A stretch of 64,000 nt of DNA, taken from the NCBI GenBank assembly GCA_963847625.1, contig CAWKAR010000033.1:74449-138448 (forward strand), given 5' to 3'. Within the stretch, counting starts at the first letter, position 1; each line of letters begins with the position of its first letter. The position numbers were made by a program, and so were the translations under genes. The notes under the pieces are model-generated. The model was not told the DNA's origin, searched no databases, and was given only the letters and a program-made list of their open reading frames with translations. The stretch comes from a candidate division FCPU426 bacterium (GTDB lineage Bacteria > Oederibacteriota > Muellerivitia > Muellerivitales > Muellerivitaceae). Shown here in pieces: positions 1-64,000 of this stretch.

Positions 1-1
1 C

Positions 2-685
2 CAACGACACCAGGTAGCCGTGATCGACCTCCAAAGCTTGAAAGTGCTCGCCAAGGTCCCGGCGGGCCATCTTCCCGACGGCATGGCCTATGTTCCCGAG
101 CTCCACCAACTTTTCGTTTCCGATGAGTTGGGGGGGGAAGTCACCGTCATCGATGTCTTGAAGAACAAGCGCGTCGATTCCATTAAATTGGGCGGACAGG
201 CGGGGAACACCCGCTATGACTCGAGTTCGCGCCTCATTTTCACACCGGTCCAGACCAAGAATGAACTGGACGCCATCGATCCACAGACCCGGAAAATCAT
301 CGCGCGCTATCCCATCTACAGCGGCAAACATCCCCATGGGCTGTGGATTGATACCAATTCCCATTTGGCGTTTCTGGGCTGTGACAAGGACAGCAAGCTG
401 GTGGTTTTTGACCTTCAAAGCCGCCTGGAGACCGCCGTCTCCGACGTTGGTAAGGACCCCGACGTCCTGACTTTTGATTCCCAACAGGGGTACCTCTATG
501 TGGCCTCTGAGGCGGGAAAGGCCTCGGTTTTCCGTGTCCGGGACCGGAAGATCAAGAAGGTCGGTGATTTCGAAGTGGGGAACAAGGCCCATACCGTCGA
601 AGTGAACCCCCAGACGCACGAACTTTATTTCCCTTTGACGGTGGATAAAAAGCCGGTTCTGCGCGTCATGAAGCCCAATTTATAG
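2..685 (+). CDS. YVTN-family beta-propeller repeat protein; 5' end truncated by the window edge (reading frame is open back to position 2)
   Basis: About 40-residue repeats (GMAYVP..LFVSD, GKHPHGLWID.., GYLYVASEAG) typical of YVTN/WD-like propellers. No in-frame stop between nt 2 and the first ATG at 20. Confidence 0.6.
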   Translation, partial: QRHQVAVIDLQSLKVLAKVPAGHLPDGMAYVPELHQLFVSDELGGEVTVIDVLKNKRVDSIKLGGQAGNTRYDSSSRLIFTPVQTKNELDAIDPQTRKIIARYPIYSGKHPHGLWIDTNSHLAFLGCDKDSKLVVFDLQSRLETAVSDVGKDPDVLTFDSQQGYLYVASEAGKASVFRVRDRKIKKVGDFEVGNKAHTVEVNPQTHELYFPLTVDKKPVLRVMKPNL

Positions 686-697
686 GAACTTATTGGC

Positions 698-1567
698 TCA
701 AACCGGGAAGAGGCTGTCGTAGGAACGGATTTTGGCGATGACCTCGTCGATGAGGTAGTCGGGGGTGGATGCCCCCGCGGTGATTCCTGCTTTTAACTTC
801 CCCTGAAACCATTTCGAATCCAGTTCCTGGGCCGTCTCGATGTGGTAAGTCGCGTTGGGAAGGAAGGCCTGGCAAGTGTCGGCCAGTTTGTGGGTGTTGG
901 AAGAATTGCGGCCCCCGATGACGATCATAATTTCCACCTGCTTGGAAAGGGCCGCGGCGGCGGTTTGGCGGTCCTTGGTGGGCTTGCAGATGGTATCCAC
1001 TGCCACGACCTCGGCGCAGCGTTCCTTGAGCTTTTCGACGAATTTCGCGAATTTTTCCATCAATAAGGTGCTTTGAGTGATGACCCCGACCCGGGAACCT
1101 TCCGGGACTTTAACGATATCCGCCTCCTCGTAAATGATGATGGCGTCCTTCATGCGGCTGGCGATGCCCTTGACTTCTACGTGCTTAGGATCGCCGATGA
1201 TGACGATCCTAAGGCCTTTCTCCTGGAGCTTGTGGCCCTCGTTGTAAATGCGCGTCACCAGGGGGCAAGTGGTGTCGATGATATCCAAGCCCCTTTCCTT
1301 GATCTTGCCCAGGACGTTGATATCCAGGCCGTGCGCGGTGATGACTACGCGGTTGTCCTGAACATCGTCCAGCGAGGTCACGATCTTCTTATTGAGCGCG
1401 GCCAAACGGGCCACTTCCTGGGGGTTGTGGATCAGGGAACCGAAAATGAAGGCCTTGTCCATGGACTCGGCCTTTTCGATGGCGCGTTTCACCCCGAAAC
1501 AGAAACCGGCGGCGTTGGCGACCAGGATTTCACGGTTCATTACGACCCCAAAGCCGCTGTCAGCCAT
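698..1567 (-). CDS. ispH: 4-hydroxy-3-methylbut-2-enyl diphosphate reductase (IspH/LytB)
   Basis: Full-length LytB-like translation (AAGFCFGVKRAIE.., ITAHGL.., TTCPLVT.., ITQSTL.., IVIGGRNSSNT). The true start is probably the internal ATG at 1540 (MNREIL..). Confidence 0.9.
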   Translation of the reverse strand: MADSGFGVVMNREILVANAAGFCFGVKRAIEKAESMDKAFIFGSLIHNPQEVARLAALNKKIVTSLDDVQDNRVVITAHGLDINVLGKIKERGLDIIDTTCPLVTRIYNEGHKLQEKGLRIVIIGDPKHVEVKGIASRMKDAIIIYEEADIVKVPEGSRVGVITQSTLLMEKFAKFVEKLKERCAEVVAVDTICKPTKDRQTAAAALSKQVEIMIVIGGRNSSNTHKLADTCQAFLPNATYHIETAQELDSKWFQGKLKAGITAGASTPDYLIDEVIAKIRSYDSLFPV

Positions 1568-1675
1568 TAGTGGAGGGCTGCCAGCTGGATTTTGACTGCA
1601 AGTCCTTCAAAGGACGTTGATTATATATAATGCTTCCGGTGAAATAAAACCCAGACCCCCCCAAAGGAATAATCA

Positions 1676-4600
1676 GTGCGTTTTTCCCTCTATTTAGGCC
1701 CCTACCAGCCGTTCCTGGAGGAAGAACTCTTCGCCCGCGTCCGGGATCTTCGCTCTTCCGACCCCTTTTCACCCCTGGTGGTTTTGGTCCCAAACCGGCT
1801 TCTGGTGCGGCATTTGCGGGAGACCTTAGCCCGAAAGCACCAATGGGTCTTCAACATCCGTTTCCTCACCTTCCACCAATACCTCCTGGAGCGGATGGAG
1901 GATAAGTGGATGGTGGAAGGTTTCCGCGTGCTGCCCGAAGCCCTGGTGCCATGGGTCTTGAAGGAAAGGTCCAGGGCATCGCGGAAAACCGAGGGCCCTT
2001 TCGCGGCCGTGGAAAAGACTCCCGGGTTTTACAAGGCTCTCCGGACCACCCTTTCGGAACTCCAGCAGGGTTTTTTCAATCCCTTGTCCCTGAAGGAATC
2101 GGCGAAAAGGCTGTCGAGAGCCAAGGACCGCCAGCGCCTGTCGGCGAAGTTGAAGGAATTCTCCCTGTTGTTGGAATCCTACGAAACCTGGAAAAAGAAG
2201 GAAAAATGGAAGGATCTGGACGACCTCTACGTTGAAGCCTTGGATTTACCTCCCGCCCCGACACCCCTTTGGATTTACGGTTTTTACGATGCTTCTGTTC
2301 TCCAGCAAAAAGCGCTGAGGCACCTTTGTTCAGCCCAGGAAAGCAATTGGTTTATCCCCTACGAGGACCAGCCCGCTTTCGAGTACGCTAAGCCATTCCT
2401 GGAATGGGCCCAAGGGTTGGGGGAAGTAAAAAAGTTTGGAAATTGGAAAGGGGATAATGCGACACCGTTAAAAAGACTTCAGAAGAATATATTTGTTACT
2501 GAGGTTGCCACGCCGCAAACTTCGTCCTATCCGGACGAAGCTCCTCGCAATGACAACAGCTTTGAAAATTCGGATGTCAAAGTCCTTCTTTGCCCGGGCG
2601 AACCGCGTGAAATCCGGGAAGGAATCCGGACCCTGGTGTCTGAGGCGGAAAAACATGAAATCCCCTTTTCCCGCTGCGCGGTGGTATTCAGGCAGATGGA
2701 AAGCTATCGGCGGATGGTGGGCCCGTCTTTCTCGGCCCAGGGTGTGCCCCTTTCCAAGGAACCCACGGTTTTCCTCGTGGAAACCCCCGAAGGAAAGGCC
2801 GTGCTTCTTCTGCTCCAATGCTTCCAACAGGAATTTCCCCGCGATCTTTTATTCAACTTCCTATCCAGTCCTAACCTCAAGCCGGAGGGTTTCGAGCTGG
2901 GTCCGGACGGCTGGAATCCCCATTTGTGGGACAGGGTTTCCAAGGAAGCGGGGGTGGTGGAAGGGGAAAATGTCTGGCTGGACCATATCGACAGCTATCT
3001 TTACCGCCGGTCCCGTATTTCCGTGCCCGAGGAAGAGGAAATCTCAAAGGAAGAGGCGGAATCCCTCAAGGATTTCAAAAAGATCCTGAAAATACTGTTC
3101 ACAGCCCGCAAAAAATTCGAAAAGGAAAAAACTTGGGAAGGAAAATCCACGGTTCTCTTGTCCCAAGTGACGAGGCTTTTCCGGCTTTCGCGGGCCCAGG
3201 AACAATTGGAAGCAACCTTGAAGGGGATTCAAGCCTTGTCGCGCCTCTCCCTGACCGTGACCCGGGAGGATTTCACCTCGATTCTCCCGGAATTGCTGGC
3301 GGAACAAAAGGTTCCCGGGGAAAAATACGAGCCGGGTGGAGTGGAGGTTGCGGACCTGATGCAGGCCCGGGGCGTGTCTTTCGACGTGCTGGTTTTACCG
3401 GGGTTGGTGGAACAGGGTTTTCCCCGGGTGGCCCGCCAGGACCCGCTTCTTTTGGACGAGGAAAGGCGGATTCTCAATGGCTTGATGGAATCCACCGCCC
3501 GGATTCCAGAAAAAGCAGAGGGCAGACTGGAGGAAAAGCTCCTTTTCGCCCTGGCGGTCCGAAGCGCCCAAAAAACACTCGTGATCACCGTGCCCCATCT
3601 CGATCCTTCCACCGGGGGGCCGCGCATCCCTTCCCTTTATCTGTATGAGGCGGCCCAGGCCGTCACCGGAAAAAGGCAAATCCATTTGACCGAGGCGGGA
3701 ACCTTTGTGAAAAAAATCCCTGTGTCCGGTTGGATCCGGGAAAAGTGGAGCCAGTGCGCGGATGATCTGGAGCAGTTATTAAGCCGGTTCCAACTGGCCC
3801 GGAGGGGGGATCCTCTACCGGCCCTGGCCTACGTCTCGGAAAAGCCCTTTTACTTTAAGGCCCAAGAACTCCTCAAAAGCCGCCAGATGATACGTACCTT
3901 TACCCCATACGACGGCCTTTTCCAGGATCCCCGGGCTCTGGACGAACTTCAAAAAAGCCATTCCCTCCAGGACAAAACCGTATCAGCCTCCCGTTTGGAA
4001 ACCTTTGCCGCCTGTCCCATCCGATATTTCTTCAAGTATGTCTTAAGACTCAAAATCCATCCCGAGCCCGAAAGAATTTTCCAGTTGGAGGCCTCCGAAA
4101 AGGGGACCCTGATGCACGGCATATTGGAGGTCACCCTCACGCGGGGAATGAAGGAAGGCTGGTTCGACAAACGCGAGACCGAAAAGGGACTCAAGGTTCT
4201 AAGGGAGGAAACCCAAAAGGCCTTCGACCATTTCGAGAAGGAAGGCGTGCCGGGATCCCCCGCCCTTTGGGCCTGGAACCGCTTTTCCATGGCCCGGGAC
4301 CTGGAAAAGGCTTTCCAGGGCGTGATGGAAGACCGGGATTGGGTCCCCAAGGATTTTGAAAAGGGATTCGGTAAGAAGGACCAGGCCGAAGTTTTGTTCC
4401 CCACTTCCAAAGGGAATTTCCGGCTGGAAGGCTGGATGGACCGCGTGGATATTTCCTCCGACGGTAAGAGGTTGAGGGTCCTGGACTATAAAACCGGGAG
4501 CAGTACCTCGTTCAAGAAAGACGGTGTGCGAGAAGGCACGAAACTCCAAATGCCCCTCTATCTCTGGGCCTGCCGGAAACTTTATCCGGGAGTCGTCCCC

Positions 4601-4873
4601 GAAACGGCGGTCTTTGACTTTCTCACGTCCAAGGGGGGCTATCGGCGGGTTTCCTACGACGCTACCGACTGGAAAAAGGTAGAAGTACCCCTGGGAGTTG
4701 TCCTAGAAGCGGCGTCGGAGGCGGTTTCCCGTGGGCTTTTCCCGGCCGTGGCGAAGGCCTGCGACCAATGCGATTACCAGGCCCTTTGCGGGACGGGGCG
4801 GGAACGGCGGGCCGAGAGGAAGAAAGACGACGCCCGGGTAAAGGGCTATTACTGTCTGGAGGAACTTCCGTGA
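1676..4873 (+). CDS. addB: AddB-like PD-(D/E)XK helicase-nuclease subunit with C-terminal Fe-S cysteine cluster
   Basis: A 1065-aa ORF with a GTG start. The C-terminal nuclease motif (LDYKTG) and the Cys cluster (CP..., CDQCDYQALC) match AddB. It overlaps addA by GTGA. Confidence 0.8.
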   Translation: MRFSLYLGPYQPFLEEELFARVRDLRSSDPFSPLVVLVPNRLLVRHLRETLARKHQWVFNIRFLTFHQYLLERMEDKWMVEGFRVLPEALVPWVLKERSRASRKTEGPFAAVEKTPGFYKALRTTLSELQQGFFNPLSLKESAKRLSRAKDRQRLSAKLKEFSLLLESYETWKKKEKWKDLDDLYVEALDLPPAPTPLWIYGFYDASVLQQKALRHLCSAQESNWFIPYEDQPAFEYAKPFLEWAQGLGEVKKFGNWKGDNATPLKRLQKNIFVTEVATPQTSSYPDEAPRNDNSFENSDVKVLLCPGEPREIREGIRTLVSEAEKHEIPFSRCAVVFRQMESYRRMVGPSFSAQGVPLSKEPTVFLVETPEGKAVLLLLQCFQQEFPRDLLFNFLSSPNLKPEGFELGPDGWNPHLWDRVSKEAGVVEGENVWLDHIDSYLYRRSRISVPEEEEISKEEAESLKDFKKILKILFTARKKFEKEKTWEGKSTVLLSQVTRLFRLSRAQEQLEATLKGIQALSRLSLTVTREDFTSILPELLAEQKVPGEKYEPGGVEVADLMQARGVSFDVLVLPGLVEQGFPRVARQDPLLLDEERRILNGLMESTARIPEKAEGRLEEKLLFALAVRSAQKTLVITVPHLDPSTGGPRIPSLYLYEAAQAVTGKRQIHLTEAGTFVKKIPVSGWIREKWSQCADDLEQLLSRFQLARRGDPLPALAYVSEKPFYFKAQELLKSRQMIRTFTPYDGLFQDPRALDELQKSHSLQDKTVSASRLETFAACPIRYFFKYVLRLKIHPEPERIFQLEASEKGTLMHGILEVTLTRGMKEGWFDKRETEKGLKVLREETQKAFDHFEKEGVPGSPALWAWNRFSMARDLEKAFQGVMEDRDWVPKDFEKGFGKKDQAEVLFPTSKGNFRLEGWMDRVDISSDGKRLRVLDYKTGSSTSFKKDGVREGTKLQMPLYLWACRKLYPGVVPETAVFDFLTSKGGYRRVSYDATDWKKVEVPLGVVLEAASEAVSRGLFPAVAKACDQCDYQALCGTGRERRAERKKDDARVKGYYCLEELP

Positions 4874-7800
4874 TCAGCGACCAGACGGCCCGGGGCCGGG
4901 CGATTCAAGACCACGAAACCCTTTTCGCGGTGGATGCGGGCGCGGGCACGGGGAAAACCACGCTTTTAGTCTCCCGCCTGATCTCCCTGCTGGTGGAAAA
5001 AGAAGTTTCACTCGGGAAAATCGCCGCAATCACCTTCACCGAGAAGGCCGCCGCCGAATTGGTGGACCGGCTCCGTCAGAAATTGGAAAAGGAACTGGTT
5101 GAAAATCCCGCCAAAAAGGCCCTGATTCTTCAGGCCTTTCAAGACCTGGAAAGGGCCCCCATTTCCACCATCCATTCCTTCTGCGCCGCCCTCTTGCGGG
5201 AATACCCGGTGGAGGCGGGGGTGGACCCGCGCTTCACGATTCTGGACGATGTCCAAGCCGGGGCTTTCGAGTCCCAGGCCTGGGAAGACTGGCTGAAAAA
5301 ATCGCTCAACAAACCGGTGGGGTCTCTGTTCCATTTCCAAAGGTTGGGCGGGACCTTCGGGCACCTGGAGGAACTGAAAAGCTTCCTGAAACGAAACCAC
5401 TCCCTGTTGACTCCACCTGAAAGCCAAGCCTTGCCCGACAGCGCAGATTTCAGGCGAGCACTGAAAAAATTTCTCCAAAAGGTCCATCCATTGGCGTCTT
5501 CTTGCAAAGACTCCTCGGACGGACTTTTCGAAGCCCTTCAACAATTCCAGGGTGATTGCGCCTTCCTGGGCACAGTTTCGCCGGAAGAGATGGTTTTTGG
5601 GCTGGCGGTCCTGGAGATCCCCAAGACCGCAAAGAAGGGGAACCAGAAAAATTGGGACAAGACGGTTCTGGACAATATCCGGCGGGAATTTTCCCTGCTT
5701 TCCGGGGAGCATGAAATATTTTCCGCCGCCTTCAAGAACGCGGTGGTTTTAAACATCGTCCACTGGCTCTGGGATTACCTAAAGGAGTTCGAGGAGAAGA
5801 AAAACCGCCAGGGATTCCTGGACTTTGACGACCTGCTTATGAGGACCCGGAACCTTTTGAAAGACCATCCCGAAGCCCGGGAGGAATTGAAGAAGCGGCT
5901 CGATTATCTGCTGGTGGACGAGTTCCAGGATACGGATCCCCTGCAGGTGGAAATCGTCTTTTTCCTCGCGGAAAAAGAAGGAAAAAGCGAGACAAATTGG
6001 AAAAAGGTAAAGTTGAAACCCGGCAAACTTTTTCTGGTGGGGGACCCCAAGCAAAGCATTTACCGGTTCCGCAGGGCGGACGTGGAAATTTACGAGGAAA
6101 CCAAGAAACTGGTGACGGGTAACGGTGGGCGGGTGGAATTGCTCACGGAGAATTTCAGGACCGTGGGGAGCCTGGTCGACTGGGTCAATGCGAGATTCCC
6201 GTCCCTTTTCACAGGAACCCCCATCCAGTACAGCGCCCAAAACCCCAGCCGGAGGGAAAAAAGACCCCCAAAGGCCATTCCGCCACTTATTGGAATCCGG
6301 ATCGCCGTCCCGCCGGACGAGAAAACAGCCAAGGCTTCCTTGCGTCATCGGGAAGCGGAATGGACTGCGGCCTTCATCAGTGAAAAACTTCTCAAGGGCG
6401 GTTGGACCCTGTCGGACCCCAAGACCCACGAGTTGCGGCCGGTTGAGCCGGGGGACCTGGCGGTTCTTTTCCGGGATTTGTCCAACGAGAACGAGGAATT
6501 TTGGGAGGAAGCCTTCCGCAAGCGGAACCTGTCCTACCAGATCGTCGGGGGCAAACGGTTTTACAAGCGCCCCGAGATCGTAGCCCTTTCCACGCTCCTT
6601 AACTGCCTTTCCTCGCCCGCCGACGAGGCGGCCTGCGTGGCGGCCCTGAGAAGCTCTCTGTTCGGGTTTACGGACGAGAAAATCTTCCTGCACCGATCCT
6701 CCGGAGGCGTTTTTCAATTCCTAAAGCCGGCCCAGAAGGATATGGAAGAAGCTTTCAGTTTGTTACGCGATCTTTACGAGAAGACCCGCACTCTTTCGGT
6801 GTCGGAAACCTTGACCCAGTTCCTCGAAAAAACCAACCTGCTCGCGGTGGTGGCGGCCCAACCCCACGGGGAACAGCGGGTGGCCAACCTCCTCAAGGTC
6901 GTGGACCAAGCCCGTGAGTTGGAAACTTCCCAGCATTTCACCTATCGCGCTTTTACCCAATGGCTGGCGGCCCAGCAGGAAGACGAAACCATGGAAGGGG
7001 AGGCCCCGGGGCCCGACTCCTCGGAGAACCGCGTCACGCTCATGACCATCCACAAGGCCAAGGGCCTGGAATTTCCCGTGGTGATTGTCTCGGGAGCCGC
7101 CTCCGACAGCAAGGATTCGGGCAGCCTGCTGGAACGTAAGAATTCGGCCGGCGCCTATAAAGCGGGAAATATAGATTTGGGGCTGAGGACCTTGAACTAT
7201 GAAGGAGTCCGCTCCGAGGAGCAAATCCAGTGGGAAGCCGAAAATACACGCCTGCTTTATGTGGCCGCTACCCGGGCGATGGAATGCCTCATCCTGCCCT
7301 TTTTTCAGTTACCGATGGACTCCAGAATAAAATCGGAGGACCTCTTTCTCGCACCTTTACTGGCTGGCTTGGAAACCTCCCCTGCCCAGGGCTGGGTGGA
7401 TTTGAATCCCGGCGGAAAAATTTGGGTGGAAAACCCGGAGCCGGGGAAAGTTTCCCAGGAAGATCCTCCCGCTTTGGTGGTGGATTTGGACGAAAAACTT
7501 CTTAAAACCCCGGAAGCCAAAGTCGAAAAGGAAAAAATTTCTGCGCAGGAAGAGTCGCGAAGGCAAAAAATCCTAAAACTTGTGGGCATTCCGGAATTCC
7601 AATCGATTACTAGCAAACTTTCGGTGGATGAGGACAAGCAGGGACGCCAACGGGAAATCCTGGAGGAGGAAGAAACAAGGTTTTCTTCCCCCGGCGGGAA
7701 GGATTTCGGAAGCCTGGTCCACTTGCTCTTGGAAAAAGGCTGGGATTGGAACTCCGAAACCCTTTCCCGGGCGGCTCTTCTTTACGGCGAGAAGCTGGGT

Positions 7801-8148
7801 GTTTCCAAAGAGGAGGCGGAGGAAGCGGCGAAATTGGCCGAAAGAGCCGTAAAAAGCGATCTTCTTCAAAGGGCCAGAAAAGCAGACAGGGTTTTCCATG
7901 AATTACCTGTGACCGGCGCCCTTGAGAAGGGTAGCTTTCTCAACGCCGTCATCGACCTGGCTTTTCTGGAAGGGGACGAATGGGTGCTGGTGGATTACAA
8001 GACGGACCGGGACATGGAAAAAGAAAAGGACAAGTACCAAAAACAATTAGGGTATTACGCCACCCTTCTAACCAATATAACCGGGTACCCGGTTAAGGAA
8101 ACCTGGCTTTATTTTTTGCGGGATCCACAGGGCCCCCGGATCCTATAA
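4870..8148 (+). CDS. addA: AddA/UvrD-family ATP-dependent helicase with C-terminal PD-(D/E)XK nuclease
   Basis: Walker A (DAGAGTGKT), DExx (LLVDEFQDT), UvrD motif III (GDPKQSIYRFRRAD) and a C-terminal nuclease motif (VLVDYKTDR). A GTG at 4870 overlaps the addB stop (GTGA) with GGAGG 9 nt upstream. Confidence 0.85.
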   Translation: MISDQTARGRAIQDHETLFAVDAGAGTGKTTLLVSRLISLLVEKEVSLGKIAAITFTEKAAAELVDRLRQKLEKELVENPAKKALILQAFQDLERAPISTIHSFCAALLREYPVEAGVDPRFTILDDVQAGAFESQAWEDWLKKSLNKPVGSLFHFQRLGGTFGHLEELKSFLKRNHSLLTPPESQALPDSADFRRALKKFLQKVHPLASSCKDSSDGLFEALQQFQGDCAFLGTVSPEEMVFGLAVLEIPKTAKKGNQKNWDKTVLDNIRREFSLLSGEHEIFSAAFKNAVVLNIVHWLWDYLKEFEEKKNRQGFLDFDDLLMRTRNLLKDHPEAREELKKRLDYLLVDEFQDTDPLQVEIVFFLAEKEGKSETNWKKVKLKPGKLFLVGDPKQSIYRFRRADVEIYEETKKLVTGNGGRVELLTENFRTVGSLVDWVNARFPSLFTGTPIQYSAQNPSRREKRPPKAIPPLIGIRIAVPPDEKTAKASLRHREAEWTAAFISEKLLKGGWTLSDPKTHELRPVEPGDLAVLFRDLSNENEEFWEEAFRKRNLSYQIVGGKRFYKRPEIVALSTLLNCLSSPADEAACVAALRSSLFGFTDEKIFLHRSSGGVFQFLKPAQKDMEEAFSLLRDLYEKTRTLSVSETLTQFLEKTNLLAVVAAQPHGEQRVANLLKVVDQARELETSQHFTYRAFTQWLAAQQEDETMEGEAPGPDSSENRVTLMTIHKAKGLEFPVVIVSGAASDSKDSGSLLERKNSAGAYKAGNIDLGLRTLNYEGVRSEEQIQWEAENTRLLYVAATRAMECLILPFFQLPMDSRIKSEDLFLAPLLAGLETSPAQGWVDLNPGGKIWVENPEPGKVSQEDPPALVVDLDEKLLKTPEAKVEKEKISAQEESRRQKILKLVGIPEFQSITSKLSVDEDKQGRQREILEEEETRFSSPGGKDFGSLVHLLLEKGWDWNSETLSRAALLYGEKLGVSKEEAEEAAKLAERAVKSDLLQRARKADRVFHELPVTGALEKGSFLNAVIDLAFLEGDEWVLVDYKTDRDMEKEKDKYQKQLGYYATLLTNITGYPVKETWLYFLRDPQGPRIL

Positions 8149-8150
8149 AA

Positions 8151-10271
8151 CTAAGGGGAGGAAACATCCAACTCCCTGATTTCCTGAAGGAGCAAAGGGT
8201 TTCCGGGGGATTGAACAAGCGCTTTTTCGAACATCCGCCGGGCGTCAGACTTTTCACCTTCTGTGGCCAATAACCGGCCATATTTTTCACATAAAACCTC
8301 GTCCCGGTAACTCTTTCCAAAGGATTGTTGAAACAGATTGGAAAAAGTATGTCCATTCACCCAGGCGTCCTCCGGGTGGAAAGTCTTCTCCCAAGAATAA
8401 TTGAAAAGCAATTTCTCGAAAAACAGGGATTGGAGAAATGGATCGGGAGGGAGAGAGGGATAAAATTCTATCAACCTCGTCAAGATTTTCCGCCGGTTTT
8501 GACGGGATGGAATATCGATTATTTGCAAATTGATTTCTTGATTGAAGGCGTAAAAATCTTTCCAAGAGTTGAATAAGGGAACCAATTTGGGATTTAAAGA
8601 AAAAAAGCCCAGCGAATACCGGCTGGAGATTCCAGTTTGTCCAATCGGCAGATTCAACCAACGGCTTTGGGGAAATCGAGCGGAAAGAAAGGGAACGTAT
8701 TGCCTCTCAGTGAACAACGCCGCCCATTGGATCGACACATCTGGAAGTTTCGGATTCAAGGCGGCATTAAAGAAATAACTGCAGTAGGTTAATGAGTATT
8801 CCGGCGGATTAGTGACCATGTCGGAAAAAACGAAACCGGGGCCTTGTTCTTTAGAAGTCAAATTTAAGAAATCAAAGTAAGCCTTTTGCTCATTTTGGGA
8901 ATGCAAGTTGATGATCCCGGAGCGGCTGACATCGATGCAGGAGGAGAGAAGAATGAAGGCAATAAGGACCGGAATTCTTTTCCCGGGGTTTAAACTAAGA
9001 ATAAGGGCTTGGAGGCCAATGACGGTAAAAATAAGAAGTATGGGAAGAACGAGCAATATCCGGTGGAATTCGATATCGCGGGAAAGTATTCCCGGCAGCA
9101 GAAACAAAACAGCGGCCCCGCCTAAGAACCGGGAAACGGGTTCCCTACGGAATTTGTACAGTTCGACCAACCCCACGAAAAAACAGGAACTTAGGATTAC
9201 ATTCAGGAATCCGCCCCCGAAAGGCCGCCAGGTTCCTTCTGCAAGGCCTCCGAAGAAAAGACCCGAACCATAGCTGCCGATGAGGCGAACCTGCTTCATC
9301 CAATCAAAACCATTCATAAGGGAGTTATCCATAAGATAACCGCCATATTTTTCCGTCCGGATGGAATAAAGAAAAGGCAATAAAGAAAGGATGAAAAATA
9401 ATATAAATATAAAAGCGGCTCCGATATTATTTTTAAAGTCTTTCCATAGAATCCAACTCATGGTGACGAAAATCAGAAGAAATAAAACTGGCCAGGGGAA
9501 GAAAGTATAGGGACCTAATCCCAGAAACAAACCCAACCCGCAGGCCCAGTATTTCCGCTTTGAAGGACCGGATTTTAAGAATCGTCCCAAGAAATAAAGG
9601 ACGCCGAATTCCCAAAGCGGAAGCGTGATCCCCGGAAGAAAAACGTTGCTGATGGTGAGCAACCAGTAATGAAAAGCCATCAAGGCAATAAGAATAAAAG
9701 CGATTAAACGGGAAAAGTAAATTCGGGCTGCGTGGTACCCCGCCCAGAGTGTCAATATGGAAATAACCGCAGGCGGGATTTGGGTCCCTAAAAGAGGGGC
9801 GTGGGTTGTTTTTAAGACCAGATAACAAAGATAGCTTAAAGTGCTGGGTATCTGAGAAATATTGACGAATGGAATCCAACGCCAATGATTAAATAAGGCG
9901 ACGGCTTCGAGGGCATTCAAACTCTCATCCCCGCCCGGCCACCAGTCCGAACAGCCCAGTTTGTAGATCCTTAGAACAAGCGATGAGAGGAGAAAGACCA
10001 GCCAAATAGGTTGTAATATGGAAACACCTGTTAATTGGCTCTCTAAAACAAAGGAAGGTTTTTCATTGAGGGGAGGGGTACGGGAAAATTTTAGGAATAA
10101 GAAAAGCGGAACCATAAGACCCAACAGCAGGATGAAAAGCTTCGTGTTCATGGGCCATGAAAAGTATGTTAGAAGAATTTCAGCGATTAATACGACAAAA
10201 AAGAAAACCCATGGATGGTGTGAAAGATTCAAATCCTGAAAAAACGGGGTTTTTAAAGAATGATTTTTCAT
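8151..10271 (-). CDS. GT-C-fold membrane glycosyltransferase (PMT/ArnT-like, GT39/83-type) with C-terminal TPR-like repeats, paralog 1
   Basis: About 12 predicted TM helices. The first-loop motif is WWPGGDES followed by IPSTL, and the C-terminal soluble domain ends in TPR-like helices (ARRMFEKALVQSPGNP). Confidence 0.75.
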   Translation of the reverse strand: MKNHSLKTPFFQDLNLSHHPWVFFFVVLIAEILLTYFSWPMNTKLFILLLGLMVPLFLFLKFSRTPPLNEKPSFVLESQLTGVSILQPIWLVFLLSSLVLRIYKLGCSDWWPGGDESLNALEAVALFNHWRWIPFVNISQIPSTLSYLCYLVLKTTHAPLLGTQIPPAVISILTLWAGYHAARIYFSRLIAFILIALMAFHYWLLTISNVFLPGITLPLWEFGVLYFLGRFLKSGPSKRKYWACGLGLFLGLGPYTFFPWPVLFLLIFVTMSWILWKDFKNNIGAAFIFILFFILSLLPFLYSIRTEKYGGYLMDNSLMNGFDWMKQVRLIGSYGSGLFFGGLAEGTWRPFGGGFLNVILSSCFFVGLVELYKFRREPVSRFLGGAAVLFLLPGILSRDIEFHRILLVLPILLIFTVIGLQALILSLNPGKRIPVLIAFILLSSCIDVSRSGIINLHSQNEQKAYFDFLNLTSKEQGPGFVFSDMVTNPPEYSLTYCSYFFNAALNPKLPDVSIQWAALFTERQYVPFLSARFPQSRWLNLPIGQTGISSRYSLGFFSLNPKLVPLFNSWKDFYAFNQEINLQIIDIPSRQNRRKILTRLIEFYPSLPPDPFLQSLFFEKLLFNYSWEKTFHPEDAWVNGHTFSNLFQQSFGKSYRDEVLCEKYGRLLATEGEKSDARRMFEKALVQSPGNPLLLQEIRELDVSSP

Positions 10272-10278
10272 TATCGCC

Positions 10279-10494
10279 TCAGTGGAAAAGTGGAAAAGCC
10301 AGGCAGCCGATTGTAATCAACCGCCAATCGGCGGCCAGGAAAGGCGCGCCTATTCCAATCAAGGCCACCCATAATTTAAAAACCAAGGATGCCGGAGCGC
10401 AGTTAAGGAAAAGGCCGGAAAGTGTCCAAATAACCACCAAGAAAATAGGTGAAAGCCTATCGCCGGGTGTAAGGATCTTCTTATTCAATTTCAA
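10279..10494 (-). CDS. small two-TM membrane protein (71 aa) immediately upstream of GT-C paralog 1
   Basis: TTG start preceded by GGAGG with a 7-nt spacer. Hydrophobic translation. Its stop lies 7 nt before the GT-C start, which has a GAGG RBS. Confidence 0.4.
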   Translation of the reverse strand: MKLNKKILTPGDRLSPIFLVVIWTLSGLFLNCAPASLVFKLWVALIGIGAPFLAADWRLITIGCLAFPLFH

Positions 10495-10606
10495 GGATTT
10501 ACCTCCAGTGCTTTTAGAACCGGGGTGGCAGGCAATAAACCGGTTTTAGTAGACAATAGGAATTCTTTTTGCCTGCCGCCAAACCGCTATCAAGAAAATT
10601 CTCAAT

Positions 10607-10969
10607 TTACCGGATACCCGTGGCTTTCAACCATTCGTTCAAATGCTTATCGATCCCATTCAACCGTTTCACCCATCGGTCATGCAGTTCTTGTGAAAGA
10701 AGCACCTTTTTCAGGCAGAGAGACATCAAGGGCACGCATTCGTGGGTGAGGGCGACCGCATCCTGGAGGAACTTTTGGGTACGCGCCGCACTTTTGGATT
10801 TCTGGGCATTGGAAACGGCCTGCGAAAGCGCGTGAACTTTGCGTTTCAATCTCTCGACAGCGGCGTTTTTCAAGGCCCAGGGCAAGTGCTGGTAGGTCTT
10901 GTTGAGCTCACTCGCCAGGTCGTCACACAAAGTGGCAAGGTTGATATTCAAAAAGTCGGATTCCGTCAC
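10607..10969 (-). CDS. hypothetical helical cytoplasmic protein (120 aa)
   Basis: ORF with codon usage like its neighbours. No recognisable motif. GTG start. Confidence 0.35.
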   Translation of the reverse strand: MTESDFLNINLATLCDDLASELNKTYQHLPWALKNAAVERLKRKVHALSQAVSNAQKSKSAARTQKFLQDAVALTHECVPLMSLCLKKVLLSQELHDRWVKRLNGIDKHLNEWLKATGIR

Positions 10970-11121
10970 CTAAAGATTATAGCCACTCGATTGCTTTTGG
11001 AATGGTGGAATTATTTTTAAACGTTGGCTACCACGTCATCCTCCCTAAAGCCATGATCAATGGTTCGCTTAGAAACTCAAAATTGATTCTTTTTTTGTGG
11101 GAAAGTTGGCAGGGGCCACCG

Positions 11122-13314
11122 TTATTGGACATGTATTTTTTTGAGTTGATTTTGTTCCAGACGATCCAGCTTTTCTAAAGTTTCCTTAGGCGGACGGAAA
11201 AATGGATCTAATCGTCCCGCTATTTCATAGGACCGCCGAGCTTCGTGGTATTTCCCCGATGCAAAAAAAAGGTTTCCTAAGAAATGGTAGTTTTCGGCAG
11301 AAGGATAACCTTTCTTTAAACCCCATTGAACAGCCGAAAGAATCCTTGATTCGGGTTGTCCGGCCGACATCAAGTTATCGACAACCACTTTCCAAAAATG
11401 GGACTCTAAAAAAAGATCGCTCTTAAAGAGTTTATGATTTTCAAAGAGCCGGTAGTTCATGTCTTCACGGAAATGCAAATTCACTGGATTTAAGCTTTCA
11501 TAAAACAAATCCTGGAGGAATAAATTGGCAATGGACCACCGCTGGAAAGTTTCAGTATTTTGATTTGTGAGGGATGTCACCATCATCCAATAACGATGAG
11601 GAGGAGCGTTTGGGTATAAAGAAGGTCCTAGCTCAAACCATTTTGATTTTGGAAACCTTTGACTTAGAAACAACACGTCAGGTGTTTCAACCAATACAGC
11701 CGCCCAACGTGCCTTTTCAAAGCCCAGGGAGGAATTTCTTTGAGCATCGAAAGGAAAGCAAGCCACCGTCAGGCTTTGCTCCTTCGGATCTTTTCCCAAG
11801 CAGGTTGTGAACTCATTCAAAACTAATCCAGGCTCGCGTGTAACTTGAATCTGCTTCAGTATTTGGTATGCGTCGTAACACTGCCGTTGTTTGGCGTATT
11901 GTTCCCATTTTTCCGGGTGGGATTTCCAAAAATTAGGATAGATCCAAGATAAATGAAAAAAATCTATTCCAAAGGAACAAAGACAGATCATTCCCAGAAA
12001 GTAGACGGTTTTTTCCCCTGGGAGTCTTATTAACAACACTTGAAAACCAAGCGCCACACAGAATAACAAGAGGGGTAATACTGGAAGAATTCGAAATATC
12101 TCAAAATTACTTGTCAAAAAACCGGGCAGAAGAAAAAGAAGGAAAGCACCCATGATCCAACGTACCCATGGATGACGCCGTTGTTGAACAAGTTCAATTA
12201 GTCCTAAAAAAAATAAGGTATCCATCAAAGGATTGAGAAAGCCTCCCCAAAGGGGCCTGTAACCGAACTCATGAATTTCTGGGTCTATTCCCCAAAAAAG
12301 GGCAGTTAAGTAGGAACCGGCGATTTGTAGGTAATGAATCAAGGAAATATTATTTTTAAAGACCCAAAGACTTTCGAGGTAAGTATTTGTTGGAAGATTT
12401 ACGTATTGGATAATCAAAGGAATCAGAAGTAAAAAAATCGGGAGAAATCCGATTAAAAAGAGAAATATCTGTTGGCCCGTTTTTTTAATTGAACGCAGGG
12501 AGCAAAGATAGGCTATGCCGATCATGAACGCGATGAGAGGCCAGTGGAGATTGATATAGAAACCAAGACCCAGGCCAAGACTCAGGCATAAACCCCTTCG
12601 AATTTTTAACTCAAAAGATCGCGCATGCAGGTAATGACCCAGAAGAAGCAGACAAAAACACTCCCAAAAGGGAATTAGAATGGGGGAAATATTAAATCGC
12701 CCAAGATAGAGGGGCCAGAAACAAAATGACCAAAATAACGCCATTAAAGTAGAGAAAGATTTCGAAAAAAAATGTCTGGAAGCCAAGTATCCCATAGTCA
12801 ATGTTCCCATTGAAATTAAAGCGGGAAAAAGCCAAAGCGAAAACAGGGAAGGAGGAATAATTTTGAAAAAAAGAGCTAATAACCAATAAAAACCTGGTGG
12901 CAAATGACTGATGCCGAAGAAAAGATTCCAATGCCATTGGTGATTCAATTGCGTGGCAAAAAAAGCAGAAGCACCTTCGTCGGTTGTGGGCCAGACCGGA
13001 AGGTCGGTAAGTTTGTAAAGCCGTACGGCCAAAGCCAGCCCGATCAGGGTGGTCCAGAACCAAAGGGGCAAGGCCGGTAAGGATTCATATGCCCAAGGAG
13101 GTTTATTCTTTGGCTCGGGAGCATGGCGGACCAGGATGGCGGCGGCCATAATGGGAAGGAAACCCAGCAGGAAAATCCAAAATTGTCCCGACAAAGGGAG
13201 GGGGGCATAAGACAATATGGCACTCAATAATCCAAGAGAAACAAAGTAGATCCATGGATTTTTAGGCAAGGCTTGAGTAAATTGGGCATGGTCGGATGAG
13301 AAATTCCAAGTCAA
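11122..13314 (-). CDS. GT-C-fold membrane glycosyltransferase with C-terminal TPR-like repeats, paralog 2
   Basis: Motif LYKLTDLPVWPTTDEG..LPPGFYWL. Multi-TM N-terminal domain. C-terminal region LGNLFFASGKYHEARRSYEIAGRLDP is TPR-like. Confidence 0.75.
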   Translation of the reverse strand: MTWNFSSDHAQFTQALPKNPWIYFVSLGLLSAILSYAPLPLSGQFWIFLLGFLPIMAAAILVRHAPEPKNKPPWAYESLPALPLWFWTTLIGLALAVRLYKLTDLPVWPTTDEGASAFFATQLNHQWHWNLFFGISHLPPGFYWLLALFFKIIPPSLFSLWLFPALISMGTLTMGYLASRHFFSKSFSTLMALFWSFCFWPLYLGRFNISPILIPFWECFCLLLLGHYLHARSFELKIRRGLCLSLGLGLGFYINLHWPLIAFMIGIAYLCSLRSIKKTGQQIFLFLIGFLPIFLLLIPLIIQYVNLPTNTYLESLWVFKNNISLIHYLQIAGSYLTALFWGIDPEIHEFGYRPLWGGFLNPLMDTLFFLGLIELVQQRRHPWVRWIMGAFLLFLLPGFLTSNFEIFRILPVLPLLLFCVALGFQVLLIRLPGEKTVYFLGMICLCSFGIDFFHLSWIYPNFWKSHPEKWEQYAKQRQCYDAYQILKQIQVTREPGLVLNEFTTCLGKDPKEQSLTVACFPFDAQRNSSLGFEKARWAAVLVETPDVLFLSQRFPKSKWFELGPSLYPNAPPHRYWMMVTSLTNQNTETFQRWSIANLFLQDLFYESLNPVNLHFREDMNYRLFENHKLFKSDLFLESHFWKVVVDNLMSAGQPESRILSAVQWGLKKGYPSAENYHFLGNLFFASGKYHEARRSYEIAGRLDPFFRPPKETLEKLDRLEQNQLKKIHVQ

Positions 13315-13566
13315 TTCATTTTCTCCCCACGGAAGAGGCTTTTCTCCAATAGGAAAATTCCAATCGAAGAAATTTTTTCGGCAAATTTTCCATATTTTTT
13401 AATCTTAACACACCTTTTCAAAGGGTCCAATTTGAATCCCAAACTTTTCATCCAGAAACCCTTTTGTGCCGGAACCAAGTTCCTTTTCCCGTCGTTTTTT
13501 TATCGCCTGACCAGTGTGGAAGATATAATTTAGAATCACTCTTGAAAATTCAGAAAGAAGTTCTCA

Positions 13567-15108
13567 TTGAATCGAGAAGAAAAAACCAAGGTCTTCGAGT
13601 ATATCGCTTTTACCATAATGGCGGTAATCATTTGCCTGGAGCGATGGCACACCTACCTGGAACCGCTCGAGCGGGACATTACGACTTACGCAGTCATTGG
13701 ACACGAACTGCTTTCAGGCAGAAAACTTTATTCGGATCTTTGGGATTGCAAACCTCCCGTCCTTTACTTTTCCTTTTCCATGGCGGAAGTCCTGGCCGGA
13801 TACGGTCCCTCCGAAATCTACCTGCTCAATATCCTAACGGGCCTTTTGACCCTGTGGGGCGTGTACCGGGCGGGCTGCCGGATCGGCGGAAGGGCAGGAG
13901 GCCTGTGGGCTTCCCTTTTTTGGTCGGTTCTTTCAGGTGACCTTTACCTTCAAGCCAACCAGCCGAATATCGAAGTTTTCCTTAACGCATGCCTCACTTG
14001 GGCTTTTGTCTTTTGGCTGGGAGTCGGCGAAAAAAAATTTGATGCGCGAAAGGGGGCGGCCGTCGGGTTTTTACTTGCTTTAGCCTCGCTTTATAAACAT
14101 GTTTTCATTTTCAGTGACATCCTGATGGGCCTGCTTTACCTGGGTTTACAATGGAAAAATCATCTTGCCAGGCGAGCCGCTTATTCCATGGTTCTTTGGA
14201 TTTTTGGGTTTTTATCCGCAACCTGGGTCCTCCTGGTGGGGTACTTCGCCCTGACCCAGCGGATAAAAGACTTCATAGGCGCTATCGTTATCTACAATTT
14301 TTTCAACAATCACTTCGGTGTTGGCCGGGTTTCCATTTTTCTAGAGTTCTTCCAACACAATCAAACCGGTATGGAATTCCCGATTTTTATCCTACCCCTT
14401 TTGTTGTTGAGCTTAGGAGGGATTTTATTCCGCGATGAAAAAAATATTCAACCTTGGCTTTTATGGTTGGTTTTTCTCATTTCCTCTGAAGCCGCCCTTT
14501 TTGCACCTGGTCTCTTCCTTCCCCATTATTACCAACTCCTGCTGCCATGGCTTGTGATCGGAGGAGGTTGGAGTTCGGCCCGATTGGGACAAGTCCTTTC
14601 TGGTCGATGGAAAAAAACTTCCCTTTTACCCGGAATTCTCGTGCTCCTTATCCTGATTTTCCATGAAGCGCCCTTTTACCAGTGGCCGGCGGTGACTTGG
14701 TCGGAAAAAAAATACGGGGACGTTTTTACACAAACGGTCGATTTGGCGAAAAGGGTCGATCAAATCCTAGAACCAGGTGAGACCTTTTATGAATGGGGGA
14801 ACGAAACGGGCCTTTATTTTCTGACAAAAAGGTCCCCTCCTTGTGGGCTTTTTTATGGTTTTCCGCTGATGATTTCCAACTTGACGGATACCTTAAGCCT
14901 CAAAACCATTGAGCAACTGGGAAAAAACAAACCCGAGCTTTTCATTTTTTACACAGGTTATCTGCCAGAAGGCTGGGGGCGGAATCCTCTAATGGTTTGG
15001 CTCCGGGAACATTACCGATTATTGCCTGGTGAAAAAAAAGGGGGGAAATTCCTTTTTCTGATGCGAAAAGGAGGGCGTTTGGAAAAAAGGCTTTCCGATA
15101 AGATCTGA
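13567..15108 (+). CDS. GT-C-like polytopic membrane protein (513 aa, no TPR); paralog of 33343..34929
   Basis: Shares the motif HTY.EP.ERDI...DLW.CKPPV near the N-terminus with the 528-aa protein. It has more than 10 TM segments. Confidence 0.6.
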   Translation: MNREEKTKVFEYIAFTIMAVIICLERWHTYLEPLERDITTYAVIGHELLSGRKLYSDLWDCKPPVLYFSFSMAEVLAGYGPSEIYLLNILTGLLTLWGVYRAGCRIGGRAGGLWASLFWSVLSGDLYLQANQPNIEVFLNACLTWAFVFWLGVGEKKFDARKGAAVGFLLALASLYKHVFIFSDILMGLLYLGLQWKNHLARRAAYSMVLWIFGFLSATWVLLVGYFALTQRIKDFIGAIVIYNFFNNHFGVGRVSIFLEFFQHNQTGMEFPIFILPLLLLSLGGILFRDEKNIQPWLLWLVFLISSEAALFAPGLFLPHYYQLLLPWLVIGGGWSSARLGQVLSGRWKKTSLLPGILVLLILIFHEAPFYQWPAVTWSEKKYGDVFTQTVDLAKRVDQILEPGETFYEWGNETGLYFLTKRSPPCGLFYGFPLMISNLTDTLSLKTIEQLGKNKPELFIFYTGYLPEGWGRNPLMVWLREHYRLLPGEKKGGKFLFLMRKGGRLEKRLSDKI

Positions 15109-15214
15109 GATCACAAGAGTCGCTGTTCCATTTAAAAGTCCCCATGGAATTCAAGCAATTTTCGAAGAAAAGAAGGCCAAGGATTAATCGAAAGGTTGGA
15201 AAGAATCCGGGATT

Positions 15215-17377
15215 TCATGGCAGAAACTTTCTGGAATCGGTTAGATCAAGAGGCGCTTTGATAGCCCGCTGGAAAGCGCGTTTGGCCCGGTGCTTGTTTC
15301 CTGCCATAAGCCAGTAAATTCCCTGCTGGTAATACAAGTGGGCGGCCGGATAACCATGTTTAGAGGCATATTCCAAAGCCGACAAACTTTCTTTTAGGGC
15401 AGATTCGTTTAAAAGGGCCTCCGGAACGGGTTGGTTGATGATTTCTGAACGCGCAGGGGTGTCGTCCACATGGAGCGCTTTTAAAAAATTCTGTTGGAAA
15501 CAAAGAAGCGATTCCATTTCACCATAGGCAGATTCCAGAAAGGGATCACCTTGAAGCCAAGGTGACGCCTGACACAAGCTTTTCCGAAGATCGTCATAAC
15601 CATGATGCGGGACAAGGTAATTAAATTGGTCCCAGAAGGGGTTTAAGGCCCGGTCCGCGGACTTCCAAAGATCCAGGGTTTCACGGAGGGCGGGGGTGAG
15701 AGGGGAGACCCATAACATCAAACCCCCGTCGGATGGGGGATGATTCTTGTTCAACCAATAAACCTTCCCCCCGGGGAACCTTTTTTCAAGGAAAGGCTGA
15801 TAATTCACGTTTGTTAAAAGTCCCACCCAAGGGGTTTCTCCCTTCCGGGCTTGTCCGTGAAGAAGGTTGAATGAATAGGTACCAAAATCGATGTAGGGCG
15901 TCCAGGGTTTGCGGACAAACCGGGTAAAGATATAACCGGGCCCTTTTTCGGATTGAAGACGTTCCAGAAGATGGTAAGTCTGAAACATTTCAGGTAGCCC
16001 TGTATCGCGATTGGCGGCATCCCGGCTTTTACTAAGGTTCACCATGTCCAGCCCAAAGGAAAGCAACAGAACCAACCCCAGGAGTCCTCTGTAAAAGGGG
16101 ATCCGGATTCTGGACAAAAGGGCGAAAAAACCCAGGACCACCGTTCCCATGAAAAAAGGGATGAGGGAAATGACGTGGAACCAGTTCGTATTGTTCGCCA
16201 GGAGGCATGGAATAAAAAGAACGGCAAAACCTAGACCCACCCACCGAACCAAAGCCTGACGCCGCCATTTCCAGAGGATCCCGGTTCCGATAAAGAAAAA
16301 AGCCCCCTCTATGGGATTCAAAAACCCGCCCCACTGGGAGTTATAAGCGAAATTAACTTTCCACCCTTCCCAGAAAAATGCCGTGAAATAATCCAGGTTC
16401 CGCCAGGGACTCCAAGGGATGATGTTTTCCGGATTAGGATGGGACCAGAAAATACTGGAGAGGTATCCTCCAAAATCCGCCTGCAAAGCGGCCAGGATCA
16501 GCGGTGCGACGGCTAGGACAGAACCCGCGAGAAACCAGGACATATTTAGGGAGCTTAAAATTCCTTTTCGAACGCCTGCCCACACCGTAAGGCCCATCAA
16601 TAGGGCAACCAAAGGCCAGCCGAAATAAGTATAAAATCCGGCGCCCACCCACAGGCCCAGAAGGAAGGGAAGGGTTTTTTGCGAGGAGGAGACACCTTTT
16701 GAAAACAATTTCGCCAGGATCCAAAAGCCGACCGATTCCCAAAAAAACATCAAAACCGCTTGGTGGGAAAATCGTCCTACAAAACAAGGCCAGAATTGAA
16801 TGCATAATAAAGCCAGGAAGGCGAAAGCGAAAGAACGGGATACTCTGGGCCGCAGGGCTTTATAGAAAAAAAATATTGAAACAGCCGAGAGAAAAGCCGG
16901 GAACCCCCAAAGGGAAACGAAGGAGACCCCGGCAACCTTGTAAACTCCCGCCAGAAGCCAGATATAAAATGGAGGCAATTGACTCCAATTGAAAAAGAAC
17001 TCCCACGTCCATTTTTCCTTAAGCCGGATCGCGCAGAGGGCGTTGTTGATTTCGTCGAGCAATGGATAGTCCAAAAAAGTCGTCAATCGATAGAACCTAG
17101 TCAGCCCTCCCAGCGCCAATACCAGAAACCAAACCCATGGGGACGGGGAGGAAAACAATTCCTTCCGGTAAGGGGGTTCTTCCAGGGGGGAAGCCTTCGG
17201 CATGGAGCTTATCCACAATCCCAGAGGCAGAAGCCAACCTAGAAAACCAATCCACAGCTTGGCTTGAAGAGGCAAGGGGACATAAGCCAATAGGCCGTTG
17301 ACCAAGGCGAAAAGCCAAAAGAAGGGCCAGGGATTTTGAAAGAGATTTTTCGACCGTGTTTTGTTATGGCTTTTCAT
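15215..17377 (-). CDS. GT-C-fold membrane glycosyltransferase with C-terminal TPR-like repeats, paralog 3 (last gene of a coupled trio)
   Basis: First-loop motif YPLLDE and C-terminal region AAHLYYQQGIYWLMAGNKHRAKRAFQRAI. The start overlaps the upstream paralog by 14 nt. Confidence 0.75.
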   Translation of the reverse strand: MKSHNKTRSKNLFQNPWPFFWLFALVNGLLAYVPLPLQAKLWIGFLGWLLPLGLWISSMPKASPLEEPPYRKELFSSPSPWVWFLVLALGGLTRFYRLTTFLDYPLLDEINNALCAIRLKEKWTWEFFFNWSQLPPFYIWLLAGVYKVAGVSFVSLWGFPAFLSAVSIFFFYKALRPRVSRSFAFAFLALLCIQFWPCFVGRFSHQAVLMFFWESVGFWILAKLFSKGVSSSQKTLPFLLGLWVGAGFYTYFGWPLVALLMGLTVWAGVRKGILSSLNMSWFLAGSVLAVAPLILAALQADFGGYLSSIFWSHPNPENIIPWSPWRNLDYFTAFFWEGWKVNFAYNSQWGGFLNPIEGAFFFIGTGILWKWRRQALVRWVGLGFAVLFIPCLLANNTNWFHVISLIPFFMGTVVLGFFALLSRIRIPFYRGLLGLVLLLSFGLDMVNLSKSRDAANRDTGLPEMFQTYHLLERLQSEKGPGYIFTRFVRKPWTPYIDFGTYSFNLLHGQARKGETPWVGLLTNVNYQPFLEKRFPGGKVYWLNKNHPPSDGGLMLWVSPLTPALRETLDLWKSADRALNPFWDQFNYLVPHHGYDDLRKSLCQASPWLQGDPFLESAYGEMESLLCFQQNFLKALHVDDTPARSEIINQPVPEALLNESALKESLSALEYASKHGYPAAHLYYQQGIYWLMAGNKHRAKRAFQRAIKAPLDLTDSRKFLP

Positions 17378-19547
17378 CGTGTTCTCCGGAAGGTGGAAGA
17401 AGTTTTTCGTATGTGGAAGCCTGTGTCAAATCCACTAAAGCTCCCCTCGCTTTTCGGAAGCATTCTTTTGCTTCCGGGATTTTCCCCTGAATCGAATAAA
17501 GGGTCCCCATTTTGAAAAAAAGATGGGCGGAGGGATAACCTTTTTGAATGGCTGTTTTTAGATAAAGAAGGGCGGCCTGATATGCTTCCGGCCCGGAGGA
17601 AGGATCACAACCGGTAATCATCTTTCGCGTAGAGAGATCGGCCATTTTCTCGAAATAATAAGTTTCCAAGAGAGGATCACTTTGGAATAAGGAATGGATT
17701 TTTCGAAGGGCCATTTCCATGGGTTCCAAGGATTGCCCCGGAACATATAAAAGGCTTTTTTCAATGAAAAGCTTCAGGGCCGCCGAAGCCTGGAACCAAC
17801 GGCGGAAGATTTTCGCCGGCAAGTCTTTACCGGGAATCACCCAAAGCATCCATCCACCCTCCGGGCTTCCTATATCCTTGGAAATCCACCAGGCTTGCCC
17901 GGTTGGAAAACTTTTTTTCAAAAAGGGAATGAGATTGGCGTTCGCCAAAAGCCCCACCCATGGGACAGGCCCGGAAGTAAGCCCCTGAGGGTTCGATAAA
18001 TTAATACGGAAATCCGCCACCGACAGGGTTTGATCCGAAAGTCCCGGCACGAAATCGCTAAATAGGTAGCCGGGCCCCTGGGTTTTGGACAACTTTTCCA
18101 ATCGAAGAAAGGCTTGATACCTGGTGTAGGATTTCCCATAGCCATTCCAATTATCCAGGGACTTCCAAACGGCGGGATAGGCGGCGAAAAGGTGAAAAAA
18201 ATCCAATCCCGCCGCGATCACCAGGATCAGGGATAAGATCAAAACATTCCGCCGTGGGCGGTCGGAAAGCAAACGCCCCAAACCCAAGACCACCAGCACC
18301 GCCAAGATGGGGAAAGCCAACACCATCCGGGAAGTCGCTCTTTCGGAGGTCAAGATACCCGGAAGCAGGAAAAACGGAAGGGAGGCTAACAACCATTGAT
18401 AAAACCGGTTCTTGAGCCGGGGTATGACTTCAATTAATCCCATGAAAAAAAGGGAACCCATCAGCGGATTCAAATAACCCCCAAAAACCGGCTGGTAGGT
18501 GTGGTATTTCAAGTCCATCCCCCAAAAAAGGGAAGTGATATAAGAAAGGGAGATGTTGATTTGTTCATTTGGATGGACAGCCGGGTTTCCGGCCGAGAGG
18601 TGGCGCAGATAAAAAACCATCTGATCCAGTCCTTCGCCGGAAATCCACAAGGCAAGAGGCAACAAGAGGCACGCGCAGGGAAGAAGGAAGGACAGGAGAA
18701 TTTTCACCCGGAGGAAGTTTTTTCCCATCCCTTTATTTGCGGCCCAGAAAATCAGGGTCGCTCCAACCGCCGCGGCCAGAACGGGCCAGTGTAAATAAGT
18801 ATAAAAACCCAAACCGGTCATGGCTCCCAGGGCCGCGGCCAAGCCGGGTTTCCGGGCGGGTTCGGTCCGTGTCAGGAACCGGGCCAACAACCCCAATGTC
18901 AGGCATTCAAAAAGGAGTACCAAGCCGGTCATGAGGGAAAAACGGCCGACATAAAGGGGCCAGAAACTGAAGCCGAAAATGAAAGCCAGGGCCACGGAAC
19001 AGGACCGGTTAAAGAAACCACGGGCCGCCCAATAGGAAACAGGAAACAACAAGGATGATATCAATGCCGGAAGAAACCAAAGACTGAAGAGGGAAACCCC
19101 GAACCATTTGAAGGTCCCGGCAAGGAGCCAAAGGTAAAGGGGAGGGGCTTGGCTGGATCCGTACAATATTTGCCAGTTCCACTGACGGGAAAGTTGGGAG
19201 GCGTAGTAACCATACATTCCTTCGTCATAAAGGGGCCAAACCGAAAGGGTGGTAAGCTTGTAAAACCGGGCGAAGAGAGCCAAGGCCGCCACGAACAGCC
19301 AAACCCAGATTGGAATCGCCGGCAGAAATTCCTTTTGGTAAAGGGGCACTTCTTTTGGGGAAGGATTAGGAAAGGCGCGGCAAGCCATCATCCAGGGAAT
19401 GAACAACCCGAGCAGGCAGATTCCCATCTTGATCCAAAACGGGAAAGGAAAATAGGAAAGAAAGGTATTTGAAATAAGGAAAATAAAAAAATAAACCCAC
19501 GGATTGGTGTTCGAAAAAATTTTGGGCGCGAATTTTATTTTTGCCAT
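17364..19547 (-). CDS. GT-C-fold membrane glycosyltransferase with C-terminal TPR-like repeats, paralog 4
   Basis: Motif FYKLTTLSVWPLYDEG. Overlaps the upstream paralog by 13 nt and the downstream one by 14 nt. TPR-like C-terminus. Confidence 0.8.
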   Translation of the reverse strand: MAKIKFAPKIFSNTNPWVYFFIFLISNTFLSYFPFPFWIKMGICLLGLFIPWMMACRAFPNPSPKEVPLYQKEFLPAIPIWVWLFVAALALFARFYKLTTLSVWPLYDEGMYGYYASQLSRQWNWQILYGSSQAPPLYLWLLAGTFKWFGVSLFSLWFLPALISSLLFPVSYWAARGFFNRSCSVALAFIFGFSFWPLYVGRFSLMTGLVLLFECLTLGLLARFLTRTEPARKPGLAAALGAMTGLGFYTYLHWPVLAAAVGATLIFWAANKGMGKNFLRVKILLSFLLPCACLLLPLALWISGEGLDQMVFYLRHLSAGNPAVHPNEQINISLSYITSLFWGMDLKYHTYQPVFGGYLNPLMGSLFFMGLIEVIPRLKNRFYQWLLASLPFFLLPGILTSERATSRMVLAFPILAVLVVLGLGRLLSDRPRRNVLILSLILVIAAGLDFFHLFAAYPAVWKSLDNWNGYGKSYTRYQAFLRLEKLSKTQGPGYLFSDFVPGLSDQTLSVADFRINLSNPQGLTSGPVPWVGLLANANLIPFLKKSFPTGQAWWISKDIGSPEGGWMLWVIPGKDLPAKIFRRWFQASAALKLFIEKSLLYVPGQSLEPMEMALRKIHSLFQSDPLLETYYFEKMADLSTRKMITGCDPSSGPEAYQAALLYLKTAIQKGYPSAHLFFKMGTLYSIQGKIPEAKECFRKARGALVDLTQASTYEKLLPPSGEHDEKP

Positions 19548-21631
19548 AATTCCCGCAAGAGTTGGTCCGCATTGGTGAAATTCATGGGGGCATGACTCGC
19601 TTGTTGAAAAGCTTCCCGGGCTTCAACCCTATTCCGGTCAATGTATAAAAGAGTACCCAAAGTATAGTATAGGTGCGTCGCCGGATAACCGCTTTTCAAG
19701 GCTTGCCGAATGTCCTGGATGGATTCCCGGTGGTCCTGGAACCCCATCTTCAAATCATTGTCCGCGGCCTTTTCCCAAAAACAAGATTCCAGGAAGGGGT
19801 CTCCCCGGAAATAAGGATAGGCTTGTAAAAGCGAATCCCGGACCGGTTGAAAAGACTGGCCATGGACATAGGAAAGGAATTGGTGGATGAAGGGTTTTAA
19901 AGCCTCTGCGGCTTTTTCCCAACGCGCCATTACTTCCTGGCGATTGGGTGTCACAGGCATTACCCAAAGCATCGTCCCACCGTTGGGCTCAGGAGCTTCC
20001 TTGTCGAGGAAATAGGCCTTCCCGTCCGGAAATCGCTTGGCCAGGAAGGGACGGTAATGAACGTTCACGAGGACCGCAGCCCATTTAAACTTTTCCCCTA
20101 AAAGTTCCGGATTCCACACCTGATTGTAGGCATAAGTGGAAAGAGTGAGGGTCTGGTCGCAAAACCCGGGAGAAAAATCCGTGAAAATCAATCCTTGGCC
20201 TTCGTTACGGGCTTTTTGTTTCAGGATTTCATCCGCCTTAAATCGTATAAAAGATTTCGTGTTCCAATAGGACGGGGTTTCCCATGTTTTCCGGTAGGGC
20301 CCCGCTAAGTGGTAAAAATCCAATGCAAAAGAAGCCAAAAAGATTCCGGAAACTACAAAAAACGGTTTCATCACCGGTGAAAAAGACAAGAACCTGGATA
20401 AACCAAGGGCTGCGGCCGCCAGTATGAGTGGCATGAGGGGCAAAAGGCGAAAAGGCTCGAGGGTTTTGGTGAGTAGCGCCGGAACCAGGAACATGACCAG
20501 GCCGATTCCCAGACATCGATAGAGGGGCAGGGTGCGGTTTTTAAACATTTCAAGGCAAGCCAGGAAAAATGCGGACCCGAGGATAGGATTGAGGAACCCA
20601 CCCCAGGCGGGGTAGTAGGGATGGATATGGTCCTGAAATCCCCAGAAAGGCACCGCAAGATAGTCCAAGGATGTCTCCAACTGGTTATGGATGGGAGAGC
20701 TTTTCGAAAAGGCCCAAAGGTCGTTTAAATACCAGCCATATCCTTGGCGGATGGCGGCCAGAACCAGGGGGAAAAATAAGAAGATAGCGGCCATGGAAAA
20801 AATGAAAAAATGGGAAAAACCGGATTTCCTTTTCAGGGAAACGGCCAAAACAACGAGGCCAATGAATCCCGCGATGGGGGGCCAGGAAATATGGATGTAG
20901 AACCCGGCCCCGACGATCATGCCTAAAAACAGACTCCCTGTTTTTTGATCCTTCAGGGGGGCGTTTAAATATTTACCCAAAAAATAAAAGGCCAGGCATT
21001 CCCAAAATGGGATCAACACCGTCATCAACGAATACCGCCCTGCGTAAAAAGGCCAGAAACTACCCGCCAAAAAAAGAAGCAAGAGGAATGAGAACGACTT
21101 GGAAAAATATTGACGGAAGGCGAAATAACCCACGGGGACGGTCAATAACGAGACTAAAGCGGGGAAAAACCAAAGGGTGCCCAACGAGACGCCAAAAATT
21201 TTGAAAAAAAGTCCCAGCCCCCAAGCATACGCCGGAGGGGATTGACTGCTGAAGTAGAACAAGCGCCAGTCCCATTTCCGGGAAAGTTCCAAGGCGGAAT
21301 AATTGATGGAGCCTTCGTCGTAAAGCGGCCAGACCGAAAGAGTGGTGAGTTTGTAAAACCGCACGCAGATGGCCAAAGCCGCCACCGATAACCAAATCCA
21401 GGTTGGAATCGCCGGCAAAAATTCCTTTTGGTAAAGGGGGACTTCTTTTGGGGATGGGGCGGGAAAGAAGTGCCAGGCCATTACCCAGGGGAATACCAAC
21501 CCCAGCAGGCCGATTCCCAGCTTCATCCAAAACGGAAGGGGAAAATAGGCAATAAAGGCGTTAGAAAGGAAGAAAATAAATAAATATGGCCATGGGTTGG
21601 AGGGATAAAAATATCGAAACATGATTTTCAT
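19535..21631 (-). CDS. GT-C-fold membrane glycosyltransferase with C-terminal TPR-like repeats, paralog 5 (first of the coupled trio)
   Basis: Motif FYKLTTLSVWPLYDEG. The stretch SPKEVPLYQKEFLPAIP is identical to paralog 4. TPR-like C-terminus. Confidence 0.8.
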   Translation of the reverse strand: MKIMFRYFYPSNPWPYLFIFFLSNAFIAYFPLPFWMKLGIGLLGLVFPWVMAWHFFPAPSPKEVPLYQKEFLPAIPTWIWLSVAALAICVRFYKLTTLSVWPLYDEGSINYSALELSRKWDWRLFYFSSQSPPAYAWGLGLFFKIFGVSLGTLWFFPALVSLLTVPVGYFAFRQYFSKSFSFLLLLFLAGSFWPFYAGRYSLMTVLIPFWECLAFYFLGKYLNAPLKDQKTGSLFLGMIVGAGFYIHISWPPIAGFIGLVVLAVSLKRKSGFSHFFIFSMAAIFLFFPLVLAAIRQGYGWYLNDLWAFSKSSPIHNQLETSLDYLAVPFWGFQDHIHPYYPAWGGFLNPILGSAFFLACLEMFKNRTLPLYRCLGIGLVMFLVPALLTKTLEPFRLLPLMPLILAAAALGLSRFLSFSPVMKPFFVVSGIFLASFALDFYHLAGPYRKTWETPSYWNTKSFIRFKADEILKQKARNEGQGLIFTDFSPGFCDQTLTLSTYAYNQVWNPELLGEKFKWAAVLVNVHYRPFLAKRFPDGKAYFLDKEAPEPNGGTMLWVMPVTPNRQEVMARWEKAAEALKPFIHQFLSYVHGQSFQPVRDSLLQAYPYFRGDPFLESCFWEKAADNDLKMGFQDHRESIQDIRQALKSGYPATHLYYTLGTLLYIDRNRVEAREAFQQASHAPMNFTNADQLLRELWQK

Positions 21632-21867
21632 TTTGGCAATTTTACCTCGAATTTCCCAGATGAAATTTCTCTTTGAATATAATAAAGCATCGGTTGGCCG
21701 CGTAAACTAGGGTTTTTGCTCGTTTTTGGGATCATAAGAGGAGGAAATGAGATAGGGAAGAAAGTAAAAGAAAAAATAATTTCGATTGGCGGAGGAATAG
21801 AAAAATCATAAATCATACCTGGACCCATTTATTGTGTTAGGCCTGGCTGTCTCTTTAGTACTATTAC

Positions 21868-24077
21868 TTGATAAAAACAATCAGGGAGAATATCCTGCCA
21901 AAACAAAAAATCTTTTTATTTTTCATGTTTTTCCTGTCCGGGTTTAGCGGGCTCACTTATCAAACCATTTGGATTAGGCTGGCCTATGCCCACTTCGGCA
22001 TCACCACCCATGTATTGTCTGTGGTCCTCTCGGTTTTCATGATGGGACTGGCGCTAGGAAGTTGGGCGGGTGGTAGATGGGCTGCCCCACTGACTCGATG
22101 GTCCGGAAGGTCCGTCCTCTTTTTTTACGCCGCCATCGAGGGGCTTACCGGCCTGGGAGGCCGGATGGTTCCCCATTTTTTTTCTTGGGGCCGTCAATCA
22201 CTTTTATCTTTGGGTGACGCCGATTCGGCAAGCTACCTTTTTTTTCGGGCCTTGTCATTCTTGTTTCCCTCCTTCCCTGGTGCTTCGCCATGGGCACCAC
22301 TTTTCCTCTGGGGATGCAATTCATCCGGGAGAAAAGAGCGGCCGAAAAGGAAAGTTTTAGTTTCCTCTACTTGGCCAATGTTTTAGGGGCTTGCACCGGA
22401 ACCTTAGCCACCGCCTATATTCTGGTGGAATGGCTTGGCTTTAATGACACCCTTAAAACAGCATCCGTGGTCAATTTTACAGTCGGGGCGGGAGCCTTAA
22501 TTTGGGCCCTCGTCCTTCCTACTCCTCCCCGGCGCTTACCCCAAAGCGGAAACAGCCAGGCACTCCCAAAAAACTCCATCCGTGCCTGGTATCCGGCTTT
22601 GTTGTTCTCAACAGGCTTCACCTCCATGGCGATGGAAGTGGCTTGGGTGCGTGATTACACTCCCATCCTAGGCAACGAGGTTTATGCTTTCTCGGGCCTG
22701 CTGGCGGTTTATCTTTTCGCCACCTGGATGGGCTCTTGGCTTTACCGACGGCAGACGGTCTTCCAAAAAGTCGTTTCCATTGAAACCCTTTTGGCACTCT
22801 TGTCCTCCTTTGCTTTCCTCCCTGTGGCGCTCAATGATCCGCGCTGGCACCATACCCCGTGGGTGGCGCTTTTAAGCCTGGTCCCCTTTTGCGGCACGCT
22901 GGGTTACTTGACTCCTTGTTTGATTGACCGCTTGTCCAAGGGCGATGCCCGGATCGCGGGCAGGGGATACGCTTTTAATATCCTAGGCTGTATTTTGGGC
23001 CCCCTTTTAGCGTCCTATTTGCTACTTCCTTTCCTTGGATCCCGGTGGTCCCTCGTCGTATTGGCCCTTCCTTTTCTCTTTTTCTACTTAGTTTTGGCAG
23101 GTAAATTCAGTGGGGTTTCATTCCGTCCCTCCCTGCTTTTTCCGGCCTTTGGCCTTTTTATTTTTTCGGGTTTTTTTTGCGGCAGCTATGAGGAAGGGAC
23201 CGACTTGTCAGGGATGAAACAGATGGTTTTAAGACGGGATGCCACAGCAACCGTCATTTCCTACCAGGGTTCCTCGCAAAAGGCCCTATTAGTCAACGGC
23301 ATCGGGATGACCGCCATGACGCCCATCCCGAAAATCATGGCCCATTTACCCATGCTTTTCTGTCCTCATTCCCCCCGATCGGCCCTAGTCATTTGCTTTG
23401 GCATGGGGACAACCTTCCGGTCGATTGCTAGTTGGGGTGTGGATACCACCGCAGTAGAGCTTGTGCCGAGCGTCAGGGACGCTTTTGGTTATTATTTCAC
23501 TGACGCGCAAGCCATTCTAAACAACCCCAAGAACCGCGTGGTTATTGATGACGGGCGGAGGTTTCTTTCCAGGACGCGTCGGAAATTCGACGTGATTACC
23601 CTGGATCCTCCCCCGCCCCCGGAAGCCGCGGGTTCCAGCCTTCTTTATACTGGGGAGTTTTACGCCGCGCTGAAAAACCATCTTCAAGAGGGTGGAGTGG
23701 TACAGCAATGGATCAACTGGGGTAATGCCAAAAGCATGCAAGCCTTCATACGTTCCTTCACCCGTTCTTTCCCCTATGTCAGGGCCTTTGTTTCCTTGCA
23801 CGGGGGGGGCCTTCATATGATTGGTTCTCTACAGCCCCTCACTTTCCCGCCGATTTTGAAGGCGCTTTCCCTTATGCCTGCTTTGGCCCGGAAAGATTTT
23901 GTAGAATGGAATCTAACCAACAAAGACCCAGCCTGGTTCTTAAACCTCATCTTGTCATCGGAAGCGGACTTGAACTCAATGCTCAATCCGGATGAACAAA
24001 TAACCGTCACCGACGACCGGCCCTTTAATGAGTATTATTTGCTTCGCCGGGCGTTCCCAACCGTTTTTCGGTATTAG
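21868..24077 (+). pseudogene. spermidine-synthase-like (polyamine aminopropyltransferase fold) protein fused to an N-terminal polytopic membrane domain; reading frame broken at a T8 tract (22238..22245)
   Basis: ORF 21868..22386 (TM-rich N-terminus, TTG start) and ORF 22290..24077 (C-terminus with the aminopropyltransferase-like region LVICFGMGTT...ITLDPPPP) lie in different frames. Shifting +/-1 at the T8 run gives one continuous protein (..SASYLFFSGLVILVSLLPWCFAMGTTFPLG..). This could be a real frameshift or a homopolymer sequencing error. Confidence 0.55.
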
Positions 24078-24177
24078 AGTCTAATAAAACTTCAAATTTG
24101 CCACAACAGTGCTTCAAACCGCACAGTTTAGAAATTTGAAATGGAAAAGTTTTTAGATTCGAGAAACACACCAGTCA

Positions 24178-26283
24178 TTACCCGGGGGTCTTCCTTAAAT
24201 TTTCCAAAGCGTTTGTGTGGTTCAGGGGGGAACGGAGCGCGGACTCAAAGGCCTGACGGGCTTTGGCGTAATCCCCCTGGGTAAACCAAAATACCCCCAA
24301 GTCATTGAATAAATGAGCGGCGGGGTAACCCATGGTAAGGGCCTGACGCAGAGCTTCAAGGCCAAGGGCAGGTTTTGAATCCACCATTGCATTGAAAAAT
24401 ATTTTTTCCGCAAGGCAGGATTTTAAAAAAGGGTCTGAATTAGCCAGGGTCTGCAATCTGGCCATGGAATCCAAAATATGCTGATGCGACTTGCCGAAAC
24501 CGAGATTTACTGTCTCCCAAACCAATGGTCGCATGGCCCGTTCGAATTCCATCCAATGGCCCAATATCGCCCGGATTTCGGGATGGTTCATGTCCAATAT
24601 CCCCAAGATCAAGATTTCTTGGGACCGGTAGTTTTCAGGGATTGTTTGAAACCATTGTATCTCAGGAAATCGCCTTGCCAGGAAGGGCGCGTAATTGATG
24701 TTAGTTAAGAAACCGATCCACGTTGAATTTGTCGGAGATAACCTTGGATTCCACGCCGCATTAAAAGGATAGGTGGCTAAGGTGAGTGTTTGGTTAAAAG
24801 AGGATGATTCAAACGATGTAAAAATGAGGCCCGGACCTTTATTTTGTGCTTTTTCCCGAAGGATATCATATGCCTTCATCCGTTCGTAAGACCTGGTATC
24901 GGCATTAAAGGTTAAGTAATCCGAATGACAAGATTGTTGATAAGGGCCGAGCAGGTGGTAAAAATCCAAACCCGTCGAAATTGCGAGAATGCCCAAAATT
25001 GCGCCAAGACGAACCGAAGGAGAAAGCTTTAAAGCTAAAACTGACATGCCCATCATAATAACTGCCAGCAACAAAGGAATGATTAATACTAGCCGGAAAA
25101 ATTCAAGTTCCATGGTTAACCAACCCGGCAAAATAAAAAGAACTAACCCAAAACCTAATAAAAGACCCATGGCCGTATTACGGAATCGATACAACTCCAC
25201 CAAGCCCAAGAAGAAAAAACTATCCAATAATGGATTTAAATAACCTCCCCAAAAAGGTTTATAACCGTGCCTATTGGTTTCTACACCCCAAAAAATACTG
25301 CAGAAATAGTTCCAACAAATTTTCGTCTGAGATTGCCAATCATGATGAGCTTGAAAGGCCCAAAGCATGGAAAAATAAGTTCCAAGTCTTTGATAAAAGG
25401 CGGCTACTAAAAACGGGGTGGCGGAAAGAATCAATGGAATGAGAAACCAAAAGAGGGTGGAAAATTTAAAGGATGAGCCCCTTAAAGCCATTGCCACTGT
25501 CAAAAATATCAATAACACCATGAAAGGCCATGATAGGTAGGCATAAAATCCCACGCCCGTCAGCACTCCAAGTAACGCTGCTTTTTTATTTTGACCATAA
25601 CCGCTGAGACTTTTTAAAAAACCTCCCAAACTGATAAAAACCAATAGTTCCCAAAACACGAGGAACAGCGGAGGGACACTATAACGACCCAAATAAAAAG
25701 GCCAAAAACTAAGAGCGAATAAAGAACCACCGATCCAGGCAAAGGAACGGTTGAAAAAAAGCTTGCATGCCCAAAAATACAAGAGAATTAAAAGGAATGA
25801 CAGGCAGGCAGGGAAAAGCCAGAGGGAAGTCAAGGAAGGACCCAATATTTTAAAAAATAAACCAAGAGACCAGGGAAATAGCGGCGGACTTTGAAAAGGG
25901 AGGTAAAAAAGACTCCACTTTCTTTCTTCAGAAAGTTCCAAGGCGGCAAAACCGAAATATCCCTCGTCGATAAGGGGCCAACCTGAGAGATTGGTGAGCT
26001 TGTAAAACCGGATGAAAATGGCAAGAAGCCCAATAACAACCATCACTCCAATTGGAAAAGTCGGCAGGAATTCCACGGGCACCATCGATTCCCCTCTCGC
26101 TGCTGGTGGGCAACTCGATAATGCCAAGACCAACGGCAAGAGAAGACATGTCACGGCAATCCATAATTGGGAGGTGACGGAAAGATGGAAATAGGATAGA
26201 AGAAAATTCCCGATTAAAATAAATGGAATATAAAACCAGGGATTGTAAGGAATATCGAATTTATTTATTTTGGATAAATCCAT
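24178..26283 (-). CDS. GT-C-fold membrane glycosyltransferase with C-terminal TPR-like repeats, paralog 6
   Basis: Motif FYKLTNLSGWPLIDEG and C-terminal PAAHLFNDLGVFWFTQGDYAKARQAFESAL. I chose the start at 26283 (MDLSKINKFDIPYNPW) because it matches the N-termini of the other paralogs. The ORF extends 34 codons further upstream, to 26385. Confidence 0.7.
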   Translation of the reverse strand: MDLSKINKFDIPYNPWFYIPFILIGNFLLSYFHLSVTSQLWIAVTCLLLPLVLALSSCPPAARGESMVPVEFLPTFPIGVMVVIGLLAIFIRFYKLTNLSGWPLIDEGYFGFAALELSEERKWSLFYLPFQSPPLFPWSLGLFFKILGPSLTSLWLFPACLSFLLILLYFWACKLFFNRSFAWIGGSLFALSFWPFYLGRYSVPPLFLVFWELLVFISLGGFLKSLSGYGQNKKAALLGVLTGVGFYAYLSWPFMVLLIFLTVAMALRGSSFKFSTLFWFLIPLILSATPFLVAAFYQRLGTYFSMLWAFQAHHDWQSQTKICWNYFCSIFWGVETNRHGYKPFWGGYLNPLLDSFFFLGLVELYRFRNTAMGLLLGFGLVLFILPGWLTMELEFFRLVLIIPLLLAVIMMGMSVLALKLSPSVRLGAILGILAISTGLDFYHLLGPYQQSCHSDYLTFNADTRSYERMKAYDILREKAQNKGPGLIFTSFESSSFNQTLTLATYPFNAAWNPRLSPTNSTWIGFLTNINYAPFLARRFPEIQWFQTIPENYRSQEILILGILDMNHPEIRAILGHWMEFERAMRPLVWETVNLGFGKSHQHILDSMARLQTLANSDPFLKSCLAEKIFFNAMVDSKPALGLEALRQALTMGYPAAHLFNDLGVFWFTQGDYAKARQAFESALRSPLNHTNALENLRKTPG

Positions 26284-26419
26284 GGTTCTATTTGCTTTCT
26301 TTGAAAAGTATTTTAATTTTTTCAGCGGGCCTTGTGGCCCGAAGAACAGGCATCTGGGACAAATTGCATCCGTGGTATTTGCCAAAGTTACCTAAGAGTT
26401 TCAGCTTTTTCATTTTCCT

Positions 26420-28576
26420 TTAACTTGCCCCATTCCCCTGTGGTTTATCCTGGAAAATTTTTTCCTGCGGCTGTTTATGGTTATCCCGGAGGATCCGATC
26501 GAGAATTTTAATATTCTCCCAGGCTGAATTGGAATTATACGGGGATAAAACAGCTTTTTGAAAAGCGGACCGGGCCTCAGCGAACCTTCCCATATCAGTC
26601 AAAAGCGACCCTTCTAGGTAATAGAGATGAGGGACTGGAAAACCTTTTTTTATGGCTTGTTGAAAGGCTTGAAGAGCGCCCAAACTGTCCTGAATGGAAA
26701 CACGATGAAAAGCCACTTTCTCCCATAGGCAGGTCATTAGAAAGGGATCCGACTTGACAGTAGGTTCGATTTCCAGGAGCTGACGGATGATTGGTAACTT
26801 CGATTCACCCATAAAAAGATCGAAAGTTTGAGAAGTAATGGGTTGAAGGCGTCTATTGAACTCGTACCAGGAGCGAAGGGTTTGGATGTTGAAGGGATCG
26901 ACAGGTATGACGCCGAGCATTTCATTTTGTTCCAGCCAGTACCAATGGCCAGTTGGAAAGGCTTTTGACAAGAACTGCCTGTAATCAGGATGGACCAGAA
27001 GGGCGGCCCAACGCGCCTCCGAGAAAGGGATCCGATTGTTACGGGCAGCATTGAATGAATATGTGGCAATGGTAAGAGTTTGATCCCCGATTTCAGGGCG
27101 AAATTCCGAAAGTATCATGCCGGGGCCTTTTTCCTTGTTTATTTTTTCCAAAATTCCATAAGCCCTCCAGTATTGGATTAATTTCAAATGATTCCAAGCG
27201 GGCCCAGGCGTTCCCCCAAGGCGGTGATAGGGACCTTCCAAATGGTAAAGGTCCAAAGTGATCGAAGCCAACAACAGCAGGACCATTCCCGCCGACTTCC
27301 AGGAGGAAAACTTGCCCGGCCTGAAAAACAAGTCGAACCATCCCAGGCAGGAGATAAAAACCAGCAACGGAAAAATTTGAGTCATCCGGAATATTTCAAA
27401 CCCTTGGGCGAGAAAACCCGGCAAAGAAAACAGGATCAAGCTAAACAAAATCCATTGGAAAAAACCCTGACGGCGGTACTGGATGCATTTCAAGATGCCC
27501 AGGAAGAAACCTGTGTCCAGGATGGGATTCAGCATGCCGCCCCAAAGGGGACCGAAACAATTAGGCGGGCTGGCCGCCCAAAAAAGGGAGGCCCATTTGA
27601 GGAAGCCTTCCGTAATTGAAGCGGCCCAATCCGAATCTGGAGAAAAAGCCCAAATATGTTTTACGTGTACACCGTTGTTTAATTTCCATGAAAGGAAGAA
27701 AAATATTCCGGTAAAAAAAAACAAGGGTAGAGCCATTGAAAATAATATTTTTATCGTCTGGGGACCTTTTTGTTTTATAGGACCAATCACCGCCGATATA
27801 ACACAAAGAGCCACCACGGGCCAGGCCGCACCGGTGAAAAAACCAATCCCGACCACCATTCCTAAACCAAAAGCGGACAAAAAAAGAGCAGCAGGAGTTG
27901 ACGATCTTAAGAGTTGTATCAAGGTAGTAAAAGCAAGGACTGTCCAAAAAAGTATTATGACATACCATACACAAAATTTAGCGGTGTAAAGAAAAGGAAA
28001 ACTAAAGGAAAAAAGTGCCAAAAGCATAAAAGAAAAATAATCGAAAAAAAACCGTCTATTAAACCAAGCCACGATAACGGTAAAAATTGAAACCAAGCCG
28101 GGAAAGAACCAAAGGGAAAAAAGGGATGGGGGAAAGATTTTAAAGAAAAGCGCCAAAAGCCATTGGGTGAGTGGCGGAACTTGGGCGTAGCTAAAAAAAA
28201 ATTTCCAATCCCATTTTTTAGCTAATTCCATTGCGTAATAACAGTAAAGTCCATCGTCTCCGGTGGGCCAAGTCGATAGGGTCGTCAATTGGGCTAGGCG
28301 TGGCAAACAAGCGAGAATGAGCAAGGACGACCAACACCACCAAGGCAAAACAAATTGGTTGGGTTTTTTCCAGGGAATGGGTTGTTCCGCGGAGCCTAAG
28401 GGTACCCACCCAAAAGCCGCCACTAAGGGTAAGATAATTCCCGCAAGAACGACAACAAGTTTGATGTTTCCGGGAAGAGGAAAATACGATAGAAGCGTGT
28501 TGGTGAGCAGAAAAATAAAAAAATAGATCCAGGAGTTTTGAGGCAGGGAAACATTTTTATGAAAACAAGAGAACAT
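26420..28576 (-). CDS. GT-C-fold membrane glycosyltransferase with C-terminal TPR-like repeats, paralog 7
   Basis: Motif TWPTGDDG..VPPLTQWL and C-terminal PVPHLYYLEGSLLTDMGRFAEARSAFQKAV. I chose the start at the internal ATG 28576 (MFSCFHKNVSLPQNSWIYFF), 10 nt after the hpnE stop. The longer ORF, to 28723, would overlap hpnE by 137 nt with an Arg/Pro-rich extension. Confidence 0.7.
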   Translation of the reverse strand: MFSCFHKNVSLPQNSWIYFFIFLLTNTLLSYFPLPGNIKLVVVLAGIILPLVAAFGWVPLGSAEQPIPWKKPNQFVLPWWCWSSLLILACLPRLAQLTTLSTWPTGDDGLYCYYAMELAKKWDWKFFFSYAQVPPLTQWLLALFFKIFPPSLFSLWFFPGLVSIFTVIVAWFNRRFFFDYFSFMLLALFSFSFPFLYTAKFCVWYVIILFWTVLAFTTLIQLLRSSTPAALFLSAFGLGMVVGIGFFTGAAWPVVALCVISAVIGPIKQKGPQTIKILFSMALPLFFFTGIFFFLSWKLNNGVHVKHIWAFSPDSDWAASITEGFLKWASLFWAASPPNCFGPLWGGMLNPILDTGFFLGILKCIQYRRQGFFQWILFSLILFSLPGFLAQGFEIFRMTQIFPLLVFISCLGWFDLFFRPGKFSSWKSAGMVLLLLASITLDLYHLEGPYHRLGGTPGPAWNHLKLIQYWRAYGILEKINKEKGPGMILSEFRPEIGDQTLTIATYSFNAARNNRIPFSEARWAALLVHPDYRQFLSKAFPTGHWYWLEQNEMLGVIPVDPFNIQTLRSWYEFNRRLQPITSQTFDLFMGESKLPIIRQLLEIEPTVKSDPFLMTCLWEKVAFHRVSIQDSLGALQAFQQAIKKGFPVPHLYYLEGSLLTDMGRFAEARSAFQKAVLSPYNSNSAWENIKILDRILRDNHKQPQEKIFQDKPQGNGAS

Positions 28577-28586
28577 TAGTCCTATT

Positions 28587-29921
28587 TTATGTTTTTTTGC
28601 CAAGGACTTCTTGAGCTTTCTCCGCAGCCTTGTGGCCCGAAAGGCAGGCGCCCTCGATGGTGGCCGGGAGTCCGGTATCGGTAAAGTCGCCGGCCAGGAA
28701 GATATGGGGGAAAGGCGTCTCACAAGGAGGTCTCAGGGAGTCCGTTTCCCGTGACCAGCGGAAGGTCGCCGACATTTCACGAGTGACTTTAGAATGAAGC
28801 ACCTGGGCTTTCCGGGCTAATGGACAACGAACCTTTAATTCTTCCGCCGCCAAGTCCACCAGTTCCTTATCCGTCATTCGGGAGAGTTTTTCGGCGGCGC
28901 TGGCCGTGAAGCTGAGGTACTGGCCCTCCCCCCTCCAATTCCAGTTGGCGTTGCGGTTGAAAACCCACTCGAATTGGGCGCCTGACAGCCCCACCAGGGA
29001 CTCGCAGGTGACTTCCAGGGAGAGGATCAAGTGAACCGACAGGATGGGGGATTTGCCCAGTTTTGGCAGGGTTTCCAAGGCGGGCCAGCTTCCTTTCGGC
29101 CAAACGGCGTGAAGGGAAGCGGGGGAAACGGCCAGGACCAGGGCATCGCCGGAATAAGTTTTTCCAGATCGGCCGGTGAGAGTGAAATCATTTCCATGAA
29201 CTTGAATTGTTTGGATTCTCTCATGAAAATGAACCATCCCCCCTTTTTCTTCAAGGTAAGGAGCCACCTGGGGAAAGGCTAATTCGCTCAAGGGTTTGAT
29301 GGCGAGCCCAAAGGCGCTGTCAAAGCGGGAACCGAAGAAAACATGGTGAAGCACCTCTCCCAGGCCCCTCAGGGGGGCGATATCCGTCCCTATGTTCATC
29401 ACCGCGTTGGAAAGAGGAACCCAGAACCTTTTCCGGGCGGCGGGACCTTGGCCCGAGGCGTCTAAAAATTGGGAGACAGTCTCCAAGCCAGGATTGATCT
29501 TGAAGGGTTTTTTTGAAAAAACCAAGAGAGCCCTGGCCAGGCTTATTTTTTCCCCGAAGGGAAAGGCGTTGGAAGTCAGAAGGCCATAGGCCAAGTGGAA
29601 AGGCGCGGGAAAGCGAGCGCATTGAAGCGATACTTTTCCCCCGGGTGTGAGCCAGGAAAGACGCAGGGGATCGATCCATCGGAAAGAATTTTCCACCCCC
29701 AAGCGTCTTAACAGCGCCAATGTTTCCCGGTAACAACCCATGAAAAGATGCGGGCCATTGTCGCAGGCATAGGGAAAAGCCTTGGTGGGGGCGGTGGAAT
29801 AGACTCGGCCGCCCAAAAACCCGCGGGATTCCAGAAGGTCCACCGAATGGCCCTTTTGCGCCAAGGCAGTGGCGGCCGCCACTCCGGCAAAACCACCCCC
29901 GACCACCAGGACCTTCGGCAT
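28587..29921 (-). CDS. hpnE: hydroxysqualene dehydroxylase (squalene-associated FAD-dependent desaturase, amine-oxidase fold)
   Basis: N-terminal FAD dinucleotide-binding motif VLVVGGGFAGVAAA. It is 444 aa and lies directly downstream of an hpnD-like gene. Confidence 0.75.
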   Translation of the reverse strand: MPKVLVVGGGFAGVAAATALAQKGHSVDLLESRGFLGGRVYSTAPTKAFPYACDNGPHLFMGCYRETLALLRRLGVENSFRWIDPLRLSWLTPGGKVSLQCARFPAPFHLAYGLLTSNAFPFGEKISLARALLVFSKKPFKINPGLETVSQFLDASGQGPAARKRFWVPLSNAVMNIGTDIAPLRGLGEVLHHVFFGSRFDSAFGLAIKPLSELAFPQVAPYLEEKGGMVHFHERIQTIQVHGNDFTLTGRSGKTYSGDALVLAVSPASLHAVWPKGSWPALETLPKLGKSPILSVHLILSLEVTCESLVGLSGAQFEWVFNRNANWNWRGEGQYLSFTASAAEKLSRMTDKELVDLAAEELKVRCPLARKAQVLHSKVTREMSATFRWSRETDSLRPPCETPFPHIFLAGDFTDTGLPATIEGACLSGHKAAEKAQEVLGKKT

Positions 29922-29960
29922 GAAAACCTCCTAAGATCACCCGGCCATTTACCGGATGGA

Positions 29961-30830
29961 TTAAAGCCACTTCAGCAAAAAACACCGGCCCATGGCGCCA
30001 AGAACCGAAAGGCCCTTATCCAATGAAGTCAAGGAAACCCTTCCCTCTAGGATTTTCTGCGGATGAATCCTTAATTGTTGGAAGAGCTTCACGTAAACAG
30101 CGGCAATGGCCTCGGCTGTTTTCAGCTCGCCCCTCTCCCGGGGAGTGAGGACCGCGCGGGCTTTCTCCAAAAAAGACCAGGCCCGGTCCAATTGGAATTC
30201 GATGAAGGAAACCCAATTGGAATCGTTCTCTCCGATCACGGCGGGATTTACATGGAAGCGTTTGAAATCCACTTGGGGGAAATACCGGCGTTTAAGGCCC
30301 GTGTCCTCCAGATAATCCCTCGTGATATTGACCAATTGCAGGAAAACCCCCAGATTTTCCGCGTAGCTGCGGTGGGCGGGGTCCTTGTAACCGAATATTT
30401 CCATGCTGGAAAGGCCTGGACCTCCCGCCACCTTCAAAGCATAGTTGTGGAGTTCCCGGAAGGATTTGAACTGGACGGGCTTCAAATCCATTTCCACCCC
30501 TGAAACAACGCGCCAAAGGGGTTCGGAGGACAGCCTGTGACGGATCACCACTGCCTGAAGCTTTTGGAACAGGGGTTGACCAGCTTTTCCTGCGAGACAA
30601 CCCTTGAGGTCCCGCTTGAAATCCGCCAACTTCTTTCTTTTGATGGGTAACGGGTCGGTTCCATCCGAAATTTCGTCTGCTTCCCAACAAAACCGGTAGA
30701 GGACCTCCATGGCTTCCCTCTTATCCCGGGGAAGAAGGAGCAGGGGCAAATAGAAACTGGTTTTTTTCCGAAGCAAGCCATCCTGGGGATTCACCAATCC
30801 CTCCTCACAGATTCTAAATGACGCGGTCAA
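29961..30830 (-). CDS. hpnD: presqualene diphosphate synthase (squalene/phytoene synthase family)
   Basis: Squalene/phytoene synthase family. It is 289 aa, carries the motif YLPLLLLPRDKREAMEVLYRFCWEADEISD and is adjacent to hpnE. Confidence 0.7.
   Translation of the reverse strand: MTASFRICEEGLVNPQDGLLRKKTSFYLPLLLLPRDKREAMEVLYRFCWEADEISDGTDPLPIKRKKLADFKRDLKGCLAGKAGQPLFQKLQAVVIRHRLSSEPLWRVVSGVEMDLKPVQFKSFRELHNYALKVAGGPGLSSMEIFGYKDPAHRSYAENLGVFLQLVNITRDYLEDTGLKRRYFPQVDFKRFHVNPAVIGENDSNWVSFIEFQLDRAWSFLEKARAVLTPRERGELKTAEAIAAVYVKLFQQLRIHPQKILEGRVSLTSLDKGLSVLGAMGRCFLLKWL
30643..30803. repeat. direct repeat copy 1 (within the hpnD 5' coding end); a near-identical copy lies at 32763..32924
   Basis: A 161-nt segment is repeated 2120 nt away with about 5 mismatches (gggtaacgggtcggttccatccgaaat...caccaatccctcc). 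Confidence 0.85.
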
Positions 30831-30906
30831 AATTAAAGAAAGTAAATTCCTTTTGTTTTAATAAGTTAATTTAAACTTTTTCCAGAAAGTCATTGGACTG
30901 TGTAGT

Positions 30907-32604
30907 TTACCTGTTCAAATGGTATCCGGAGAAAGAAAAACTTCGGTAGGGAGGGATGGCGTTTGGATAATAGGGAAAAGAGTTGATGATGGCCGAATTG
31001 TCCTTCGCTGGCGCAATCGAAGTGCCAGGTATTTCATAATAATAGATGGTTCCTCCCACGTTTCCAGTTGGTCGTAAGCGTCCCACCCAAGGGGATTTTT
31101 TAAAAAAGAGAAAGTCATAATTGAAAGAACCCAGGATAGTGGGGCTCAGAACATAAACTGTTCCCGGCTGGGGCCACGAAAGGTCCCGCTGGGTCCATGG
31201 TTCCCAAGAAAGGCCATAAAAATAAGGGTCCGTCCTCATGCCCGAAATGAACTTCACCTTTTTCCAATCCTTTTGAAGGGCTGTTTCCGCCAGGCGTTTC
31301 ATGTCCTGCCCCAAATTCCAGTCATAGATGTATAAGCAGGAGGTTTTTTGTTCCGTGGTCATGAAGTCGTTGGCGTAGGCAATATGATGAGGAAAATTGC
31401 AAATCGTGGTCAAGGGATGCCAGGCCAGCAAAAGAATCGGAAAAGCCTTAACGATGGCCGAGGAATGGGAACGGAGTGTTTCCCAAAGCCGTTGAAAAAC
31501 CCTGGCCGAGATGAGTATGAGAAAGGGATAAATAGGGAGGGCGTGCCGGATGAGCATGGATTTATCAAGAAAATAAAAAACTGCCAAATAAACAAGGGGT
31601 GGAACCCACAGACAGGGTGGAAGTGAAATTTTCCTCCTTAACACGGCTGCGACTGCCAGGCCAACGAGACAGAAAAATGGAACGGTGTTTTTAAAGAAGA
31701 AATGATAGGGGAAATTGAGGTAGGAACCGTTCGGCCAGAATCTCCCGGCAAAGAAAATTGGATGACTGGAAATGTCCGGTTGAATATCGGCATAAATTTG
31801 CAGGTAATGCAAATAAAAGTGGAGGGGCCAGGGATGGCTGGCCACAAGAATGGTTCCTGGCAGGTACACCAGGGAAACGCTTACGAGAAAACCCAAAAGT
31901 CCGGACAGCCACAGAGGGACCCTTCCGGCCCACTTTTTCCGCCCGCCTTCCGTTTCGCGGCAAAAAAGGATTTCAAGGACCAGAATAGACGGCAGGACCA
32001 ACATGCCGTTGTAACGGGTGGCAGCCGCCAATCCAGCCAGAAGACCCGAAATAAAAAAAGGTAAAATCCGCCCTTTGGGCTGGATCCGGGAAAAATAGAA
32101 CAGGCAAAGGAAAAACCAGAAAACCACAGCGATATCCGTTTTAGCCGTACCGGTAAAGGCCAGAAGATTCGGCTCAAAAGCCCAAAGGACAAGGGCAGCC
32201 GCGCCCTCGACTAATGGGCCGTCACGGACTGTTCGGAAAAGGAGGAAGCCGATCAAAAGCCCCAGCAGCCAATTGATGTTTCGGCTCCAAAAAGTCATGG
32301 CGGTCAGGTGATCGTGATTGTCCATGAAAAGAAACCGTAAGGATCGGTCGACGTATACGGGTGGAAGGGTTGGGTCCAGCTTGAGGTTCATCCCCAGGAG
32401 CGGAAGGGCACAAAGGGCGCCCGGTGCGGTGTTGCCCCAGGGCGTCCAAACGTCACCTGTTTTGAGGTAGTAATAAGATGCCGTGAGTTCCCATTCCTCG
32501 TCCATGACGATGGAATCGCTCCACCAACGGGGAATGATTTGGAGGCTAAAGAAAATGGCGCAAGCGAGAAAACATTTCCAAAGCGTGTTAGATGTTCGGG
32601 TCAT
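30907..32604 (-). CDS. GT-C-fold membrane glycosyltransferase (GT39/ArnT-like, no TPR)
   Basis: Polytopic protein. It has a DEEWE motif in the first extracytoplasmic loop and PLLG..PPVY. I chose the start at ATG 32604 (MTRTSNTLW..). The ORF extends to 32718 through AT-rich sequence that looks intergenic. Confidence 0.65.
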   Translation of the reverse strand: MTRTSNTLWKCFLACAIFFSLQIIPRWWSDSIVMDEEWELTASYYYLKTGDVWTPWGNTAPGALCALPLLGMNLKLDPTLPPVYVDRSLRFLFMDNHDHLTAMTFWSRNINWLLGLLIGFLLFRTVRDGPLVEGAAALVLWAFEPNLLAFTGTAKTDIAVVFWFFLCLFYFSRIQPKGRILPFFISGLLAGLAAATRYNGMLVLPSILVLEILFCRETEGGRKKWAGRVPLWLSGLLGFLVSVSLVYLPGTILVASHPWPLHFYLHYLQIYADIQPDISSHPIFFAGRFWPNGSYLNFPYHFFFKNTVPFFCLVGLAVAAVLRRKISLPPCLWVPPLVYLAVFYFLDKSMLIRHALPIYPFLILISARVFQRLWETLRSHSSAIVKAFPILLLAWHPLTTICNFPHHIAYANDFMTTEQKTSCLYIYDWNLGQDMKRLAETALQKDWKKVKFISGMRTDPYFYGLSWEPWTQRDLSWPQPGTVYVLSPTILGSFNYDFLFFKKSPWVGRLRPTGNVGGTIYYYEIPGTSIAPAKDNSAIINSFPYYPNAIPPYRSFSFSGYHLNR

Positions 32605-32762
32605 ATTTGGATTATATTTGAACGGCAACCGACAGGTATCCTCAACTTGTCTTTTTTTAAAAAAAGTAAAGGGTGTATATTCCGGTTTTTTCGATTCATT
32701 ACCTCTTATATCCACCATGCATCTGGCTCTTGGATGGGTATATATCGATTCACCCTGGGCCT

Positions 32763-32924
32763 ATGGGTAACGGGTCGGTTCCATCCGAAATCTCGTCTGC
32801 TTCCCAACAAAACCGGTAGAGGACCTCCATGGCTTCCTTCTTATCCCGGGGAAGAAAGAGCAGGGGCAAATAGAAACTGGTTTTTTCCGAAGCGAGCCAT
32901 CCTGGGGATTCACCAATCCCTCCC
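32763..32924. repeat. direct repeat copy 2: an orphan fragment of the hpnD 5' end (about 53 codons), not part of an intact gene
   Basis: See copy 1. On the minus strand it encodes ..KTSFYLPLLFLPRDKKEAMEVLYRFCWEADEISDGTDPLP and then diverges. Confidence 0.85.
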
Positions 32925-33342
32925 AAACACTCTTAAATTGGTGATTTAAATTAAAAAAAGATAGCTGAATTCAATCAGTAAGTGCAGCAAGTAGGCGAAA
33001 GACCTGCTCAAGCATTCTGAAACCAAAGCTTTTACAAGGACGGTTATTAAGAATTCATTCCATACGGTGTGCTTTCGCCAGAATTATGGTAGCAAAATAG
33101 GTCTTTTTGGGATAGAAGCGTCAAACCAAATCAGAGGTATTTTCGATAATGCCTTATTCCTAACTTTGGAAAAACACACATAAAAGGAATGGATGCCAAA
33201 TGCAATAATAACTTGTAGATGTTCAAAATTTTGGAGCTGTTATAAAGTGAAATAAGTAGGTGTGGACCTTTTACCAGTGACTAACACAAATTCTCCACGT
33301 TCTTTAATATTCAACGGTCCTGAACTTGATTGAATTACTCAA

Positions 33343-34929
33343 TCAATAGAGCCCAAGTTGCGGGTTGTTTTGGATCCGTTTTTCCAACTCTCCGCCTTTC
33401 CGCACCATAACGAGAAAATGACCGTCCTCTGGATAAGTCTGCCAAACTCTGTATTCTTTCTCAAACCAAGAAGCATTTTCTGGATAGCGTTTTTGATCGA
33501 TAACAACCGCCTCAGGTTTTTTATTCTTCAGATCTGCTTTCAATCGATTTGAAAGTTGGCCAACCATCGGACCTTCCTTTAAAAACCAAGCACAATATGC
33601 GCCGGTTGGAGGATCCCGTCGACTGGCAAAATAAATTCCTAATTCGTTTCCGAAATGGTAAAAAGTTTCTTCTGGAAGCAAAACCTTATCCAGCGCCGTC
33701 CCGAGCCGTTGCGCATCCACAAAGGTCGCTTCGTAACGCTTCGTCGACCATTGATCCGCTGAAAGGAAATAAAAGGGAATTTCATGATAAAGAATCAAAA
33801 GTAACGCGATGGAGGGTAAGAAAAAGGCCCTAGACGTTGAAATCCTCCAAAGCAACGCGGCTGACCATCCCCCGGCCACCATCAAGACAGGAAGGCCTAA
33901 TTGAAAATAATGTGGAAACCAATGACCTGATGCATTGGTTTCAATAAAAACGGCGATACCGTAAGCCACTAAGACTTTCCAATAGGAATAATTCATTTTG
34001 TAAAAGCGGCCTGCTAAGAGGGTGGTCAAAATTAAAAGAGGCCAAAGAATCCACCGGATATCACGGTAAAACATAAGTCCAGGGATCAAACCCTTGGCAA
34101 GATGATGCCAAATACTCCCCGCCAAATAGGAATCGTATGTCACCAATGCATCCCAACAATCTTGAAAACGATTATGGATCGCGAAATAAATGAAAGTGAG
34201 TGCCCAAAATAAAAAAGAAGGAAGAACAAAAAGAATCAGTCTTGGAATATCCAGTTTCCATTTTCGATTTTTCCAAACCGCCAAACCCGACCCCAGGGCC
34301 AATAAAATCGGGAAAATCAGCATGGGATGCTTGTAACAAGCCGACAGGCCCCCAAGAAGACCGATACAACCGCAGCGGACCAACGACATGGGTTTATGAC
34401 CCCAAACCGCCAAGGCGAAAGCGGAAGCCTGCAAGGCAATAACAAACACCTCGGTATTAGGTTCATTGGCCTCCAACATGAGGTCCGTGCACGAGGCGGC
34501 CCAAAACACCGCCGCCCAAAGGCCTCCGACCTCCCCCATGACACGACCCGCGGAATAAACAGCCACTAAGGTAACGCTCGCTGCCAAAAGCCAAAGCAAA
34601 TAAAATTCAAAAGGCCCGTATCCGGCGATTTTTTCTCCCAAAGCATAGGTAATAAAAATGGCTGGCGGTGTGTTAACCCAAAGGTCCGTGAAAAGAAGCC
34701 GCCCCTTCAGCATTTCATGAGCTGTAACCGCATAAATGTGGATATCGCGTTCCATAGGTTCCCGATAGGTGTGAAACCGGGCTGCTGCCATCACCGCCCA
34801 GAGCGCAAACAGGAAAAAAATTGAATAAATCGAAACTTTCCGGGGAGGGCCAGGGTTTTTGGGGGTTTGCGGTCCGATTTCTTCGATGGGGTAACCAGAA
34901 AAGTCTGCAACTCTATGTAACACTTTCAC
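33343..34929 (-). CDS. GT-C-like polytopic membrane protein (528 aa), paralog of 13567..15108
   Basis: Shares RFHTYREPMERDI..DLWVNTPPAIF with the 513-aa protein. More than 10 TM helices. Confidence 0.6.
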   Translation of the reverse strand: MKVLHRVADFSGYPIEEIGPQTPKNPGPPRKVSIYSIFFLFALWAVMAAARFHTYREPMERDIHIYAVTAHEMLKGRLLFTDLWVNTPPAIFITYALGEKIAGYGPFEFYLLWLLAASVTLVAVYSAGRVMGEVGGLWAAVFWAASCTDLMLEANEPNTEVFVIALQASAFALAVWGHKPMSLVRCGCIGLLGGLSACYKHPMLIFPILLALGSGLAVWKNRKWKLDIPRLILFVLPSFLFWALTFIYFAIHNRFQDCWDALVTYDSYLAGSIWHHLAKGLIPGLMFYRDIRWILWPLLILTTLLAGRFYKMNYSYWKVLVAYGIAVFIETNASGHWFPHYFQLGLPVLMVAGGWSAALLWRISTSRAFFLPSIALLLILYHEIPFYFLSADQWSTKRYEATFVDAQRLGTALDKVLLPEETFYHFGNELGIYFASRRDPPTGAYCAWFLKEGPMVGQLSNRLKADLKNKKPEAVVIDQKRYPENASWFEKEYRVWQTYPEDGHFLVMVRKGGELEKRIQNNPQLGLY

Positions 34930-35081
34930 AATTTATCCTTTAAATAAACCTCGCACAACTAAGTGTTCTGGCCAACATTCAACAATTTTTGAATATCACA
35001 TACTTTGAAGTTTTCAAACGATTTGCATTTCCCACCAACGCATTAAACAATATAATTTTGGAAATTCAATACTTACAAGTC

Positions 35082-35954
35082 TTAAGTATTAAAAAGACCG
35101 GAAAAGGTTTTCAAAATTAAAAGTGTTTTATCCAAGGGGTTCAAAACGGGACGACTTTCGAAAACATTGTAGTCCATATCCCGGATTTTATTCAGGGTTC
35201 CTTGGCCGCTCAGGTAAGTGGCCTTCAGTTCCAGCTTCAGGCGTCCGTCGACCGCGGAAAGAAGAGGATAACCCTGGCGGAAATAGTTCTCCGTAAAATC
35301 CACGGCATTTTTCACCAAATACCTGGTACCGTCCGAATTCTTTCCTTTAAAAAAATCCTGTTCCGCCAATCCGGCTTTTTTCCATTCTCTTTTGGGGTAA
35401 TAGATCCGGTCGCGGCGTAAATCTATGGCGGTATCCTGCCAAAAGTTGATGAGTTGCAGACCGCCGCAAATGTAATCCGAGTAACGGTGGAGTTTCTCCT
35501 CGCGGATGCCTGAAATATAAAGCACCATGCGGCCCACGGGATTGGCGCTATGGCGGCAATAATAAAGCAAGGAGTTCCAAGTGGAATACCGGTGGATTCT
35601 CAAGTCCATCCGGTAGGCTTTTAGAAGGCACAAGGGAAGCGATAAGGGTATTTGAAAGGTTTTGATCGTATGGGCGAAGGCCTGGAGGATGGGAGGCGCT
35701 TTCTTGCCCTTCAGGGCGTTTTGAAGCCCCTTTTCCCAACGGTTCAATGCGGAAAGGCGTTTTCCTTCGTAGGCTTCCTCATCAGCGAAGTCATCTGCGG
35801 CGCGGGCAAAAGTGTATAAAGCCGCCACATGGAGACGGCTTTCCCCGGGCAACATCCAGGAAGCCACGGGAAAATTCTCGTAATGGCTTTGGGCCAAGCG
35901 AAGGCATTCCCGGTAGGCCGATTCCAAGCCGGATGGAAAGGTGTATTTCATCAA
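35082..35954 (-). CDS. hpnC: hydroxysqualene synthase (squalene/phytoene synthase family)
   Basis: N-terminal HYENFPVASWMLP...ALYTFARAADDFADE, which is characteristic of HpnC-type squalene synthase-like enzymes. 290 aa. Confidence 0.7.
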   Translation of the reverse strand: MMKYTFPSGLESAYRECLRLAQSHYENFPVASWMLPGESRLHVAALYTFARAADDFADEEAYEGKRLSALNRWEKGLQNALKGKKAPPILQAFAHTIKTFQIPLSLPLCLLKAYRMDLRIHRYSTWNSLLYYCRHSANPVGRMVLYISGIREEKLHRYSDYICGGLQLINFWQDTAIDLRRDRIYYPKREWKKAGLAEQDFFKGKNSDGTRYLVKNAVDFTENYFRQGYPLLSAVDGRLKLELKATYLSGQGTLNKIRDMDYNVFESRPVLNPLDKTLLILKTFSGLFNT

Positions 35955-36220
35955 TCGCCATTATTCAGAAAAATAGGTTGGGGGAGAACTTAAAAAGGAA
36001 AAAACCCTAATAAAACCTTCTTCTGGGAGGCTTACCATCCCACCGAATGGTCCTCTGAGGGGCATTGGAGCCGGTCTGAAAATTCAGGAGAGAGGGGACT
36101 CTTTTTTTGCCATATTCCAAGCCATTTTGAGGGGAATACCTTTCAAAAGCGCAAAAACAAATGGGAAATGGTAAACTTCTTTCCTGTTTGACTACCCCTT
36201 AACTACGGAACTTTTTTGGA

Positions 36221-37303
36221 ATGAATTTCAGCAAATCCTTTTACCTGGGAGCCCTCACTTCCTTCTTCGGATCGATCCTTTTGGCGGAAATCGCTTTAAG
36301 AATGACGGTTCCGGCAGGATTTTGGTACCGTCATTTCGACTTTTCCGGGGATATGACCAGCCTGGCGGAATTAAGGGACCGGCTTCAATATTTTCCCCGG
36401 AAAGAACCCGGTGATAAGCCGATCCTGCTGTTAGGAGACAGTGTTCTGGGAGCCAGCGCCCTGATGGAACACCGTGTTCCCGGCGCCCGGGGAAAAACCC
36501 TTTCAATTTTTTTAAGGGAGGACCTCCAAAGTTCAAATCAGTTCCCCCTGAGCTTGGGCTCCGACGGCCTTTTGCTCCCGGATATCCAAGCCCTGACCCC
36601 CGAGTTACTTCCCTTAAAACTACGCCGTATTCTTCTATTGTTGAACTTCCGGATGTTTTCCCAGGAATTCAATGGAGGCACCAAGGCCCTTTCGCGGTAT
36701 TTTCTCCAGGAGAACCTGCCGCAGGACATACAACAAAGGTTAGGGCAGGATTCCAAAGCGACTCCCGAGACCCGCCTCAGTGATAACCTGTACACCTTCT
36801 TCAGCTGGCATTGGTTCCTGTTCCGGGAAACCCAGATGGCCAAAACCCTTTGGTATTACCCCAGTCAAAAGGATTTCTTCCAGAGGTTTCTGGAAAAGGT
36901 GGTGGGGAAAAACGACACCCAATCGGATATTTTCGAGGCGGCCTTGAAACAAAAGGTGGCATCCTTTTATCAACCTTACCTTTGGGATATCCAGGGACTT
37001 CCCTTCACCAGCTTGAAGGCCATCTTGGACCAGTGGGCAGGACAAAATATTCCCGTACTTGTGGTCATGACTCCGCAAAACAAGAAATTCATGGGAAGTT
37101 ACTTGGATGAGGCCAGTTTCGGGAAAAATCGGAAGATTCTCGCAGCCTTCATGATGCCTTTTGAAAAAAAGGGCATGGTGTATCTGGATTGGGCCGACCA
37201 TTACCCGTCCGCTGATTTCCTCGACCATTGCCATTTGAAACCACAGGGAAACGAGAAATTTGCGATGGAATTGGCCGCGTTGTTAGAAAAGGAACTGCCA
37301 TGA
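36221..37303 (+). CDS. SGNH/GDSL-type hydrolase/acyltransferase-like protein (AlgX/AlgJ/DltD-like) with N-terminal membrane anchor
   Basis: GDS motif (ILLLGDSVLG) and a C-terminal DHCH..G motif resembling the SGNH catalytic Asp/His. Followed by a coupled small peptide and an MBOAT. Confidence 0.55.
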   Translation: MNFSKSFYLGALTSFFGSILLAEIALRMTVPAGFWYRHFDFSGDMTSLAELRDRLQYFPRKEPGDKPILLLGDSVLGASALMEHRVPGARGKTLSIFLREDLQSSNQFPLSLGSDGLLLPDIQALTPELLPLKLRRILLLLNFRMFSQEFNGGTKALSRYFLQENLPQDIQQRLGQDSKATPETRLSDNLYTFFSWHWFLFRETQMAKTLWYYPSQKDFFQRFLEKVVGKNDTQSDIFEAALKQKVASFYQPYLWDIQGLPFTSLKAILDQWAGQNIPVLVVMTPQNKKFMGSYLDEASFGKNRKILAAFMMPFEKKGMVYLDWADHYPSADFLDHCHLKPQGNEKFAMELAALLEKELP

Positions 37304-37422
37304 AGAACACCGATTTCTGGAAGGGGATTGGAATGGGGTTGGTCTTATTCCTTTTGTTCTTGGCGATCCTGTTTTTTTCCGGGGACCTGTCGGCTTCCAA
37401 ATTCATTTACGTGGATTTTTAA
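37300..37422 (+). CDS. 40-aa single-TM peptide translationally coupled between the SGNH and MBOAT genes
   Basis: ATG overlaps the SGNH stop (ATGA). Hydrophobic core GIGMGLVLFLLFLAILFF. Its stop is immediately followed by the MBOAT ATG. Confidence 0.4.
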   Translation: MKNTDFWKGIGMGLVLFLLFLAILFFSGDLSASKFIYVDF

Positions 37423-38625
37423 ATGATATTCAACACCAGCTGGTTCATGCTTTTTTTCTTCGTTTTTTATTTACTCTTGTGGCTGATTCCTCAGGCCCGG
37501 GTGCGTTTTTTTTACCTCCTGGTTTGCAGCTTCATATTCCAGTACCACTTCGCAGGTCCGGCCGGCATCACCCCCATCATCCTGATGGCCATTCTGACTT
37601 ATTTTTTCGGCCTTTGGGTCGGAAGATACCCTAAAGAAAATCCCGCCCGGAAAAAAATATTCATCTTCGGATTGCTGATCCCGGTTATTGGATTAGTTTG
37701 CTATAAGTATCCCTTTTTATTAATAAACTCCGCGGGGTCGGCGATCGGGGGAGGATGGGGGCAATGGATGACCAGCCATGCTTATCAGCCCGCTCTGCCC
37801 CTGGGAATCTCTTTTTTCACCTTCGAATTCGTTCATTACCTGACTGATATTTACCGAGGATCCGAACCAGTAAAAAATCCATTCAAATTCGGGATCTTCT
37901 GCCTTTTTTTCTCCTCGATCGTGGCCGGTCCCATCAAGCGGTACCAGCCTTTCCTTGCCCAAATGGAAGAAGACTTAAACCGGCCTCTTTGGCCTAAGGC
38001 TGTCCTTGGCTTGGCGCAAATGCTGCTGGGTTTTTTCAAGAAACTGGTGATCGCAGATAACGCAACCACTCTCATTCACCTGCTGGAGAAACGCACCGAC
38101 TTGACCTTTGGGCCGGTTTGCCTGCTGATGGCGCTGCTGTCCGTCAGGATTTTATTTGATTTCAGCGGTTATAGCGATATTGCGATCGGCATCGGTAAAA
38201 TGATCGGGCTTGACCTGCCGGTTAATTTCAATTTTCCATACATCTCCCGGAATATTTCCGAGTTCTGGAGGCGCTGGCATATTTCCTTGAGCAGTTGGAT
38301 CCGGGATTACATCTACATTTCTTTAGGTGGCAATCGCCTCGGTTGGGTGAGAAAATTCTTCAACCTCATGGTGACGATGTTCGTTTGCGGTTTATGGCAC
38401 GGAGCCAGCTGGCATTTCGGCCTCTGGGGCCTTTATCATGGAATGGGCTTGGTGCTTCATAATCTCTGGGAAAAATCATCCGTAGGCCGGAAGTGGTTCT
38501 CCTTGGGGCCCAGCCGTTGGGTGGATATCGCGGTGACGAATGTCTTCGTGGCTTACGGCTGGCTTTTATTTTTTTATCCCATGGACCAAGTCGTGAAAAT
38601 CACACGGTATTTATTTCAACTATAA
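37423..38625 (+). CDS. membrane-bound O-acyltransferase (MBOAT; AlgI/DltB/PatA-like)
   Basis: 400 aa and polytopic. It has the conserved MBOAT region RRWHISLSSWIRDYIYISLGGNR...LWHGASW with the invariant His. Confidence 0.8.
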   Translation: MIFNTSWFMLFFFVFYLLLWLIPQARVRFFYLLVCSFIFQYHFAGPAGITPIILMAILTYFFGLWVGRYPKENPARKKIFIFGLLIPVIGLVCYKYPFLLINSAGSAIGGGWGQWMTSHAYQPALPLGISFFTFEFVHYLTDIYRGSEPVKNPFKFGIFCLFFSSIVAGPIKRYQPFLAQMEEDLNRPLWPKAVLGLAQMLLGFFKKLVIADNATTLIHLLEKRTDLTFGPVCLLMALLSVRILFDFSGYSDIAIGIGKMIGLDLPVNFNFPYISRNISEFWRRWHISLSSWIRDYIYISLGGNRLGWVRKFFNLMVTMFVCGLWHGASWHFGLWGLYHGMGLVLHNLWEKSSVGRKWFSLGPSRWVDIAVTNVFVAYGWLLFFYPMDQVVKITRYLFQL

Positions 38626-38697
38626 TTTAAAGGGGAAAGTAAGCGAGCGGGAAAGCTGGGAAAAGGAAATTCAAAAATATCAATTAGGAGGAAAGGC

Positions 38698-39225
38698 ATG
38701 AAAAAGATCATGGTTTTTGGCTTTTTTTTAATAATTTTCTCACCGGTTTTTTCACAAGTTACGCCTGTTCCTACAAACGGAAATCAAGGTTTTTTAATGG
38801 TTTTCACCACCGTTACCCCCACTCCTTGGATCGTCAAGACGTGGAACGAAGCGAAATTGCCCTGGGATGTTTGGTTCAAGAAAAACACCATGGTCACGGA
38901 TAAAACCGATTACGTGCATTTCTTCTGGAATGCGCAAGATTTCAAGGCAAATTTCGAGGGGAAGGAAAAAAAGCTGCGTTTGTCCGAGGCCGCTTTGCAA
39001 TTGGTGAAGCGGCTTTATCCCGGCGACGCCAAGGCGGACTTGGTCAAGGTCGATATTGTTTACGTTTTGGAAAGGGATTCCTATGGCCTGCCTAAGTGGG
39101 ACAGCCTGCAACAGGTCGCCCACATAGAGTTTTTAAAATCCAAGGCTTTGAAATCAACCAAGAAAAAGAAGCGGCTATCGGAAACTGATTTATCCAAGGG
39201 TTTTGACAAATTCGTTATATATTGA
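38698..39225 (+). CDS. secreted hypothetical protein (175 aa) with signal peptide
   Basis: N-terminal MKKIMVFGFFLIIFSPVFSQ signal-like sequence. No recognised domain. Confidence 0.5.
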   Translation: MKKIMVFGFFLIIFSPVFSQVTPVPTNGNQGFLMVFTTVTPTPWIVKTWNEAKLPWDVWFKKNTMVTDKTDYVHFFWNAQDFKANFEGKEKKLRLSEAALQLVKRLYPGDAKADLVKVDIVYVLERDSYGLPKWDSLQQVAHIEFLKSKALKSTKKKKRLSETDLSKGFDKFVIY

Positions 39226-39384
39226 CATTATCCTTCAGCCAAAGAGTAGAGACTGAATCGGAGTTAATGGAAACCCTTTACGCTTTGAGATTTGTGTTTT
39301 CTTGAAATTGATTTTTATTCCGAATAAACTACAAATTCTTCAATACTATCAAGTTCATCGCCAATCAATTTATTTTAGTTTGAA

Positions 39385-39461
39385 GGACGTTTAGCTCAGC
39401 TGGTTAGAGCGTCGCGTTCACATCGCGAAGGTCACTGGTTCAAGTCCAGTAACGTCCACCA
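39385..39461 (+). tRNA. tRNA-Val (anticodon CAC), CCA encoded
   Basis: Cloverleaf read by eye: acceptor GGACGTT/AACGTCC, D-arm GCTC..GAGC, anticodon stem TCGCG/CGCGA with loop TTCACAT, and a T-arm ACTGG-TTCAAGT-CCAGT. Confidence 0.85.
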
Positions 39462-39467
39462 CTTGAA

Positions 39468-39502
39468 AAAGCCCGTTTCCTGGGGGGAATGGGCTTTTTT
39501 TT
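39468..39502 (+). terminator. rho-independent terminator after tRNA-Val
   Basis: GC-rich hairpin gcccgtt..aatgggc followed by T8. Confidence 0.7.
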
Positions 39503-39748
39503 GGCCCCCTCCCGACCCTACTTATCAGAAGGGGCTCGAGAGGGATGAGTTTATGGCAGATCAGATCGTAGGCCAACAAGGTACTGACCAGGAAGTTCCC
39601 GGTTGCCGTTAAATAATCCCCGCCATAGAGTTCCGAATATGGAGGAAGGTCCAATGTATCGGGCTTAACTGTTTATATTCCCATAAGTCAGGCATAAAAA
39701 CCCAATTAGGACACCGCCCTTGACCTTTTAGTTTCAGAATGAGTTAAT

Positions 39749-40534
39749 ATGGGCTTATCAATGGAAACTTTATCTCAAATCATTCAAAAATCTAAAAAAC
39801 GCCTTCTTCAAATGCACTTCGAAAGCGGTGTAGGACACATCGGGGGCAATCTTTCCTGCCTGGACACCCTCATGGTTTTGCACCACCAAGTCCTAAAAAA
39901 AGAGGATCTCTTCATCCTTTCCAAGGGTCATGCCGCGGGAGCCCTTTATATCACTCTCTGGTCGAGGGGAAAACTCAAGGATGAGGATTTAAAGCTTTTT
40001 CACAAGGAACCCACCAAACTCAGCGGCCATCCCGCCCCCAACTGGCATGAGGATATTATTTTCGCCACCGGCAGTCTGGGGCATGGTTTTTCCCTGTCGG
40101 CCGGGCTGGCTTTGGCCAAAAAATTCAAGGGCGAATCTGGGAGGGTTTTCTGCCTGATGTCGGACGGAGAATGGCAGGAAGGCTCCAACTGGGAGGCTCT
40201 CATCTTTTCCCTCCACCAGAAATTGGAATCCTTGACTATCATCATTGACGCCAACGGCTTCCAGGGATTCGGATCGACCAAGGAAGTCGCCGGCTTGGAT
40301 TCCCTGAATGGGAAATTCCGTTCTTTTGGGATGCCTACCCAGGAGGTCAATGGCCATGATTTAAATGCCATGGAGAAGGCCCTCAATCAAAACACGCCCG
40401 GACCCCGGGCCATCATCGCCAATACCGTCAAGGGCCATGGTGTTTCTTTCATGGAAAATAAATGGGAATGGCATTACCTGCCCTTGAAAGAGGATCAGTA
40501 CCGCCAAGCCCTCCAAGAGATGGAAAAACCATGA
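39749..40534 (+). CDS. tkt: transketolase, N-terminal (TPP-binding) subunit of a split transketolase
   Basis: 261 aa with a GDG-type TPP motif (LMSDGEWQEGSNWEA) and HIGGNLS..SKGHA. ATGA coupling to the next gene. Confidence 0.8.
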   Translation: MGLSMETLSQIIQKSKKRLLQMHFESGVGHIGGNLSCLDTLMVLHHQVLKKEDLFILSKGHAAGALYITLWSRGKLKDEDLKLFHKEPTKLSGHPAPNWHEDIIFATGSLGHGFSLSAGLALAKKFKGESGRVFCLMSDGEWQEGSNWEALIFSLHQKLESLTIIIDANGFQGFGSTKEVAGLDSLNGKFRSFGMPTQEVNGHDLNAMEKALNQNTPGPRAIIANTVKGHGVSFMENKWEWHYLPLKEDQYRQALQEMEKP

Positions 40535-41436
40535 GAAACATCTTTTGCGATACCCTGGTTAAAAGCGCTGGCCGGCCCGACTTTGTTTTTCTCACTGGCG
40601 ATTTGGGATACATGGCCCTCGAACCCCTGCAAAAAGCCGCAAAAACACGTTTTATCAACGCGGGTATTTCGGAGCAAAACATGGTATCGGTGGCGGCAGG
40701 CCTGGCTAGAGGGGGTTTTTCCCCTTGGGCCTACAGTATTGCCCCTTTTATTTACGCCCGTCCCCTGGAGCAGGTCCGTAACGACGTGTGTTTCCACGAT
40801 TTGCCGGTCAAACTGGTTGCTAACGGCGGCGGCTACGCCTATGGGGTCATGGGGGCCACCCACCACGCCATCGAGGATTACGGCATCCTGCTTTCTCTTT
40901 TAAACATGCATGTTTTCGTTCCCGCTTTCGGGTCGGATATTCCGCCGATCGTGGAAAAACTCTTTCATTTAAACCATCCCTCCTATTTACGGCTGGGCCG
41001 CGATGAAAAACCCAAGGATTTGGAGATACCAAGTTACGCTCCCTGGCGAAAGGTCCTGGAAGGCGGAGGCCCTGTCCTTCTCATCGTCGGCCCTTTAGTC
41101 GGCGGAATTCTCTCCGTATTAAGCCAATTGGAAGAAAAAAAACGCCCTCGAATTTGGGTTTTAACCGAATTGCCCCTGGAGGAAGGAACCATTCCGGCGG
41201 AATTCCTAAACGATTTGCGGCATTCCAAGCGTCTGATGGTGGCCGAGGAACACGTGGCCCACGGGGGCGCCGGGGAAATGATAAGCCGGGTTCTTCTCTT
41301 AAAAGGGGAAGCCCCGAAACGATTTTCTCATTTTTACGCCCAAGGATACCCTTCCGGTTATTATGGGTCCCAGACTTTCCATCGAAAAGAATCCGGCTTG
41401 GCGGCGGACAACCTCTTGAAAGAATTGGAATTCTAA
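40531..41436 (+). CDS. tkt: transketolase, C-terminal (pyrimidine-binding/C-domain) subunit
   Basis: About 300 aa. Contains FINAGISEQNMVSVAAGLA. Its start overlaps the upstream stop (ATGA). The ORF in the six-frame track begins further upstream in the same frame. Confidence 0.8.
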   Translation: MRNIFCDTLVKSAGRPDFVFLTGDLGYMALEPLQKAAKTRFINAGISEQNMVSVAAGLARGGFSPWAYSIAPFIYARPLEQVRNDVCFHDLPVKLVANGGGYAYGVMGATHHAIEDYGILLSLLNMHVFVPAFGSDIPPIVEKLFHLNHPSYLRLGRDEKPKDLEIPSYAPWRKVLEGGGPVLLIVGPLVGGILSVLSQLEEKKRPRIWVLTELPLEEGTIPAEFLNDLRHSKRLMVAEEHVAHGGAGEMISRVLLLKGEAPKRFSHFYAQGYPSGYYGSQTFHRKESGLAADNLLKELEF

Positions 41437-43391
41437 TGCACATCGAGGAGAAGGTAAAAAAAATCCAAGGGCCCATATTGGTTTTAGGTGCCAGCGGTTT
41501 TATCGGCAGCCATCTGCTTCAAATGCTGTTGAAATACCGGGACGACGCCTTTGGCACGGTTTTCCATATCCCCGCGTGGCGGTTGGAGAGCTGCCCCCCG
41601 GCTCAGGTGCTCCACGCCGATCTCCTAGTGGACGCGAATCTGGATTCCCTTTTTAACCAGATCAACCCTAAAACGGTTTTTAACTGCGTCGCCTATGGCG
41701 CCTATTCTTTTGAAATCGACAGCTCCCTGATTTACCGCACCAATTTTAATATGACCGAGAAAATCCTCAGCCACCTGGAAAAAAGGAGTATTGCCGCTTA
41801 TGTCCATGCCGGCAGTTCTTCCGAATATGGCGATAACGCTTCAGGGCCGGTTGAAAACGATCCACTGGCCCCCAATAGCGATTACGCGGTTTCAAAGGTG
41901 GCGGCCGCGAATCTTCTTTTCTTTTATGGCTGCAAAAAAAACTTCCCCTGCGCCAACCTGCGCCTTTATTCGGTTTACGGCCCCTTGGAGGACTCCTCCC
42001 GGTTGATCCCGAACCTGGTTAAATCGGGCCTGGAAGGGAAATATCCCGAATTGGTCAACCCTGAGGTTTCACGTGACTTTGTCTATATCCAGGACGTTTG
42101 TGAAGCTTTCCTGGACACGGCCATCAACCTCAAGCCCCCTTATTACGGTGACTCATTCAATATCGGGAGCGGAAAAAAAACCACCATCCGAGAAGCGGCA
42201 AAAATAACCGGGGAACTCTTTAAGATCAAGAATCCGCCACCCTTTAATTCCATGCCCGAACGAAAATGGGACGTGAAAGATTGGTTTGCGGACACGCGCA
42301 AAGCCAAGGAACTCCTGGGTTGGGAAGCACGCACTTCCTTCCGGCAAGGGTTTGAGTTGACCGCCGCGTGGTATCAAAAGCTTGAGGACAAGGAAAAGTA
42401 CCGGAAGTCCTCCAAACTATTCGCGTTGGATGCCAAACACAGCCTCTCCGGCGTGATTTCCTGTTATAAAAACGCCGAGACCATTCCTTTGATATACGAA
42501 AGAGTAAAGGCGGCCTTTGAAAAACTAAAAATCGATTACGAAATCATTCTCGTGAATGACAACAGCCCGGATAACAGCGAGGAAATCATTCTCGACCTCA
42601 GCCGCAAGGACGACCATGTCATCGGAGTCTCCCATTCGAGCAAATTCGGTACCCAGGCGGCCTATCGAAGTGGAATGGAAATTTCCACCAAAAACGGGTG
42701 CGTGTTATTGAACGCCGACCTCCAGGATCCGCCGGAATTGATCGAAAAATTCGTGGAAAAATGGCGCGAAGGCAACGATGTGGTGTTTGGAAGGCAAAAA
42801 AACAGCGATATTCCTTTTTTCATGAGGACGGTTTACAACCTCTTTTATTTCATCTTTGATTACTTCTCTTACCTGGCCATTCCCCATTATGCCGGTGACT
42901 TTTCACTGATCGACCGGCGGGTGGTGAAAGCCATCCTCCAATTCCAGGAGAGGGCCTTTTTTATGAGGGGAGTCCGGGCCTACGTGGGATTCAAACAAAC
43001 GGGCGTGGACTACACCCGTACCGGAAACGCTTCGGGGAAAACCATCGCCAATTTCTTTAAAAACATCGATAACGCGAAGAAAGGGATCCTGTCTTACAGT
43101 TATACGCCCCTATCGATCCTCAGTTTCTCAGGATCCATGCTTTTCCTTTTGAGCCTGACCCTGGGCGCCCTGCAAGTCGTCGTCCGTTTGCTTTGGCCCG
43201 ACCGCGCCCCCAGGGGGACTACGACCATCCTTCTTGCTGTCCTCTTGTTCGGGTCCATTAATTTATTCGCCCTCGCCATTTTGGGCGAGTACATCGCCAA
43301 AATATTCGAGGAAGTCAAACAACGGCCGCACTTTATCCGGCGCAGCGTCATTAAGGGTGGCGAGGTCCGGTCAGTGATTGAAAATTCCTGA
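41436..43391 (+). CDS. fusion protein: N-terminal extended-SDR NAD-dependent sugar epimerase/dehydratase plus C-terminal ArnC/DPM1-like GT2 polyprenyl-phosphate glycosyltransferase with two C-terminal TM helices
   Basis: SDR region: GASGFIGSHL (GxxGxxG) and YAVSKVAAANL (YxxxK). GT2 region: ..EIILVNDNSPDNS.., SSKFGTQAAYRSG and LNADLQDPPELI (compare the DPM1/ArnC MDADLQHPP motif), then two TM helices. The start TAATG overlaps the upstream stop. Confidence 0.75.
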   Translation: MHIEEKVKKIQGPILVLGASGFIGSHLLQMLLKYRDDAFGTVFHIPAWRLESCPPAQVLHADLLVDANLDSLFNQINPKTVFNCVAYGAYSFEIDSSLIYRTNFNMTEKILSHLEKRSIAAYVHAGSSSEYGDNASGPVENDPLAPNSDYAVSKVAAANLLFFYGCKKNFPCANLRLYSVYGPLEDSSRLIPNLVKSGLEGKYPELVNPEVSRDFVYIQDVCEAFLDTAINLKPPYYGDSFNIGSGKKTTIREAAKITGELFKIKNPPPFNSMPERKWDVKDWFADTRKAKELLGWEARTSFRQGFELTAAWYQKLEDKEKYRKSSKLFALDAKHSLSGVISCYKNAETIPLIYERVKAAFEKLKIDYEIILVNDNSPDNSEEIILDLSRKDDHVIGVSHSSKFGTQAAYRSGMEISTKNGCVLLNADLQDPPELIEKFVEKWREGNDVVFGRQKNSDIPFFMRTVYNLFYFIFDYFSYLAIPHYAGDFSLIDRRVVKAILQFQERAFFMRGVRAYVGFKQTGVDYTRTGNASGKTIANFFKNIDNAKKGILSYSYTPLSILSFSGSMLFLLSLTLGALQVVVRLLWPDRAPRGTTTILLAVLLFGSINLFALAILGEYIAKIFEEVKQRPHFIRRSVIKGGEVRSVIENS

Positions 43392-43467
43392 TAAAGTTGG
43401 ATGAGCTTCCAAAGGCCGATCGCCAGGGTGGAACTTCCCGCTGTCCTGGTTTCCGGGTTACAATTCC

Positions 43468-44538
43468 CTAACGGGAATCACCGTAATAATAAAAAAGTTT
43501 TTTAACGTCGTTCTTCCCCCCAAAAGGTAGCTGGGTGCGCTCGATCCAGTCGATGGCGAATATCTGGTTTCCGCGGGGCCAGGTCAGCCGTCCAAGAACT
43601 CTTCCGGTGGCGGGATGGAGGGCGACGATACCACACCGGCTCTTGCGATGGTCCAAGCCCGGGGCGTAAGAATGAAACTTCGGAAGCACCTTGGAGACTC
43701 CCACAAAGAGAACATCCTTGACGAAACAAAGACCGCGCGTCCAGCTTTCAAGCCTTTGGACCGGCACAAAACGGTCTCCGAGGATAGGCCCGACTTCGCC
43801 GAAACCGCTGTTGTCCACCCATAAGTCCTTCCCGTGGAACCGGGCTGAATGGGGCCGCGTGAGCCCGCGCACCACCATTTCGCGTGTGCGCCCGGAAAAA
43901 ATCCCCCCCCTGCCTTCCACCGGGTAATCCGGATCACCGGGAACCTTCTTCGTCACTTGGTCGCTAGTAGCCGAGAAGAAAGAATCTCTCAATGTTCTTC
44001 CAGCCGCGATGGAGTTTAATTGAATGTGGTTTTTCTGAAAAATGGGTTTGCGGTCCCCGATGCATTTCGGCCACCAGACCCGCGTGGCTCCCAGGTCGTA
44101 ATCCAGCCGGACGACCACATTCTGGCCGACCGCGTTTCCATGCAGTTGGGCGCCGATGAAGGCGAGATCATGCAGGTAAAGACGTCCGGGAAGAAACCGC
44201 GCGCGGGTCGGCAAAAGGGGGTTTCCCCCCAGTTCCATCAAAAGGTTGGGGTTGCGGGTACAGGCGATATGGACTGTCCCTTTTGGGCGGTTGACGGCCA
44301 AACCGGATGGATGGGGGACATGAATCCACGTGGTGGTTGGGTGGCTTAAAGCCAGGACAAGATGCTCGTATTCCCGGGTCACTAAAAGGGTGATGCCGAG
44401 CCGTTCGAGGGTTTGCTTCCATCCCTTGTCCGCCTGGCACTCCAGAAGCTTGGGATCGACGCCCGTCTCGTTCCAAAGCCCTACGATTTGCGCCGGATCG
44501 CGTAGCATAAATTGATGTTTTTCGTGTAGCGGGTTCAT
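43468..44538 (-). CDS. hypothetical protein (about 356 aa), last gene of the sulfotransferase-like/GT2 operon
   Basis: I chose the start at ATG 44538 (MNPLHEKHQ..), which is ATGA-coupled to the GT2 stop. No motif recognised with confidence. Confidence 0.45.
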   Translation of the reverse strand: MNPLHEKHQFMLRDPAQIVGLWNETGVDPKLLECQADKGWKQTLERLGITLLVTREYEHLVLALSHPTTTWIHVPHPSGLAVNRPKGTVHIACTRNPNLLMELGGNPLLPTRARFLPGRLYLHDLAFIGAQLHGNAVGQNVVVRLDYDLGATRVWWPKCIGDRKPIFQKNHIQLNSIAAGRTLRDSFFSATSDQVTKKVPGDPDYPVEGRGGIFSGRTREMVVRGLTRPHSARFHGKDLWVDNSGFGEVGPILGDRFVPVQRLESWTRGLCFVKDVLFVGVSKVLPKFHSYAPGLDHRKSRCGIVALHPATGRVLGRLTWPRGNQIFAIDWIERTQLPFGGKNDVKKLFYYYGDSR

Positions 44539-45221
44539 TTCATTCTTAACCAAAGTTGGAAGGCCCCCCAATACATGCGCGCCGCGCTTTTGAAATTCGT
44601 CGTGGACTTGCCCCCGTGGCGGCTCCATCCCCCCTGCCGTATTTCCAAAACGGGTACCTTCATCCGGCTGCATCTTGCCAGAATCTCGGCATCCAGGAGG
44701 TCGCCGTCCGAGTCCAAGGAGACGCGACGCAAGAGGCTCGAATCGAAGATTTTAGGAGTTCCATTCACATCATGGCATTTTACGCGAAAAAGAATACAGC
44801 ACTCCAGGTTATACAACAGGGAGCCCATCTCCCGTAAAAAATGGCCCCGGGTGTGCCTCGAGATTTTAGCCATGGAGCCGGGTTTTTCCAAAAGTTGCTT
44901 GAAGAGCGCGGGAATCGTGGCCGGGTCGGTGCGGGCGGAATTGGCATAACAGAGAAAACGTCCCCGGGCCGATTCCAGGCCCTTTCTCACCGAAAGGCCC
45001 CATCCTCCCAACGGATTTTCAACGACACGGACATTTTTATGTTTTTTCGATAATTCCCGGCAAATTTGAGGAGAGTTATCCCAGCAAGCGTTGGGAACCA
45101 GGATGATTTCCCAGGGTTTTCCCCGGAACTCGCTCAAATAACTATCGATGACCCCAGCGATATGGTCGGCTTGGTTATGCACCGGAAGAACGACCGAAAG
45201 TTCCGGCTTCATCATCGCCAC
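44535..45221 (-). CDS. family-2 glycosyltransferase (GT-A fold)
   Basis: LSVVLPVHNQADHI (compare the GT2 motif LSVVIPxYNE) and a DXD-like region. 228 aa. Confidence 0.7.
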   Translation of the reverse strand: MAMMKPELSVVLPVHNQADHIAGVIDSYLSEFRGKPWEIILVPNACWDNSPQICRELSKKHKNVRVVENPLGGWGLSVRKGLESARGRFLCYANSARTDPATIPALFKQLLEKPGSMAKISRHTRGHFLREMGSLLYNLECCILFRVKCHDVNGTPKIFDSSLLRRVSLDSDGDLLDAEILARCSRMKVPVLEIRQGGWSRHGGKSTTNFKSAARMYWGAFQLWLRMK

Positions 45222-45239
45222 TTCCTGACGGGCAATCGA

Positions 45240-46178
45240 CTATCGCCAGAAATCTTCGTAACCCAGGATTTTAAGCCAGGGGCCCGCTTGTTCGCCGACT
45301 TGCTTGCGTTCCTCGGCGCTTAATTCCTTCGCGGTAGCCATATTGGCCTCGGACGTGGGGGTCCGGATGGTGCCCCAAGGATGAACCGTTTGGAGGGGTT
45401 GACTGTTCCATGACGGCTTCGCGAGTGTCGGCGCGGATTTCAAGCCGGCTTTTTCGCAAAAAGCGCCGAGCACACCCACGGGATCCTTCACGATATCCTC
45501 AAAACGAAGGACATGCACCCGTTTGGGCTCGCGTTCCTTCCAAAGCAGGGCGTAATACTGGCAAAGCGTCCAACCGATCAAGTAATGTTCGAGGGAAAGG
45601 GGAACAGCCCGTTTCTTGGTGTCCGCGTAGGCGGACCAAGGGTTGCGGACGATGTGAAGGATTTGGAAATCCGGCGAATCCGCCAAAATCCTGGGGGCGT
45701 CCACGACGATGATGGGGCTGTAACCCACATAAGCCTGAGGATCGGACGGCCTTTTATAATCCTTCCAAGCCTCAAAGGTTGAATAGTAGAAGGATTCCAC
45801 AATCCGGGCGCGGGTTCTCGGCCCCTTGGCCAGGTGTTCGATGAAGATTTTCCTGCGCTCGGCGTCGTCCAATTGCATCGGCGTGTCGCGGAACTTGCTC
45901 GACTGGGGAGTCTTGATGCGCACCTTGCATTCCTCGTCGATAATGGCGTGATAATCCCCCGCCGGGGATGCGCTGAGATCAAAAACCGGCCAGCGGTACT
46001 TTTGGGGGAATGTCGACTCGAAATGGTCCCGTACCAGGCGGGTGCCCGGCTGGGACTCGAAAGGATATACGAACAGCTGGGGATGGCCGTCGAGCAGGCG
46101 GTGCGTCGTATTGCCGCCATTTTCGTACATCGCGGAGATCATGATCAGCTTGAATTTGTCGGGCATGGCACGCTCCAA
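45240..46178 (-). CDS. sulfotransferase-family-like protein (tentative)
   Basis: 312 aa. The N-terminal P-loop-like IMISAMYENGGNTTH and overall composition resemble bacterial sulfotransferase families. I could not confirm a PAPS-binding motif by eye. Confidence 0.35.
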   Translation of the reverse strand: MERAMPDKFKLIMISAMYENGGNTTHRLLDGHPQLFVYPFESQPGTRLVRDHFESTFPQKYRWPVFDLSASPAGDYHAIIDEECKVRIKTPQSSKFRDTPMQLDDAERRKIFIEHLAKGPRTRARIVESFYYSTFEAWKDYKRPSDPQAYVGYSPIIVVDAPRILADSPDFQILHIVRNPWSAYADTKKRAVPLSLEHYLIGWTLCQYYALLWKEREPKRVHVLRFEDIVKDPVGVLGAFCEKAGLKSAPTLAKPSWNSQPLQTVHPWGTIRTPTSEANMATAKELSAEERKQVGEQAGPWLKILGYEDFWR

Positions 46179-46353
46179 AATTTATTAAGGTTGAACACTT
46201 CACTTAAAAACAAGAATAATAATCATATCGCAGGAATCATCATTCCTAAAATCAAATATTTCGACAAACATGATTAAAAAAACCGAAAATCCATGAAATT
46301 TCCAATCAAAATACGAGAAATATGATAACAACATTTCAGTTATGGAAAACTAT

Positions 46354-46436
46354 ACCGGCTGCCATGGCCCCTGGCTTGTGCCGATTTTCATAACAGACTT
46401 ATGGGGAATCGGTGCATGCCCCGGCCAAGTAGCGAC
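46354..46436. repeat. conserved intergenic palindromic element, copy A (shared core CATGCCCCGGCCAAGTrGCGAC)
   Basis: ACCGGCTG..GGCCCC.GGCTT..CATGCCCCGGCCAAGTAGCGAC. A homologous copy lies at 53036..53116. Confidence 0.6.
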
Positions 46437-46786
46437 CCGAAACCCTGCCTACGCTGTGCCGATCTACAAGAAATAAATAATGAAATCGGTACTTTACCGA
46501 CCTGCCCAAAAGCCTAATGGATAGTCGGCATGTGGTGCGGAGGGCCATCTCTTGACAAATCAGCCAGGATTTTTAAGAAGAAACGATTTGACCCTTCAAA
46601 GGACATTGTTGGGGGAAGCGAACAAAGTCCTTGCCCTGAGGAATGTTAACAGGCTGACGGAAATTCACCGTGTTACTATGGGGCCTCCGAAACCCACTCC
46701 CCCACTTGATGAAGTGTCCCCGCTTGAACCCTAGGTTGGTTTTTTTGCGAAAATGAATCAGTAAAATTATTAAAAATCGTATTGAA

Positions 46787-48805
46787 TCACCACTTGTCAG
46801 ACCGGGGTTCGAAAGGGACGATCTTGTGGCGGATCAGTTCAAAGGCCAACCAAGAAGCGACAAGGATATGACCCCCCCGGTACATATGGTCATTTCCTCC
46901 GATTTCCGAAAGGGGATAAAAACTAACGCGGAAGGTCTTCATTTCAGGACTCAAATCGAAGTAATCGACATGGGCTTTCTCACAAACTTTCTTGAAGACG
47001 TCCATGCTCATCTGCGGCAATACTGTCCCGGGCAAGGTAAACAGGGCTTCCTCCAGCCTAACCGGGTTTCCTTGCGAGGTCTTTATTGCGTTCAGCTTTT
47101 TCTTCAAAAGCGCCACCGGCTCCGAGATCATTTGAGCGGCGCAATCCACTAGTTCAGGATCCGTAGGTTTGGCGGGCAACATCCATTGGATCGTGTTGAT
47201 GGGGTTAATGAGACAGTACTTTTTGGCGAGGAGCAGGTCCAAAAATTTCCTCGGGGTGCCTTTGGTCCTTTCCAGGACGGGCTTCAGAATAAACTCAGGA
47301 TCGAACGTGTACGAGGGAATGCCTTCGTCGGTCAGGGGCTTTTGAAAATAACCCCCCACCAAAAAGTCGGGAGGATAAAGGCACATAACCAAGTCCACGT
47401 CGAACTTCTTGGCGAGGTCGGGTATCGTGTAATAGGACCAGATCACAAAGTCATCGTCCACCGCCCTCGACGAATTGAAAACCTCGAAACGAGTCGGTAC
47501 ATCCCAAAGGCAGGCCATCATATTGAGGGTCTCCTCCAACCGCTTGCATATGCCGTTACTGCGTTGCCCATAGACCCCATCTGGCGAAGGATTGGGATCC
47601 TCAGGCATGACGCCCGCGGAGCGCGAATCGCCAAAGAGAATAATGCGAAATGTATGGGGTGGTTTTTTCCAGGGATACTCATAGTCCAGAAGGCCGCCGG
47701 TGTTTCCCAAATGAGGAGCTTGCAGGTCGTACAAATCCATTTCGCGATAGGAGGTCACGATGTTGAGTTGGGGGTGCGAGAAGAAAAGTTTGCGCTCCGA
47801 TTGCGGGTCCGGAATCAAAGCCATGGGAGAACTGTCATGGATATCGCTGAAAAAGGCCTCCAGAAGTGGATCCTTGGTCGTTTTTCCCCAGACCGAAACG
47901 AAAGTGACGGGTTGATATTGCGGGAGCAGGCGGGCCAGGGGGGCGGTATCCATCCTTTGGACCGCGTAGAGGATTTTCCCGGCCCAGGCCAAGCTTTCAA
48001 TTTTTTCCCCATGTGCGCAGAGGTTCCAATTGAAGGTGGCCGCCTGTCCGGCGGCGGTGACGGGAACGCCCTCGTAAACCTCTTGCCCCGCTTGGTTCGC
48101 CACGTAAAGCCGGTCGCCGGCCCCACAGAGGGCCGCTGGCTTGGGGATTTCGGCCTTCCCTTGAAAGAGCGTGGTGACTTGGTGCGTCTTCAAATCCAAT
48201 GCCCTCATGGCCCCAGGGTCCGGCTGGGTAAAGAAAAGTTTCCCTTGGGAGGCCAGGTAAACCATGTTTCCCACGATTCCCACCTGGGCTTTATCGCCTA
48301 TTCCATCGCTGACACCGGCCTGGCCGTTCCCGGCCAAGGTGGACACGGTTTTCGTTTTCAGGTTGATCAAGCGAATGCGGGAATTGCCCTCATCGCTGAC
48401 GGCGATTTGATCATCCGGGAGGACGGCCAGTTGATTGGGAAGGTTGAACACGGCGGCGGAAAGGGAGCCGTCCTTAAAGCCGGCTTGGCCTGTCCCCGCC
48501 ACAGTGGAAACCTGGTTGGCATGTTCAAAATCCACCATTCGGACGCAATGGTTGCCCCGGTCGGCGACGTAAAGCTTGGTTCCCTCCGGGTTGATGGCCA
48601 TTCCGCAGGGATTGTTAAAACGGGAGGAATAAAAGACCCCGTTGATCAATCCTGGGTCCCAGTCGCCGGCCACCAGGTCCTGGAAGCTGCTCATGGGACC
48701 GATGGCCAGGGAGGGAAGGGGAATCAAAAGCGAAATGATTAGCGGACATAGGAATCGCTTCATCACCCCAAGGGCTGTTCCCTGAAGAACCAGTCTTCGT
48801 TTCAT
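46787..48805 (-). CDS. secreted NHL-repeat beta-propeller protein fused to a C-terminal SGNH/AlgX-AlgJ-like domain
   Basis: Start ATG 48805 with GGAGG 5 nt upstream. Signal peptide KRFLCPLIISLLIPLPSLA. NHL-type repeats (LYVADRGNHCVRMVD, IAVSDEGNSRIRLIN). C-terminal GDS motif (ILFGDSRS) and GGNDHMYRGGH. Confidence 0.65.
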   Translation of the reverse strand: MKRRLVLQGTALGVMKRFLCPLIISLLIPLPSLAIGPMSSFQDLVAGDWDPGLINGVFYSSRFNNPCGMAINPEGTKLYVADRGNHCVRMVDFEHANQVSTVAGTGQAGFKDGSLSAAVFNLPNQLAVLPDDQIAVSDEGNSRIRLINLKTKTVSTLAGNGQAGVSDGIGDKAQVGIVGNMVYLASQGKLFFTQPDPGAMRALDLKTHQVTTLFQGKAEIPKPAALCGAGDRLYVANQAGQEVYEGVPVTAAGQAATFNWNLCAHGEKIESLAWAGKILYAVQRMDTAPLARLLPQYQPVTFVSVWGKTTKDPLLEAFFSDIHDSSPMALIPDPQSERKLFFSHPQLNIVTSYREMDLYDLQAPHLGNTGGLLDYEYPWKKPPHTFRIILFGDSRSAGVMPEDPNPSPDGVYGQRSNGICKRLEETLNMMACLWDVPTRFEVFNSSRAVDDDFVIWSYYTIPDLAKKFDVDLVMCLYPPDFLVGGYFQKPLTDEGIPSYTFDPEFILKPVLERTKGTPRKFLDLLLAKKYCLINPINTIQWMLPAKPTDPELVDCAAQMISEPVALLKKKLNAIKTSQGNPVRLEEALFTLPGTVLPQMSMDVFKKVCEKAHVDYFDLSPEMKTFRVSFYPLSEIGGNDHMYRGGHILVASWLAFELIRHKIVPFEPRSDKW

Positions 48806-48980
48806 ACTTGCCTCCGGATCCAATTTAAAATTCACTAGGGAGAATCGGCGCATATCCTCCCCTGACAAAAACCCCAAAAACGTCCCTGTAGCTTATCCCA
48901 ATCACCTTCAGGGGGCAACTTATAAGGAAAGATTCCAAGGTTGAATATGCTGAGATGATAAAAAAATACTTGGATTAAAG

Positions 48981-49024
48981 AAAAACCCCTACCGATTTTT
49001 ATATCGAGGGGTTTTATCTCTTTT
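48981..49024. terminator. bidirectional terminator-like hairpin inside a divergent intergenic region
   Basis: Stem aaaacccct/aggggtttt (9 bp) plus an inner ccgat/atcg stem around a T-rich loop, followed by atctcttttt. Confidence 0.35.
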
Positions 49025-49245
49025 TGTCATCATAATAAAAAGTGTAATTATGGGCGTGTCAGATGTCCTACAATCCGAAAATGTGTCATAGAGCTAATAG
49101 TTATTGATCACATCTTCTACTCTAGACGGCAAAAAACCGATTTATTTCATAAATTTTATCATATTGGTAAAAACCTTATAGTTTTCCTTATTATCTGAAC
49201 CAAATTCTGGTATGACGTTTCAAACAGACGAGTGAAAGAGAAAGG

Positions 49246-49908
49246 ATGCATGGGAACATGAGCGACGACCGAATAGAAGATCGCCGGGACATGGTGAAGG
49301 AGCAATTGGAAAAGCGGGCCATCCGGAATCCCCTGGTCCTGCAGGCCATGCTGGATATTCCGCGGCACCTCTTCGTGCCGTCCCACTTGCAGGATGAGGC
49401 CTACCGTGACGGCGCTCTCGATCTCGGGAAAAATCAATCCATCAGCCAGCCCTATATCGTTGCCTCCATGATTCAATCCATCGAGCCCCAAAACACCCAC
49501 CGGGTCCTGGAAGTTGGGACGGGGAGCGGTTATTCGGCGGCGGTCCTGTCCCACCTGGTGGAAAAGGTCTATTCCATCGAACGGGACGAAAGCCTGATCG
49601 CCCCGGCCTTGAAGATATTCAAAGATTTAAACATAACCAATATCCTGGTGAAAAAAGGGGACGGCTCGCTCGGTTGGGCCGAGGAGGGACCCTTTGATGC
49701 GATCCTTGTGACCGCGGCGGCCCCCCAGGTCCCTCCCGCCCTGGTGGCGCAATTAAAGGTAGGCGGTGTCCTCGTGCTTCCCATCGGGGGGCGGGGAGAG
49801 CAAAAACTTTTCAGGGTGGTCAAGCGCGGAGAAGGCCGTTACCAGGAAAAAGAGCTTTACGCCGTCCGGTTCGTCCCCTTGATCGGGGAACAAGGTTGGA
49901 AGGAATAA
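49246..49908 (+). CDS. pcm: protein-L-isoaspartate O-methyltransferase
   Basis: VLQAMLDIPRHLFVP, the SAM motif VLEVGTGSGY, and ILVTAAAPQVPPALVAQLKVGGVLVLPIG. The likely start is ATG 49258, which has an AAAGGA RBS. Confidence 0.85.
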   Translation: MHGNMSDDRIEDRRDMVKEQLEKRAIRNPLVLQAMLDIPRHLFVPSHLQDEAYRDGALDLGKNQSISQPYIVASMIQSIEPQNTHRVLEVGTGSGYSAAVLSHLVEKVYSIERDESLIAPALKIFKDLNITNILVKKGDGSLGWAEEGPFDAILVTAAAPQVPPALVAQLKVGGVLVLPIGGRGEQKLFRVVKRGEGRYQEKELYAVRFVPLIGEQGWKE

Positions 49909-49913
49909 CGATC

Positions 49914-50780
49914 ATGAATCGCCCAAATACCAAGCTGCCGGAAACTGATTGGTTTACCTTCGCGAAAATAATTTTCCCGGTTTTTTCCGTGGTATTAACA
50001 GGGTTTTTTACCCAACCAAGTTTGTGCCGGGCCGAGGACCAAGAAAAGTCCGCCGCGTATGAGTTCCAAAAGGGTTTGGCGGCCCTTCAAGAGCGGAACT
50101 TCGAGGAAGCCAAGAAGTGGTTCCTTTATTCCGCGAACAAGGGGTATCCCGACGCCCAGTACTTCGTGGGATACATGGATTCCAAGGGTTGGGTCGGGCA
50201 GGTGGACTGGGACCAGGCCTTCCTCTGGTTCAAGAAATCGGCGAAAGCCGGAAAAAAAGAAGCCCAATATCAAACAGCCAGCTGTTATTTCGACGGAAAA
50301 GGAACGAAAAAGGACCCGGCCCTGGGCATGGAATGGCTGGAGAAATCCGTGAACCAGGGGGAGCCGGACGCCGAGTGCCGTTTGGGGATTTGTTACGCCC
50401 GGGGGGAAGGGGTCACAAAAAACCCAGTGATGGCCACGAAATGTTTCAAATCGGCCCTGGAACACGGCTGTAAATTGATCCCCCCAGACCCGGCCCGGAT
50501 GAACCTGGAGGGGGCTTCCGTAATGGTGGAGGGCTATTTAAAGGCGAATACCGATAAAACCTCCGGGAAGACGACGGGCTGGGTTCTCTTCCTCGAGAAG
50601 CCGATCGCTCTGGGAAAGAAAAAAAACATCGCGGCCCTCCAGGTGGACCCGGCCCAAGTGACGGACGAAATGTCCCAACAAAGGGTTTTTATAAGGGGCA
50701 TTTACCATTGGCTTACCAACCCCCAACAGGGGTTCGAGTTGGAAGTCATTCCCACCCGGATCAATGTGCAGGATCAATAA
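49914..50780 (+). CDS. Sel1-like repeat (TPR-like) exported protein
   Basis: Signal-like N-terminus, then Sel1-type repeats (AQYFVGYMDSKG..AFLWFKKSAKAG, AQYQTASCYFDGKG, CRLGICYARGEG). Starts at ATG 49914 with an AAGGAA RBS. A TTG at 49896 opens the ORF. Confidence 0.7.
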   Translation: MNRPNTKLPETDWFTFAKIIFPVFSVVLTGFFTQPSLCRAEDQEKSAAYEFQKGLAALQERNFEEAKKWFLYSANKGYPDAQYFVGYMDSKGWVGQVDWDQAFLWFKKSAKAGKKEAQYQTASCYFDGKGTKKDPALGMEWLEKSVNQGEPDAECRLGICYARGEGVTKNPVMATKCFKSALEHGCKLIPPDPARMNLEGASVMVEGYLKANTDKTSGKTTGWVLFLEKPIALGKKKNIAALQVDPAQVTDEMSQQRVFIRGIYHWLTNPQQGFELEVIPTRINVQDQ

Positions 50781-50799
50781 TCCGCCTGTTTCCGGGAAG

Positions 50800-52992
50800 T
50801 CATTTCTTTTGAGTGATCTTGCCGAAAGCTGAGGCGGGTACCATCTCCCAACCTTTGTCGCCGGGTTTTTCCCAAATCAAATGAACCGCCAGGTTGGAGC
50901 CCTGATCCTTCTCGAATTCCAGCCGGATGGGATGGGACCCGGTCCTGAGGGATACCGGCTTCTCCAGAAGAATGGGTTTGTTGTCCAGGGACAACCTGGC
51001 CCGGTCCGTGGTCAATACTTGGAACTGGTAATTTCCTTTGCGGGGGACGGTCAGGCTTCCATCCCACCGGATGCGGAAGGGAGGGGCGGCGGTGAAGGGG
51101 AATTCCCATTTGGTGCCGAAATTCAAAAGGGCATCCCACCGAACCACCAATGGCCGGGCCTTCCAACGGCCCGACTGGATGTAAACGCCCTTCAAACCCC
51201 GGTCCCAAGGCTTGTAACTGGAGAAGGTTTCCTTTGCGACCGCGTCCACGTACACCAAGGTATGGCCCAGGGCGTCCCTCAACCCCGTTTGCTGGCCCAT
51301 GGGAAACAATAGCTGGAGGAAATCCAGTGTGCCGGCTTTATCCTCGCCTAAGAGGAATATCGAGTCCTTATCGGCGGGGAGGCGGCCGCGGGAAAGGGCC
51401 GCCAGGCTGAAGGCCGACATGTTGCCCCGGGCCGAGTAACCCAAAAAGTCCACGGTGTGATTTTTATAATAAAAGGGCTCGATATAGTAATAAAAGCCCC
51501 CGGGGACGTGGCGTTCCAAGTCTTCCAAAGTCCGGCCGATATAGGTTTGCTCCACCCCGAAACTCCTCCAGCATTCCTCGTTTCCGGCTTGGTCCGCGAA
51601 ATAAGTGCGGGCATTTTGCGAGGCGATGATACCCAACAAAAGATATAGAAGAACCGCCGGAATCCTTGAGCCCCGGAAAGCCCCGGCTTTTTGCCAGAAA
51701 AAATCCAACGCGCTGCCGGCGAAATAGGCCGCGAAAGGCGTCAAAGCCACCAGGCGGTTGGAATGCGACACATCGGTGGATAGGAGCCCGGGAAGGGCCA
51801 TGACCCAAAATCCCCAGAGTGAATAAAAGCCGGAGGGTTCCCGTCTTTTTCTCCAAAGAAGCGCCAGGCCCAGGACAAAAAGGATGGCGGTGGAGTCGTC
51901 GAGCATCCGATGGCCGGGAATGTTGTGGCGGGGATTCCGGTCCCCGGAGCGGTTGAACATCAAGGCGGTTCCGGTCCAGACGTCCCAAAGGGGTTCCAAG
52001 CTCTTCTGCCGCAAGATCTCGGTGCCGATGAATAATTCCTTCTCCCGGTGCCCGATATTTCCCCGGCTCCACATGCAGGCCAGGAGCGGCGCGGTCAGGG
52101 CCAGCACCAACAGGAAATAAATCAGGATAGGCCGAAGCATGTTTTTCCTTTTACGCACGACCAACTCGTAAAAAGAAAAAACCACCATGAGCAGAGGCAC
52201 GATCTTGAAGGCCTGGTAAGTGTAGAAGCCGGCACTTACAAACAATGCGGAAAGATAAAAGGCCCACTTCTTACCGCTTTGAAGCCAGTGGGACCAAAAG
52301 GCGATTGCCCCGAAGAGGTAGAAGGGAACCTGGAGGCTGGGGTAGCCGTTGCGGGTTTCGATCCAATTCCAACGCATGACGGCCAGGAGGAACAAAGAAA
52401 AAAGCGCCGTGCGTTGCCCGGACCATTGCCGGATGGCCCAGTAAACCAAGGGGAAGGCGGCCAGGGACAGGAGGATGAAGAAGAGGTGGAAAGTGAAATA
52501 GGAAGAACCCACCAGGCCGAACCATCCCGCCAATTGGTAGAAGAGAAGGATCTCGGGCACCTCGTAGTCCAACAACTCCCCGAAAGGGCGCCAGCCCTCG
52601 TGCAGGATGCGCAAGGCGCAAAGGCCGGTCAAACCCTGGTCGGTATGCATTCCCGAGGGCATGGAATCCAGGCGGTAGACCCGGAGAAAAAAGCCCAATC
52701 CCAGGATCAGCGCGGCCAGTAGGATCTCGATTTTCAAGGGAAGAGGGTTGGAGATGGCTGGGGAAGGGGAGGAAAGGCCCCGGAGCTTCCAAAGAGCCAA
52801 CCCGTAGAACAACAGGCCGGGCCAAAGAGTGAGGGGGTTTCCGGTCCTGGAAAGAAAAGCCTGTCCCACCAGGGCCAGGATGAGTACCGGAAAAACCGGC
52901 ATAAACGGTGAAATGGACGGTGCCGGCCTTTTTTCCGGATTTTTAAAAAGTTGGGATAAAACCAACTCAAAACTCCTTTTTAGTTTGTTCAA
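50800..52992 (-). CDS. GT-C-fold membrane glycosyltransferase with a C-terminal PA14-like carbohydrate-binding domain, paralog 8
   Basis: The polytopic N-terminal about 550 aa are GT-C-like, with a first-loop D-Q/G motif. The C-terminal about 110 aa (RWDGSLTVPRKGNYQFQVLTTDRARLSLDNKPIL..AVHLIWEKPGDKGWEMVPASAF) look like PA14/GLEYA. Confidence 0.65.
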   Translation of the reverse strand: MNKLKRSFELVLSQLFKNPEKRPAPSISPFMPVFPVLILALVGQAFLSRTGNPLTLWPGLLFYGLALWKLRGLSSPSPAISNPLPLKIEILLAALILGLGFFLRVYRLDSMPSGMHTDQGLTGLCALRILHEGWRPFGELLDYEVPEILLFYQLAGWFGLVGSSYFTFHLFFILLSLAAFPLVYWAIRQWSGQRTALFSLFLLAVMRWNWIETRNGYPSLQVPFYLFGAIAFWSHWLQSGKKWAFYLSALFVSAGFYTYQAFKIVPLLMVVFSFYELVVRKRKNMLRPILIYFLLVLALTAPLLACMWSRGNIGHREKELFIGTEILRQKSLEPLWDVWTGTALMFNRSGDRNPRHNIPGHRMLDDSTAILFVLGLALLWRKRREPSGFYSLWGFWVMALPGLLSTDVSHSNRLVALTPFAAYFAGSALDFFWQKAGAFRGSRIPAVLLYLLLGIIASQNARTYFADQAGNEECWRSFGVEQTYIGRTLEDLERHVPGGFYYYIEPFYYKNHTVDFLGYSARGNMSAFSLAALSRGRLPADKDSIFLLGEDKAGTLDFLQLLFPMGQQTGLRDALGHTLVYVDAVAKETFSSYKPWDRGLKGVYIQSGRWKARPLVVRWDALLNFGTKWEFPFTAAPPFRIRWDGSLTVPRKGNYQFQVLTTDRARLSLDNKPILLEKPVSLRTGSHPIRLEFEKDQGSNLAVHLIWEKPGDKGWEMVPASAFGKITQKK

Positions 52993-53035
52993 AATACCAA
53001 ACCATCATACTCGAAAAAGGGCATTATCAACGTTG

Positions 53036-53116
53036 ACCGGCTGGTTTAAGGCCCCGGCTTTAGCCGGGGACAAGCCGTGTACTTGGCCGGGGTACATGCC
53101 CCGGCCAAGTGGCGAC
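53036..53116. repeat. conserved intergenic palindromic element, copy B (perfect 12-bp inverted repeat acttggccgggg/ccccggccaagt)
   Basis: Homologous to 46354..46436. Flanked by further hairpins (gccccggc-ttta-gccgggg and ggcgactc-gaa-gagtcgtc). Confidence 0.6.
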
Positions 53117-53213
53117 TCGAAGAGTCGTCCCTTGACGGTGGAGAATGGGCTGAATAGGATAGCTCCGCCGCGTTTGACACGGCTTAAAACGAAATTATCC
53201 ATATCGAGCCACC

Positions 53214-53600
53214 ATGCTTCCAAGTAAAAACTTTCCCCTATTTTCCCTGTCAGCCGGTCCTTTTCGTTCATGGACCCTGATCCCGGCGCTTTTGGTTTGG
53301 GCGGCCTTGGCTGTCTACCAACCGGTTCTTTCCTTGAACCCATTAAGCGGGATCGGCCCTTTGCCCTTGTCCATCGCCGCCGACGCTGTTTTCCTTTTCG
53401 TGGTGATGAATCTGTTTGTTTCCTCATTCCTTTCACCCGACTATTCAATGGTTTTCCGGCTGTTCCTCGCCGGGATGGCCGGGTTGGCTTTTTTCGAAGC
53501 GCTTCTCGGGGCGGTGGACTTGGCCTTCGGCCAGCTCTTTTGGGGCTGGATCTTGGCCGGCATCCATCACCTGATCATTCAAAAGGGGAGGCCGGGTTGA
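53214..53600 (+). CDS. small polytopic membrane protein, first gene of the Mrp-like module (possible MrpE/F/G-like)
   Basis: 128 aa and hydrophobic. Its stop overlaps the TTG start of the next gene (TTGA). Confidence 0.4.
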   Translation: MLPSKNFPLFSLSAGPFRSWTLIPALLVWAALAVYQPVLSLNPLSGIGPLPLSIAADAVFLFVVMNLFVSSFLSPDYSMVFRLFLAGMAGLAFFEALLGAVDLAFGQLFWGWILAGIHHLIIQKGRPG

Positions 53601-54136
53601 AACGAGCCTCCTGGATTTTAACGGCCCTTCTGGCCCCGGTGATGTTCTATGCCTGCGTCCAGCTGCCAGGTACGGTGGAACCCTCGTCCCCGCTCGCCTC
53701 GCACGTAACCAACCGTTTCCTGGAAAGGGCTTCCCAGGAAACCGGGTGGTCCCAGCCCGTTCCGGCGATATTGTGCGATTACAGGAGTTTCGACCTTTTC
53801 ACTTTAAGCGTCTTTTTCTTTGCGATAGTTTTGCTGGGCCTGCTGCTCGGATTGGAAGAGGACTCCTCTTGCTCTTTCCGCGGAAGGGCCGGGAAAGCGG
53901 CCGCCCTGGGCATCCTGGGTTCGGGTATCGGATTCCTCTTGGGCGCCTATAGCCTGTGGAAGGGATATAATTTCCTGGATTTCGACCCACTGGCTTCTTT
54001 TTTCAAACCAGCCACGGCTAGGTGGACTGGCTCCTCTTTATTAGGACTGGGGATGGCCGTCGCCTTGACCGGCATCCTCCTCTCTTTCCCCGGGAAACCG
54101 GCTATCAGGAAGAAGGAGGAAACCCATGACCGCTGA
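53597..54136 (+). CDS. mrpB: MnhB/MrpB-like cation:proton antiporter membrane subunit
   Basis: TTG start with GGGAGG upstream. The MnhB-type motif AILCDYRSFDLFTLSV is present. The ORF in the six-frame track (from 53270) has an Arg/Gly-rich out-of-frame-looking N-terminus, so I take the start as 53597. Confidence 0.55.
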   Translation: MKRASWILTALLAPVMFYACVQLPGTVEPSSPLASHVTNRFLERASQETGWSQPVPAILCDYRSFDLFTLSVFFFAIVLLGLLLGLEEDSSCSFRGRAGKAAALGILGSGIGFLLGAYSLWKGYNFLDFDPLASFFKPATARWTGSSLLGLGMAVALTGILLSFPGKPAIRKKEETHDR

Positions 54137-54467
54137 GTGGGAGGTTATTCTCCATTACGCTTTATTAACCCTCCTTTCGTTGGTGGGGTTTCACGGGCTT
54201 TTTTTCCATGAAAACCTCCTGAAAAAAGTCCTGTCCCTCGTTCTTTTCCAATCCGGGTTGATCCTATTGCTTTTGACCTTGGCGAACGTCCGCGGGCGAA
54301 CCGGGCTTTCCCCGGCGGGGTTGAACCCCTTGGCCCACGCCTGGGCCTTGCTGCTGGGTTTGGCTTTTATCGGAACCACCCTGGCTCTCCTGATTTTTTG
54401 CGCGGCTTTTTTCAGGAAATTCGGATCACTTGATCCCGATGAAATCGACAAACGGAACGTCTTGTGA
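54126..54467 (+). CDS. mrpC: MnhC/MrpC (NuoK-like) antiporter subunit
   Basis: 113 aa with 3 TM helices. Size and hydropathy are typical of MrpC/NuoK. It overlaps its neighbours. Confidence 0.55.
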   Translation: MTAEWEVILHYALLTLLSLVGFHGLFFHENLLKKVLSLVLFQSGLILLLLTLANVRGRTGLSPAGLNPLAHAWALLLGLAFIGTTLALLIFCAAFFRKFGSLDPDEIDKRNVL

Positions 54468-55975
54468 ACGAACACATCCCTATCCTCATTCTTCTCTCTC
54501 CCCTGGCGGGATCATTGTTTTGCGTTTTCTCCCCGTTTTTCTCCGGCCGTTTGACCAGGTTTTTAGCGTGGTTTTCCCTCGCGGCGGGACTCATTTTCAC
54601 GCTGGAAAGCTTCGGCCCCCTCCTTTCAACGGGTGACTGGCGTTATGCACTGGGCGGTTGGCCCCCACCCTGGGGCATCGAACTCGTTCTCACCCCTTTT
54701 ACGGCGTTCTTCGCCTGCCTGCTCCTGGTGCTGTCCCTGGTGGTCTTGGTTTATTTCCGGAGCCTGCGGTTGCCGGGATCTTCGGGTATCTGGAAGGAAA
54801 ACCTGGCGCATTCATTCCACCTCCTGATGACCGCCGCCGGATTGGCCCTTCTTTTCACGCGGGACGCGGTCAACCTGTTCCTTTTTTTGGAGGTTTTCCT
54901 GTTGGCAGGGGCCGGCCTCATGGCTTCCCTGGGCGAAAAGGCATGGTTGGCGGCCTTTAATTTTTTTTTCTGGGGGTCCGTCGGGGCGACCCTGTACCTC
55001 GCGGGCATTGTTTTCCTTTACTCGGCGACCGCAACGCCGAACCTGGATGACATTCTCGCCCAGCTTTTCATCGCCAAGAATTTTTCCATGGCCCTGACGG
55101 CGGGGTTTTTCCTGGGCTTCGGTTTTATTTTTCTCTTGGTTTTTCCCGCGCCCTTCTTTTTCCAAAAGACCTTGAACCGGATCCCTTCCTTTCTTTTGGC
55201 TTTTTTTTCCTCCGTGATACCGAGGCTGGCGGCGGTTTTATTGTTCGGCTTTTATTTTTTCGTGCTGGACGTTCCGGGATTGACGGCACCAACGTGGCTC
55301 ACGGTCCTGGCCTACCTGGTTTCCCTCGCTTTTTTAACGGGTTTTTTCTTCGCCTCCCGGCAGAAGGATTACCTGGTTACGCTGGGTTTTTTGGGTGCGG
55401 CCCAAATGGGGTTTCTTTTCCTGGGTTTTTACCTGGGGAACAAGAGCGCCTTGACCGGGTCCTTGTTGGAGGTCCTCAGCCAGGTTTTGACGGTGGCCGG
55501 ATTGTTTTTCATCGGGCAGAACCTGAGGGAAGACGCCGGCATCCAGTCCCTTTCCCGCCTGACGGGCTTGGCCCGTCAAAGGCCCTTGATGGGATTGGCG
55601 TTGGTGATTTTCGCGTCCTCCATCGTGGGGGTCCCTCCCACGGGGGGGTTTTTTGGAAAGTGGTTCCTGGCCCAGGGGGCGATGGAAAAACACGATTGGC
55701 TCGCTTTGGCCACGCTGGCGGCGGTGACGGTTTTTAATTTCCTCTTTTTCGCCCGGCTCACCCGATTGCTATACGAGCACCATTCGGATTATCCCGCGTT
55801 GCCCCCTACGCGCATGGAATCCCGATTGCCGGTTCTGTTGCTGGCGGCCGCCATCCTTCTTTTGGGGGTTTTCCACGAGGGATTGATCCACAAATTCATC
55901 GAGCCCGCCCTGCCCAAGGCCTTCCAGAACCTGCCGGTGCCCAACGTGCCTTTCCTGGGCAAGGAAGTGGAGTAA
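54464..55975 (+). CDS. mrpD: MnhD/MrpD (NuoN/NuoM-like) proton-conducting membrane transporter subunit
   Basis: 503 aa and about 14 TM helices, with complex I antiporter-like composition. Start overlaps the mrpC stop. Confidence 0.6.
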   Translation: MNEHIPILILLSPLAGSLFCVFSPFFSGRLTRFLAWFSLAAGLIFTLESFGPLLSTGDWRYALGGWPPPWGIELVLTPFTAFFACLLLVLSLVVLVYFRSLRLPGSSGIWKENLAHSFHLLMTAAGLALLFTRDAVNLFLFLEVFLLAGAGLMASLGEKAWLAAFNFFFWGSVGATLYLAGIVFLYSATATPNLDDILAQLFIAKNFSMALTAGFFLGFGFIFLLVFPAPFFFQKTLNRIPSFLLAFFSSVIPRLAAVLLFGFYFFVLDVPGLTAPTWLTVLAYLVSLAFLTGFFFASRQKDYLVTLGFLGAAQMGFLFLGFYLGNKSALTGSLLEVLSQVLTVAGLFFIGQNLREDAGIQSLSRLTGLARQRPLMGLALVIFASSIVGVPPTGGFFGKWFLAQGAMEKHDWLALATLAAVTVFNFLFFARLTRLLYEHHSDYPALPPTRMESRLPVLLLAAAILLLGVFHEGLIHKFIEPALPKAFQNLPVPNVPFLGKEVE

Positions 55976-56110
55976 GTCAAGGGACTGCCCTCCGCGCCGC
56001 ATGCCGACTATCCATTGGGTTTTTGGGAAGGTCAGTACCGATTTCCATATTGGCTTTTATAGCGAATCGGCACAAGTCCGGGGCCTTGGCAGGCGGTCAA
56101 ACGGCAAGCG

Positions 56111-57277
56111 CTACTGTGTCCGTTGTCCTAGGGGCTGCTTTAATAACCTGGCCGGCCGGCCCCATTTATTCCGGAAAAATAAATTGGCGGGCATTTCAAA
56201 AAAGCGGTAGGACAAGTAGGCGATGGCGACAACAGCACCCGTGAAAAGAAGAAAAGCCAAGTATTCGTTTTTTCCCTCTAAAAACGGCCAAAGGAAAAAG
56301 AGGATCAAAGGGTGAAGCAGATATCCTCCGTAACTTAACTGACCCGGGAAGCCCAGCCATTTCCATCCTTTGGAACCGAAGAAATCCAGGTAAATTCCCC
56401 CGAGAATGAAAAAGAACGCCCCAAACCCCACGCAAGTGAACCCGTAAGCGTGGTTCCAAAAATCAGCCTTGTAGTCCCGGTGAAAGTAATTGAGTAAAAA
56501 CAAGGCCAGCCCACTGAGGCAGAAATACAGGCTTTCAGCCTTATTGGCATTGAGCCGGGCTCCCATGCGTTCAGTGACTAGGTATAACAAGCAACCCATG
56601 GCAATCCAGCTGTAGGGTTGGAGTGGGTAAATATCCAGCAAGATATGGCGGGGAGAAAATAGAAGCTGGAGGACATTGAATAGAGGGGGAAAAAATATGA
56701 TCACCGTGAGGAAGACGACCAGCTTTCTCATGTTGCCGAGCCGGTTTAAAACGAGGGGGTAAAACAGATAGAACTGTTCCTCCACCGACAAGCTCCAAAG
56801 CAAGTCCCAGTGCAATCCATAGTTGGGGGTGGCCATGGAATTTGCCTGTTGGAACCAGTTGAACCAAAAAGTGCAGATCGATATCCAAAATGGAGGGGAA
56901 AAAGAGGCATGTGGATTCTTAATGCAAGTTTCATACGGCTGGGAGGCGGCGTGCGGGATCGAAAGCGCGATCATTCCAAGAACGATTGACAGGGAAAGCA
57001 GCGGGACGATCCGTCCGAAACGCCGGGCGTAGAAATCCCTGAAATCCGGCTGGAAAAGACCCCGCGGGTTTGACGCGATCAACCGGGTGATGACAAAGCC
57101 GGAGACCACAAAAAAAACCGCCACGCCCAGGGCGCCGTTGTACCAAAGCTTCCACCAAAGCGCCGCCAGAAAGGGGGGCGAGGAGGGGTGGGTGATGAAC
57201 CGTTGGCCCAAATGAACGCTTAAAACCGCCAGGATGGAAAAAGTGCGGGCCAAATCAATAACGGGGATTCGTTTCAT
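56111..57277 (-). CDS. acyltransferase family 3 (OafA/OatA-like) membrane protein
   Basis: N-terminal IPVIDLARTFSILAVLSVHL and about 10 TM helices, typical of Acyl_transf_3. Confidence 0.7.
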   Translation of the reverse strand: MKRIPVIDLARTFSILAVLSVHLGQRFITHPSSPPFLAALWWKLWYNGALGVAVFFVVSGFVITRLIASNPRGLFQPDFRDFYARRFGRIVPLLSLSIVLGMIALSIPHAASQPYETCIKNPHASFSPPFWISICTFWFNWFQQANSMATPNYGLHWDLLWSLSVEEQFYLFYPLVLNRLGNMRKLVVFLTVIIFFPPLFNVLQLLFSPRHILLDIYPLQPYSWIAMGCLLYLVTERMGARLNANKAESLYFCLSGLALFLLNYFHRDYKADFWNHAYGFTCVGFGAFFFILGGIYLDFFGSKGWKWLGFPGQLSYGGYLLHPLILFFLWPFLEGKNEYLAFLLFTGAVVAIAYLSYRFFEMPANLFFRNKWGRPARLLKQPLGQRTQ

Positions 57278-57565
57278 GGATATGGGGTTTCCTGGAAAAA
57301 AAGGTTTTAAGAAATCCTTGGGTTATTAAATCGCTTTATTTTAACAATATGCCACTTGTACAACTGGATTAAGTCGGTTGTTGGGAATTCCACAAGGGGA
57401 AAAGTCCTAAAATTCCTTATTTTCCCTGAGAAGGAAAAGGATATGCCTATGCGGGAATGGCATGATCCATGCGGGATGGATCGAGCAACTTCCATCCGGG
57501 TGCCGAAGGGATTGTTGGTATAATTAATAGATATCCGTGATTTTCCTTCCCTAAGGCGGGTCCCT

Positions 57566-60500
57566 TTGAAGCCCCTATTCGGCAAAATTTCCAAACTTTG
57601 TTTGGCCGGCTTAGCTTTAAGCCTGTTTCCCCAGGCGGCGACAGCCGCGTCCATCCTAGGGCATATCAAGATCGACAACTTCGGTTACCGAACGGCCGAC
57701 CAAAAGATCGCTTATTTCACCGCCAACCCCGGCACCAGTGTGGGAGTGTACAACGCCGCGACCAGCACTCTGGCTTACACCACCACCACCATCACCAGCA
57801 AGGGGACCGACCCGACGAACCCGCAAATTTCCGGGGACACTTTATGGTGGGTCGATTTTTCCGCCTTTACCACGGCCGGACAGTACTATTTGTATTCCTC
57901 CACCCTGAACGAACAGTCCTATAACTTCACGATCTCCGATTCCGTCTACCAGGCCCCCATGTCGGCCACCCTCAAGGCCATCTATTACCAAAGGTGCGGG
58001 ACCGCCAAACCCGCGGCTTATACCGGGGCCAACTGGTCCGACGCCGCCGCCTGCCATACCTCGGACGCGACGTGCGCACCGGCGTCCGGCTGCACCTTTC
58101 CCAACGCCTACGGCACCCTGAACCTGTCGGGCGGCTGGCACGACGCCGGGGATTACAACAAGTACATTGGCTCCACGCCCTCCGGGTCCTGCGCCAGCTG
58201 GGGAGGGGACAGCGGGGAAGCCCTTTGGGACCTGCTCACGGCCTACGAGTGGAACCCCACCCTTTTCGCGGGCATCACCAGCAACATCCCCGAGTCAGGC
58301 AACGGCATTCCCGATATCCTCAACGAGGCCAAGTGGGAATTGGACTGGTACCTGAAGATGCAGATGACGGATAACCATATTCTTTCGGTTGTTCATGCGC
58401 CGGGGGGAGGTGGGTCCTCTCCCCCCAGCGCTGATACCACCGCGCGCAATTACTATCCCCCCAACCCCGCGGGGGAGGCCCAGTTTGTCGCCATCATGTC
58501 CCACGCCGCCCGGGTGATGTCCGGGGTCTCGGGGCTGGCCAGCTACGCGGTGACTCTTCGAACCGCCGCCGAGAAAACCTGGAACAGCTTCGTGGCCACG
58601 GCCGCCTCCAGCGACCAGCGGTTCTGGGCCGCCGCCGAGATCTTCCGCATGGAAGAGGCCCTGGGCGGGCCGGCCTCCATCACCAGCGCGGCGCAATCCA
58701 TCGTGGATAACTATGAGGCCTGGAACGGTTTCTGGCTCAATGAGGATTTATTCCAGCAGAATTGGGGCATGTTGACCTATATGCAGGCCACCAACGCCAC
58801 GGCATCGATCGTTACCTATATGAAGGCGGATTGGGGCGTTTTGATGGGCGACCTCTTCGGCCAGAACGATTATTACAACTCGGGCATGCACAGTTACGAC
58901 TATTTCTGGGGGGCCGACGAGGTGAAGATGAACTATGGCATGCAACTGGTTTGGGCCTCCAAGCTGGGCGCGACGGGGACCTACACCAGCGCCCAGTGCC
59001 TGCAACACGCCGAGGACTTCATTCATTATATGAACGGAAGCAACCCGATCAACATGACCCTCATGACCAACGCGGCCGCCCTGGGCGCCTCCCACGGGGT
59101 TTGGCGGATTTACCACCAATGGTTCGGCAATTACAGCGTCACTTCTTCCTATAACAATTTCATCGGCAAACCCGCCTCGGTCATCGACCCGCTCTACCCT
59201 TATTTCGCGGGAACGGATAATTTCGGCATCAGCGATAGCGGCCCTTCCAGCTTCGGCCCTCCTCCGGGAATCGTTCCGGATGGGCCCGGCCACGGGTACG
59301 CCGCCGACAATGGAACAGCCCAGCCGCCCATGTTGGCTGGCAACGTGGAACCTCCCTATGAAAAAGAATACCGGGATTGGGATTGGGTGGACCCCAATGG
59401 CAACCAAAGTGTGCCCTGGGTCGTGAATGAAACGGGCCTTTATTACACCGGTTCCTACATGGCCCTGGCCTCGTTCTTTGTCACTTCCACCAGCACCACG
59501 CCCACGAATACGCCGACCATTTCGTCCACACCAACCCGGACGCTCACTCCCACCAATACGCCGACGCCGATCTCTACCGCGACCCGGACGAATTCGCCCA
59601 CCAATACGGCAACACCCACGCCAACCGCAACCAGGACGAATTCGCCCACCAATACGGCGACCCCGACTACAACCCCGACCAGGACGAATTCACCCACCAA
59701 TACGGCGACCCCGACTACAACCCCGACCAGGACGAATTCGCCCACGGCTTCGACTACGGCAACTCCTACGTCGTCGCCTACGCTCACCGCTACGCCTTCG
59801 GCTTCGCCAACGGCAACCAGGACGAACACCCCGACGAATACGGTCACGATTACACCCACGAATACTTCAACCAGCACCCCCACCAATACGGCGATCCCGA
59901 CCTCAACCCCGACCAGGACGAATTCGCCCACCAATACGATCACAGCTACACCCACGAATACGGCAACACCCACGCCAACCGCAACCAGGACGAACACCCC
60001 GACGAATACTGTCACGATTACACCCACGAATACTTCAACCAGCACCCCCACCAATACGGCGATCCCGACCTCAACCCCAACCAGGACGAATTCGCCTACC
60101 AATACGATCACGGCTACACCCACGAATACGGCAACACCCACGCCAACTGCAACCAGGACGAACACCCCGACGAATACGGTCACGATTACACCCACGAATA
60201 CGCTGACACCCACGCCTTCCGCAACTAGGACGAATACGCCCACCTCTACTCCCACCGCAACAGCCACCAGTACACCGACAGTGACACCTACGGTTACCAA
60301 TACCAGCACGGGAACCACATCACCCACACCGACCTACACGAACACCCTGACTCGTACGCTGACTCCTACATCCACGAATACGGCTACCTCTACCCCAACT
60401 CCGACAGTAACAAACACGTCCACCAACACATCCACAGCGACGCCGACTAGGTCACTTACTCCCACCTCCACAAACACTCCGTCGAACACGCCCACAGCTA

Positions 60501-62803
60501 CTCTGACGAATACTTTAACCAGTACGAGAACGAATACGCCGGCCTCTACCCCCACTGCCACGGCCAGCAATACACCGACAGTGACTTCCACGGTCACCAA
60601 TACCAGCACAGGAACCACATCTCCCACGCCGACTTTCACGAACACCCCCACCCGGACCCAAACTTCAACACCCACGAATACGGCAACTTCTACCCCGACT
60701 CCGACGGCGACCAACTCTTCCACAAGCACGCCTACGGCGACACCGACTAGGACCTTGACTCCCACTTCCACGAATACCCCGTCGAATACGGCGACAGCCA
60801 CGCCGACGAACACTTTAACCAGTACAAGAACGAATACGCCGACCTCTACCCCCACCGCCACGGCCACCAGTACACCGACGGTTACGCCTACAATCACCAA
60901 TACCAGCACGGGAACCACATCACCCACACCGACTTATACCAACACCCCCACCCGGACCCAAACTCCAACACTCACAAATACGGCAACTTCTACCCCGACT
61001 CCGACGGTGACCAACTCTTCCACAAGCACGCCTCCGGCGACACCGACTAGGACCTTGACTCCCACTTCCACGAATACCCCGTCGAATACGGCGACAGCCA
61101 CGCCGACGAACACTTTAACCAGTACAAGAACGAATACGCCGACCTCTACCCCCACCGCCACGGCCAGCAATACACCGACGGTGACGCCTACGGTTACCAA
61201 TACCACCACGGGAACCACATCTCCCACGCCGACTTACACCAACACCCCAACCCGGACCCAAACTCCAACACCCGCGAATACGGCAACTTCTACCCCGACT
61301 CCGACGGTGACCAACTCTTCCACCAACACGGCTACGGCGACACCGACTAGGACCTTAACTCCCACATCCACAAATACCCCGTCGAATACGGCGACAGTCA
61401 CGCCGACTAACACTTTAACCAGTACGAGAACGAATACGCCGACCTCTACCCCCACCGCCACGGCCAGCAGTACACCGACGGTGACGCCTACGGTCACCAA
61501 TTCCAACACGGGAACCACATCACCCACACCGACTTACACCAACACCCCAACCCGGACCCAAACTCCAACACCCACAAATACGGCAACTTCTACCCAGACT
61601 CCGACGGTGACCAACTCTTCCACCAACACGCCTCCGGCGACACCGACTAGGACACCGAGTGCGAGTGCAACGCCCTCCAGCACCCAAACTTTTACACCAA
61701 CATCGAGCTGGACCGCCTCCCAGACTCCAACGACTTCTTCGACATTAACTGGGACTCCCACATCCACGAATACCCCGTCGAATACGGCGACAGCCACGCC
61801 GACCCATACATTGACGGGGACCTCTACGCCCACCCTGACGAACACTTTAACCAGCACGAGGACGAATACGCCGACGGTGACGTCTACAGTCACCAATACC
61901 AACACCGGGACTCAATCGCCCACGCCCACTGCGACTAACACGTCCACGGTTACCAACAGCGCGACAGCCTCCCAGACTCCTACGGCTTCCTTAACATCAA
62001 CTGGGACGCCGACTTATACGCTGACCGGGACATCTACCAGCACGCCGACAAGCACCCCAAGCGCGACAGCGAGTTCGACAAGCTCACCGTCACCCTCCCA
62101 CACTCCTACGGCTTCCTTAACATCAACTGGGACGCCCACTTATACGCTGACCGGGACATCGACGGATTCGATGACGCCTACGGCGTCCCTCACCGCTACG
62201 CCTTCGGCTTCGCCAACACCGACACCAACGCCTACGAACACTTCCACCCCAACCCGTACGATGACAAATACGCCGACGATAACCTCTACCAACAGCACGA
62301 CGAACTCGCCCACTTCCACGTCAACCTATACTGAGACGCCGACAGCGACAGACACCCCAACGGCTACATCCACAACCACAACCACCAATACGGAAACAGC
62401 AACCCCCACTGCGACTTTCACGGTCAACCTGACTTTTACGTCGGCCAGCACCTCCACGAACACCCCTGCGGTTTCGGCAACAGCTACGGCCACTTCGACG
62501 GGAACTGCCGCTCCCGTTGGGAAAAATGGAGTGGTTGTTTATCCAAACCCAGTGAGAGGCCCAGGTCCGGTGACGATCCGCATTGCCTTAACCCAAAGGG
62601 AATCACTTGTTCGGGTGGAGATATTTACGCTGGCCTTCCGGAAAGTGAATGAGATTGATCTCATCCAAGTGCCGGCGGGGATTACCCCTCTTACCATCCC
62701 CCTGACGGACAAGGGAGGAAAACCCCTAGCCAATGGAATCTATTACGTGGTTGTCCAAACGCCCCAGGGCCGACAAATCGTTAAAATGTTGATTCTGCGT
62801 TAA
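57566..62803 (+). CDS. secreted giant glycoside hydrolase family 9-like protein. It has an N-terminal Ig-like/GH9 catalytic region, an about 1000-aa Thr/Pro/Ser/Asn-rich tandem-repeat stalk, and a C-terminal T9SS-like sorting/beta-sandwich domain
   Basis: TTG start with AAGG upstream and signal peptide [19 protein letters not shown]9 signatures [12 protein letters not shown] and [19 protein letters not shown]-rich repeats. C-terminal [11 protein letters not shown]...IVKMLILR resembles a T9SS CTD (YPNP motif, basic hydrophobic end). Confidence 0.75.
59487..62515 (+). repeat. coding low-complexity Thr/Pro-rich region with nested tandem repeats. The units are about 51 nt, about 168 nt (two copies from 59811) and 300 nt (five in-phase copies, 60226..61725)
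   Basis: The 50-mers at 60301, 60601, 60901, 61201 and 61501 (taccagcacgggaaccacat...) are near-identical at exactly 300-nt spacing. The blocks at 59811 and 59979 are near-identical. Confidence 0.85.
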
Positions 62804-63090
62804 GCCATTGTCCTTCTAGTGGATCCCATCAAACTCAATTCCAAAAACACGGTACGTTTCTTTTCCTGATGAGGTCCAATACTTAGTGAAAGCGTTTTAA
62901 TTCTGCGATTTTCCCAGCGAATTCGTTGATTTTATTCAGCATCGCTTGTATTCCTTTGCGGAGGGGAGTGATAAAATTATATTCTCGGTAAATTTTATTA
63001 AAAATCTGAAAACGTTTTTATGAAATTGAGACCTTAACATTCATTTCAAGTTAAAAAAATAAATTGGAACCGGTTACGGAAAATAGAACA

Positions 63091-64000
63091 ATGAAGAGTA
63101 AAAATAATCCCAAAGAAAAAATAAATACTTATACCTGGGTTCGAAACGAACTTGCCTGGATGGCATTGGCCCTCGTAATCCTAGGCTTAATGACCCCTGC
63201 CCAAGGCCAAGTCACCGGTAGCGGCAACGGGCTTTGCGCCGCCTATTACTCGGGCGAGAATTTTGATACTTTTTATTACAACGAACTCGATACCACCATC
63301 AACTTCAACTGGCCGGCAAACGGCGTGGCTCCTTCCAACGGTTCCGTAACCATTCCCAATGGCCCCTTTTCGGTCAAGTGGACCGGCATGATTATGGCTT
63401 CCTATTCCGAGCCCTATACTTTTTGTACCGCCAGCGATGACGGCGCGAGGCTTTGGATCAATGGGGTGCAGCTTGTCAACGCCTGGGTGGACCAGGGTTC
63501 CACCACCTACTGCGGGTCCATCACCCTGGTGGCGGGACAATACTACGACATTGAGATGGATTATTACGAGAACGGGGTCGGACCGGCCAACGCCCAGCTC
63601 TTATGGTCTTCCACCAGCACGACCCAGCAAATTATCCCCCAAAGCCAGCTTTATTGTTCCTGCCTGGGGCCCACCAAGTCCGTCAACACCAAGGTCGCAT
63701 CAGTTGGGAGCACCATCACCTACGTCCTGACCAACACCGATTGCGGTAGCGCCGTTTCAAATGCCTTGGTTTGGGACACATTACCTTCCTACGTCACCTA
63801 CATTTCCAGCAACCCTCCGCCCACCACCTCCAACAATCCCTATTATCTTTGGAACATCGGCTCCGTGGCCGCCAGCCAAGTCTACTCAGTCACCATCGTG
63901 GCTCGGGTGACTTCCGGCACCAACGGCACGGTCGTGAACAACTGGTCGGCGGACACGGCAGGCGGTCTTCCGCCCGAAGTATCCAATGATGCTTCCTTCA
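63091..64000 (+). CDS. secreted PA14-domain protein with downstream DUF11-like repeat region; 3' end truncated by the window edge
   Basis: Signal peptide LAWMALALVILGLMTPAQG. PA14 consensus (LCAAYYSGENF..FSVKWTGMI..YTFCTASDDGARLWINGVQLVNAW..ITLVAGQYYDIEMDYYENGG.A..QLLWSS). No stop codon before nt 64000. Confidence 0.7.
   Translation, partial: MKSKNNPKEKINTYTWVRNELAWMALALVILGLMTPAQGQVTGSGNGLCAAYYSGENFDTFYYNELDTTINFNWPANGVAPSNGSVTIPNGPFSVKWTGMIMASYSEPYTFCTASDDGARLWINGVQLVNAWVDQGSTTYCGSITLVAGQYYDIEMDYYENGVGPANAQLLWSSTSTTQQIIPQSQLYCSCLGPTKSVNTKVASVGSTITYVLTNTDCGSAVSNALVWDTLPSYVTYISSNPPPTTSNNPYYLWNIGSVAASQVYSVTIVARVTSGTNGTVVNNWSADTAGGLPPEVSNDASF

Follow-up and report, generated by a model that had tools for sequence, protein, structure and literature searches.

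The interval at positions 8151-34929 of the window (the whole stretch of 64,000 nucleotides analysed here) raises the question of what a single locus does with so many membrane glycosyltransferases. Ten of its 14 genes encode proteins of the GT-C fold, namely seven related enzymes (W1-W7, family A) and three of two shorter kinds standing apart from family A (S1-S3), and an eleventh GT-C gene lies outside the interval at 50800-52992. The original prediction had counted ten such proteins and an eleventh; fold and profile evidence agrees, with the open reading frames at the predicted coordinates. The other four genes encode a four-helix-bundle protein, a TM/spermidine-synthase-like fusion, HpnE and an HpnD-like protein. 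The interval is a hypervariable GT-C gene island inside the hpnC-hpnD-hpnE operon of an uncultured soil/peat lineage, and its most likely product is a variable sugar coat on the cell surface, which it would either build or decorate.

The seven family-A genes, all on the minus strand, are W1 (8151-10271, 706 aa), W2 (11122-13314, 730 aa), W3 (15215-17377, 720 aa), W4 (17364-19547, 727 aa), W5 (19535-21631, 698 aa), W6 (24178-26385, 735-aa ORF) and W7 (26420-28576, 718 aa). For W6, the Met at 26283 is likely the true start, judging from an N-terminal extension absent from the other paralogs. The proteins align end to end with pairwise identities of 23-40%, a deep divergence that suits the diversified system of the original prediction. 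Conservation peaks in TM1 and loop 1 (41%); among the window paralogs it is lowest in the periplasmic alpha/beta domain and the TPRs (29-31%). The first-loop motifs of the seven are WPGGDES, WPTTDEG, YPLLDEI, WPLYDEG (twice), WPLIDEG and WPTGDDG, so that the predicted W-P-x-x-D-E-G motif is present in all seven in the looser form [WY]-P-x-x-D-[ED]-x. Its Pro and Asp are invariant in W1-W7, and across 60 family members the Asp is 98% conserved. Against the Pfam PMT_2 gathering cut-off of 26.1 bits, W2 (26.5 bits) and W5 (33.6 bits) pass and five of the seven fall short, with W1 (17.2 bits), W3 (16.9 bits), W4 (23.0 bits) and W7 (19.7 bits) below it and W6 lacking any PMT_2 match. None of the NCBIfam models matches any of W1-W7.

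The AF2 model of W5 (pLDDT 92.4, pTM 0.91) contains 2 + 11 TM helices, the motif Asp105, an alpha/beta domain at residues 480-600 and TPRs at about 600-698. In each family-A protein an 11-TM GT-C core is preceded by two additional TM helices at the N-terminus and followed by a periplasmic alpha/beta domain and then by about three TPR hairpins; the near-invariant Asp of [WY]PxxD[ED] lies in the first non-cytoplasmic loop of the core. Across 60 members the K+R density is 0.22 in predicted cytoplasmic loops versus 0.05-0.06 in the motif loop and other outer loops, indicating a non-cytoplasmic location, as had been predicted, for the C-terminal domain as well as the motif loop. R91, R173, R199, R395 and K459, conserved in family A, are candidate phosphate ligands. 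TPRs within the interval are confined to the seven family-A proteins (TPR_2 in W2 and TPR_16 in W6).

A Foldseek search with the W5 model returned ArnT as the best match (E 5.6e-9), followed by ALG9, Pmt4, STT3/PglB, AftA and Emb, in agreement with the predicted GT-C fold. The predicted likeness to eukaryotic TMTC enzymes is an analogy that holds for the 11-TM GT-C core followed by TPRs; it does not extend to membership, since the DUF1736 profile has no match in the family-A proteins, which have about three TPRs (8-10 in TMTC) and an additional alpha/beta domain. The combination of GT-C core and TPRs is not new for bacteria: in the GT-C enzyme TfpW of Pseudomonas aeruginosa, the C-terminus forms a periplasmic TPR domain (bioRxiv 10.1101/2020.04.19.049825). 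An ArnC-like GT2 in the window and the periplasmic alpha/beta domain that, as in ArnT, follows the TM core would also suit a role like that of ArnT, in which several sugars are attached to lipid A or LPS core for cationic-peptide resistance. This is very improbable: ArnT and the other NCBIfam equivalog models are unmatched, upholding the predicted distinction from the ArnT pathway, arnA/B/D/E/F are absent from the window, and 7-11 paralogs with TPR or PA14 caps are unparalleled in the Arn pathway.

The remaining GT-C genes are S1 (13567-15108, plus strand, 513 aa, PMT_2 30.3 bits, above the cut-off), S2 (30907-32718, minus strand, 603 aa, PMT_2 35.7 bits, also above) and S3 (33343-34929, minus strand, 528 aa, no Pfam match). 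S1 and S3 are paralogous (E 5.5e-85); the first loop carries E-R-D in S1 and MDEE in S2. The 730-aa protein encoded at 50800-52992 on the minus strand scores 33.7 bits for PA14 (cut-off 24 bits) and 25.2 bits for PMT_2, has the first-loop motif HTDQG, and aligns with family A by hhalign over columns 86-592 (probability 98.9%, E 3.8e-17). By these profile comparisons it is a true but distant family-A member in which PA14 replaces the TPR cap. The predicted TPR or PA14 C-termini are accordingly found in W1-W7 and in this protein, and S1-S3 have no TPRs.

Could such an array be non-functional, either a single repeated gene misassembled into many or a set of decaying pseudo-enzymes? The mostly sub-threshold PMT_2 scores, the low GC3 (0.42-0.58 in the array versus 0.63-0.78 in the flanks, and 0.71 in the PA14 gene, which likewise encodes a polytopic membrane protein) and an IS21 element that splits one family-A gene in a related locus (L007) point in that direction. 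Against it, all ten GT-C ORFs are full length and intact, conservation reaches >=85% at the catalytic Asp and at about 100 further family-A positions, and the family-A profile matches 682 cluster representatives at E <= 1e-30. The paralogs, only 23-40% identical, are not joined by long near-identical repeats, a 165-nt hpnD fragment being the sole near-identical DNA repeat, and many independent assemblies contain equivalent arrays, on contigs as long as 2 Mb. The artefact that the original prediction had itself considered is ruled out by the lack of long repeats and by the independent assemblies, and the non-functional reading as a whole is effectively refuted.

A feature that the original prediction had overlooked is the embedding of the array in the hpn genes, all on the minus strand. 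hpnC, the first operon gene (35082-35954), encodes squalene synthase HpnC (TIGR03464, 278.8 bits, cut-off 250.45); the hpnD-like gene (29961-30830) encodes a presqualene diphosphate synthase (SQS_PSY 2.8e-49) whose best model match is HpnD at 180.7 bits, under the cut-off of 278.6; and hpnE (28587-29921) encodes hydroxysqualene dehydroxylase (TIGR03467, 358.8 bits, cut-off 283). S2 is placed between hpnC and hpnD. The ATG of W7, preceded by AGGA, lies 10 nt past the hpnE stop, the start of W3 overlaps the stop of W4 by 14 nt and that of W4 the stop of W5 by 13 nt; together with the GT-C genes between hpn genes, this spacing predicts that the array is co-transcribed with hpnC/hpnD/hpnE. The DNA also bears marks that point to recent insertion and to gene conversion. 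The 165-nt repeats flanking S2 on both sides (D3 and D8) are 98% identical, and a duplicated 5' hpnD fragment of 58 codons (32750-32926, minus strand), whose translation matches the SQS_PSY N-terminus, has 98% identity to 30643-30804. The N-terminal 112 aa of W4 are 69% identical to W5 versus 34-41% over the remainder (repeat D1).

GT-C genes within the hpnC-hpnD-hpnE operon recur in at least 12 independent contigs, and hpnC-hpnD-hpnE followed by family-A genes was found in 12 of 34 non-redundant loci >=12 kb. hpnE and the next GT-C gene are 10 nt apart or overlap, and the sites at which GT-C genes are inserted among the hpn genes differ by genome (S2 and S3 in the window, gene 1 in locus L005). 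If the GT-Cs acted on, or needed, a squalene- or hopanoid-derived lipid, by glycosylating a triterpenoid alcohol or building a triterpenoid-anchored glycan, their place inside the operon would be explained, and GT-Cs with lipid acceptors are known (ArnT, PimE). Such a role is nevertheless unlikely. The hpn genes are missing from about two-thirds of family-A loci; the functionally unrelated addAB and a cation-efflux gene are just as syntenic with the array, so the hpn adjacency could reflect ancestral gene order and need not mean functional coupling; squalene has no hydroxyl to glycosylate; squalene-hopene cyclase and hpnH/G/I/J/K are all absent from the window; and a literature search gave no link between hpn and these GT-C families. 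Squalene synthesis has no role in the mechanism proposed below.

Another feature overlooked before is that the array synteny spans the whole uncultured lineage, yet its gene content is hypervariable, with 2 to 7 genes per array. Flanking genes are 48-80% identical to those of relatives, whereas the best family-A matches are 26-52% identical. In the closest relative (IspH 90%, AddA 80%), the AddA-proximal family-A gene is only 27% identical to W1, the last array gene, which is convergent with addA and whose closest relative is the likewise AddA-proximal L005_6 (40%). W7 is closest to L005_1 (40%), W6 shares an orthogroup with L003_2 and L007_1 (40-43%), and family-A orthogroups are common to several MAGs. 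GCA_003152075.1 holds at least 8 GT-C paralogs and the window 11. The low GC3 and the hypervariability of the island resemble an O-antigen locus.

The original prediction had also missed two candidates in the window, a donor synthase and a substrate of mucin-like composition. The former is encoded at 41436-43391 (plus strand), about 6 kb past the hpnC end of the locus, with its start overlapping the stop of a split transketolase; it fuses an SDR epimerase/dehydratase (Epimerase 7.6e-39) to a PgfS/ArnC-like polyprenyl-phosphate GT2 (Glycos_transf_2 7.3e-24; PgfS 1e-55 and ArnC 4.9e-41, both under equivalog cut-offs), and by these matches it is a candidate synthase of a lipid-phosphate sugar donor. 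A secreted GH9 enzyme (57566-62803, plus strand) with a C-terminal FlgD_ig contains about 1000 residues of mucin-like, Thr/Pro/Ser/Asn-rich tandem repeats (Thr/Ser/Pro up to 77%) and is the sole Thr/Pro-rich ORF in the window and the related loci examined. About 22 kb separate it from the array, which makes the connection circumstantial; its role as acceptor is speculative.

These elements fit lipid-carrier-dependent extracytoplasmic glycosylation by non-redundant paralogs that make a variable surface product, an explanation we judge somewhat better than an even chance. The cytoplasmic GT2, fused to its sugar-nucleotide-modifying SDR domain, would load a sugar onto undecaprenyl phosphate; the lipid-linked sugar would be flipped across the membrane (the window revealed no GtrA-like flippase); and each GT-C paralog would move a single sugar to an acceptor at the outer face of the cytoplasmic membrane, the paralogs together building or decorating a variable surface glycoconjugate sugar by sugar. 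Non-redundancy is inferred from the low pairwise identity, the orthogroups across MAGs, the catalytic Asp in all seven and the carbohydrate-binding PA14 in place of TPRs in one member. The paralogs would diverge most in their TPR or PA14 caps and in the periplasmic alpha/beta domain, and may differ in acceptor or linkage specificity.

With the same enzymology but another acceptor, the GT-Cs would assemble an envelope glycan anchored to a lipid or polymer, each of them adding one defined linkage from polyprenyl-phosphate sugars to an elongating lipoglycan or wall polysaccharide and not to proteins. Mycobacterium has many non-redundant GT-C paralogs per genome; the number found here resembles its PimE/Mpt/Emb/Aft set, and the tandem, translationally coupled layout is like embCAB. 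PA14 suggests glycan binding, and modifiers of extracytoplasmic polymers lie nearby (a DltB-like MBOAT with a DltD/LB_356-like protein, a sulfotransferase, more GT2s and an acyltransferase_3). This version is put forward tentatively: TPR caps are better known on protein-directed GT-Cs (TMTC, TfpW), the protein O-mannosyltransferases Pmt4 and Pmt2 are among the best fold matches, and primer or anchor synthesis genes were not identified in the window. Within the favoured lipid-carrier-dependent glycosylation, secreted or envelope proteins rich in Ser/Thr, for example the GH9 enzyme, are slightly favoured as acceptors by analogy with PMT/TMTC, with TfpW and with the Pgf system of streptococci, in which PgfS, the epimerase PgfE and GT-C enzymes act together to glycosylate Ser/Thr-rich regions outside the cytoplasm (PMC12041528). 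Protein on the one hand and envelope polysaccharide or glycolipid on the other are given about the same weight, each well short of an even chance, and other acceptors take the remainder.

Two further genes interrupt the array. The plus-strand gene at 22290-24077, which is not a GT-C, encodes a 595-aa polytopic TM/spermidine-synthase-like fusion (Spermine_synth 5.2e-14; NF037959, fused MFS/SpdSyn, 59.6 bits, over the 40-bit cut-off), with no match for its N-terminal half in the Pfam search. The minus-strand gene at 10607-10969 encodes a 120-aa four-helix-bundle, 23S_rRNA_IVP-like protein (PF05635 E 3.7e-4, below the cut-off) with 53-71% identity to its relatives, and it precedes the last family-A gene in nearly all syntenic loci (12 of the 34 loci >=12 kb).

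The interval 8151-34929 holds 14 genes, ten of which encode GT-C proteins as had been predicted, and the large ORFs were confirmed at their positions. Seven of the ten, all on the minus strand, form family A (GT-C proteins with TPRs): W1 (8151-10271), W2 (11122-13314), W3 (15215-17377), W4 (17364-19547), W5 (19535-21631), W6 (24178-26385) and W7 (ORF 26420-28723, start probably at 28576). The other three are the shorter genes S1 (13567-15108), S2 (30907-32718) and S3 (33343-34929), and the non-GT-C genes of the interval encode a four-helix-bundle protein, a fused TM/spermidine-synthase-like protein, HpnE and an HpnD-like protein. A further GT-C gene, carrying a PA14 domain (33.7 bits), is located at 50800-52992 on the minus strand. 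With the Pfam gathering cut-off of 26.1 bits as the threshold, the expected match to PMT_2 (PF13231; CAZy GT39/GT83-type) was obtained for part of the GT-Cs: W2 (26.5 bits), W5 (33.6 bits), S1 (30.3 bits) and S2 (35.7 bits) were above the cut-off, the PA14 gene (25.2 bits) was near but below it, W4 (23.0 bits), W7 (19.7 bits), W1 (17.2 bits) and W3 (16.9 bits) were also below it, and W6 and S3 gave no PMT_2 match. S3 had no match in Pfam at all and no PDB sequence match.

The W1-W7 ORFs encode 698-767 aa and are alignable end to end, and the seven paralogs are deeply diverged, with a pairwise identity of 23-40%. The first-loop motif was found in all seven, but not in the strict form W-P-x-x-D-E-G of the original prediction; the actual form is [WY]-P-x-x-D-[ED]-x, in which the Pro and Asp are invariant across W1-W7 and the Asp is kept in 98% of 60 family members. 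The [WY]PxxD[ED] motif immediately follows the TM helix 77-92. Counterparts of the motif acid are E-R-D in S1 and S3, M-D-E-E in S2 and T-D-Q in the PA14 gene. Each family-A C-terminus gave one or two weak TPR matches in Pfam.

S1, S2 and S3 were rejected as family-A members since they had no significant hhalign match to the family-A profile; they are separate GT-C kinds. S3 is a clear S1 paralog (phmmer 5.5e-85). With just 6 matches, among them the hypothetical protein THII_0725 of Thioploca ingrica (35%) and a protein from an Elusimicrobia MAG (34%), this S-type (S1/S3) has very few relatives and is a rare GT-C kind of patchy distribution. The PA14 protein aligned with columns 86-592 of the family-A profile (hhalign probability 98.9%, E 3.8e-17), and is a distant family-A member in which a carbohydrate-binding PA14 domain takes the place of the TPR cap.

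Family A is large and wholly unannotated, and it is kept as 5-11 paralogs per genome, which is new. A word-indexed search returned 69 relatives with a strong full-length match, all from metagenomes or MAGs and named only 'hypothetical protein', 'ArnT-like glycosyltransferase' or 'glycosyltransferase family 39 protein [bacterium]', while an exhaustive profile search returned 682 cluster representatives at E <= 1e-30, with more than 150 of full length at E < 1e-177. The family thus comprises hundreds of 50%-identity clusters without any annotation. No NCBIfam family was matched at E <= 0.01 by W1, W2, W3, W5 or W7, nor by S1, S2, S3 or the PA14 gene. According to the project identifiers, the family-A contigs derive from peat, bog, fen and soil metagenomes. 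Metagenomes of peat, bog and forest soil commonly contain the host bacteria, which have large secreted cellulase-like proteins. Their surface chemistry bears on carbon turnover in these soils and on encounters with phage and predators.

The GT-C fold assignment (GT-C_A class) was supported by an AlphaFold2 model of W5, built from an alignment of 60 family members (pLDDT 92.4, pTM 0.91), which superposed on solved GT-C_A enzymes. Foldseek against the PDB placed ArnT at the top (E 5.6e-9, 588 columns), followed by ALG9, Pmt4, STT3/PglB/AglB, AftA and Emb. W1-W4, W6 and W7 qualify as GT-Cs because of their full-length homology to W5. When a sequence-profile search of the PDB was performed with full-length family A, TPR matches dominated and no GT-C chain was present among the best 60. 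Positions 629-705 of the family profile match consensus TPR proteins, and the TPR-like part is confined to the last ~75-115 residues, with about 2-3 repeats and not the 8-10 repeats of the TMTC type.

The layout of W5 predicted from the model, hydropathy and charge is N-in, with two extra N-terminal TM helices preceding an 11-TM core. The motif is in the first outer loop (57 residues), residues 297-348 (~52 residues) form another conserved outer loop, and an alpha/beta domain between the TM core and the TPRs is predicted to lie outside, followed by the TPRs. Across the 60 members, loops predicted to be cytoplasmic had a K+R density of 0.22 and those predicted to be outer had 0.064 and 0.051, indicating that the motif loop and the C-terminal domain probably face the non-cytoplasmic side, so that the computed positive-inside analysis agrees with the orientation proposed earlier. 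The combination of 2+11 TM helices, an alpha/beta domain and a TPR or PA14 cap is a new architecture, and the paralog set would represent a natural library in which one shared catalytic core bears different modules for acceptor recognition (TPR or PA14).

Among known systems, ArnT comes nearest in structure, and PMT and TMTC come nearest in logic. ArnT, the undecaprenyl-phosphate-L-Ara4N:lipid A transferase (CAZy GT83; PDB 5f15/5ezm), shares with the array proteins the GT-C_A core, an acidic first-loop residue on the periplasmic side, a periplasmic alpha/beta domain after the last TM helix and an ArnC-like GT2 partner. It differs in having 13 TM helices instead of an 11-TM core with two extra N-terminal helices, in lacking the TPR or PA14 cap, and in being encoded by one gene within an arn operon rather than by 7-11 paralogs without one. 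The view that the array does not serve Ara4N addition was supported, since the ArnT equivalog of NCBIfam was matched by none of W1, W2, W3, W5, W7, S1-S3 and the PA14 gene, and no arnA, arnB, arnD, arnE or arnF gene was found in the window.

The eukaryotic protein O-mannosyltransferases PMT1-7/POMT and TMTC1-4 (GT39 and GT-C/PMT clan) form multi-paralog families with different substrates. The array proteins resemble them in the D-E type loop-1 motif and the 11-TM core, and TMTC also has C-terminal TPRs away from the cytosol. The array proteins depart from PMT and TMTC in having no MIR, no DUF1736 and ~3 TPRs instead of 8-10, and in their additional parts, an alpha/beta domain and two TM helices at the N-terminus. 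PMT/POMT proteins carry a luminal MIR domain in loop 5; no paralog matched PF02366 or MIR in Pfam, the large outer loop at 297-348 has only ~52 residues, and no family-A protein matched DUF1736 (PF08409) at E <= 0.01. From these searches, the proteins would be placed neither in TMTC nor in PMT/POMT (GT39), with a mixed result for PMT_2, and of the TMTC likeness originally noted, the GT-C core with TPRs stands. An 11-TM core has been described for TMTC (PMC7801869).

GT-C proteins with a periplasmic TPR domain are already known in bacteria through TfpW, the pilin D-arabinofuranosyl transferase of Pseudomonas aeruginosa, which is encoded by a single gene beside pilA, with D-Araf (DprE1/2) genes. 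TfpW is a GT-C of ~650 aa that was modelled on ArnT; 11 TM helices are predicted, and both the acidic motif of loop 1 and the C-terminal TPR domain are periplasmic (bioRxiv 10.1101/2020.04.19.049825). The likeness is drawn from this published description; unlike TfpW, the genes studied here form an array of paralogs inside hpnCDE, and no pilin or DprE-like gene was present among the annotated ORFs of the window. Three-component extracytoplasmic glycosylation is known from the streptococcal Pgf and GtrB/PgtC2 systems: the GT-A protein PgfS and the epimerase PgfE make a lipid-linked sugar, which GT-Cs attach outside the membrane to disordered regions rich in Ser and Thr (PMC12041528, PMC5856776). 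The window resembles the Pgf system, as read from the genes only, in the fusion of a PgfS-like GT2 with an SDR domain and in a giant Thr/Pro-rich secreted protein, but the Pgf GT-Cs belong to the YfhO family and those of the array are PMT_2/ArnT-like. With the mycobacterial EmbA/B/C, AftA-D, MptA-C and PimE proteins, the array shares many non-redundant GT-Cs, tandem genes (embCAB) and stepwise outer assembly from polyprenyl-phosphate sugars; it differs in having no family-level sequence match, TPRs instead of carbohydrate-binding modules, and another lineage and context.

The candidate donor gene (41436-43391, plus strand) encodes an SDR epimerase/dehydratase fused to a GT2 domain with the expected C-terminal region. 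The GT2 part best matched PgfS (1e-55; 189 bits versus an equivalog cut-off of 500) and ArnC (4.9e-41), both below the cut-offs; PgfS and ArnC are polyprenyl-phosphate glycosyltransferases. Directly upstream on the same strand is a split transketolase, with the N-terminal part at 39749-40534 and the C-terminal part at 40462-41436, whose stop overlaps the start of the SDR-GT2 gene at 41436, an arrangement of translational coupling. This coupling hints at an unusual sugar donor, possibly a branched or chain-extended one.

With modest confidence, we lean towards a three-component (GtrB-like GT2, GtrA-like flippase and GT-C), lipid-carrier-dependent glycosylation in which the paralogs together would build a variable surface glycoconjugate. 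The GT2 would make an Und-P-sugar, the lipid-linked sugar would be flipped across the membrane, and each paralog, with its own acceptor or linkage, would then transfer one sugar on the outer side. The donor would be a polyprenyl-phosphate-linked sugar, to judge from the PgfS/ArnC-like GT2 in the window, and in a bacterial host the expected donor lipid is undecaprenyl phosphate and not dolichyl phosphate. Two of the components were present in the window, the GT-C in 11 copies and the PgfS/ArnC-like GT2; no GtrA-like flippase was found there.

The acceptors of this three-component system may be Ser/Thr-rich proteins, an assignment we offer tentatively. It is favoured by the Pmt-like fold and the TPR precedent of TMTC and TfpW, and also by the donor module, which is Pgf-like, and a secreted GH9 protein with a mucin-like region. 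In this protein (57566-62803, plus strand), the CelD_N and Glyco_hydro_9 domains are followed by a tandem-repeat region of ~1000 residues, rich in Thr, Pro, Ser and Asn, and by a C-terminal FlgD_ig-like domain. The repeats have periods of 48, 168 and 300 nt in the DNA, and T+S+P reaches 77% in a stretch of 100 aa. They account for the extreme skew of GC and AT at 60-62 kb, and the protein is a candidate mucin-like O-glycosylation acceptor. An envelope polysaccharide or lipoglycan, assembled in a mycobacteria-like manner, is about as likely as the acceptor; it is favoured by the PA14 variant, by how many non-redundant GT-Cs there are and by neighbouring polymer-modifying genes, namely the MBOAT pair described below, a sulfotransferase gene, other GT2 genes and an acyltransferase_3 gene.

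Divergent from hpnC, a module at 36221-38625 (plus strand) encodes an LB_356/DltD-like protein (360 aa) and a DltB-like MBOAT (TIGR04091, 187.8 bits, below the cut-off). It is kept in five related contigs, and the relatives have an extra ORF of 40-63 aa between the LB_356-like and MBOAT genes. The pair looks like an extracytoplasmic polymer O-acylation module. A tRNA-Val (CAC) gene (39385-39461, plus strand), the sole Rfam match in the window, lies between the MBOAT module and the transketolase/SDR-GT2 operon. Beside the donor module, genes on the minus strand (43468-46178 and 46787-48877) encode a DUF4915/TIGR03032 protein, a 228-aa GT2, a sulfotransferase and an NHL-repeat protein, and sulfated glycans may be made here. 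An NHL protein also adjoins the MBOAT gene in the related locus L010.

The array is spliced into the squalene-synthesis operon hpnC-hpnD-hpnE. The order on the minus strand is hpnC (35082-35954), S3, a 58-codon hpnD 5' fragment, S2, the hpnD-like gene (29961-30830), hpnE (28587-29921), W7 and W6. HpnC (278.8 bits versus a cut-off of 250.45) and HpnE (358.8 bits versus 283.05) were assigned by NCBIfam equivalogs, and the third gene best matched HpnD (180.7 bits, below the 278.6 cut-off), so that HpnC, HpnD and HpnE are encoded together as a squalene-synthesis set. The W7 ATG lies 10 nt past the hpnE stop with AGGA ahead of it, and W5/W4 and W4/W3 overlap by 13-14 nt, which we read as signs of co-transcription. 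A promoter/terminator scan of the array gave counts not above those of shuffled sequence, thus providing no boundary information, and no riboswitch or leader was found in the Rfam scan of the window.

Metagenome contigs were searched with the W5-orthogroup alignment, giving 34 non-redundant loci of at least 12 kb. The recurrent order was the MBOAT and LB_356-like genes, hpnC hpnD hpnE, 2-7 family-A genes, a gene for the ~120-aa four-helix-bundle protein, a last family-A gene, in some cases a cation-efflux gene, and addA addB; this hpn-array order was observed in MAG contigs of 0.27-2.05 Mb and in 12 of the 34 loci. At least two family-A genes were present in 20 loci and at least three in 15, and another metagenome contig (L015) also had seven. 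One locus (L005) had a family-A gene between hpnD and hpnE, and in GCA_003152075.1 the copies were dispersed, with 5 in the hpn array and 3 elsewhere. The organisation as a hypervariable island within the hpnCDE operon is new.

A functional tie of the GT-Cs to a squalene or hopanoid lipid, which would connect triterpenoid lipids to surface glycosylation, is nevertheless improbable, since the unrelated addAB genes are equally syntenic, most family-A loci have no hpn genes and no cyclase is present in the window; a literature search for squalene/hopanoid genes together with GT39/PMT_2 glycosyltransferases found no link. Such a tie would be a triterpenoid-anchored glycan or GT-C complexes needing a triterpenoid-rich membrane. 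It is very unlikely that the island makes the main variable surface layer, an O-antigen substitute assembled outside the cytoplasmic membrane by 7-11 GT-Cs and tied to a triterpenoid lipid; if true, the envelope glycoconjugates of bacteria would gain a new class with this layer, and HpnCDE a new role.

The four-helix-bundle protein, which has a weak 23S_rRNA_IVP match, has its gene directly upstream of the final family-A gene of nearly every syntenic array (10607-10969, minus strand, in the window; L003 14648-15016; L005 16708-17061; L007 13346-13708; L008 399-761; L010 14262-14615; L012 12122-12475); in the truncated L008 locus that family-A gene is the only one present. The fused polytopic-membrane/spermidine-synthase-like protein (22290-24077, plus strand; NF037959, above the cut-off) is encoded inside the array on the opposite strand, and in an unrelated metagenome contig (L059) its homolog adjoins three family-A genes.

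The island evolves in the manner of a surface-glycan locus. Orthogroups are common to MAGs (W1/L005_6; W6/L003_2/L007_1; W7/L005_1), and the paralogs, which are intact, are therefore old. Identity to the related loci was 48-80% for AddA, 51-70% for HpnC/D/E, about 72% for the MBOAT and 53-71% for the four-helix-bundle protein, which is far better kept than the surrounding GT-Cs, and the best family-A match reached only 26-52%. Divergence or turnover is thus far quicker in the family-A genes than in the genes around them. In the closest relative, the AddA-proximal family-A gene (L008 795-2954) is 27% identical to W1 and 40% to W3 despite 90% identity for IspH and 80% for AddA, which indicates that array content was replaced between close relatives and did not arise by simple descent.

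To our knowledge, GT-Cs are the only glycosyltransferases working outside the cytoplasmic membrane, and bacteria outside Actinobacteria usually have one or few of them. The retention of 5-11 deeply diverged GT-Cs in a fast-turning island would imply an elaborate, probably variable and never-seen extracytoplasmic glycan.

GC3 was 0.42-0.58 in family-A genes and 0.47-0.55 in S1, S2 and S3 versus 0.63-0.78 in housekeeping and flanking genes; hpnC, at 0.58, is below the other flanking genes. Membrane-protein composition was rejected as the cause of the low array GC, as GC3 is low as well and the membrane proteins PA14 GT-C (GC3 0.71, equally membrane-embedded) and MBOAT are normal. An assembly artefact was also rejected, because the paralogs share such low identity, no long near-identical repeat joins them and equivalent arrays occur in independent assemblies.

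S2 is bracketed by 98%-identical direct repeats of ~165 nt of the hpnD 5' end (30643-30804 and 32763-32923), with the 58-codon hpnD fragment (32750-32926) left over, and it looks to have been recently inserted by recombination between hpnC and hpnD. The first ~300 nt of W4 (19219-19518) and W5 (21312-21611) are 79% identical, and the proteins share 69% over the first 112 aa and 34-41% beyond them; gene conversion limited to the catalytic loop and the TM hairpin at the N-terminus is suggested by this pattern. Among the window paralogs, conservation was highest in TM1 and loop 1 (41%) and lowest in the periplasmic alpha/beta and TPR parts (29-31%). In the related locus L007 (13705-18408), an IS21-type element (rve transposase and IstB) has a PMT_2 fragment of 368 aa on one side and an ORF of 309 aa on the other, and apparently splits a family-A gene.

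Follow-up and report, generated by a model that had tools for sequence, protein, structure and literature searches.

Probable gene conversion between the 5′ ends of two old paralogs in an array of predicted GT-C glycosyltransferase genes from candidate division FCPU426

Organization of the GT-C gene array

The window, i.e. the whole stretch of 64,000 nt analysed here, comes from a soil or peat bacterium, still uncultured, that belongs to candidate division FCPU426. It contains seven full-length paralogs, situated between 8.1 and 28.7 kb, whose ORFs of ~700 aa are 25–41 % identical to each other (BLASTP) and show PMT_2 and TPR matches. Together with four further, more distant GT-C-like genes, the GT-C-like total in the window is eleven. 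The trio of paralogs described in an earlier, sequence-only reading of this DNA (genes C, B and A) was thus recovered, although as part of a considerably larger family. The main features are:

19535..21631, minus strand: gene C, ORF of 698 aa, predicted GT-C-fold glycosyltransferase, first in the C-B-A operon
17364..19547, minus strand: gene B, ORF of 727 aa, paralog of C
15215..17377, minus strand: gene A, ORF of 720 aa, paralog of B and C
19535..19547, minus strand: overlap of the C stop and the B start, 13 nt, ATGGCAAAAATAA
17364..17377, minus strand: overlap of the B stop and the A start, 14 nt, ATGAAAAGCCATAA, with GGAG ahead
8151..10271, minus strand: paralog D, 706 aa
11122..13314, minus strand: paralog E, 730 aa
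24178..26385, minus strand: paralog F, ORF of 735 aa, true start probably downstream
26420..28723, minus strand: paralog G, ORF of 767 aa
13567..15108, plus strand: protein M, 513 aa, a shorter PMT_2 protein, convergent with A
22290..24077, plus strand: spermidine-synthase-like gene, membrane-fused, divergent from C
41154..43391, plus strand: sugar epimerase/dehydratase fused to an ArnC/PgfS-like GT2, ORF start probably near 41470

Genes C, B and A make up an operon of three, where the end of one gene overlaps the beginning of the next by the 13–14 nt originally reported. The 14-nt B/A overlap is also kept in L016, a single Logan contig and the nearest relative found, and in relatives neighbouring members of the family often overlap as well, by 4 nt or 13–14 nt. 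The long start of C is backed by residues W14 and Y29, invariant in the seven paralogs (7/7), and by L016, where the nucleotide sequence is conserved as far as the ATG. The true start of G is probably downstream, because the start of its ORF overlaps an hpnE-like gene. The array is split by the spermidine-synthase-like gene, an arrangement also found in L016, and M, a paralog of K (33343..34929), is inverted relative to its orientation in that contig. Genes B and C are mutual best matches inside the window (BLASTP), their products being 41 % identical overall and about 35 % identical outside the N-terminal tract described below, and A is 31–35 % identical to both.

Predicted fold and anatomy of the array proteins

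The AF2 model of C (pLDDT 92.4, pTM 0.91) contains about 13 long hydrophobic helices. A Foldseek search of the PDB with this model returned 25 matches at E ≤ 1e-3, all of them GT-C enzymes, headed by ArnT (5F15/5EZM, E 1e-8, TM 0.45/0.56) and including ALG9, STT3, Pmt4, PglB, AglB, ALG12 and AftA. EmbC and EmbB were also among the fold hits, and sequence identity in the structural alignments to GT-C enzymes was 11–17 %. At the sequence level, the TM module of C did not match any solved GT-C, even at E ≤ 10; no NCBIfam model matched the paralogs, and DUF2723 and TMTC models were absent from the Pfam results. The Pfam model PMT_2 (PF13231, gathering cut-off of 26.1 bits) scored above the cut-off with C (33.6) and E (26.5), below it with B (23.0), G (19.7), D (17.2) and A (16.9), and did not match F. 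The C-terminal ~80 residues match TPR proteins, with about two TPR units at ~625–700. These results are consistent with the paralogs being GT-C-fold (ArnT/PMT-like) membrane glycosyltransferases, a putative function read from the fold, and support the GT-C/TPR identity first proposed for the trio, with a short C-terminal TPR.

Topology and the side of the C-terminal domain were deduced from DSSP helices, helix parity and the positive-inside rule. The proteins would thus have 13 TM helices, comprising two extra N-terminal helices and an 11-TM GT-C core, followed by a probably periplasmic C-terminal domain of alpha/beta plus TPR-like structure. A D-[E/D] pair is kept in the seven paralogs (7/7), and its first residue, D105 in C, is at least 90 % conserved in 59 homologs:

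21311..21319, minus strand: D105-E106-G107 of C, conserved acidic pair at the 3′ edge of the tract shared with B (equivalent in B, 19218..19226)

Helices 77–92 and 104–118 (DSSP) would place D105-E106 in the first periplasmic loop after TM1, and this pair is presumed to be the catalytic site.

The closest predicted fold is that of ArnT (GT83; 5F15/5EZM), and members of PMT/POMT (GT39), namely Pmt4 and Pmt1-Pmt2, also match. The likeness extends to the weak Pfam PMT_2 match, to the acidic pair that, according to the deduced topology, follows TM1 in the first extracytoplasmic loop, and to a soluble domain after the last TM helix. Unlike ArnT and PMT, the array paralogs appear to have two extra N-terminal TM helices and show TPR-like helices in a C-terminal domain where the MIR domain is absent. 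The predicted architecture would also agree with that of TMTC1-4 (GT105) and TMEM260, GT-C O-mannosyltransferases that combine a ~11-TM GT-C module of ~410–450 residues, with an Asp in the first loop, and a luminal/extracytoplasmic, partly TPR domain of ~250–300 residues, for a total of about 700 aa. In a description of TMEM260, the C-terminal TPR has been proposed to select protein substrates (PMC10214176).

The mycobacterial embCAB genes, for the arabinosyltransferases EmbC, EmbA and EmbB, also lie in tandem within one operon and encode GT-C paralogs whose C-terminal domain is periplasmic. EmbA and EmbB work as a heterodimer. Nevertheless, Emb proteins have ~1,000–1,100 aa with carbohydrate-binding modules instead of TPRs, the structural similarity to EmbC and EmbB is low (TM 0.19–0.34, Foldseek), and the FCPU426 array is larger (7–11 genes), with a membership that varies between genomes. 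The Pgf protein-glycosylation system of Streptococcus consists of the GT2 PgfS, the epimerase PgfE and the GT-C proteins PgfM1 and PgfM2. The window resembles it in holding the epimerase/dehydratase-GT2 fusion, whose GT2 domain is similar to PgfS (1e-55, below the cut-off of the model) and ArnC (5e-41), as well as many GT-C proteins. A functional link among them would reproduce the same scheme of three parts, in which the donor is activated, the lipid is loaded and a GT-C enzyme performs the transfer, although ~20 kb separate the fusion gene from C-B-A.

Genes B and C share a 5′ tract of high identity

19219..19518, minus strand: tract copy in B, about codons 11–110
21312..21611, minus strand: tract copy in C, about codons 8–107
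19299..19346, minus strand: 48-nt core in B, 45/48 identical to C 21392..21439

An independent repeat search identified these two copies as a gapless direct repeat of 300 nt, 79 % identical, with a spacing of 2093 nt. The tract would encode the pair of N-terminal TM helices, a loop on the cytoplasmic side, TM1 and the beginning of the first periplasmic loop, as far as the motif YDEG. Nucleotide identity between B and C was 0.75–0.78 in the tract, a value somewhat inflated because the tract contains TM1 and the catalytic loop, where the proteins are most conserved, and 0.48–0.49 elsewhere, so that the rest of the genes is indeed much more diverged, as initially claimed. Both the shared peptides and the 48-nt stretch on which that reading was based were found again: the peptides have 17 residues each, SPKEVPLYQKEFLPAIP (C 60–76, B 63–79) and RFYKLTTLSVWPLYDEG (C 91–107, B 94–110). 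The 48-nt core was marginally more similar than the remaining tract (p ~ 0.03), the best window of this size in B being 19310..19357 (46/48), and the longest exact match between both genes was 21 nt.

The excess of identity includes synonymous sites. A max-chi2 scan with two breakpoints, run on third codon positions with 2000 permutations, gave 81 matches out of 121 in the B/C tract, compared to a proportion of 0.40 overall; none of the permutations reached the observed excess (p ≤ 0.0005). Codons for identical amino acids in the tract were the same at 38 of 50 positions (p ~ 0.002, permutation scan), and a direct count at identical residues gave the same codon at 45/67 in the tract vs. 78/198 elsewhere (Fisher p = 7e-5), for the B/C pair only. 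The remaining 20 paralog pairs in the window neither survived correction in the max-chi2 scan nor showed excess synonymous identity in the tract columns, and pairwise identity and max-chi2 scans revealed no conversion tract shared by A with B or C. Identity along the genes is therefore strongly non-uniform, the excess synonymous identity being confined to about 100 N-terminal codons of B and C. Additionally, SPKEVPLYQKEFLPAIP sits in a loop that is variable across the family, so protein-level constraint does not explain the B/C identity there.

Raised N-terminal identity was also seen outside the window. A survey of 126 within-locus paralog pairs identified four local-identity outliers, all in codons ~10–107, and N-terminal tracts of high identity between neighbours occur at three loci, i.e. 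the window, L004 (three genes) and L008 (one pair). Likewise, L004_5697 and L014_1776, orthologs from different genomes, were more similar in the N-terminus (0.76) than in the body (0.54). N-termini of B type and of C type from other genomes resemble the tract to about the same degree, favouring neither gene as the donor.

The tract and the gene bodies have different phylogenies

Neighbor-joining trees on 97 amino-acid columns, with bootstrap, gave conflicting groupings for the two parts of these genes. In the tree of gene bodies, B grouped with its L016 ortholog (100 %) and C with L017_4777 and L003_9968 (100 %), with 0 % for B plus C; in the tree of the tract, B, C and the L016 gene formed a group (94 %), with 0 % for C with its own orthologs. 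The C body is closer to the proteins P0002 (53 %) and L003_9968 (50 %), from other genomes, than to B (~35 %), the B body is 69 % identical to P0021, and the order F-C-B is common to the window, L003 and L017. The bodies of B and C thus belong to different orthogroups shared within FCPU426 (100 % bootstrap), indicating that their duplication is ancient, and the conflict between tract and body trees indicates local gene conversion between old paralogs and not a recent duplication. Of the originally proposed recent duplication or gene conversion, only the conversion therefore holds. Sequence comparison showed that roughly codons 14–110 of B and C share a much more recent ancestry than the bodies. 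The tract itself is not very recent, its 79 % identity being similar to the ortholog divergence in the nearest relative found (73–77 %).

This relative contains what appears to be a product of recombination in the same tract. L016 is without G and E, its C body is missing, and one of its genes, as assembled in this single contig, consists of the C promoter and first codons fused to the body of B: C-type sequence makes up the upstream intergenic region and codons 3–36, and B-type sequence the codons after ~85. A blastn comparison aligned L016 5778..6106 to both the C and the B tracts. At this locus, L018 contains only the F and B orthologs.

Proposed history of the array and alternative explanations

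The best overall explanation, to which we assign a probability of roughly 0.78, is that C-B-A is a GT-C operon within an old array of seven paralogs, that B and C underwent conversion at their 5′ ends and that their products probably transfer sugars. Each enzyme would take a sugar from a polyprenyl-phosphate carrier and pass it to a periplasmic or surface acceptor, chosen through the C-terminal domain, which has diverged between the enzymes. The fusion at 41–43 kb, with its ArnC/PgfS-like GT2, may make the polyprenyl-phosphate sugar donor. Non-allelic homologous recombination between the adjacent B and C would have acted over about 300 bp, and the conserved motifs NPW and WPxYDEG at the edges of the tract could supply the homology to start and end the exchange. 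In L016, the same tract would have been the crossover zone of a deletion that joined the 5′ part of C to the body of B.

Conversion might instead have been favoured by selection that keeps a shared N-terminal module alike, in the context of a hetero-oligomeric GT-C complex of the Pmt1-Pmt2 or EmbA-EmbB kind or of a common cytoplasmic partner. Such selection would agree with the stop/start overlaps between neighbours here and in relatives, with the recurrence of N-terminal tracts at the three loci, with the tract being a discrete unit (two extra TM helices, cytoplasmic loop and TM1), and with the presence of dimers among the GT-C matches from Foldseek (Pmt1-Pmt2, 6P25; Pmt4 homodimer, 9I5K). 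We nevertheless consider it unlikely: A overlaps B in the same way yet has no tract with B or C; a complex of fixed stoichiometry is weakened because relatives such as L018 and L016 hold different subsets of paralogs; the seven paralogs all retain the acidic pair, which gives no sign of a non-catalytic partner among them; and neutral conversion seeded at conserved motifs accounts equally well for the location.

If an RNA structure, a DNA site or a regulatory site close to the 5′ ends constrained the nucleotide sequence, synonymous positions could be conserved with no need for shared ancestry, and the N-terminal nucleotide identity of the cross-genome pair of orthologs might be raised as well. 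This explanation is very improbable, since the other 20 pairs lack a synonymous excess in the same columns, C and its own orthologs are not grouped in the tract tree, no Rfam family was found in the region, and the transition of the L016 gene from C type to B type takes place over the tract, as predicted for a crossover. The source being a MAG contig, the 5′ ends of B and C might have been mis-joined or chimerised during metagenome assembly. The chances of this are slimmer still: 79 % identity and a longest match of 21 nt would not suffice to cause collapse or graph shortcuts at usual k, the reading frames of B and C are uninterrupted, full-length orthologs exist for each body, and L016 independently supports both the B-A junction and the adjacency of spmS to the 5′ end of C. 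Finally, a recent tandem duplication of B and C with fast divergence outside the N-terminus, for which their status as mutual best matches could be invoked, is scarcely credible, being already refuted by the body phylogeny, with its closer relatives of each body, its fully supported orthogroup clades and the F-C-B order in L003 and L017.

Implications for the evolution of the family

Returning to conversion between old paralogs, the B/C exchange together with the deletion-fusion in L016 suggests that conversion, unequal crossover, loss and inversion all shape the array. This resembles gene conversion and unequal crossover in other tandem bacterial gene families in that identity is raised over a short tract, synonymous sites included, that the tract and body trees are incongruent and that a relative has the deletion/fusion product, but differs from typical cases in that the B/C tract is old (21 % diverged). 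The exchange would then be real but an ordinary mode of gene-array evolution, with nothing mechanistically unusual.

It is also conceivable, if rather doubtful, that the N-terminal modules of neighbours have been repeatedly homogenised in independent FCPU426 genomes because this was favoured for a heteromer or a common partner. If true, neighbours would need a common N-terminal module to assemble with each other or to use one cytoplasmic or donor-loading partner, leaving the periplasmic acceptor-binding domains free to diverge, and the array would represent selection-driven, modular concerted evolution in a previously undescribed enzyme family.

Overlapping genes C, B and A

The minus-strand genes in the order C-B-A encode three GT-C/TPR paralogs:

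19535..21631, minus strand: gene C, ORF of 698 aa
17364..19547, minus strand: gene B, ORF of 727 aa
15215..17377, minus strand: gene A, ORF of 720 aa

The stop/start overlaps of 13 to 14 nt claimed in the sequence-only reading were found, the TAA of C lying 13 nt within B (ATGGCAAAAATAA) and that of B 14 nt within A (ATGAAAAGCCATAA), with GGAG just before. The 14-nt B/A overlap is kept in L016, the contig of the nearest relative found, and 4-nt overlaps are frequent between adjacent family genes in related loci. Gene C starts at Met36 in the public annotation (P0001, 663 aa). We favour the 698-aa start, because residues 12–35 are conserved among the paralogs and nucleotide conservation in L016 reaches the upstream ATG. 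A promoter and terminator scan gave results at or near shuffle expectation.

An array of GT-C genes

C, B and A are indeed paralogs, but a BLASTP search extended the proposed set of three to seven full-length paralogs of ca. 700 aa in the window, with 25–41 % identity. Together with shorter and more distant relatives, there are eleven GT-C/PMT_2-like genes in ca. 45 kb (8151..34929 plus 50800..52992):

8151..10271: paralog D (BLASTP)
11122..13314: paralog E (BLASTP)
13567..15108, plus strand: PMT_2-like gene M, ca. 520 aa
24178..26385: paralog F (BLASTP)
26420..28723: paralog G (BLASTP)
30907..32718: PMT_2-like gene, 603 aa
33343..34929: PMT_2-like gene, ca. 520 aa
50800..52992: distant PMT_2 plus PA14 protein (BLASTP)

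The two paralogs of ca. 520 aa share 36 % identity. For F and G, the ORFs seem to begin too far upstream. The array is flanked on one side by addB-like and addA-like genes (1676..8148) and on the other by hpnE-like and SQS_PSY squalene genes (28.6–36 kb); hpnC/D/E-like squalene-synthesis genes (28587..29921, 29961..30830 and 35082..35954) are interspersed with the GT-C-like genes. C-B-A itself is bordered by a divergent spermidine-synthase-like gene and by the convergent gene M. Related loci all come from MAGs, either of candidate division FCPU426 or with uninformative titles; their arrays resemble this one and have the same surroundings (hpnCDE ... addA). Other features of the window are:

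10607..10969, minus strand: 120-aa ORF between E and D, weak match to a 23S rRNA-intervening-sequence protein
22290..24077, plus strand: membrane-fused spermidine-synthase-like protein, 595 aa (NCBIfam "fused MFS/spermidine synthase" subfamily, 59.6 bits, cut-off 40)
39385..39458, plus strand: tRNA gene, the sole Rfam match in the window
41154..43391, plus strand: fusion ORF, NAD-dependent sugar epimerase/dehydratase plus PgfS/ArnC-like GT2
57566..62803, plus strand: 1745-aa ORF with cellulase domains (CelD_N, GH9) and, at its C-terminus, an FlgD-Ig-like domain

The spermidine-synthase-like gene, situated inside the array and divergent from C, has the same placement in L016, split there into two gene calls. 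The 120-aa ORF has 73 % nucleotide identity in L016 (11845..12184), and in the related contig L018 a gene of ca. 119 aa follows the B ortholog. The epimerase/GT2 fusion, plausibly the maker of a polyprenyl-phosphate sugar donor, is preceded by split transketolase-like genes (39749..41436) and followed 3′ by DUF4915, GT2 and sulfotransferase genes; the genes at 39749..43391 and this downstream set look like a donor-sugar synthesis block. The cellulase ORF lies within a stretch of strongly negative GC skew (−0.44 at 60–62 kb).

A compact GT-C family

At E ≤ 1e-30, an exhaustive HMMER search of 1.84 billion proteins retrieved 501 representatives of 50 %-identity clusters, nearly all of ca. 700 aa. 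No NCBIfam model matched any GT-C paralog of the window and only two of the seven full-length paralogs passed the Pfam PMT_2 cut-off. Literature searches on FCPU426, GT-C/TPR paralogs and glycosyltransferase gene conversion yielded no account of either the family or the array.

The proposed GT-C/TPR identity agrees with both structure and sequence comparisons. The AlphaFold2 model of gene C (59-sequence alignment; pLDDT 92.4, pTM 0.91) had GT-C enzymes as its best PDB matches, namely ArnT 5F15/5EZM (E 1e-8, TM 0.45/0.56), with further matches to ALG9, STT3, Pmt4, PglB, AglB, AftA and EmbC. In a sequence-profile search of the PDB only the last ca. 80 residues matched, all to TPR proteins, and the TM module alone found no PDB sequence even at E ≤ 10. 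From DSSP helices and the positive-inside rule, we infer a layout of two extra N-terminal TM helices (residues 13–55), a cytoplasmic loop (56–76), an 11-TM GT-C core and a periplasmic alpha/beta plus TPR-like domain (450–698). A D-[E/D] pair occurs ten residues past the helix taken as TM1 in 7/7 paralogs. A ca. 700-aa GT-C plus TPR architecture has been described for TMEM260 and TMTCs (PMC10214176); the layout predicted for gene C corresponds to it.

A tract of raised identity in B and C

Both 17-residue peptides reported as common to B and C are present in each, and the 48-nt stretch (19299..19346 versus 21392..21439), put at 94 %, has 45/48 identical positions. An independent repeat search identified a longer, gapless direct repeat of 300 nt (19219..19518 versus 21312..21611; 79 % identity, spacing 2093 nt) near the 5′ ends of both genes, hereafter the tract. 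Identity along the genes, whose uniformity would have spoken against conversion, is uneven: in the codon alignment it is 75–78 % over ca. codons 14–110 but 48–49 % elsewhere. The edges coincide with conserved motifs, NPW near codon 14 at the 5′ side and, at the 3′ side, exactly the end of YDEG.

The similarity extends to synonymous sites. Identical residues use the same codon at 45/67 positions within the tract versus 78/198 outside it (Fisher p = 7e-5), an excess absent from the tract columns of the 20 remaining paralog pairs of the window. A two-breakpoint max-chi2 scan gave 81/121 matching third positions, against 0.40 overall (0/2000 permutations as high), and 38/50 matches for synonymous codons only (p ~ 0.002). 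The observation is thus real and statistically supported. The 48-nt core is only marginally more similar than the rest of the tract (best window 46/48, p ~ 0.03), which is no more than marginal evidence for a younger nested tract.

Protein constraint could account for peptide RFYKLTTLSVWPLYDEG, situated in the most conserved segment of the family, but not for SPKEVPLYQKEFLPAIP, in the loop at residues 56–76. A purely protein-level cause of the tract was rejected, since synonymous sites are affected and this loop is variable across the family.

Recurrence at the N-terminus

We scanned 126 within-locus paralog pairs for their best 30-codon identity (median 0.64, 95th percentile 0.73). Four pairs were outliers, all within codons ca. 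10–107:

L008_16665 and L008_18809: 0.94
L004_5697 and L004_9992: 0.87
window B and C: 0.87
L004_5697 and L004_7646: 0.82

The pair from the related contig L008 is a second, independent N-terminal homogenisation. We prefer a neutral view, in which the conserved edge motifs would hold enough nucleotide identity to start and stop recombination; a selective one, in which neighbouring enzymes would need a common module for heteromer assembly or for a joint partner, is less likely and has no direct support. The L008 genes (16665..18845 and 18809..20971) are a G-like tandem pair, 68 % identical overall, with 45/50 matching third positions in codons 10–59 (p ~ 0.0025).

Rearrangement of the array in relatives

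The gene order in L016 is hpnE, F, spermidine-synthase-like gene, a single gene and A. The 5′ side of the single gene corresponds to the region between the spermidine-synthase-like gene and C, with the first codons of C (MKIMFRY...); the gene is B-like from ca. codon 85 onward, with codons 47–90 forming a mixed zone, and blastn aligned L016 5778..6106 to the tract in B as well as in C. This C::B gene is what would be left by an unequal crossover inside the common tract. L016 also lacks G and E and has a different paralog at the position of D; in L018 the locus comprises orthologs of F and B only. The array is therefore dynamic. Gene M is inverted between L016 (10170..11714) and the window (13567..15108), and several rearrangements separate the two sequences at ca. 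75 % nucleotide identity.

The crossover-like switch in L016 also argues against a nucleotide-level element as the cause of the tract identity, as do the lack of signal in other paralog pairs and the absence of Rfam matches within the C-B-A region. An assembly artefact is unlikely, since no exact match between B and C exceeds 21 nt, neither reading frame is broken and the flanks are supported by L016. An obligate hetero-oligomer of the paralogs is unsupported: A has no common tract, gene content differs between genomes and the D-[E/D] pair, presumably catalytic, is kept in all paralogs.

An old duplication and a later exchange

Outside the tract, the body of C is 53 % identical to the database protein P0002 and 50 % to L003_9968, and that of B 69 % to P0021, versus ca. 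35 % between B and C. Within the tract B and C are mutually nearest (72 % amino-acid identity). Separate NJ trees of body and tract (500 bootstrap replicates) gave the following support:

B with its L016 ortholog: body 100 %
C with L017_4777 and L003_9968: body 100 %, tract 0 %
B with C: body 0 %
B, C and the L016 gene: tract 94 %

The recent duplication of B and C that had been proposed is refuted by these body groupings, whereas local gene conversion is borne out by the local synonymous excess and the conflict between trees. The duplication is thus ancient and the tract a later exchange. Since the divergence of the tract (21 %) is comparable to that between this genome and L016 orthologs (73–77 % identical), the exchange is not recent in absolute terms. 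When the tract was compared with N-termini of B type and of C type from other genomes, the identities (0.50–0.55) were too alike to indicate direction.

Significance

The mechanism is textbook and reveals no new biochemical principle; what we see is uncharacterised GT-C/TPR enzymes that have expanded in one lineage and evolve through ordinary recombination. Together, the tract in B and C and the C::B fusion of L016 provide a clean natural example of how conversion, unequal crossover, gene loss and inversion remodel such an array. In annotation, the paralogs should not be collapsed or handled as recent copies. These results document a compact GT-C glycosyltransferase family, described by no curated model, which in FCPU426, an uncultured phylum, is massively expanded beside genes for squalene synthesis, and this expansion points to an elaborate, variable capacity for envelope or protein glycosylation.

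Follow-up and report, generated by a model that had tools for sequence, protein, structure and literature searches.

A contiguous hpnC-hpnD-hpnE order has been reported as the common arrangement of the bacterial squalene genes (Santana-Molina et al., 2020, PMC7306690; Santana-Molina et al., 2022, PMC9907078). The FCPU426 locus considered here, which lies within a 64-kb stretch of DNA (the window, meaning the whole of the stretch analyzed), possesses all three genes of this pathway, as do its relatives, which show the usual C-D-E order. Here, in contrast, 4.3 kb of DNA splits hpnC from hpnD, raising the question of how the operon came to be divided. The features of the locus are collected in Table 1.

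Table 1. Features of the divided hpn locus, in window coordinates.
Feature	Coordinates	Strand	Length	Remarks
hpnE (hydroxysqualene dehydroxylase)	28587..29921	-	444 aa	TIGR03467 and Pfam Amino_oxidase
hpnD (presqualene diphosphate synthase)	29961..30794	-	277 aa	GTG start after GGAGGG; SQS_PSY 2.8e-49
Copy A	30643..30804	-	162 nt	RBS and first 50 codons of intact hpnD
Spacer, GT1 stop to copy A	30805..30906	-	102 nt	Right end of bracketed segment
GT1 (GT39/PMT_2-like GT-C glycosyltransferase)	30907..32604	-	565 aa	Pfam PMT_2
Leader, copy B to GT1 start	32605..32762	-	158 nt	Left end of bracketed segment
Copy B	32763..32923	-	161 nt	Orphan hpnD 5' fragment (pseudogene)
AT-rich non-coding spacer, GT2 to copy B	32924..33342	-	419 nt	GC 0.35-0.38
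GT2 (divergent membrane protein of predicted GT-C fold)	33343..34929	-	482-528 aa	Length depends on start
AT-rich spacer after hpnC	34930..35081	-		GC ~0.35
hpnC (squalene synthase HpnC)	35082..35954	-	290 aa	TIGR03464

The identity of the three squalene proteins was judged by the curated NCBIfam equivalog cut-offs. HpnC (278.8 bits against TIGR03464, cut-off 250.45) and HpnE (358.8 bits against TIGR03467, cut-off 283.05) exceed theirs, and are respectively 75% and 76% identical to their orthologues in the closest relative, L001. The top NCBIfam match of HpnD is TIGR03465, with a score of 180.7 bits that falls below the equivalog cut-off of 278.6 and exceeds its score with the HpnC model by 80 bits. 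HpnD moreover shares 79% identity with its L001 counterpart, which sits directly between hpnC and hpnE, a position that hpnD also takes in L002, L003, L006, L008, and L020, and its GTG start is supported by the conservation of the N-terminal KTSFY..LLLLP in homologues. The gene calls of the earlier sequence-only reading hold on these grounds, that of HpnD through a best match below threshold. The three genes are co-oriented and, as judged from their sequence, each is individually intact, with the conversion of farnesyl diphosphate to squalene as the predicted activity of their products. As that reading had also stated, no squalene-hopene cyclase domain is present in the scanned ORFs of the window; together with the sub-threshold score of HpnD, the lack of a cyclase nearby further distinguishes this locus from the known bacterial HpnC/HpnD/HpnE pathway.

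A direct repeat of the 5' end of hpnD brackets GT1, with a spacing of 2120 nt between its copies. Copies A and B are identical at 157 of 162 positions (96.9%), the differences being four substitutions and the loss of 1 nt from an A7 run, which bears out the proposal of a 161-nt, approximately 97% identical hpnD duplicate beside the GT39-like gene, the coordinates of which needed correction by one base at two ends. Read along the minus (coding) strand, the repeat extends from the GGAGGG that lies 10 nt ahead of the hpnD GTG (30794) through to the end of codon 50; beyond both ends, identity drops to background. We rejected an extended homology past the repeat as unconvincing: the 45 nt upstream of the copies are 44% identical in register, at p ~0.02-0.04 against shuffles and AT-rich 45-mers. 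This is the sole long, near-identical dispersed repeat of the window, in which the remaining repeat families either show <80% identity or lie within the tandem array of the gene at 57.5-62.8 kb.

The two copies have diverged reciprocally. Polarized against all outgroups, copy A shows a single derived change, a Ser7Leu replacement (TCG to TTG), at a codon where copy B keeps the ancestral Ser; at three other differences, it is copy A that remains ancestral and copy B that has changed. Copy B preserves the RBS and the GTG, and displays an A7-to-A6 frameshift along with Leu-to-Phe and Arg-to-Lys replacements, its reading frame closing with a stop at the edge of the repeat. By these sequence features, copy B is a decaying orphan, whereas copy A, lying downstream, is the start of the working hpnD, with predicted HpnD and HpnE products that are both intact. 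Because the insertion came with a second copy of the hpnD translation start, the gene downstream was in effect preserved, and decay of the orphan copy is at a very early stage.

Such a repeat could in principle be a product of assembly, a wrong join at a short repeat having created the duplicate itself or misplaced GT1, which would then reside elsewhere or on a small circle. The Logan contigs, assembled separately by k-mers from run ERR10755942, bear on this; the assembly of the window probably rests on that run too, so that they constitute an independent assembly rather than independent data (GT2 was traced there through its cluster member P0111). Contig L025 corresponds to window positions 39431-32808 at 100% identity, L013 to 32822-30688, including the 102-nt spacer at 30805..30906, and L012 to 30702-18588. 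The Logan graph thus branches here and breaks into three contigs at exactly the repeat, all three ending within a stretch of 45 nt over which the two copies do not differ. Taken alone, the k-mer graph would also permit a path from hpnC through the 5' part of copy B into the 3' part of copy A and hpnD, along with a 2.1-kb GT1 circle, and the two assemblies differ in homopolymers (C4 in the window versus C3 in Logan at 30731; A8 versus A9 at 22246). However, copy B is reproduced base for base, its 5' part in L025 and its 3' part in L013, and the variants that distinguish the copies at five positions are joined, each set to its own expected flank, in separate contigs. The stretch that breaks the graph is shorter than any normal read, and the alternative path would leave the chromosome with a frameshifted hpnD, while its 2.1-kb circle would lack a replication gene. 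Further, each copy holds at least one state derived relative to the outgroups, and reciprocal ancestral states of this kind could not come from one collapsed or duplicated copy. We accordingly consider the duplicate to be real and an artefactual origin to be extremely improbable.

Comparison with the relatives places the change in the lineage of this locus. In L001, the three hpn genes are contiguous, the hpnC-hpnD gap measuring 28 nt as against 4287 nt here, and the flanks are the same as in the window, namely orf38698, the MBOAT gene, and orf36221 on one side and hpnE, the TPR gene, and orf22290 on the other. Five more distant loci (L002, L003, L006, L008, and L020) also have contiguous hpnCDE; the six together span 45-79% HpnD identity, with spacers of tens of nucleotides. 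The synteny check proposed with the sequence-only reading thus turned up relatives without the interleaved order. Each repeat copy is 78-79% identical to the orthologous segment of L001, versus 96.9% between the copies, which indicates that the duplication took place long after this lineage and its nearest sampled relative had diverged, and gives the insertion a relative date. Across genome contigs, JGI metagenomes, and a 5.8-billion-protein set, no allele from before the insertion or with a single insert was recovered, and nothing exceeded 79% HpnD identity.

These comparisons also speak to the converse possibility, that the hpnC-GT2-GT1-hpnD order is ancestral, with the relatives having lost the GT genes and the repeat being unrelated. 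The hpn operons of this clade are often interrupted (L004, L005/L019), and they are flanked in the relatives by MBOAT and GT-C/TPR genes, the latter beside hpnE in most of them. However, an ancestral interleaved order has to contend with the six contiguous loci across that whole range of divergence, with interruptions in other lineages that involve a different gene family at different positions, and with the recurring neighborhoods that the GT1 and GT2 families have of their own elsewhere. The hpnD fragment of 97% identity lying exactly beside GT1 is, moreover, the expected trace of a recent gain. We hence regard the ancestral order as very improbable.

In the course of these comparisons, we also observed an Acyl_transf_3 gene inside hpnCDE in L005/L019 and another, 42% identical to it, at a different position within hpnCDE and on the opposite strand in L004. 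Acyltransferase genes have entered hpnCDE independently in these two other FCPU426-related lineages.

Both genes between hpnC and hpnD prove to be of the GT-C type, as the sequence-only reading had proposed, GT1 by its PMT_2 and Pmt1 profile matches and GT2 by its predicted fold. GT1 passes the gathering cut-off of Pfam PMT_2 (35.7 bits against 26.1), and its family profile matches yeast Pmt1 (6P25) with E=7.6e-15. In these matches, it resembles the GT-C enzymes of the PMT/ArnT type (GT39/GT83; PMT_2; 6P25, 5EZM). The PMTs conserve an acidic Asp-Glu motif near the N-terminus, in the first luminal loop; a candidate for this motif in GT1 is the pair D35-E36, near its own N-terminus, which is invariant across 30 homologues. 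Its start at 32604 was upheld, the ATG of the longest ORF at 32718 not being the start. The closest homologue of GT1 is merely 59% identical, and its relatives normally adjoin an NFACT gene (L015, L026, L027, L028); in the L001 genome, a 53% identical homologue lies ~290 kb away from hpn, between IS1595 transposases. None of the neighborhoods of GT1 homologues places the gene within an hpn operon.

GT2, which begins at either 34791 or 34923, has no match in Pfam, NCBIfam, or PDB, by single sequence or by profile, and in this respect differs from the PMT/ArnT-type enzymes. Only five homologues other than itself were found in the 5.8-billion-protein database, the best being 70% identical. Nevertheless, several lines of comparison converge on the GT-C fold. 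Comparison with the GT1 family by hhalign gives 92.9% probability; a paralogue at 13567-15108 (36% identical) and the homologue P0109 both match PMT_2; and the AlphaFold model (pLDDT 71.6, pTM 0.71; of moderate confidence only) superposes best on ArnT (5EZM; E=1.2e-7, TM 0.58) in a Foldseek search of PDB, followed by STT3, AglB, DPY19, AftA, and Pmt4. The top 22 PDB matches of the model are all GT-C enzymes, including ALG9, PglB, ALG3, and PimE. By its predicted fold, GT2 is a GT-C enzyme, with ArnT as its best structural match. Its relatives sit after an HD-domain gene (L016, L017), and none of the neighborhoods of its homologues lies within an hpn operon. No source locus for the added DNA emerged among the homologues, the best being only 59% identical for GT1 and 70% for GT2.

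Given these observations, we think it very probable that an ancestrally contiguous hpnCDE gained 4.26 kb between hpnC and hpnD, through recombination that duplicated the 5' end of hpnD. An insertion or a duplication-mediated rearrangement had been suggested from the sequence, and the two results named there as able to refute it, an interleaved order shared by related genomes and an artefactual duplicate, were checked here with outcomes that favor it. The contiguous relatives, the reality of the duplicate, and the other contexts of the GT genes elsewhere sustain the insertion, while we can only infer its mechanism. The added DNA would consist of two co-oriented GT-C genes drawn from families that occupy other genomic contexts, and GT1 would have arrived by recombination using the first 162 bp of hpnD (the RBS and 50 codons), leaving a second copy upstream.

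Mobile elements of the usual kinds do not account for this structure. No transposase domain occurs in the inserted ORFs, and the inserted DNA has no inverted repeats of >=30 nt (only trivial short ones), no tRNA, and no Rfam element; an IS or transposon insertion was rejected as there is neither a transposase nor inverted repeats, and the 161-nt duplication far exceeds a target-site duplication. An integron-type gene cassette was likewise discarded, as the spacers lack attC-like inverted repeats and no integrase is found among the scanned ORFs of the window.

We tentatively favor recombination between two alleles of the locus, by a one-ended combination of homologous and illegitimate recombination (homology-facilitated illegitimate recombination, HFIR), as a possible mechanism. 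One allele would have had GT2 and its spacer ahead of hpnD, and the other GT1 ahead of hpnD; the two would have paired homologously within hpnD/hpnE on one side and been joined illegitimately at codon 50 on the opposite side. This would require a single new junction and could account for a repeat that begins precisely at the RBS, since alleles with different inserts in the 28-nt hpnC-hpnD spacer regain homology there. It is quite possible, too, that the same event took a different course, by integration of a circle or by tandem duplication with deletion, as the repeat spacing of 2120 nt would suit either and the end product is the same as that of allelic HFIR. A lesser possibility is that a 2.1-kb circle bearing GT1 together with the 5' piece of hpnD integrated by a Campbell-type single crossover, of which direct repeats flanking the insert are the classic product. 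A tandem duplication of the GT1-hpnD 5' unit, followed by deletion of one GT1, invokes the commonest bacterial rearrangement and is somewhat unlikely, with the 419-nt spacer retaining no trace of a second GT1 copy. Each of these courses calls for a second new junction or a second step and leaves the exact start of the repeat at the RBS unexplained.

HFIR with orphaned gene ends has been described for T6SS and Rhs loci (PMC5361080, citing de Vries and Wackernagel, 2002). The present locus resembles the T6SS effector-immunity arrays and the Rhs/CDI loci in that a new module adjoins a conserved gene, the border is marked by a direct repeat made of a shortened, nearly identical part of that resident gene, and neither transposase nor integrase is involved. 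It differs in that those loci orphan 3' ends and immunity genes, in arrays that grow under selection for diversity, whereas here the 5' end of a housekeeping lipid gene was orphaned once, by what we infer to be HFIR. The locus offers a well-documented natural case of operon break-up, a real yet ordinary genome rearrangement rather than a new kind of system.

A distinct question is whether the placement itself was selected, with envelope-modifying membrane enzymes being recruited into the squalene operon for joint expression with the synthesis of squalene-derived lipids. The hpnCDE genes of FCPU426-related lineages have been interrupted in three independent events (the two GT-C genes here, Acyl_transf_3 in L005/L019, and Acyl_transf_3 in L004), all of which brought in integral-membrane envelope enzymes; the genes here are co-oriented, without clear terminators, and the operon has MBOAT and GT-C/TPR genes as neighbors in the relatives. 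On the other hand, the operon belongs to a large, fluid island of envelope genes, where nearby paralogues are the likeliest DNA to land, and the insert of L004 is on the opposite strand. Selected placement is for these reasons quite unlikely, and the wider proposition, that the hpnCDE gaps might be a recurrent, selected landing site for such enzymes in FCPU426, is distinctly improbable. If it were true, the inserted enzymes might act on squalene-derived lipids or share regulation with them, for example, by glycosylation or acylation of a squalene- or hopanoid-type membrane lipid or of a polymer anchored in it. Independently of selection, hpnCDE in this candidate phylum without cultured members lies in a fluid envelope-gene island and has been repeatedly interrupted. 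Broken synteny should hence not be equated with an absent or incomplete squalene pathway, and gene order is an unsafe guide to the hpn genes of such lineages.

The composition and non-coding DNA of the insert bear on its origin and expression. The proposed comparison of GC and codon bias does not set GT1 apart from its neighbors: its GC3 is 0.565 and its codon usage typical, and GT2, with a lower GC3 of 0.468, is yet like the resident GT-C/TPR paralogues, so that composition gives no sign of a foreign origin. The AT-rich non-coding stretches noted earlier are real (GC 0.35-0.38, ORFs of at most 38 aa, no Rfam match), and the spacer at 32924..33342 in particular has no ORF >38 aa, no Rfam match, and no tRNA. 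Searches of the four spacers by blastn-short and tblastx against all fetched loci found no remnants of neighboring genes, hpnC 3' ends, or donor flanks, and no Rfam family or riboswitch was detected at 28-37 kb. Promoter and terminator scans gave matches no more frequent than in shuffled sequence, including two weak sigma-70-like matches in the spacer at 34930..35081 that are not above shuffled expectation. As all the genes lie on one strand with no convincing terminator between them, transcription of hpnD and hpnE by read-through is plausible.

The genes hpnC, GT2, GT1, hpnD and hpnE are all co-oriented on the minus strand of the window (table), with the two intervening genes, GT1 (GT39/PMT_2-like) and GT2 (a divergent GT-C fold gene), lying between hpnC and hpnD. 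The relatives of hpnD at >40% identity all come from uncultured genomes, most of them labelled candidate division FCPU426. In the closest of these (L001, 79%), hpnC and hpnD are separated by 28 nt, as against 4287 nt in the window, and the flanking genes match those of the window, with orf38698, MBOAT and orf36221 on one side and hpnE, a GT-C/TPR gene and orf22290 on the other. The hpn genes are likewise contiguous in L002, L003, L006, L008 and L020, and no relative of GT1 or GT2 occurs in any of the hpn loci compared. GT1-family genes adjoin an NFACT (RqcH-like) gene in L015, L026, L027 and L028, in the L001 genome a 53% GT1 homologue shares a 1.6-Mb contig with the hpn operon at a distance of ~290 kb, and in L016 and L017 an HD-domain gene precedes the GT2-family genes. 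An interleaved order common to related genomes, which would have refuted the sequence-only reading, is therefore not borne out, and the reading of an insertion into the squalene operon stands.

Genes of the interrupted squalene operon and of other interrupted hpn loci
Feature	Coordinates	Strand	Remark
hpnC	35954-35082	-	first in transcription order; NCBIfam equivalog level
GT2	34929/34791-33343	-	second in transcription order; alternative starts
GT1	32604-30907	-	third in transcription order
hpnD	30794-29961	-	fourth in transcription order; TIGR03465 best match
hpnE	29921-28587	-	fifth in transcription order; NCBIfam equivalog level
Acyl_transf_3 gene	L005:3440-4486	+	between hpnC and hpnD
Acyl_transf_3 gene	L019:1-471	+	between hpnC and hpnD
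Acyl_transf_3 gene	L004:10915-12102	-	between hpnD and hpnE, opposite strand

The accompanying duplicate of the hpnD 5' end, also noted in that reading, is confirmed as a direct repeat (30643-30804 and 32763-32923) identical at 157/162 positions, with 4 substitutions and one 1-nt deletion, whose identity sinks sharply to background beyond either end; no other long near-identical dispersed repeat was found in the 64-kb window. On the coding strand the repeat starts with GGAGGG, 10 nt ahead of the hpnD start codon (GTG), and extends through codon 50. Copy A is the beginning of the intact hpnD, which retains its own RBS and whole coding sequence, with hpnE unaltered downstream. Copy B, an orphan fragment separated by 158 nt from the GT1 start downstream of it, lacks one A of an A7 run and is thus frameshifted, and meets a stop at the repeat boundary whichever frame is read. 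When the differences are polarised against seven outgroup sequences, the frameshift and two amino-acid changes (Leu to Phe and Arg to Lys) are derived in copy B and one (Ser to Leu) in copy A, while the fifth difference (GAA/GAG) is of ambiguous polarity; therefore, both copies have altered since the duplication, and the orphan is decaying in the fashion of a pseudogene. Between themselves the copies share 96.9% identity, whereas each is just 78-79% identical to the same segment of the closest relative, in line with the 77-78% of hpnC, hpnD and hpnE overall. The duplication therefore postdates the divergence from that relative by a wide margin. The arrangement noted from sequence is confirmed and its interpretation supported: the locus records a genuine, fairly recent insertion with flanking duplication, a known kind of event encountered here in a poorly known phylum.

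That the duplicate is no assembly artefact is indicated by a second, k-mer-based assembly (Logan, run ERR10755942), from which exact-protein look-ups recovered three contigs. L025 matches window 39431-32808 at 100%, running from MBOAT through orf360, hpnC, GT2 and the spacer into the 5' part of copy B, with its A6 run; L013 (window 32822-30688) joins the 3' part of copy B via GT1 to the 5' part of copy A; and L012 (window 30702-18588) continues from the 3' part of copy A through hpnD and hpnE and further. All three terminate within a 45-nt stretch common to both copies, as expected because a short-k graph branches there, and the private variants of each copy connect to that copy's own flank. 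Although the k-mer graph by itself would also allow a path that skips GT1, it is highly improbable that this is the real order: hpnD would then be frameshifted, a 2.1-kb circle devoid of replication genes would be left over, and 45 nt is well within the length of an ordinary read. Window and Logan sequences differ solely by one substitution and in homopolymer lengths. At window 30731, inside hpnD copy A, the window has C4 and Logan C3; the latter, which would frameshift hpnD, is close to a contig end and probably an error. At 22246 the window has A8 and Logan A9. Homopolymer calls are thus not wholly dependable in this data set, a point that also touches the A6 run of copy B, although there both assemblies concur.

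As to mechanism, a search of the inserted DNA for a transposase, inverted repeats, attC-like sites, a tRNA or an Rfam element found none, and the spacers resemble no other fetched sequence. Composition marks neither GT1 nor GT2 as foreign, and the comparison of GT1 with its neighbours in GC and codon bias, suggested earlier, gave no such signal. The present arrangement could have arisen by any of three routes. In route (a), an allele of the locus carrying GT2 plus its spacer before hpnD would have recombined with another carrying GT1 there, pairing homologously in hpnD/hpnE and joining illegitimately at codon 50; in route (b), a single crossover would have integrated a 2.1-kb circle; in route (c), a tandem duplication would have been followed by a deletion. 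We prefer the first because a single new junction suffices and because it accounts for the onset of the repeat at the RBS: two differing inserts in the 28-nt spacer would leave ~10 nt of shared sequence ahead of the start codon. Route (a) would be the same process as the homology-facilitated illegitimate recombination by which orphaned gene ends at T6SS and Rhs loci have been explained (PMC5361080). The public collections searched contain neither a donor nor an allele with one insert alone, nor any closer relative, so this preference is tentative. Promoter-like and terminator-like matches show no excess over shuffled sequence; transcription may read through from hpnC, and the AT-rich spacers may also supply new promoters.

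HpnC and HpnE reach NCBIfam equivalog level, with 278.8 bits against a cut-off of 250 and 358.8 bits against one of 283, respectively. The top NCBIfam match of HpnD, TIGR03465, scores 180.7 bits, under its cut-off of 278.6, and its identity follows chiefly from orthology (79% identity) to the gene directly between hpnC and hpnE in L001. The public record of HpnD (P0113, window 29964-30794) starts at an internal ATG (codon 29) and has 249 aa, and a similar length of ~251 aa is annotated for many homologues; the upstream GTG is favoured because the N-terminal KTSFY..LLLLP block is conserved. The absence of a squalene-hopene cyclase noted earlier is upheld among the window ORFs scanned. Squalene made by HpnCDE can also supply C30 carotenoids (PMC9907078; PMC7306690), and here it may go to hopanoids, C30 carotenoids or something else. 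The MAG MFD05512.bin.1.167 has contiguous hpnCDE (L003) and, on a separate contig, a second hpnD-like gene (L007:10001-10828, 56% identical) without hpnC or hpnE alongside. The window also holds an ispH/lytB gene (698-1567) and a split transketolase/DXS-like pair (39749-41436) with a tRNA-Val (CAC) immediately upstream (39385-39461).

Both intervening genes are GT-C enzymes, as initially proposed: GT1 by sequence and profile, GT2 by profile and predicted fold. GT1 clears Pfam PMT_2, yeast Pmt1 (6P25) is hit at 7.6e-15 by a family profile built from 30 homologues, and an Asp-Glu pair at positions 35-36 is invariant among homologues. Its public call is the 603-aa longest ORF; homologues favour 565 aa. 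The GT1 homologue in the L001 genome is flanked by two IS1595-family transposase genes (L014:8935-9843, 20548-21459). GT2 has no sequence match in Pfam, NCBIfam or PDB and only five non-self homologues among 5.8 billion proteins, including genes of Thioploca and an Elusimicrobia MAG at ~35% identity. Its profile aligns with the GT1 family at 92.9% probability, and its AlphaFold model (pLDDT 71.6, pTM 0.71) has ArnT as top structural match (E=1.2e-7, TM 0.58), followed by oligosaccharyltransferases, DPY19, AftA and Pmt4. A GT2 paralogue (13567-15108, 36% identical) matches PMT_2. GT-C fold enzymes use lipid-phosphate-linked sugar donors at the membrane's outer face, as would be expected of GT1 and GT2.

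The operon lies in an envelope-gene island that includes an MBOAT/DltB-like gene and, at 8151-28723, seven paralogous GT-C/TPR genes (~700 aa, 25-41% identical mutually) combining a PMT_2-like membrane part with C-terminal TPR repeats. This family comes after hpnE in L001, L003, L004 and L008. In the interval from hpnE to orf22290, L001 has one copy fewer than the window; the additional window copy, at 26420-28723, shares 137 nt with hpnE in its longest ORF. Acyl_transf_3 genes interrupt the hpn operon in L005 and L019, which are 99% identical and represent one population, and independently in L004, whose gene is only 42% identical to theirs. Such repeated interruptions could merely mirror a fluid neighbourhood, and we consider it unlikely that they reflect a functional tie between squalene-derived lipids and envelope modification. 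Elsewhere in the window, a 1745-aa ORF (57566-62803) is internally repetitive from ~59.5 to 62.3 kb, where 300-nt tandem repeats (73-95% identical; rich in Thr/Pro-type codons) form a long array, and a 62-nt inverted repeat (46495-46556 and 55976-56037; 85% complementary), its arms separated by 9.4 kb, encloses genes for NHL-repeat, PCMT, Sel1-repeat, PMT_2-PA14 and antiporter-like proteins.
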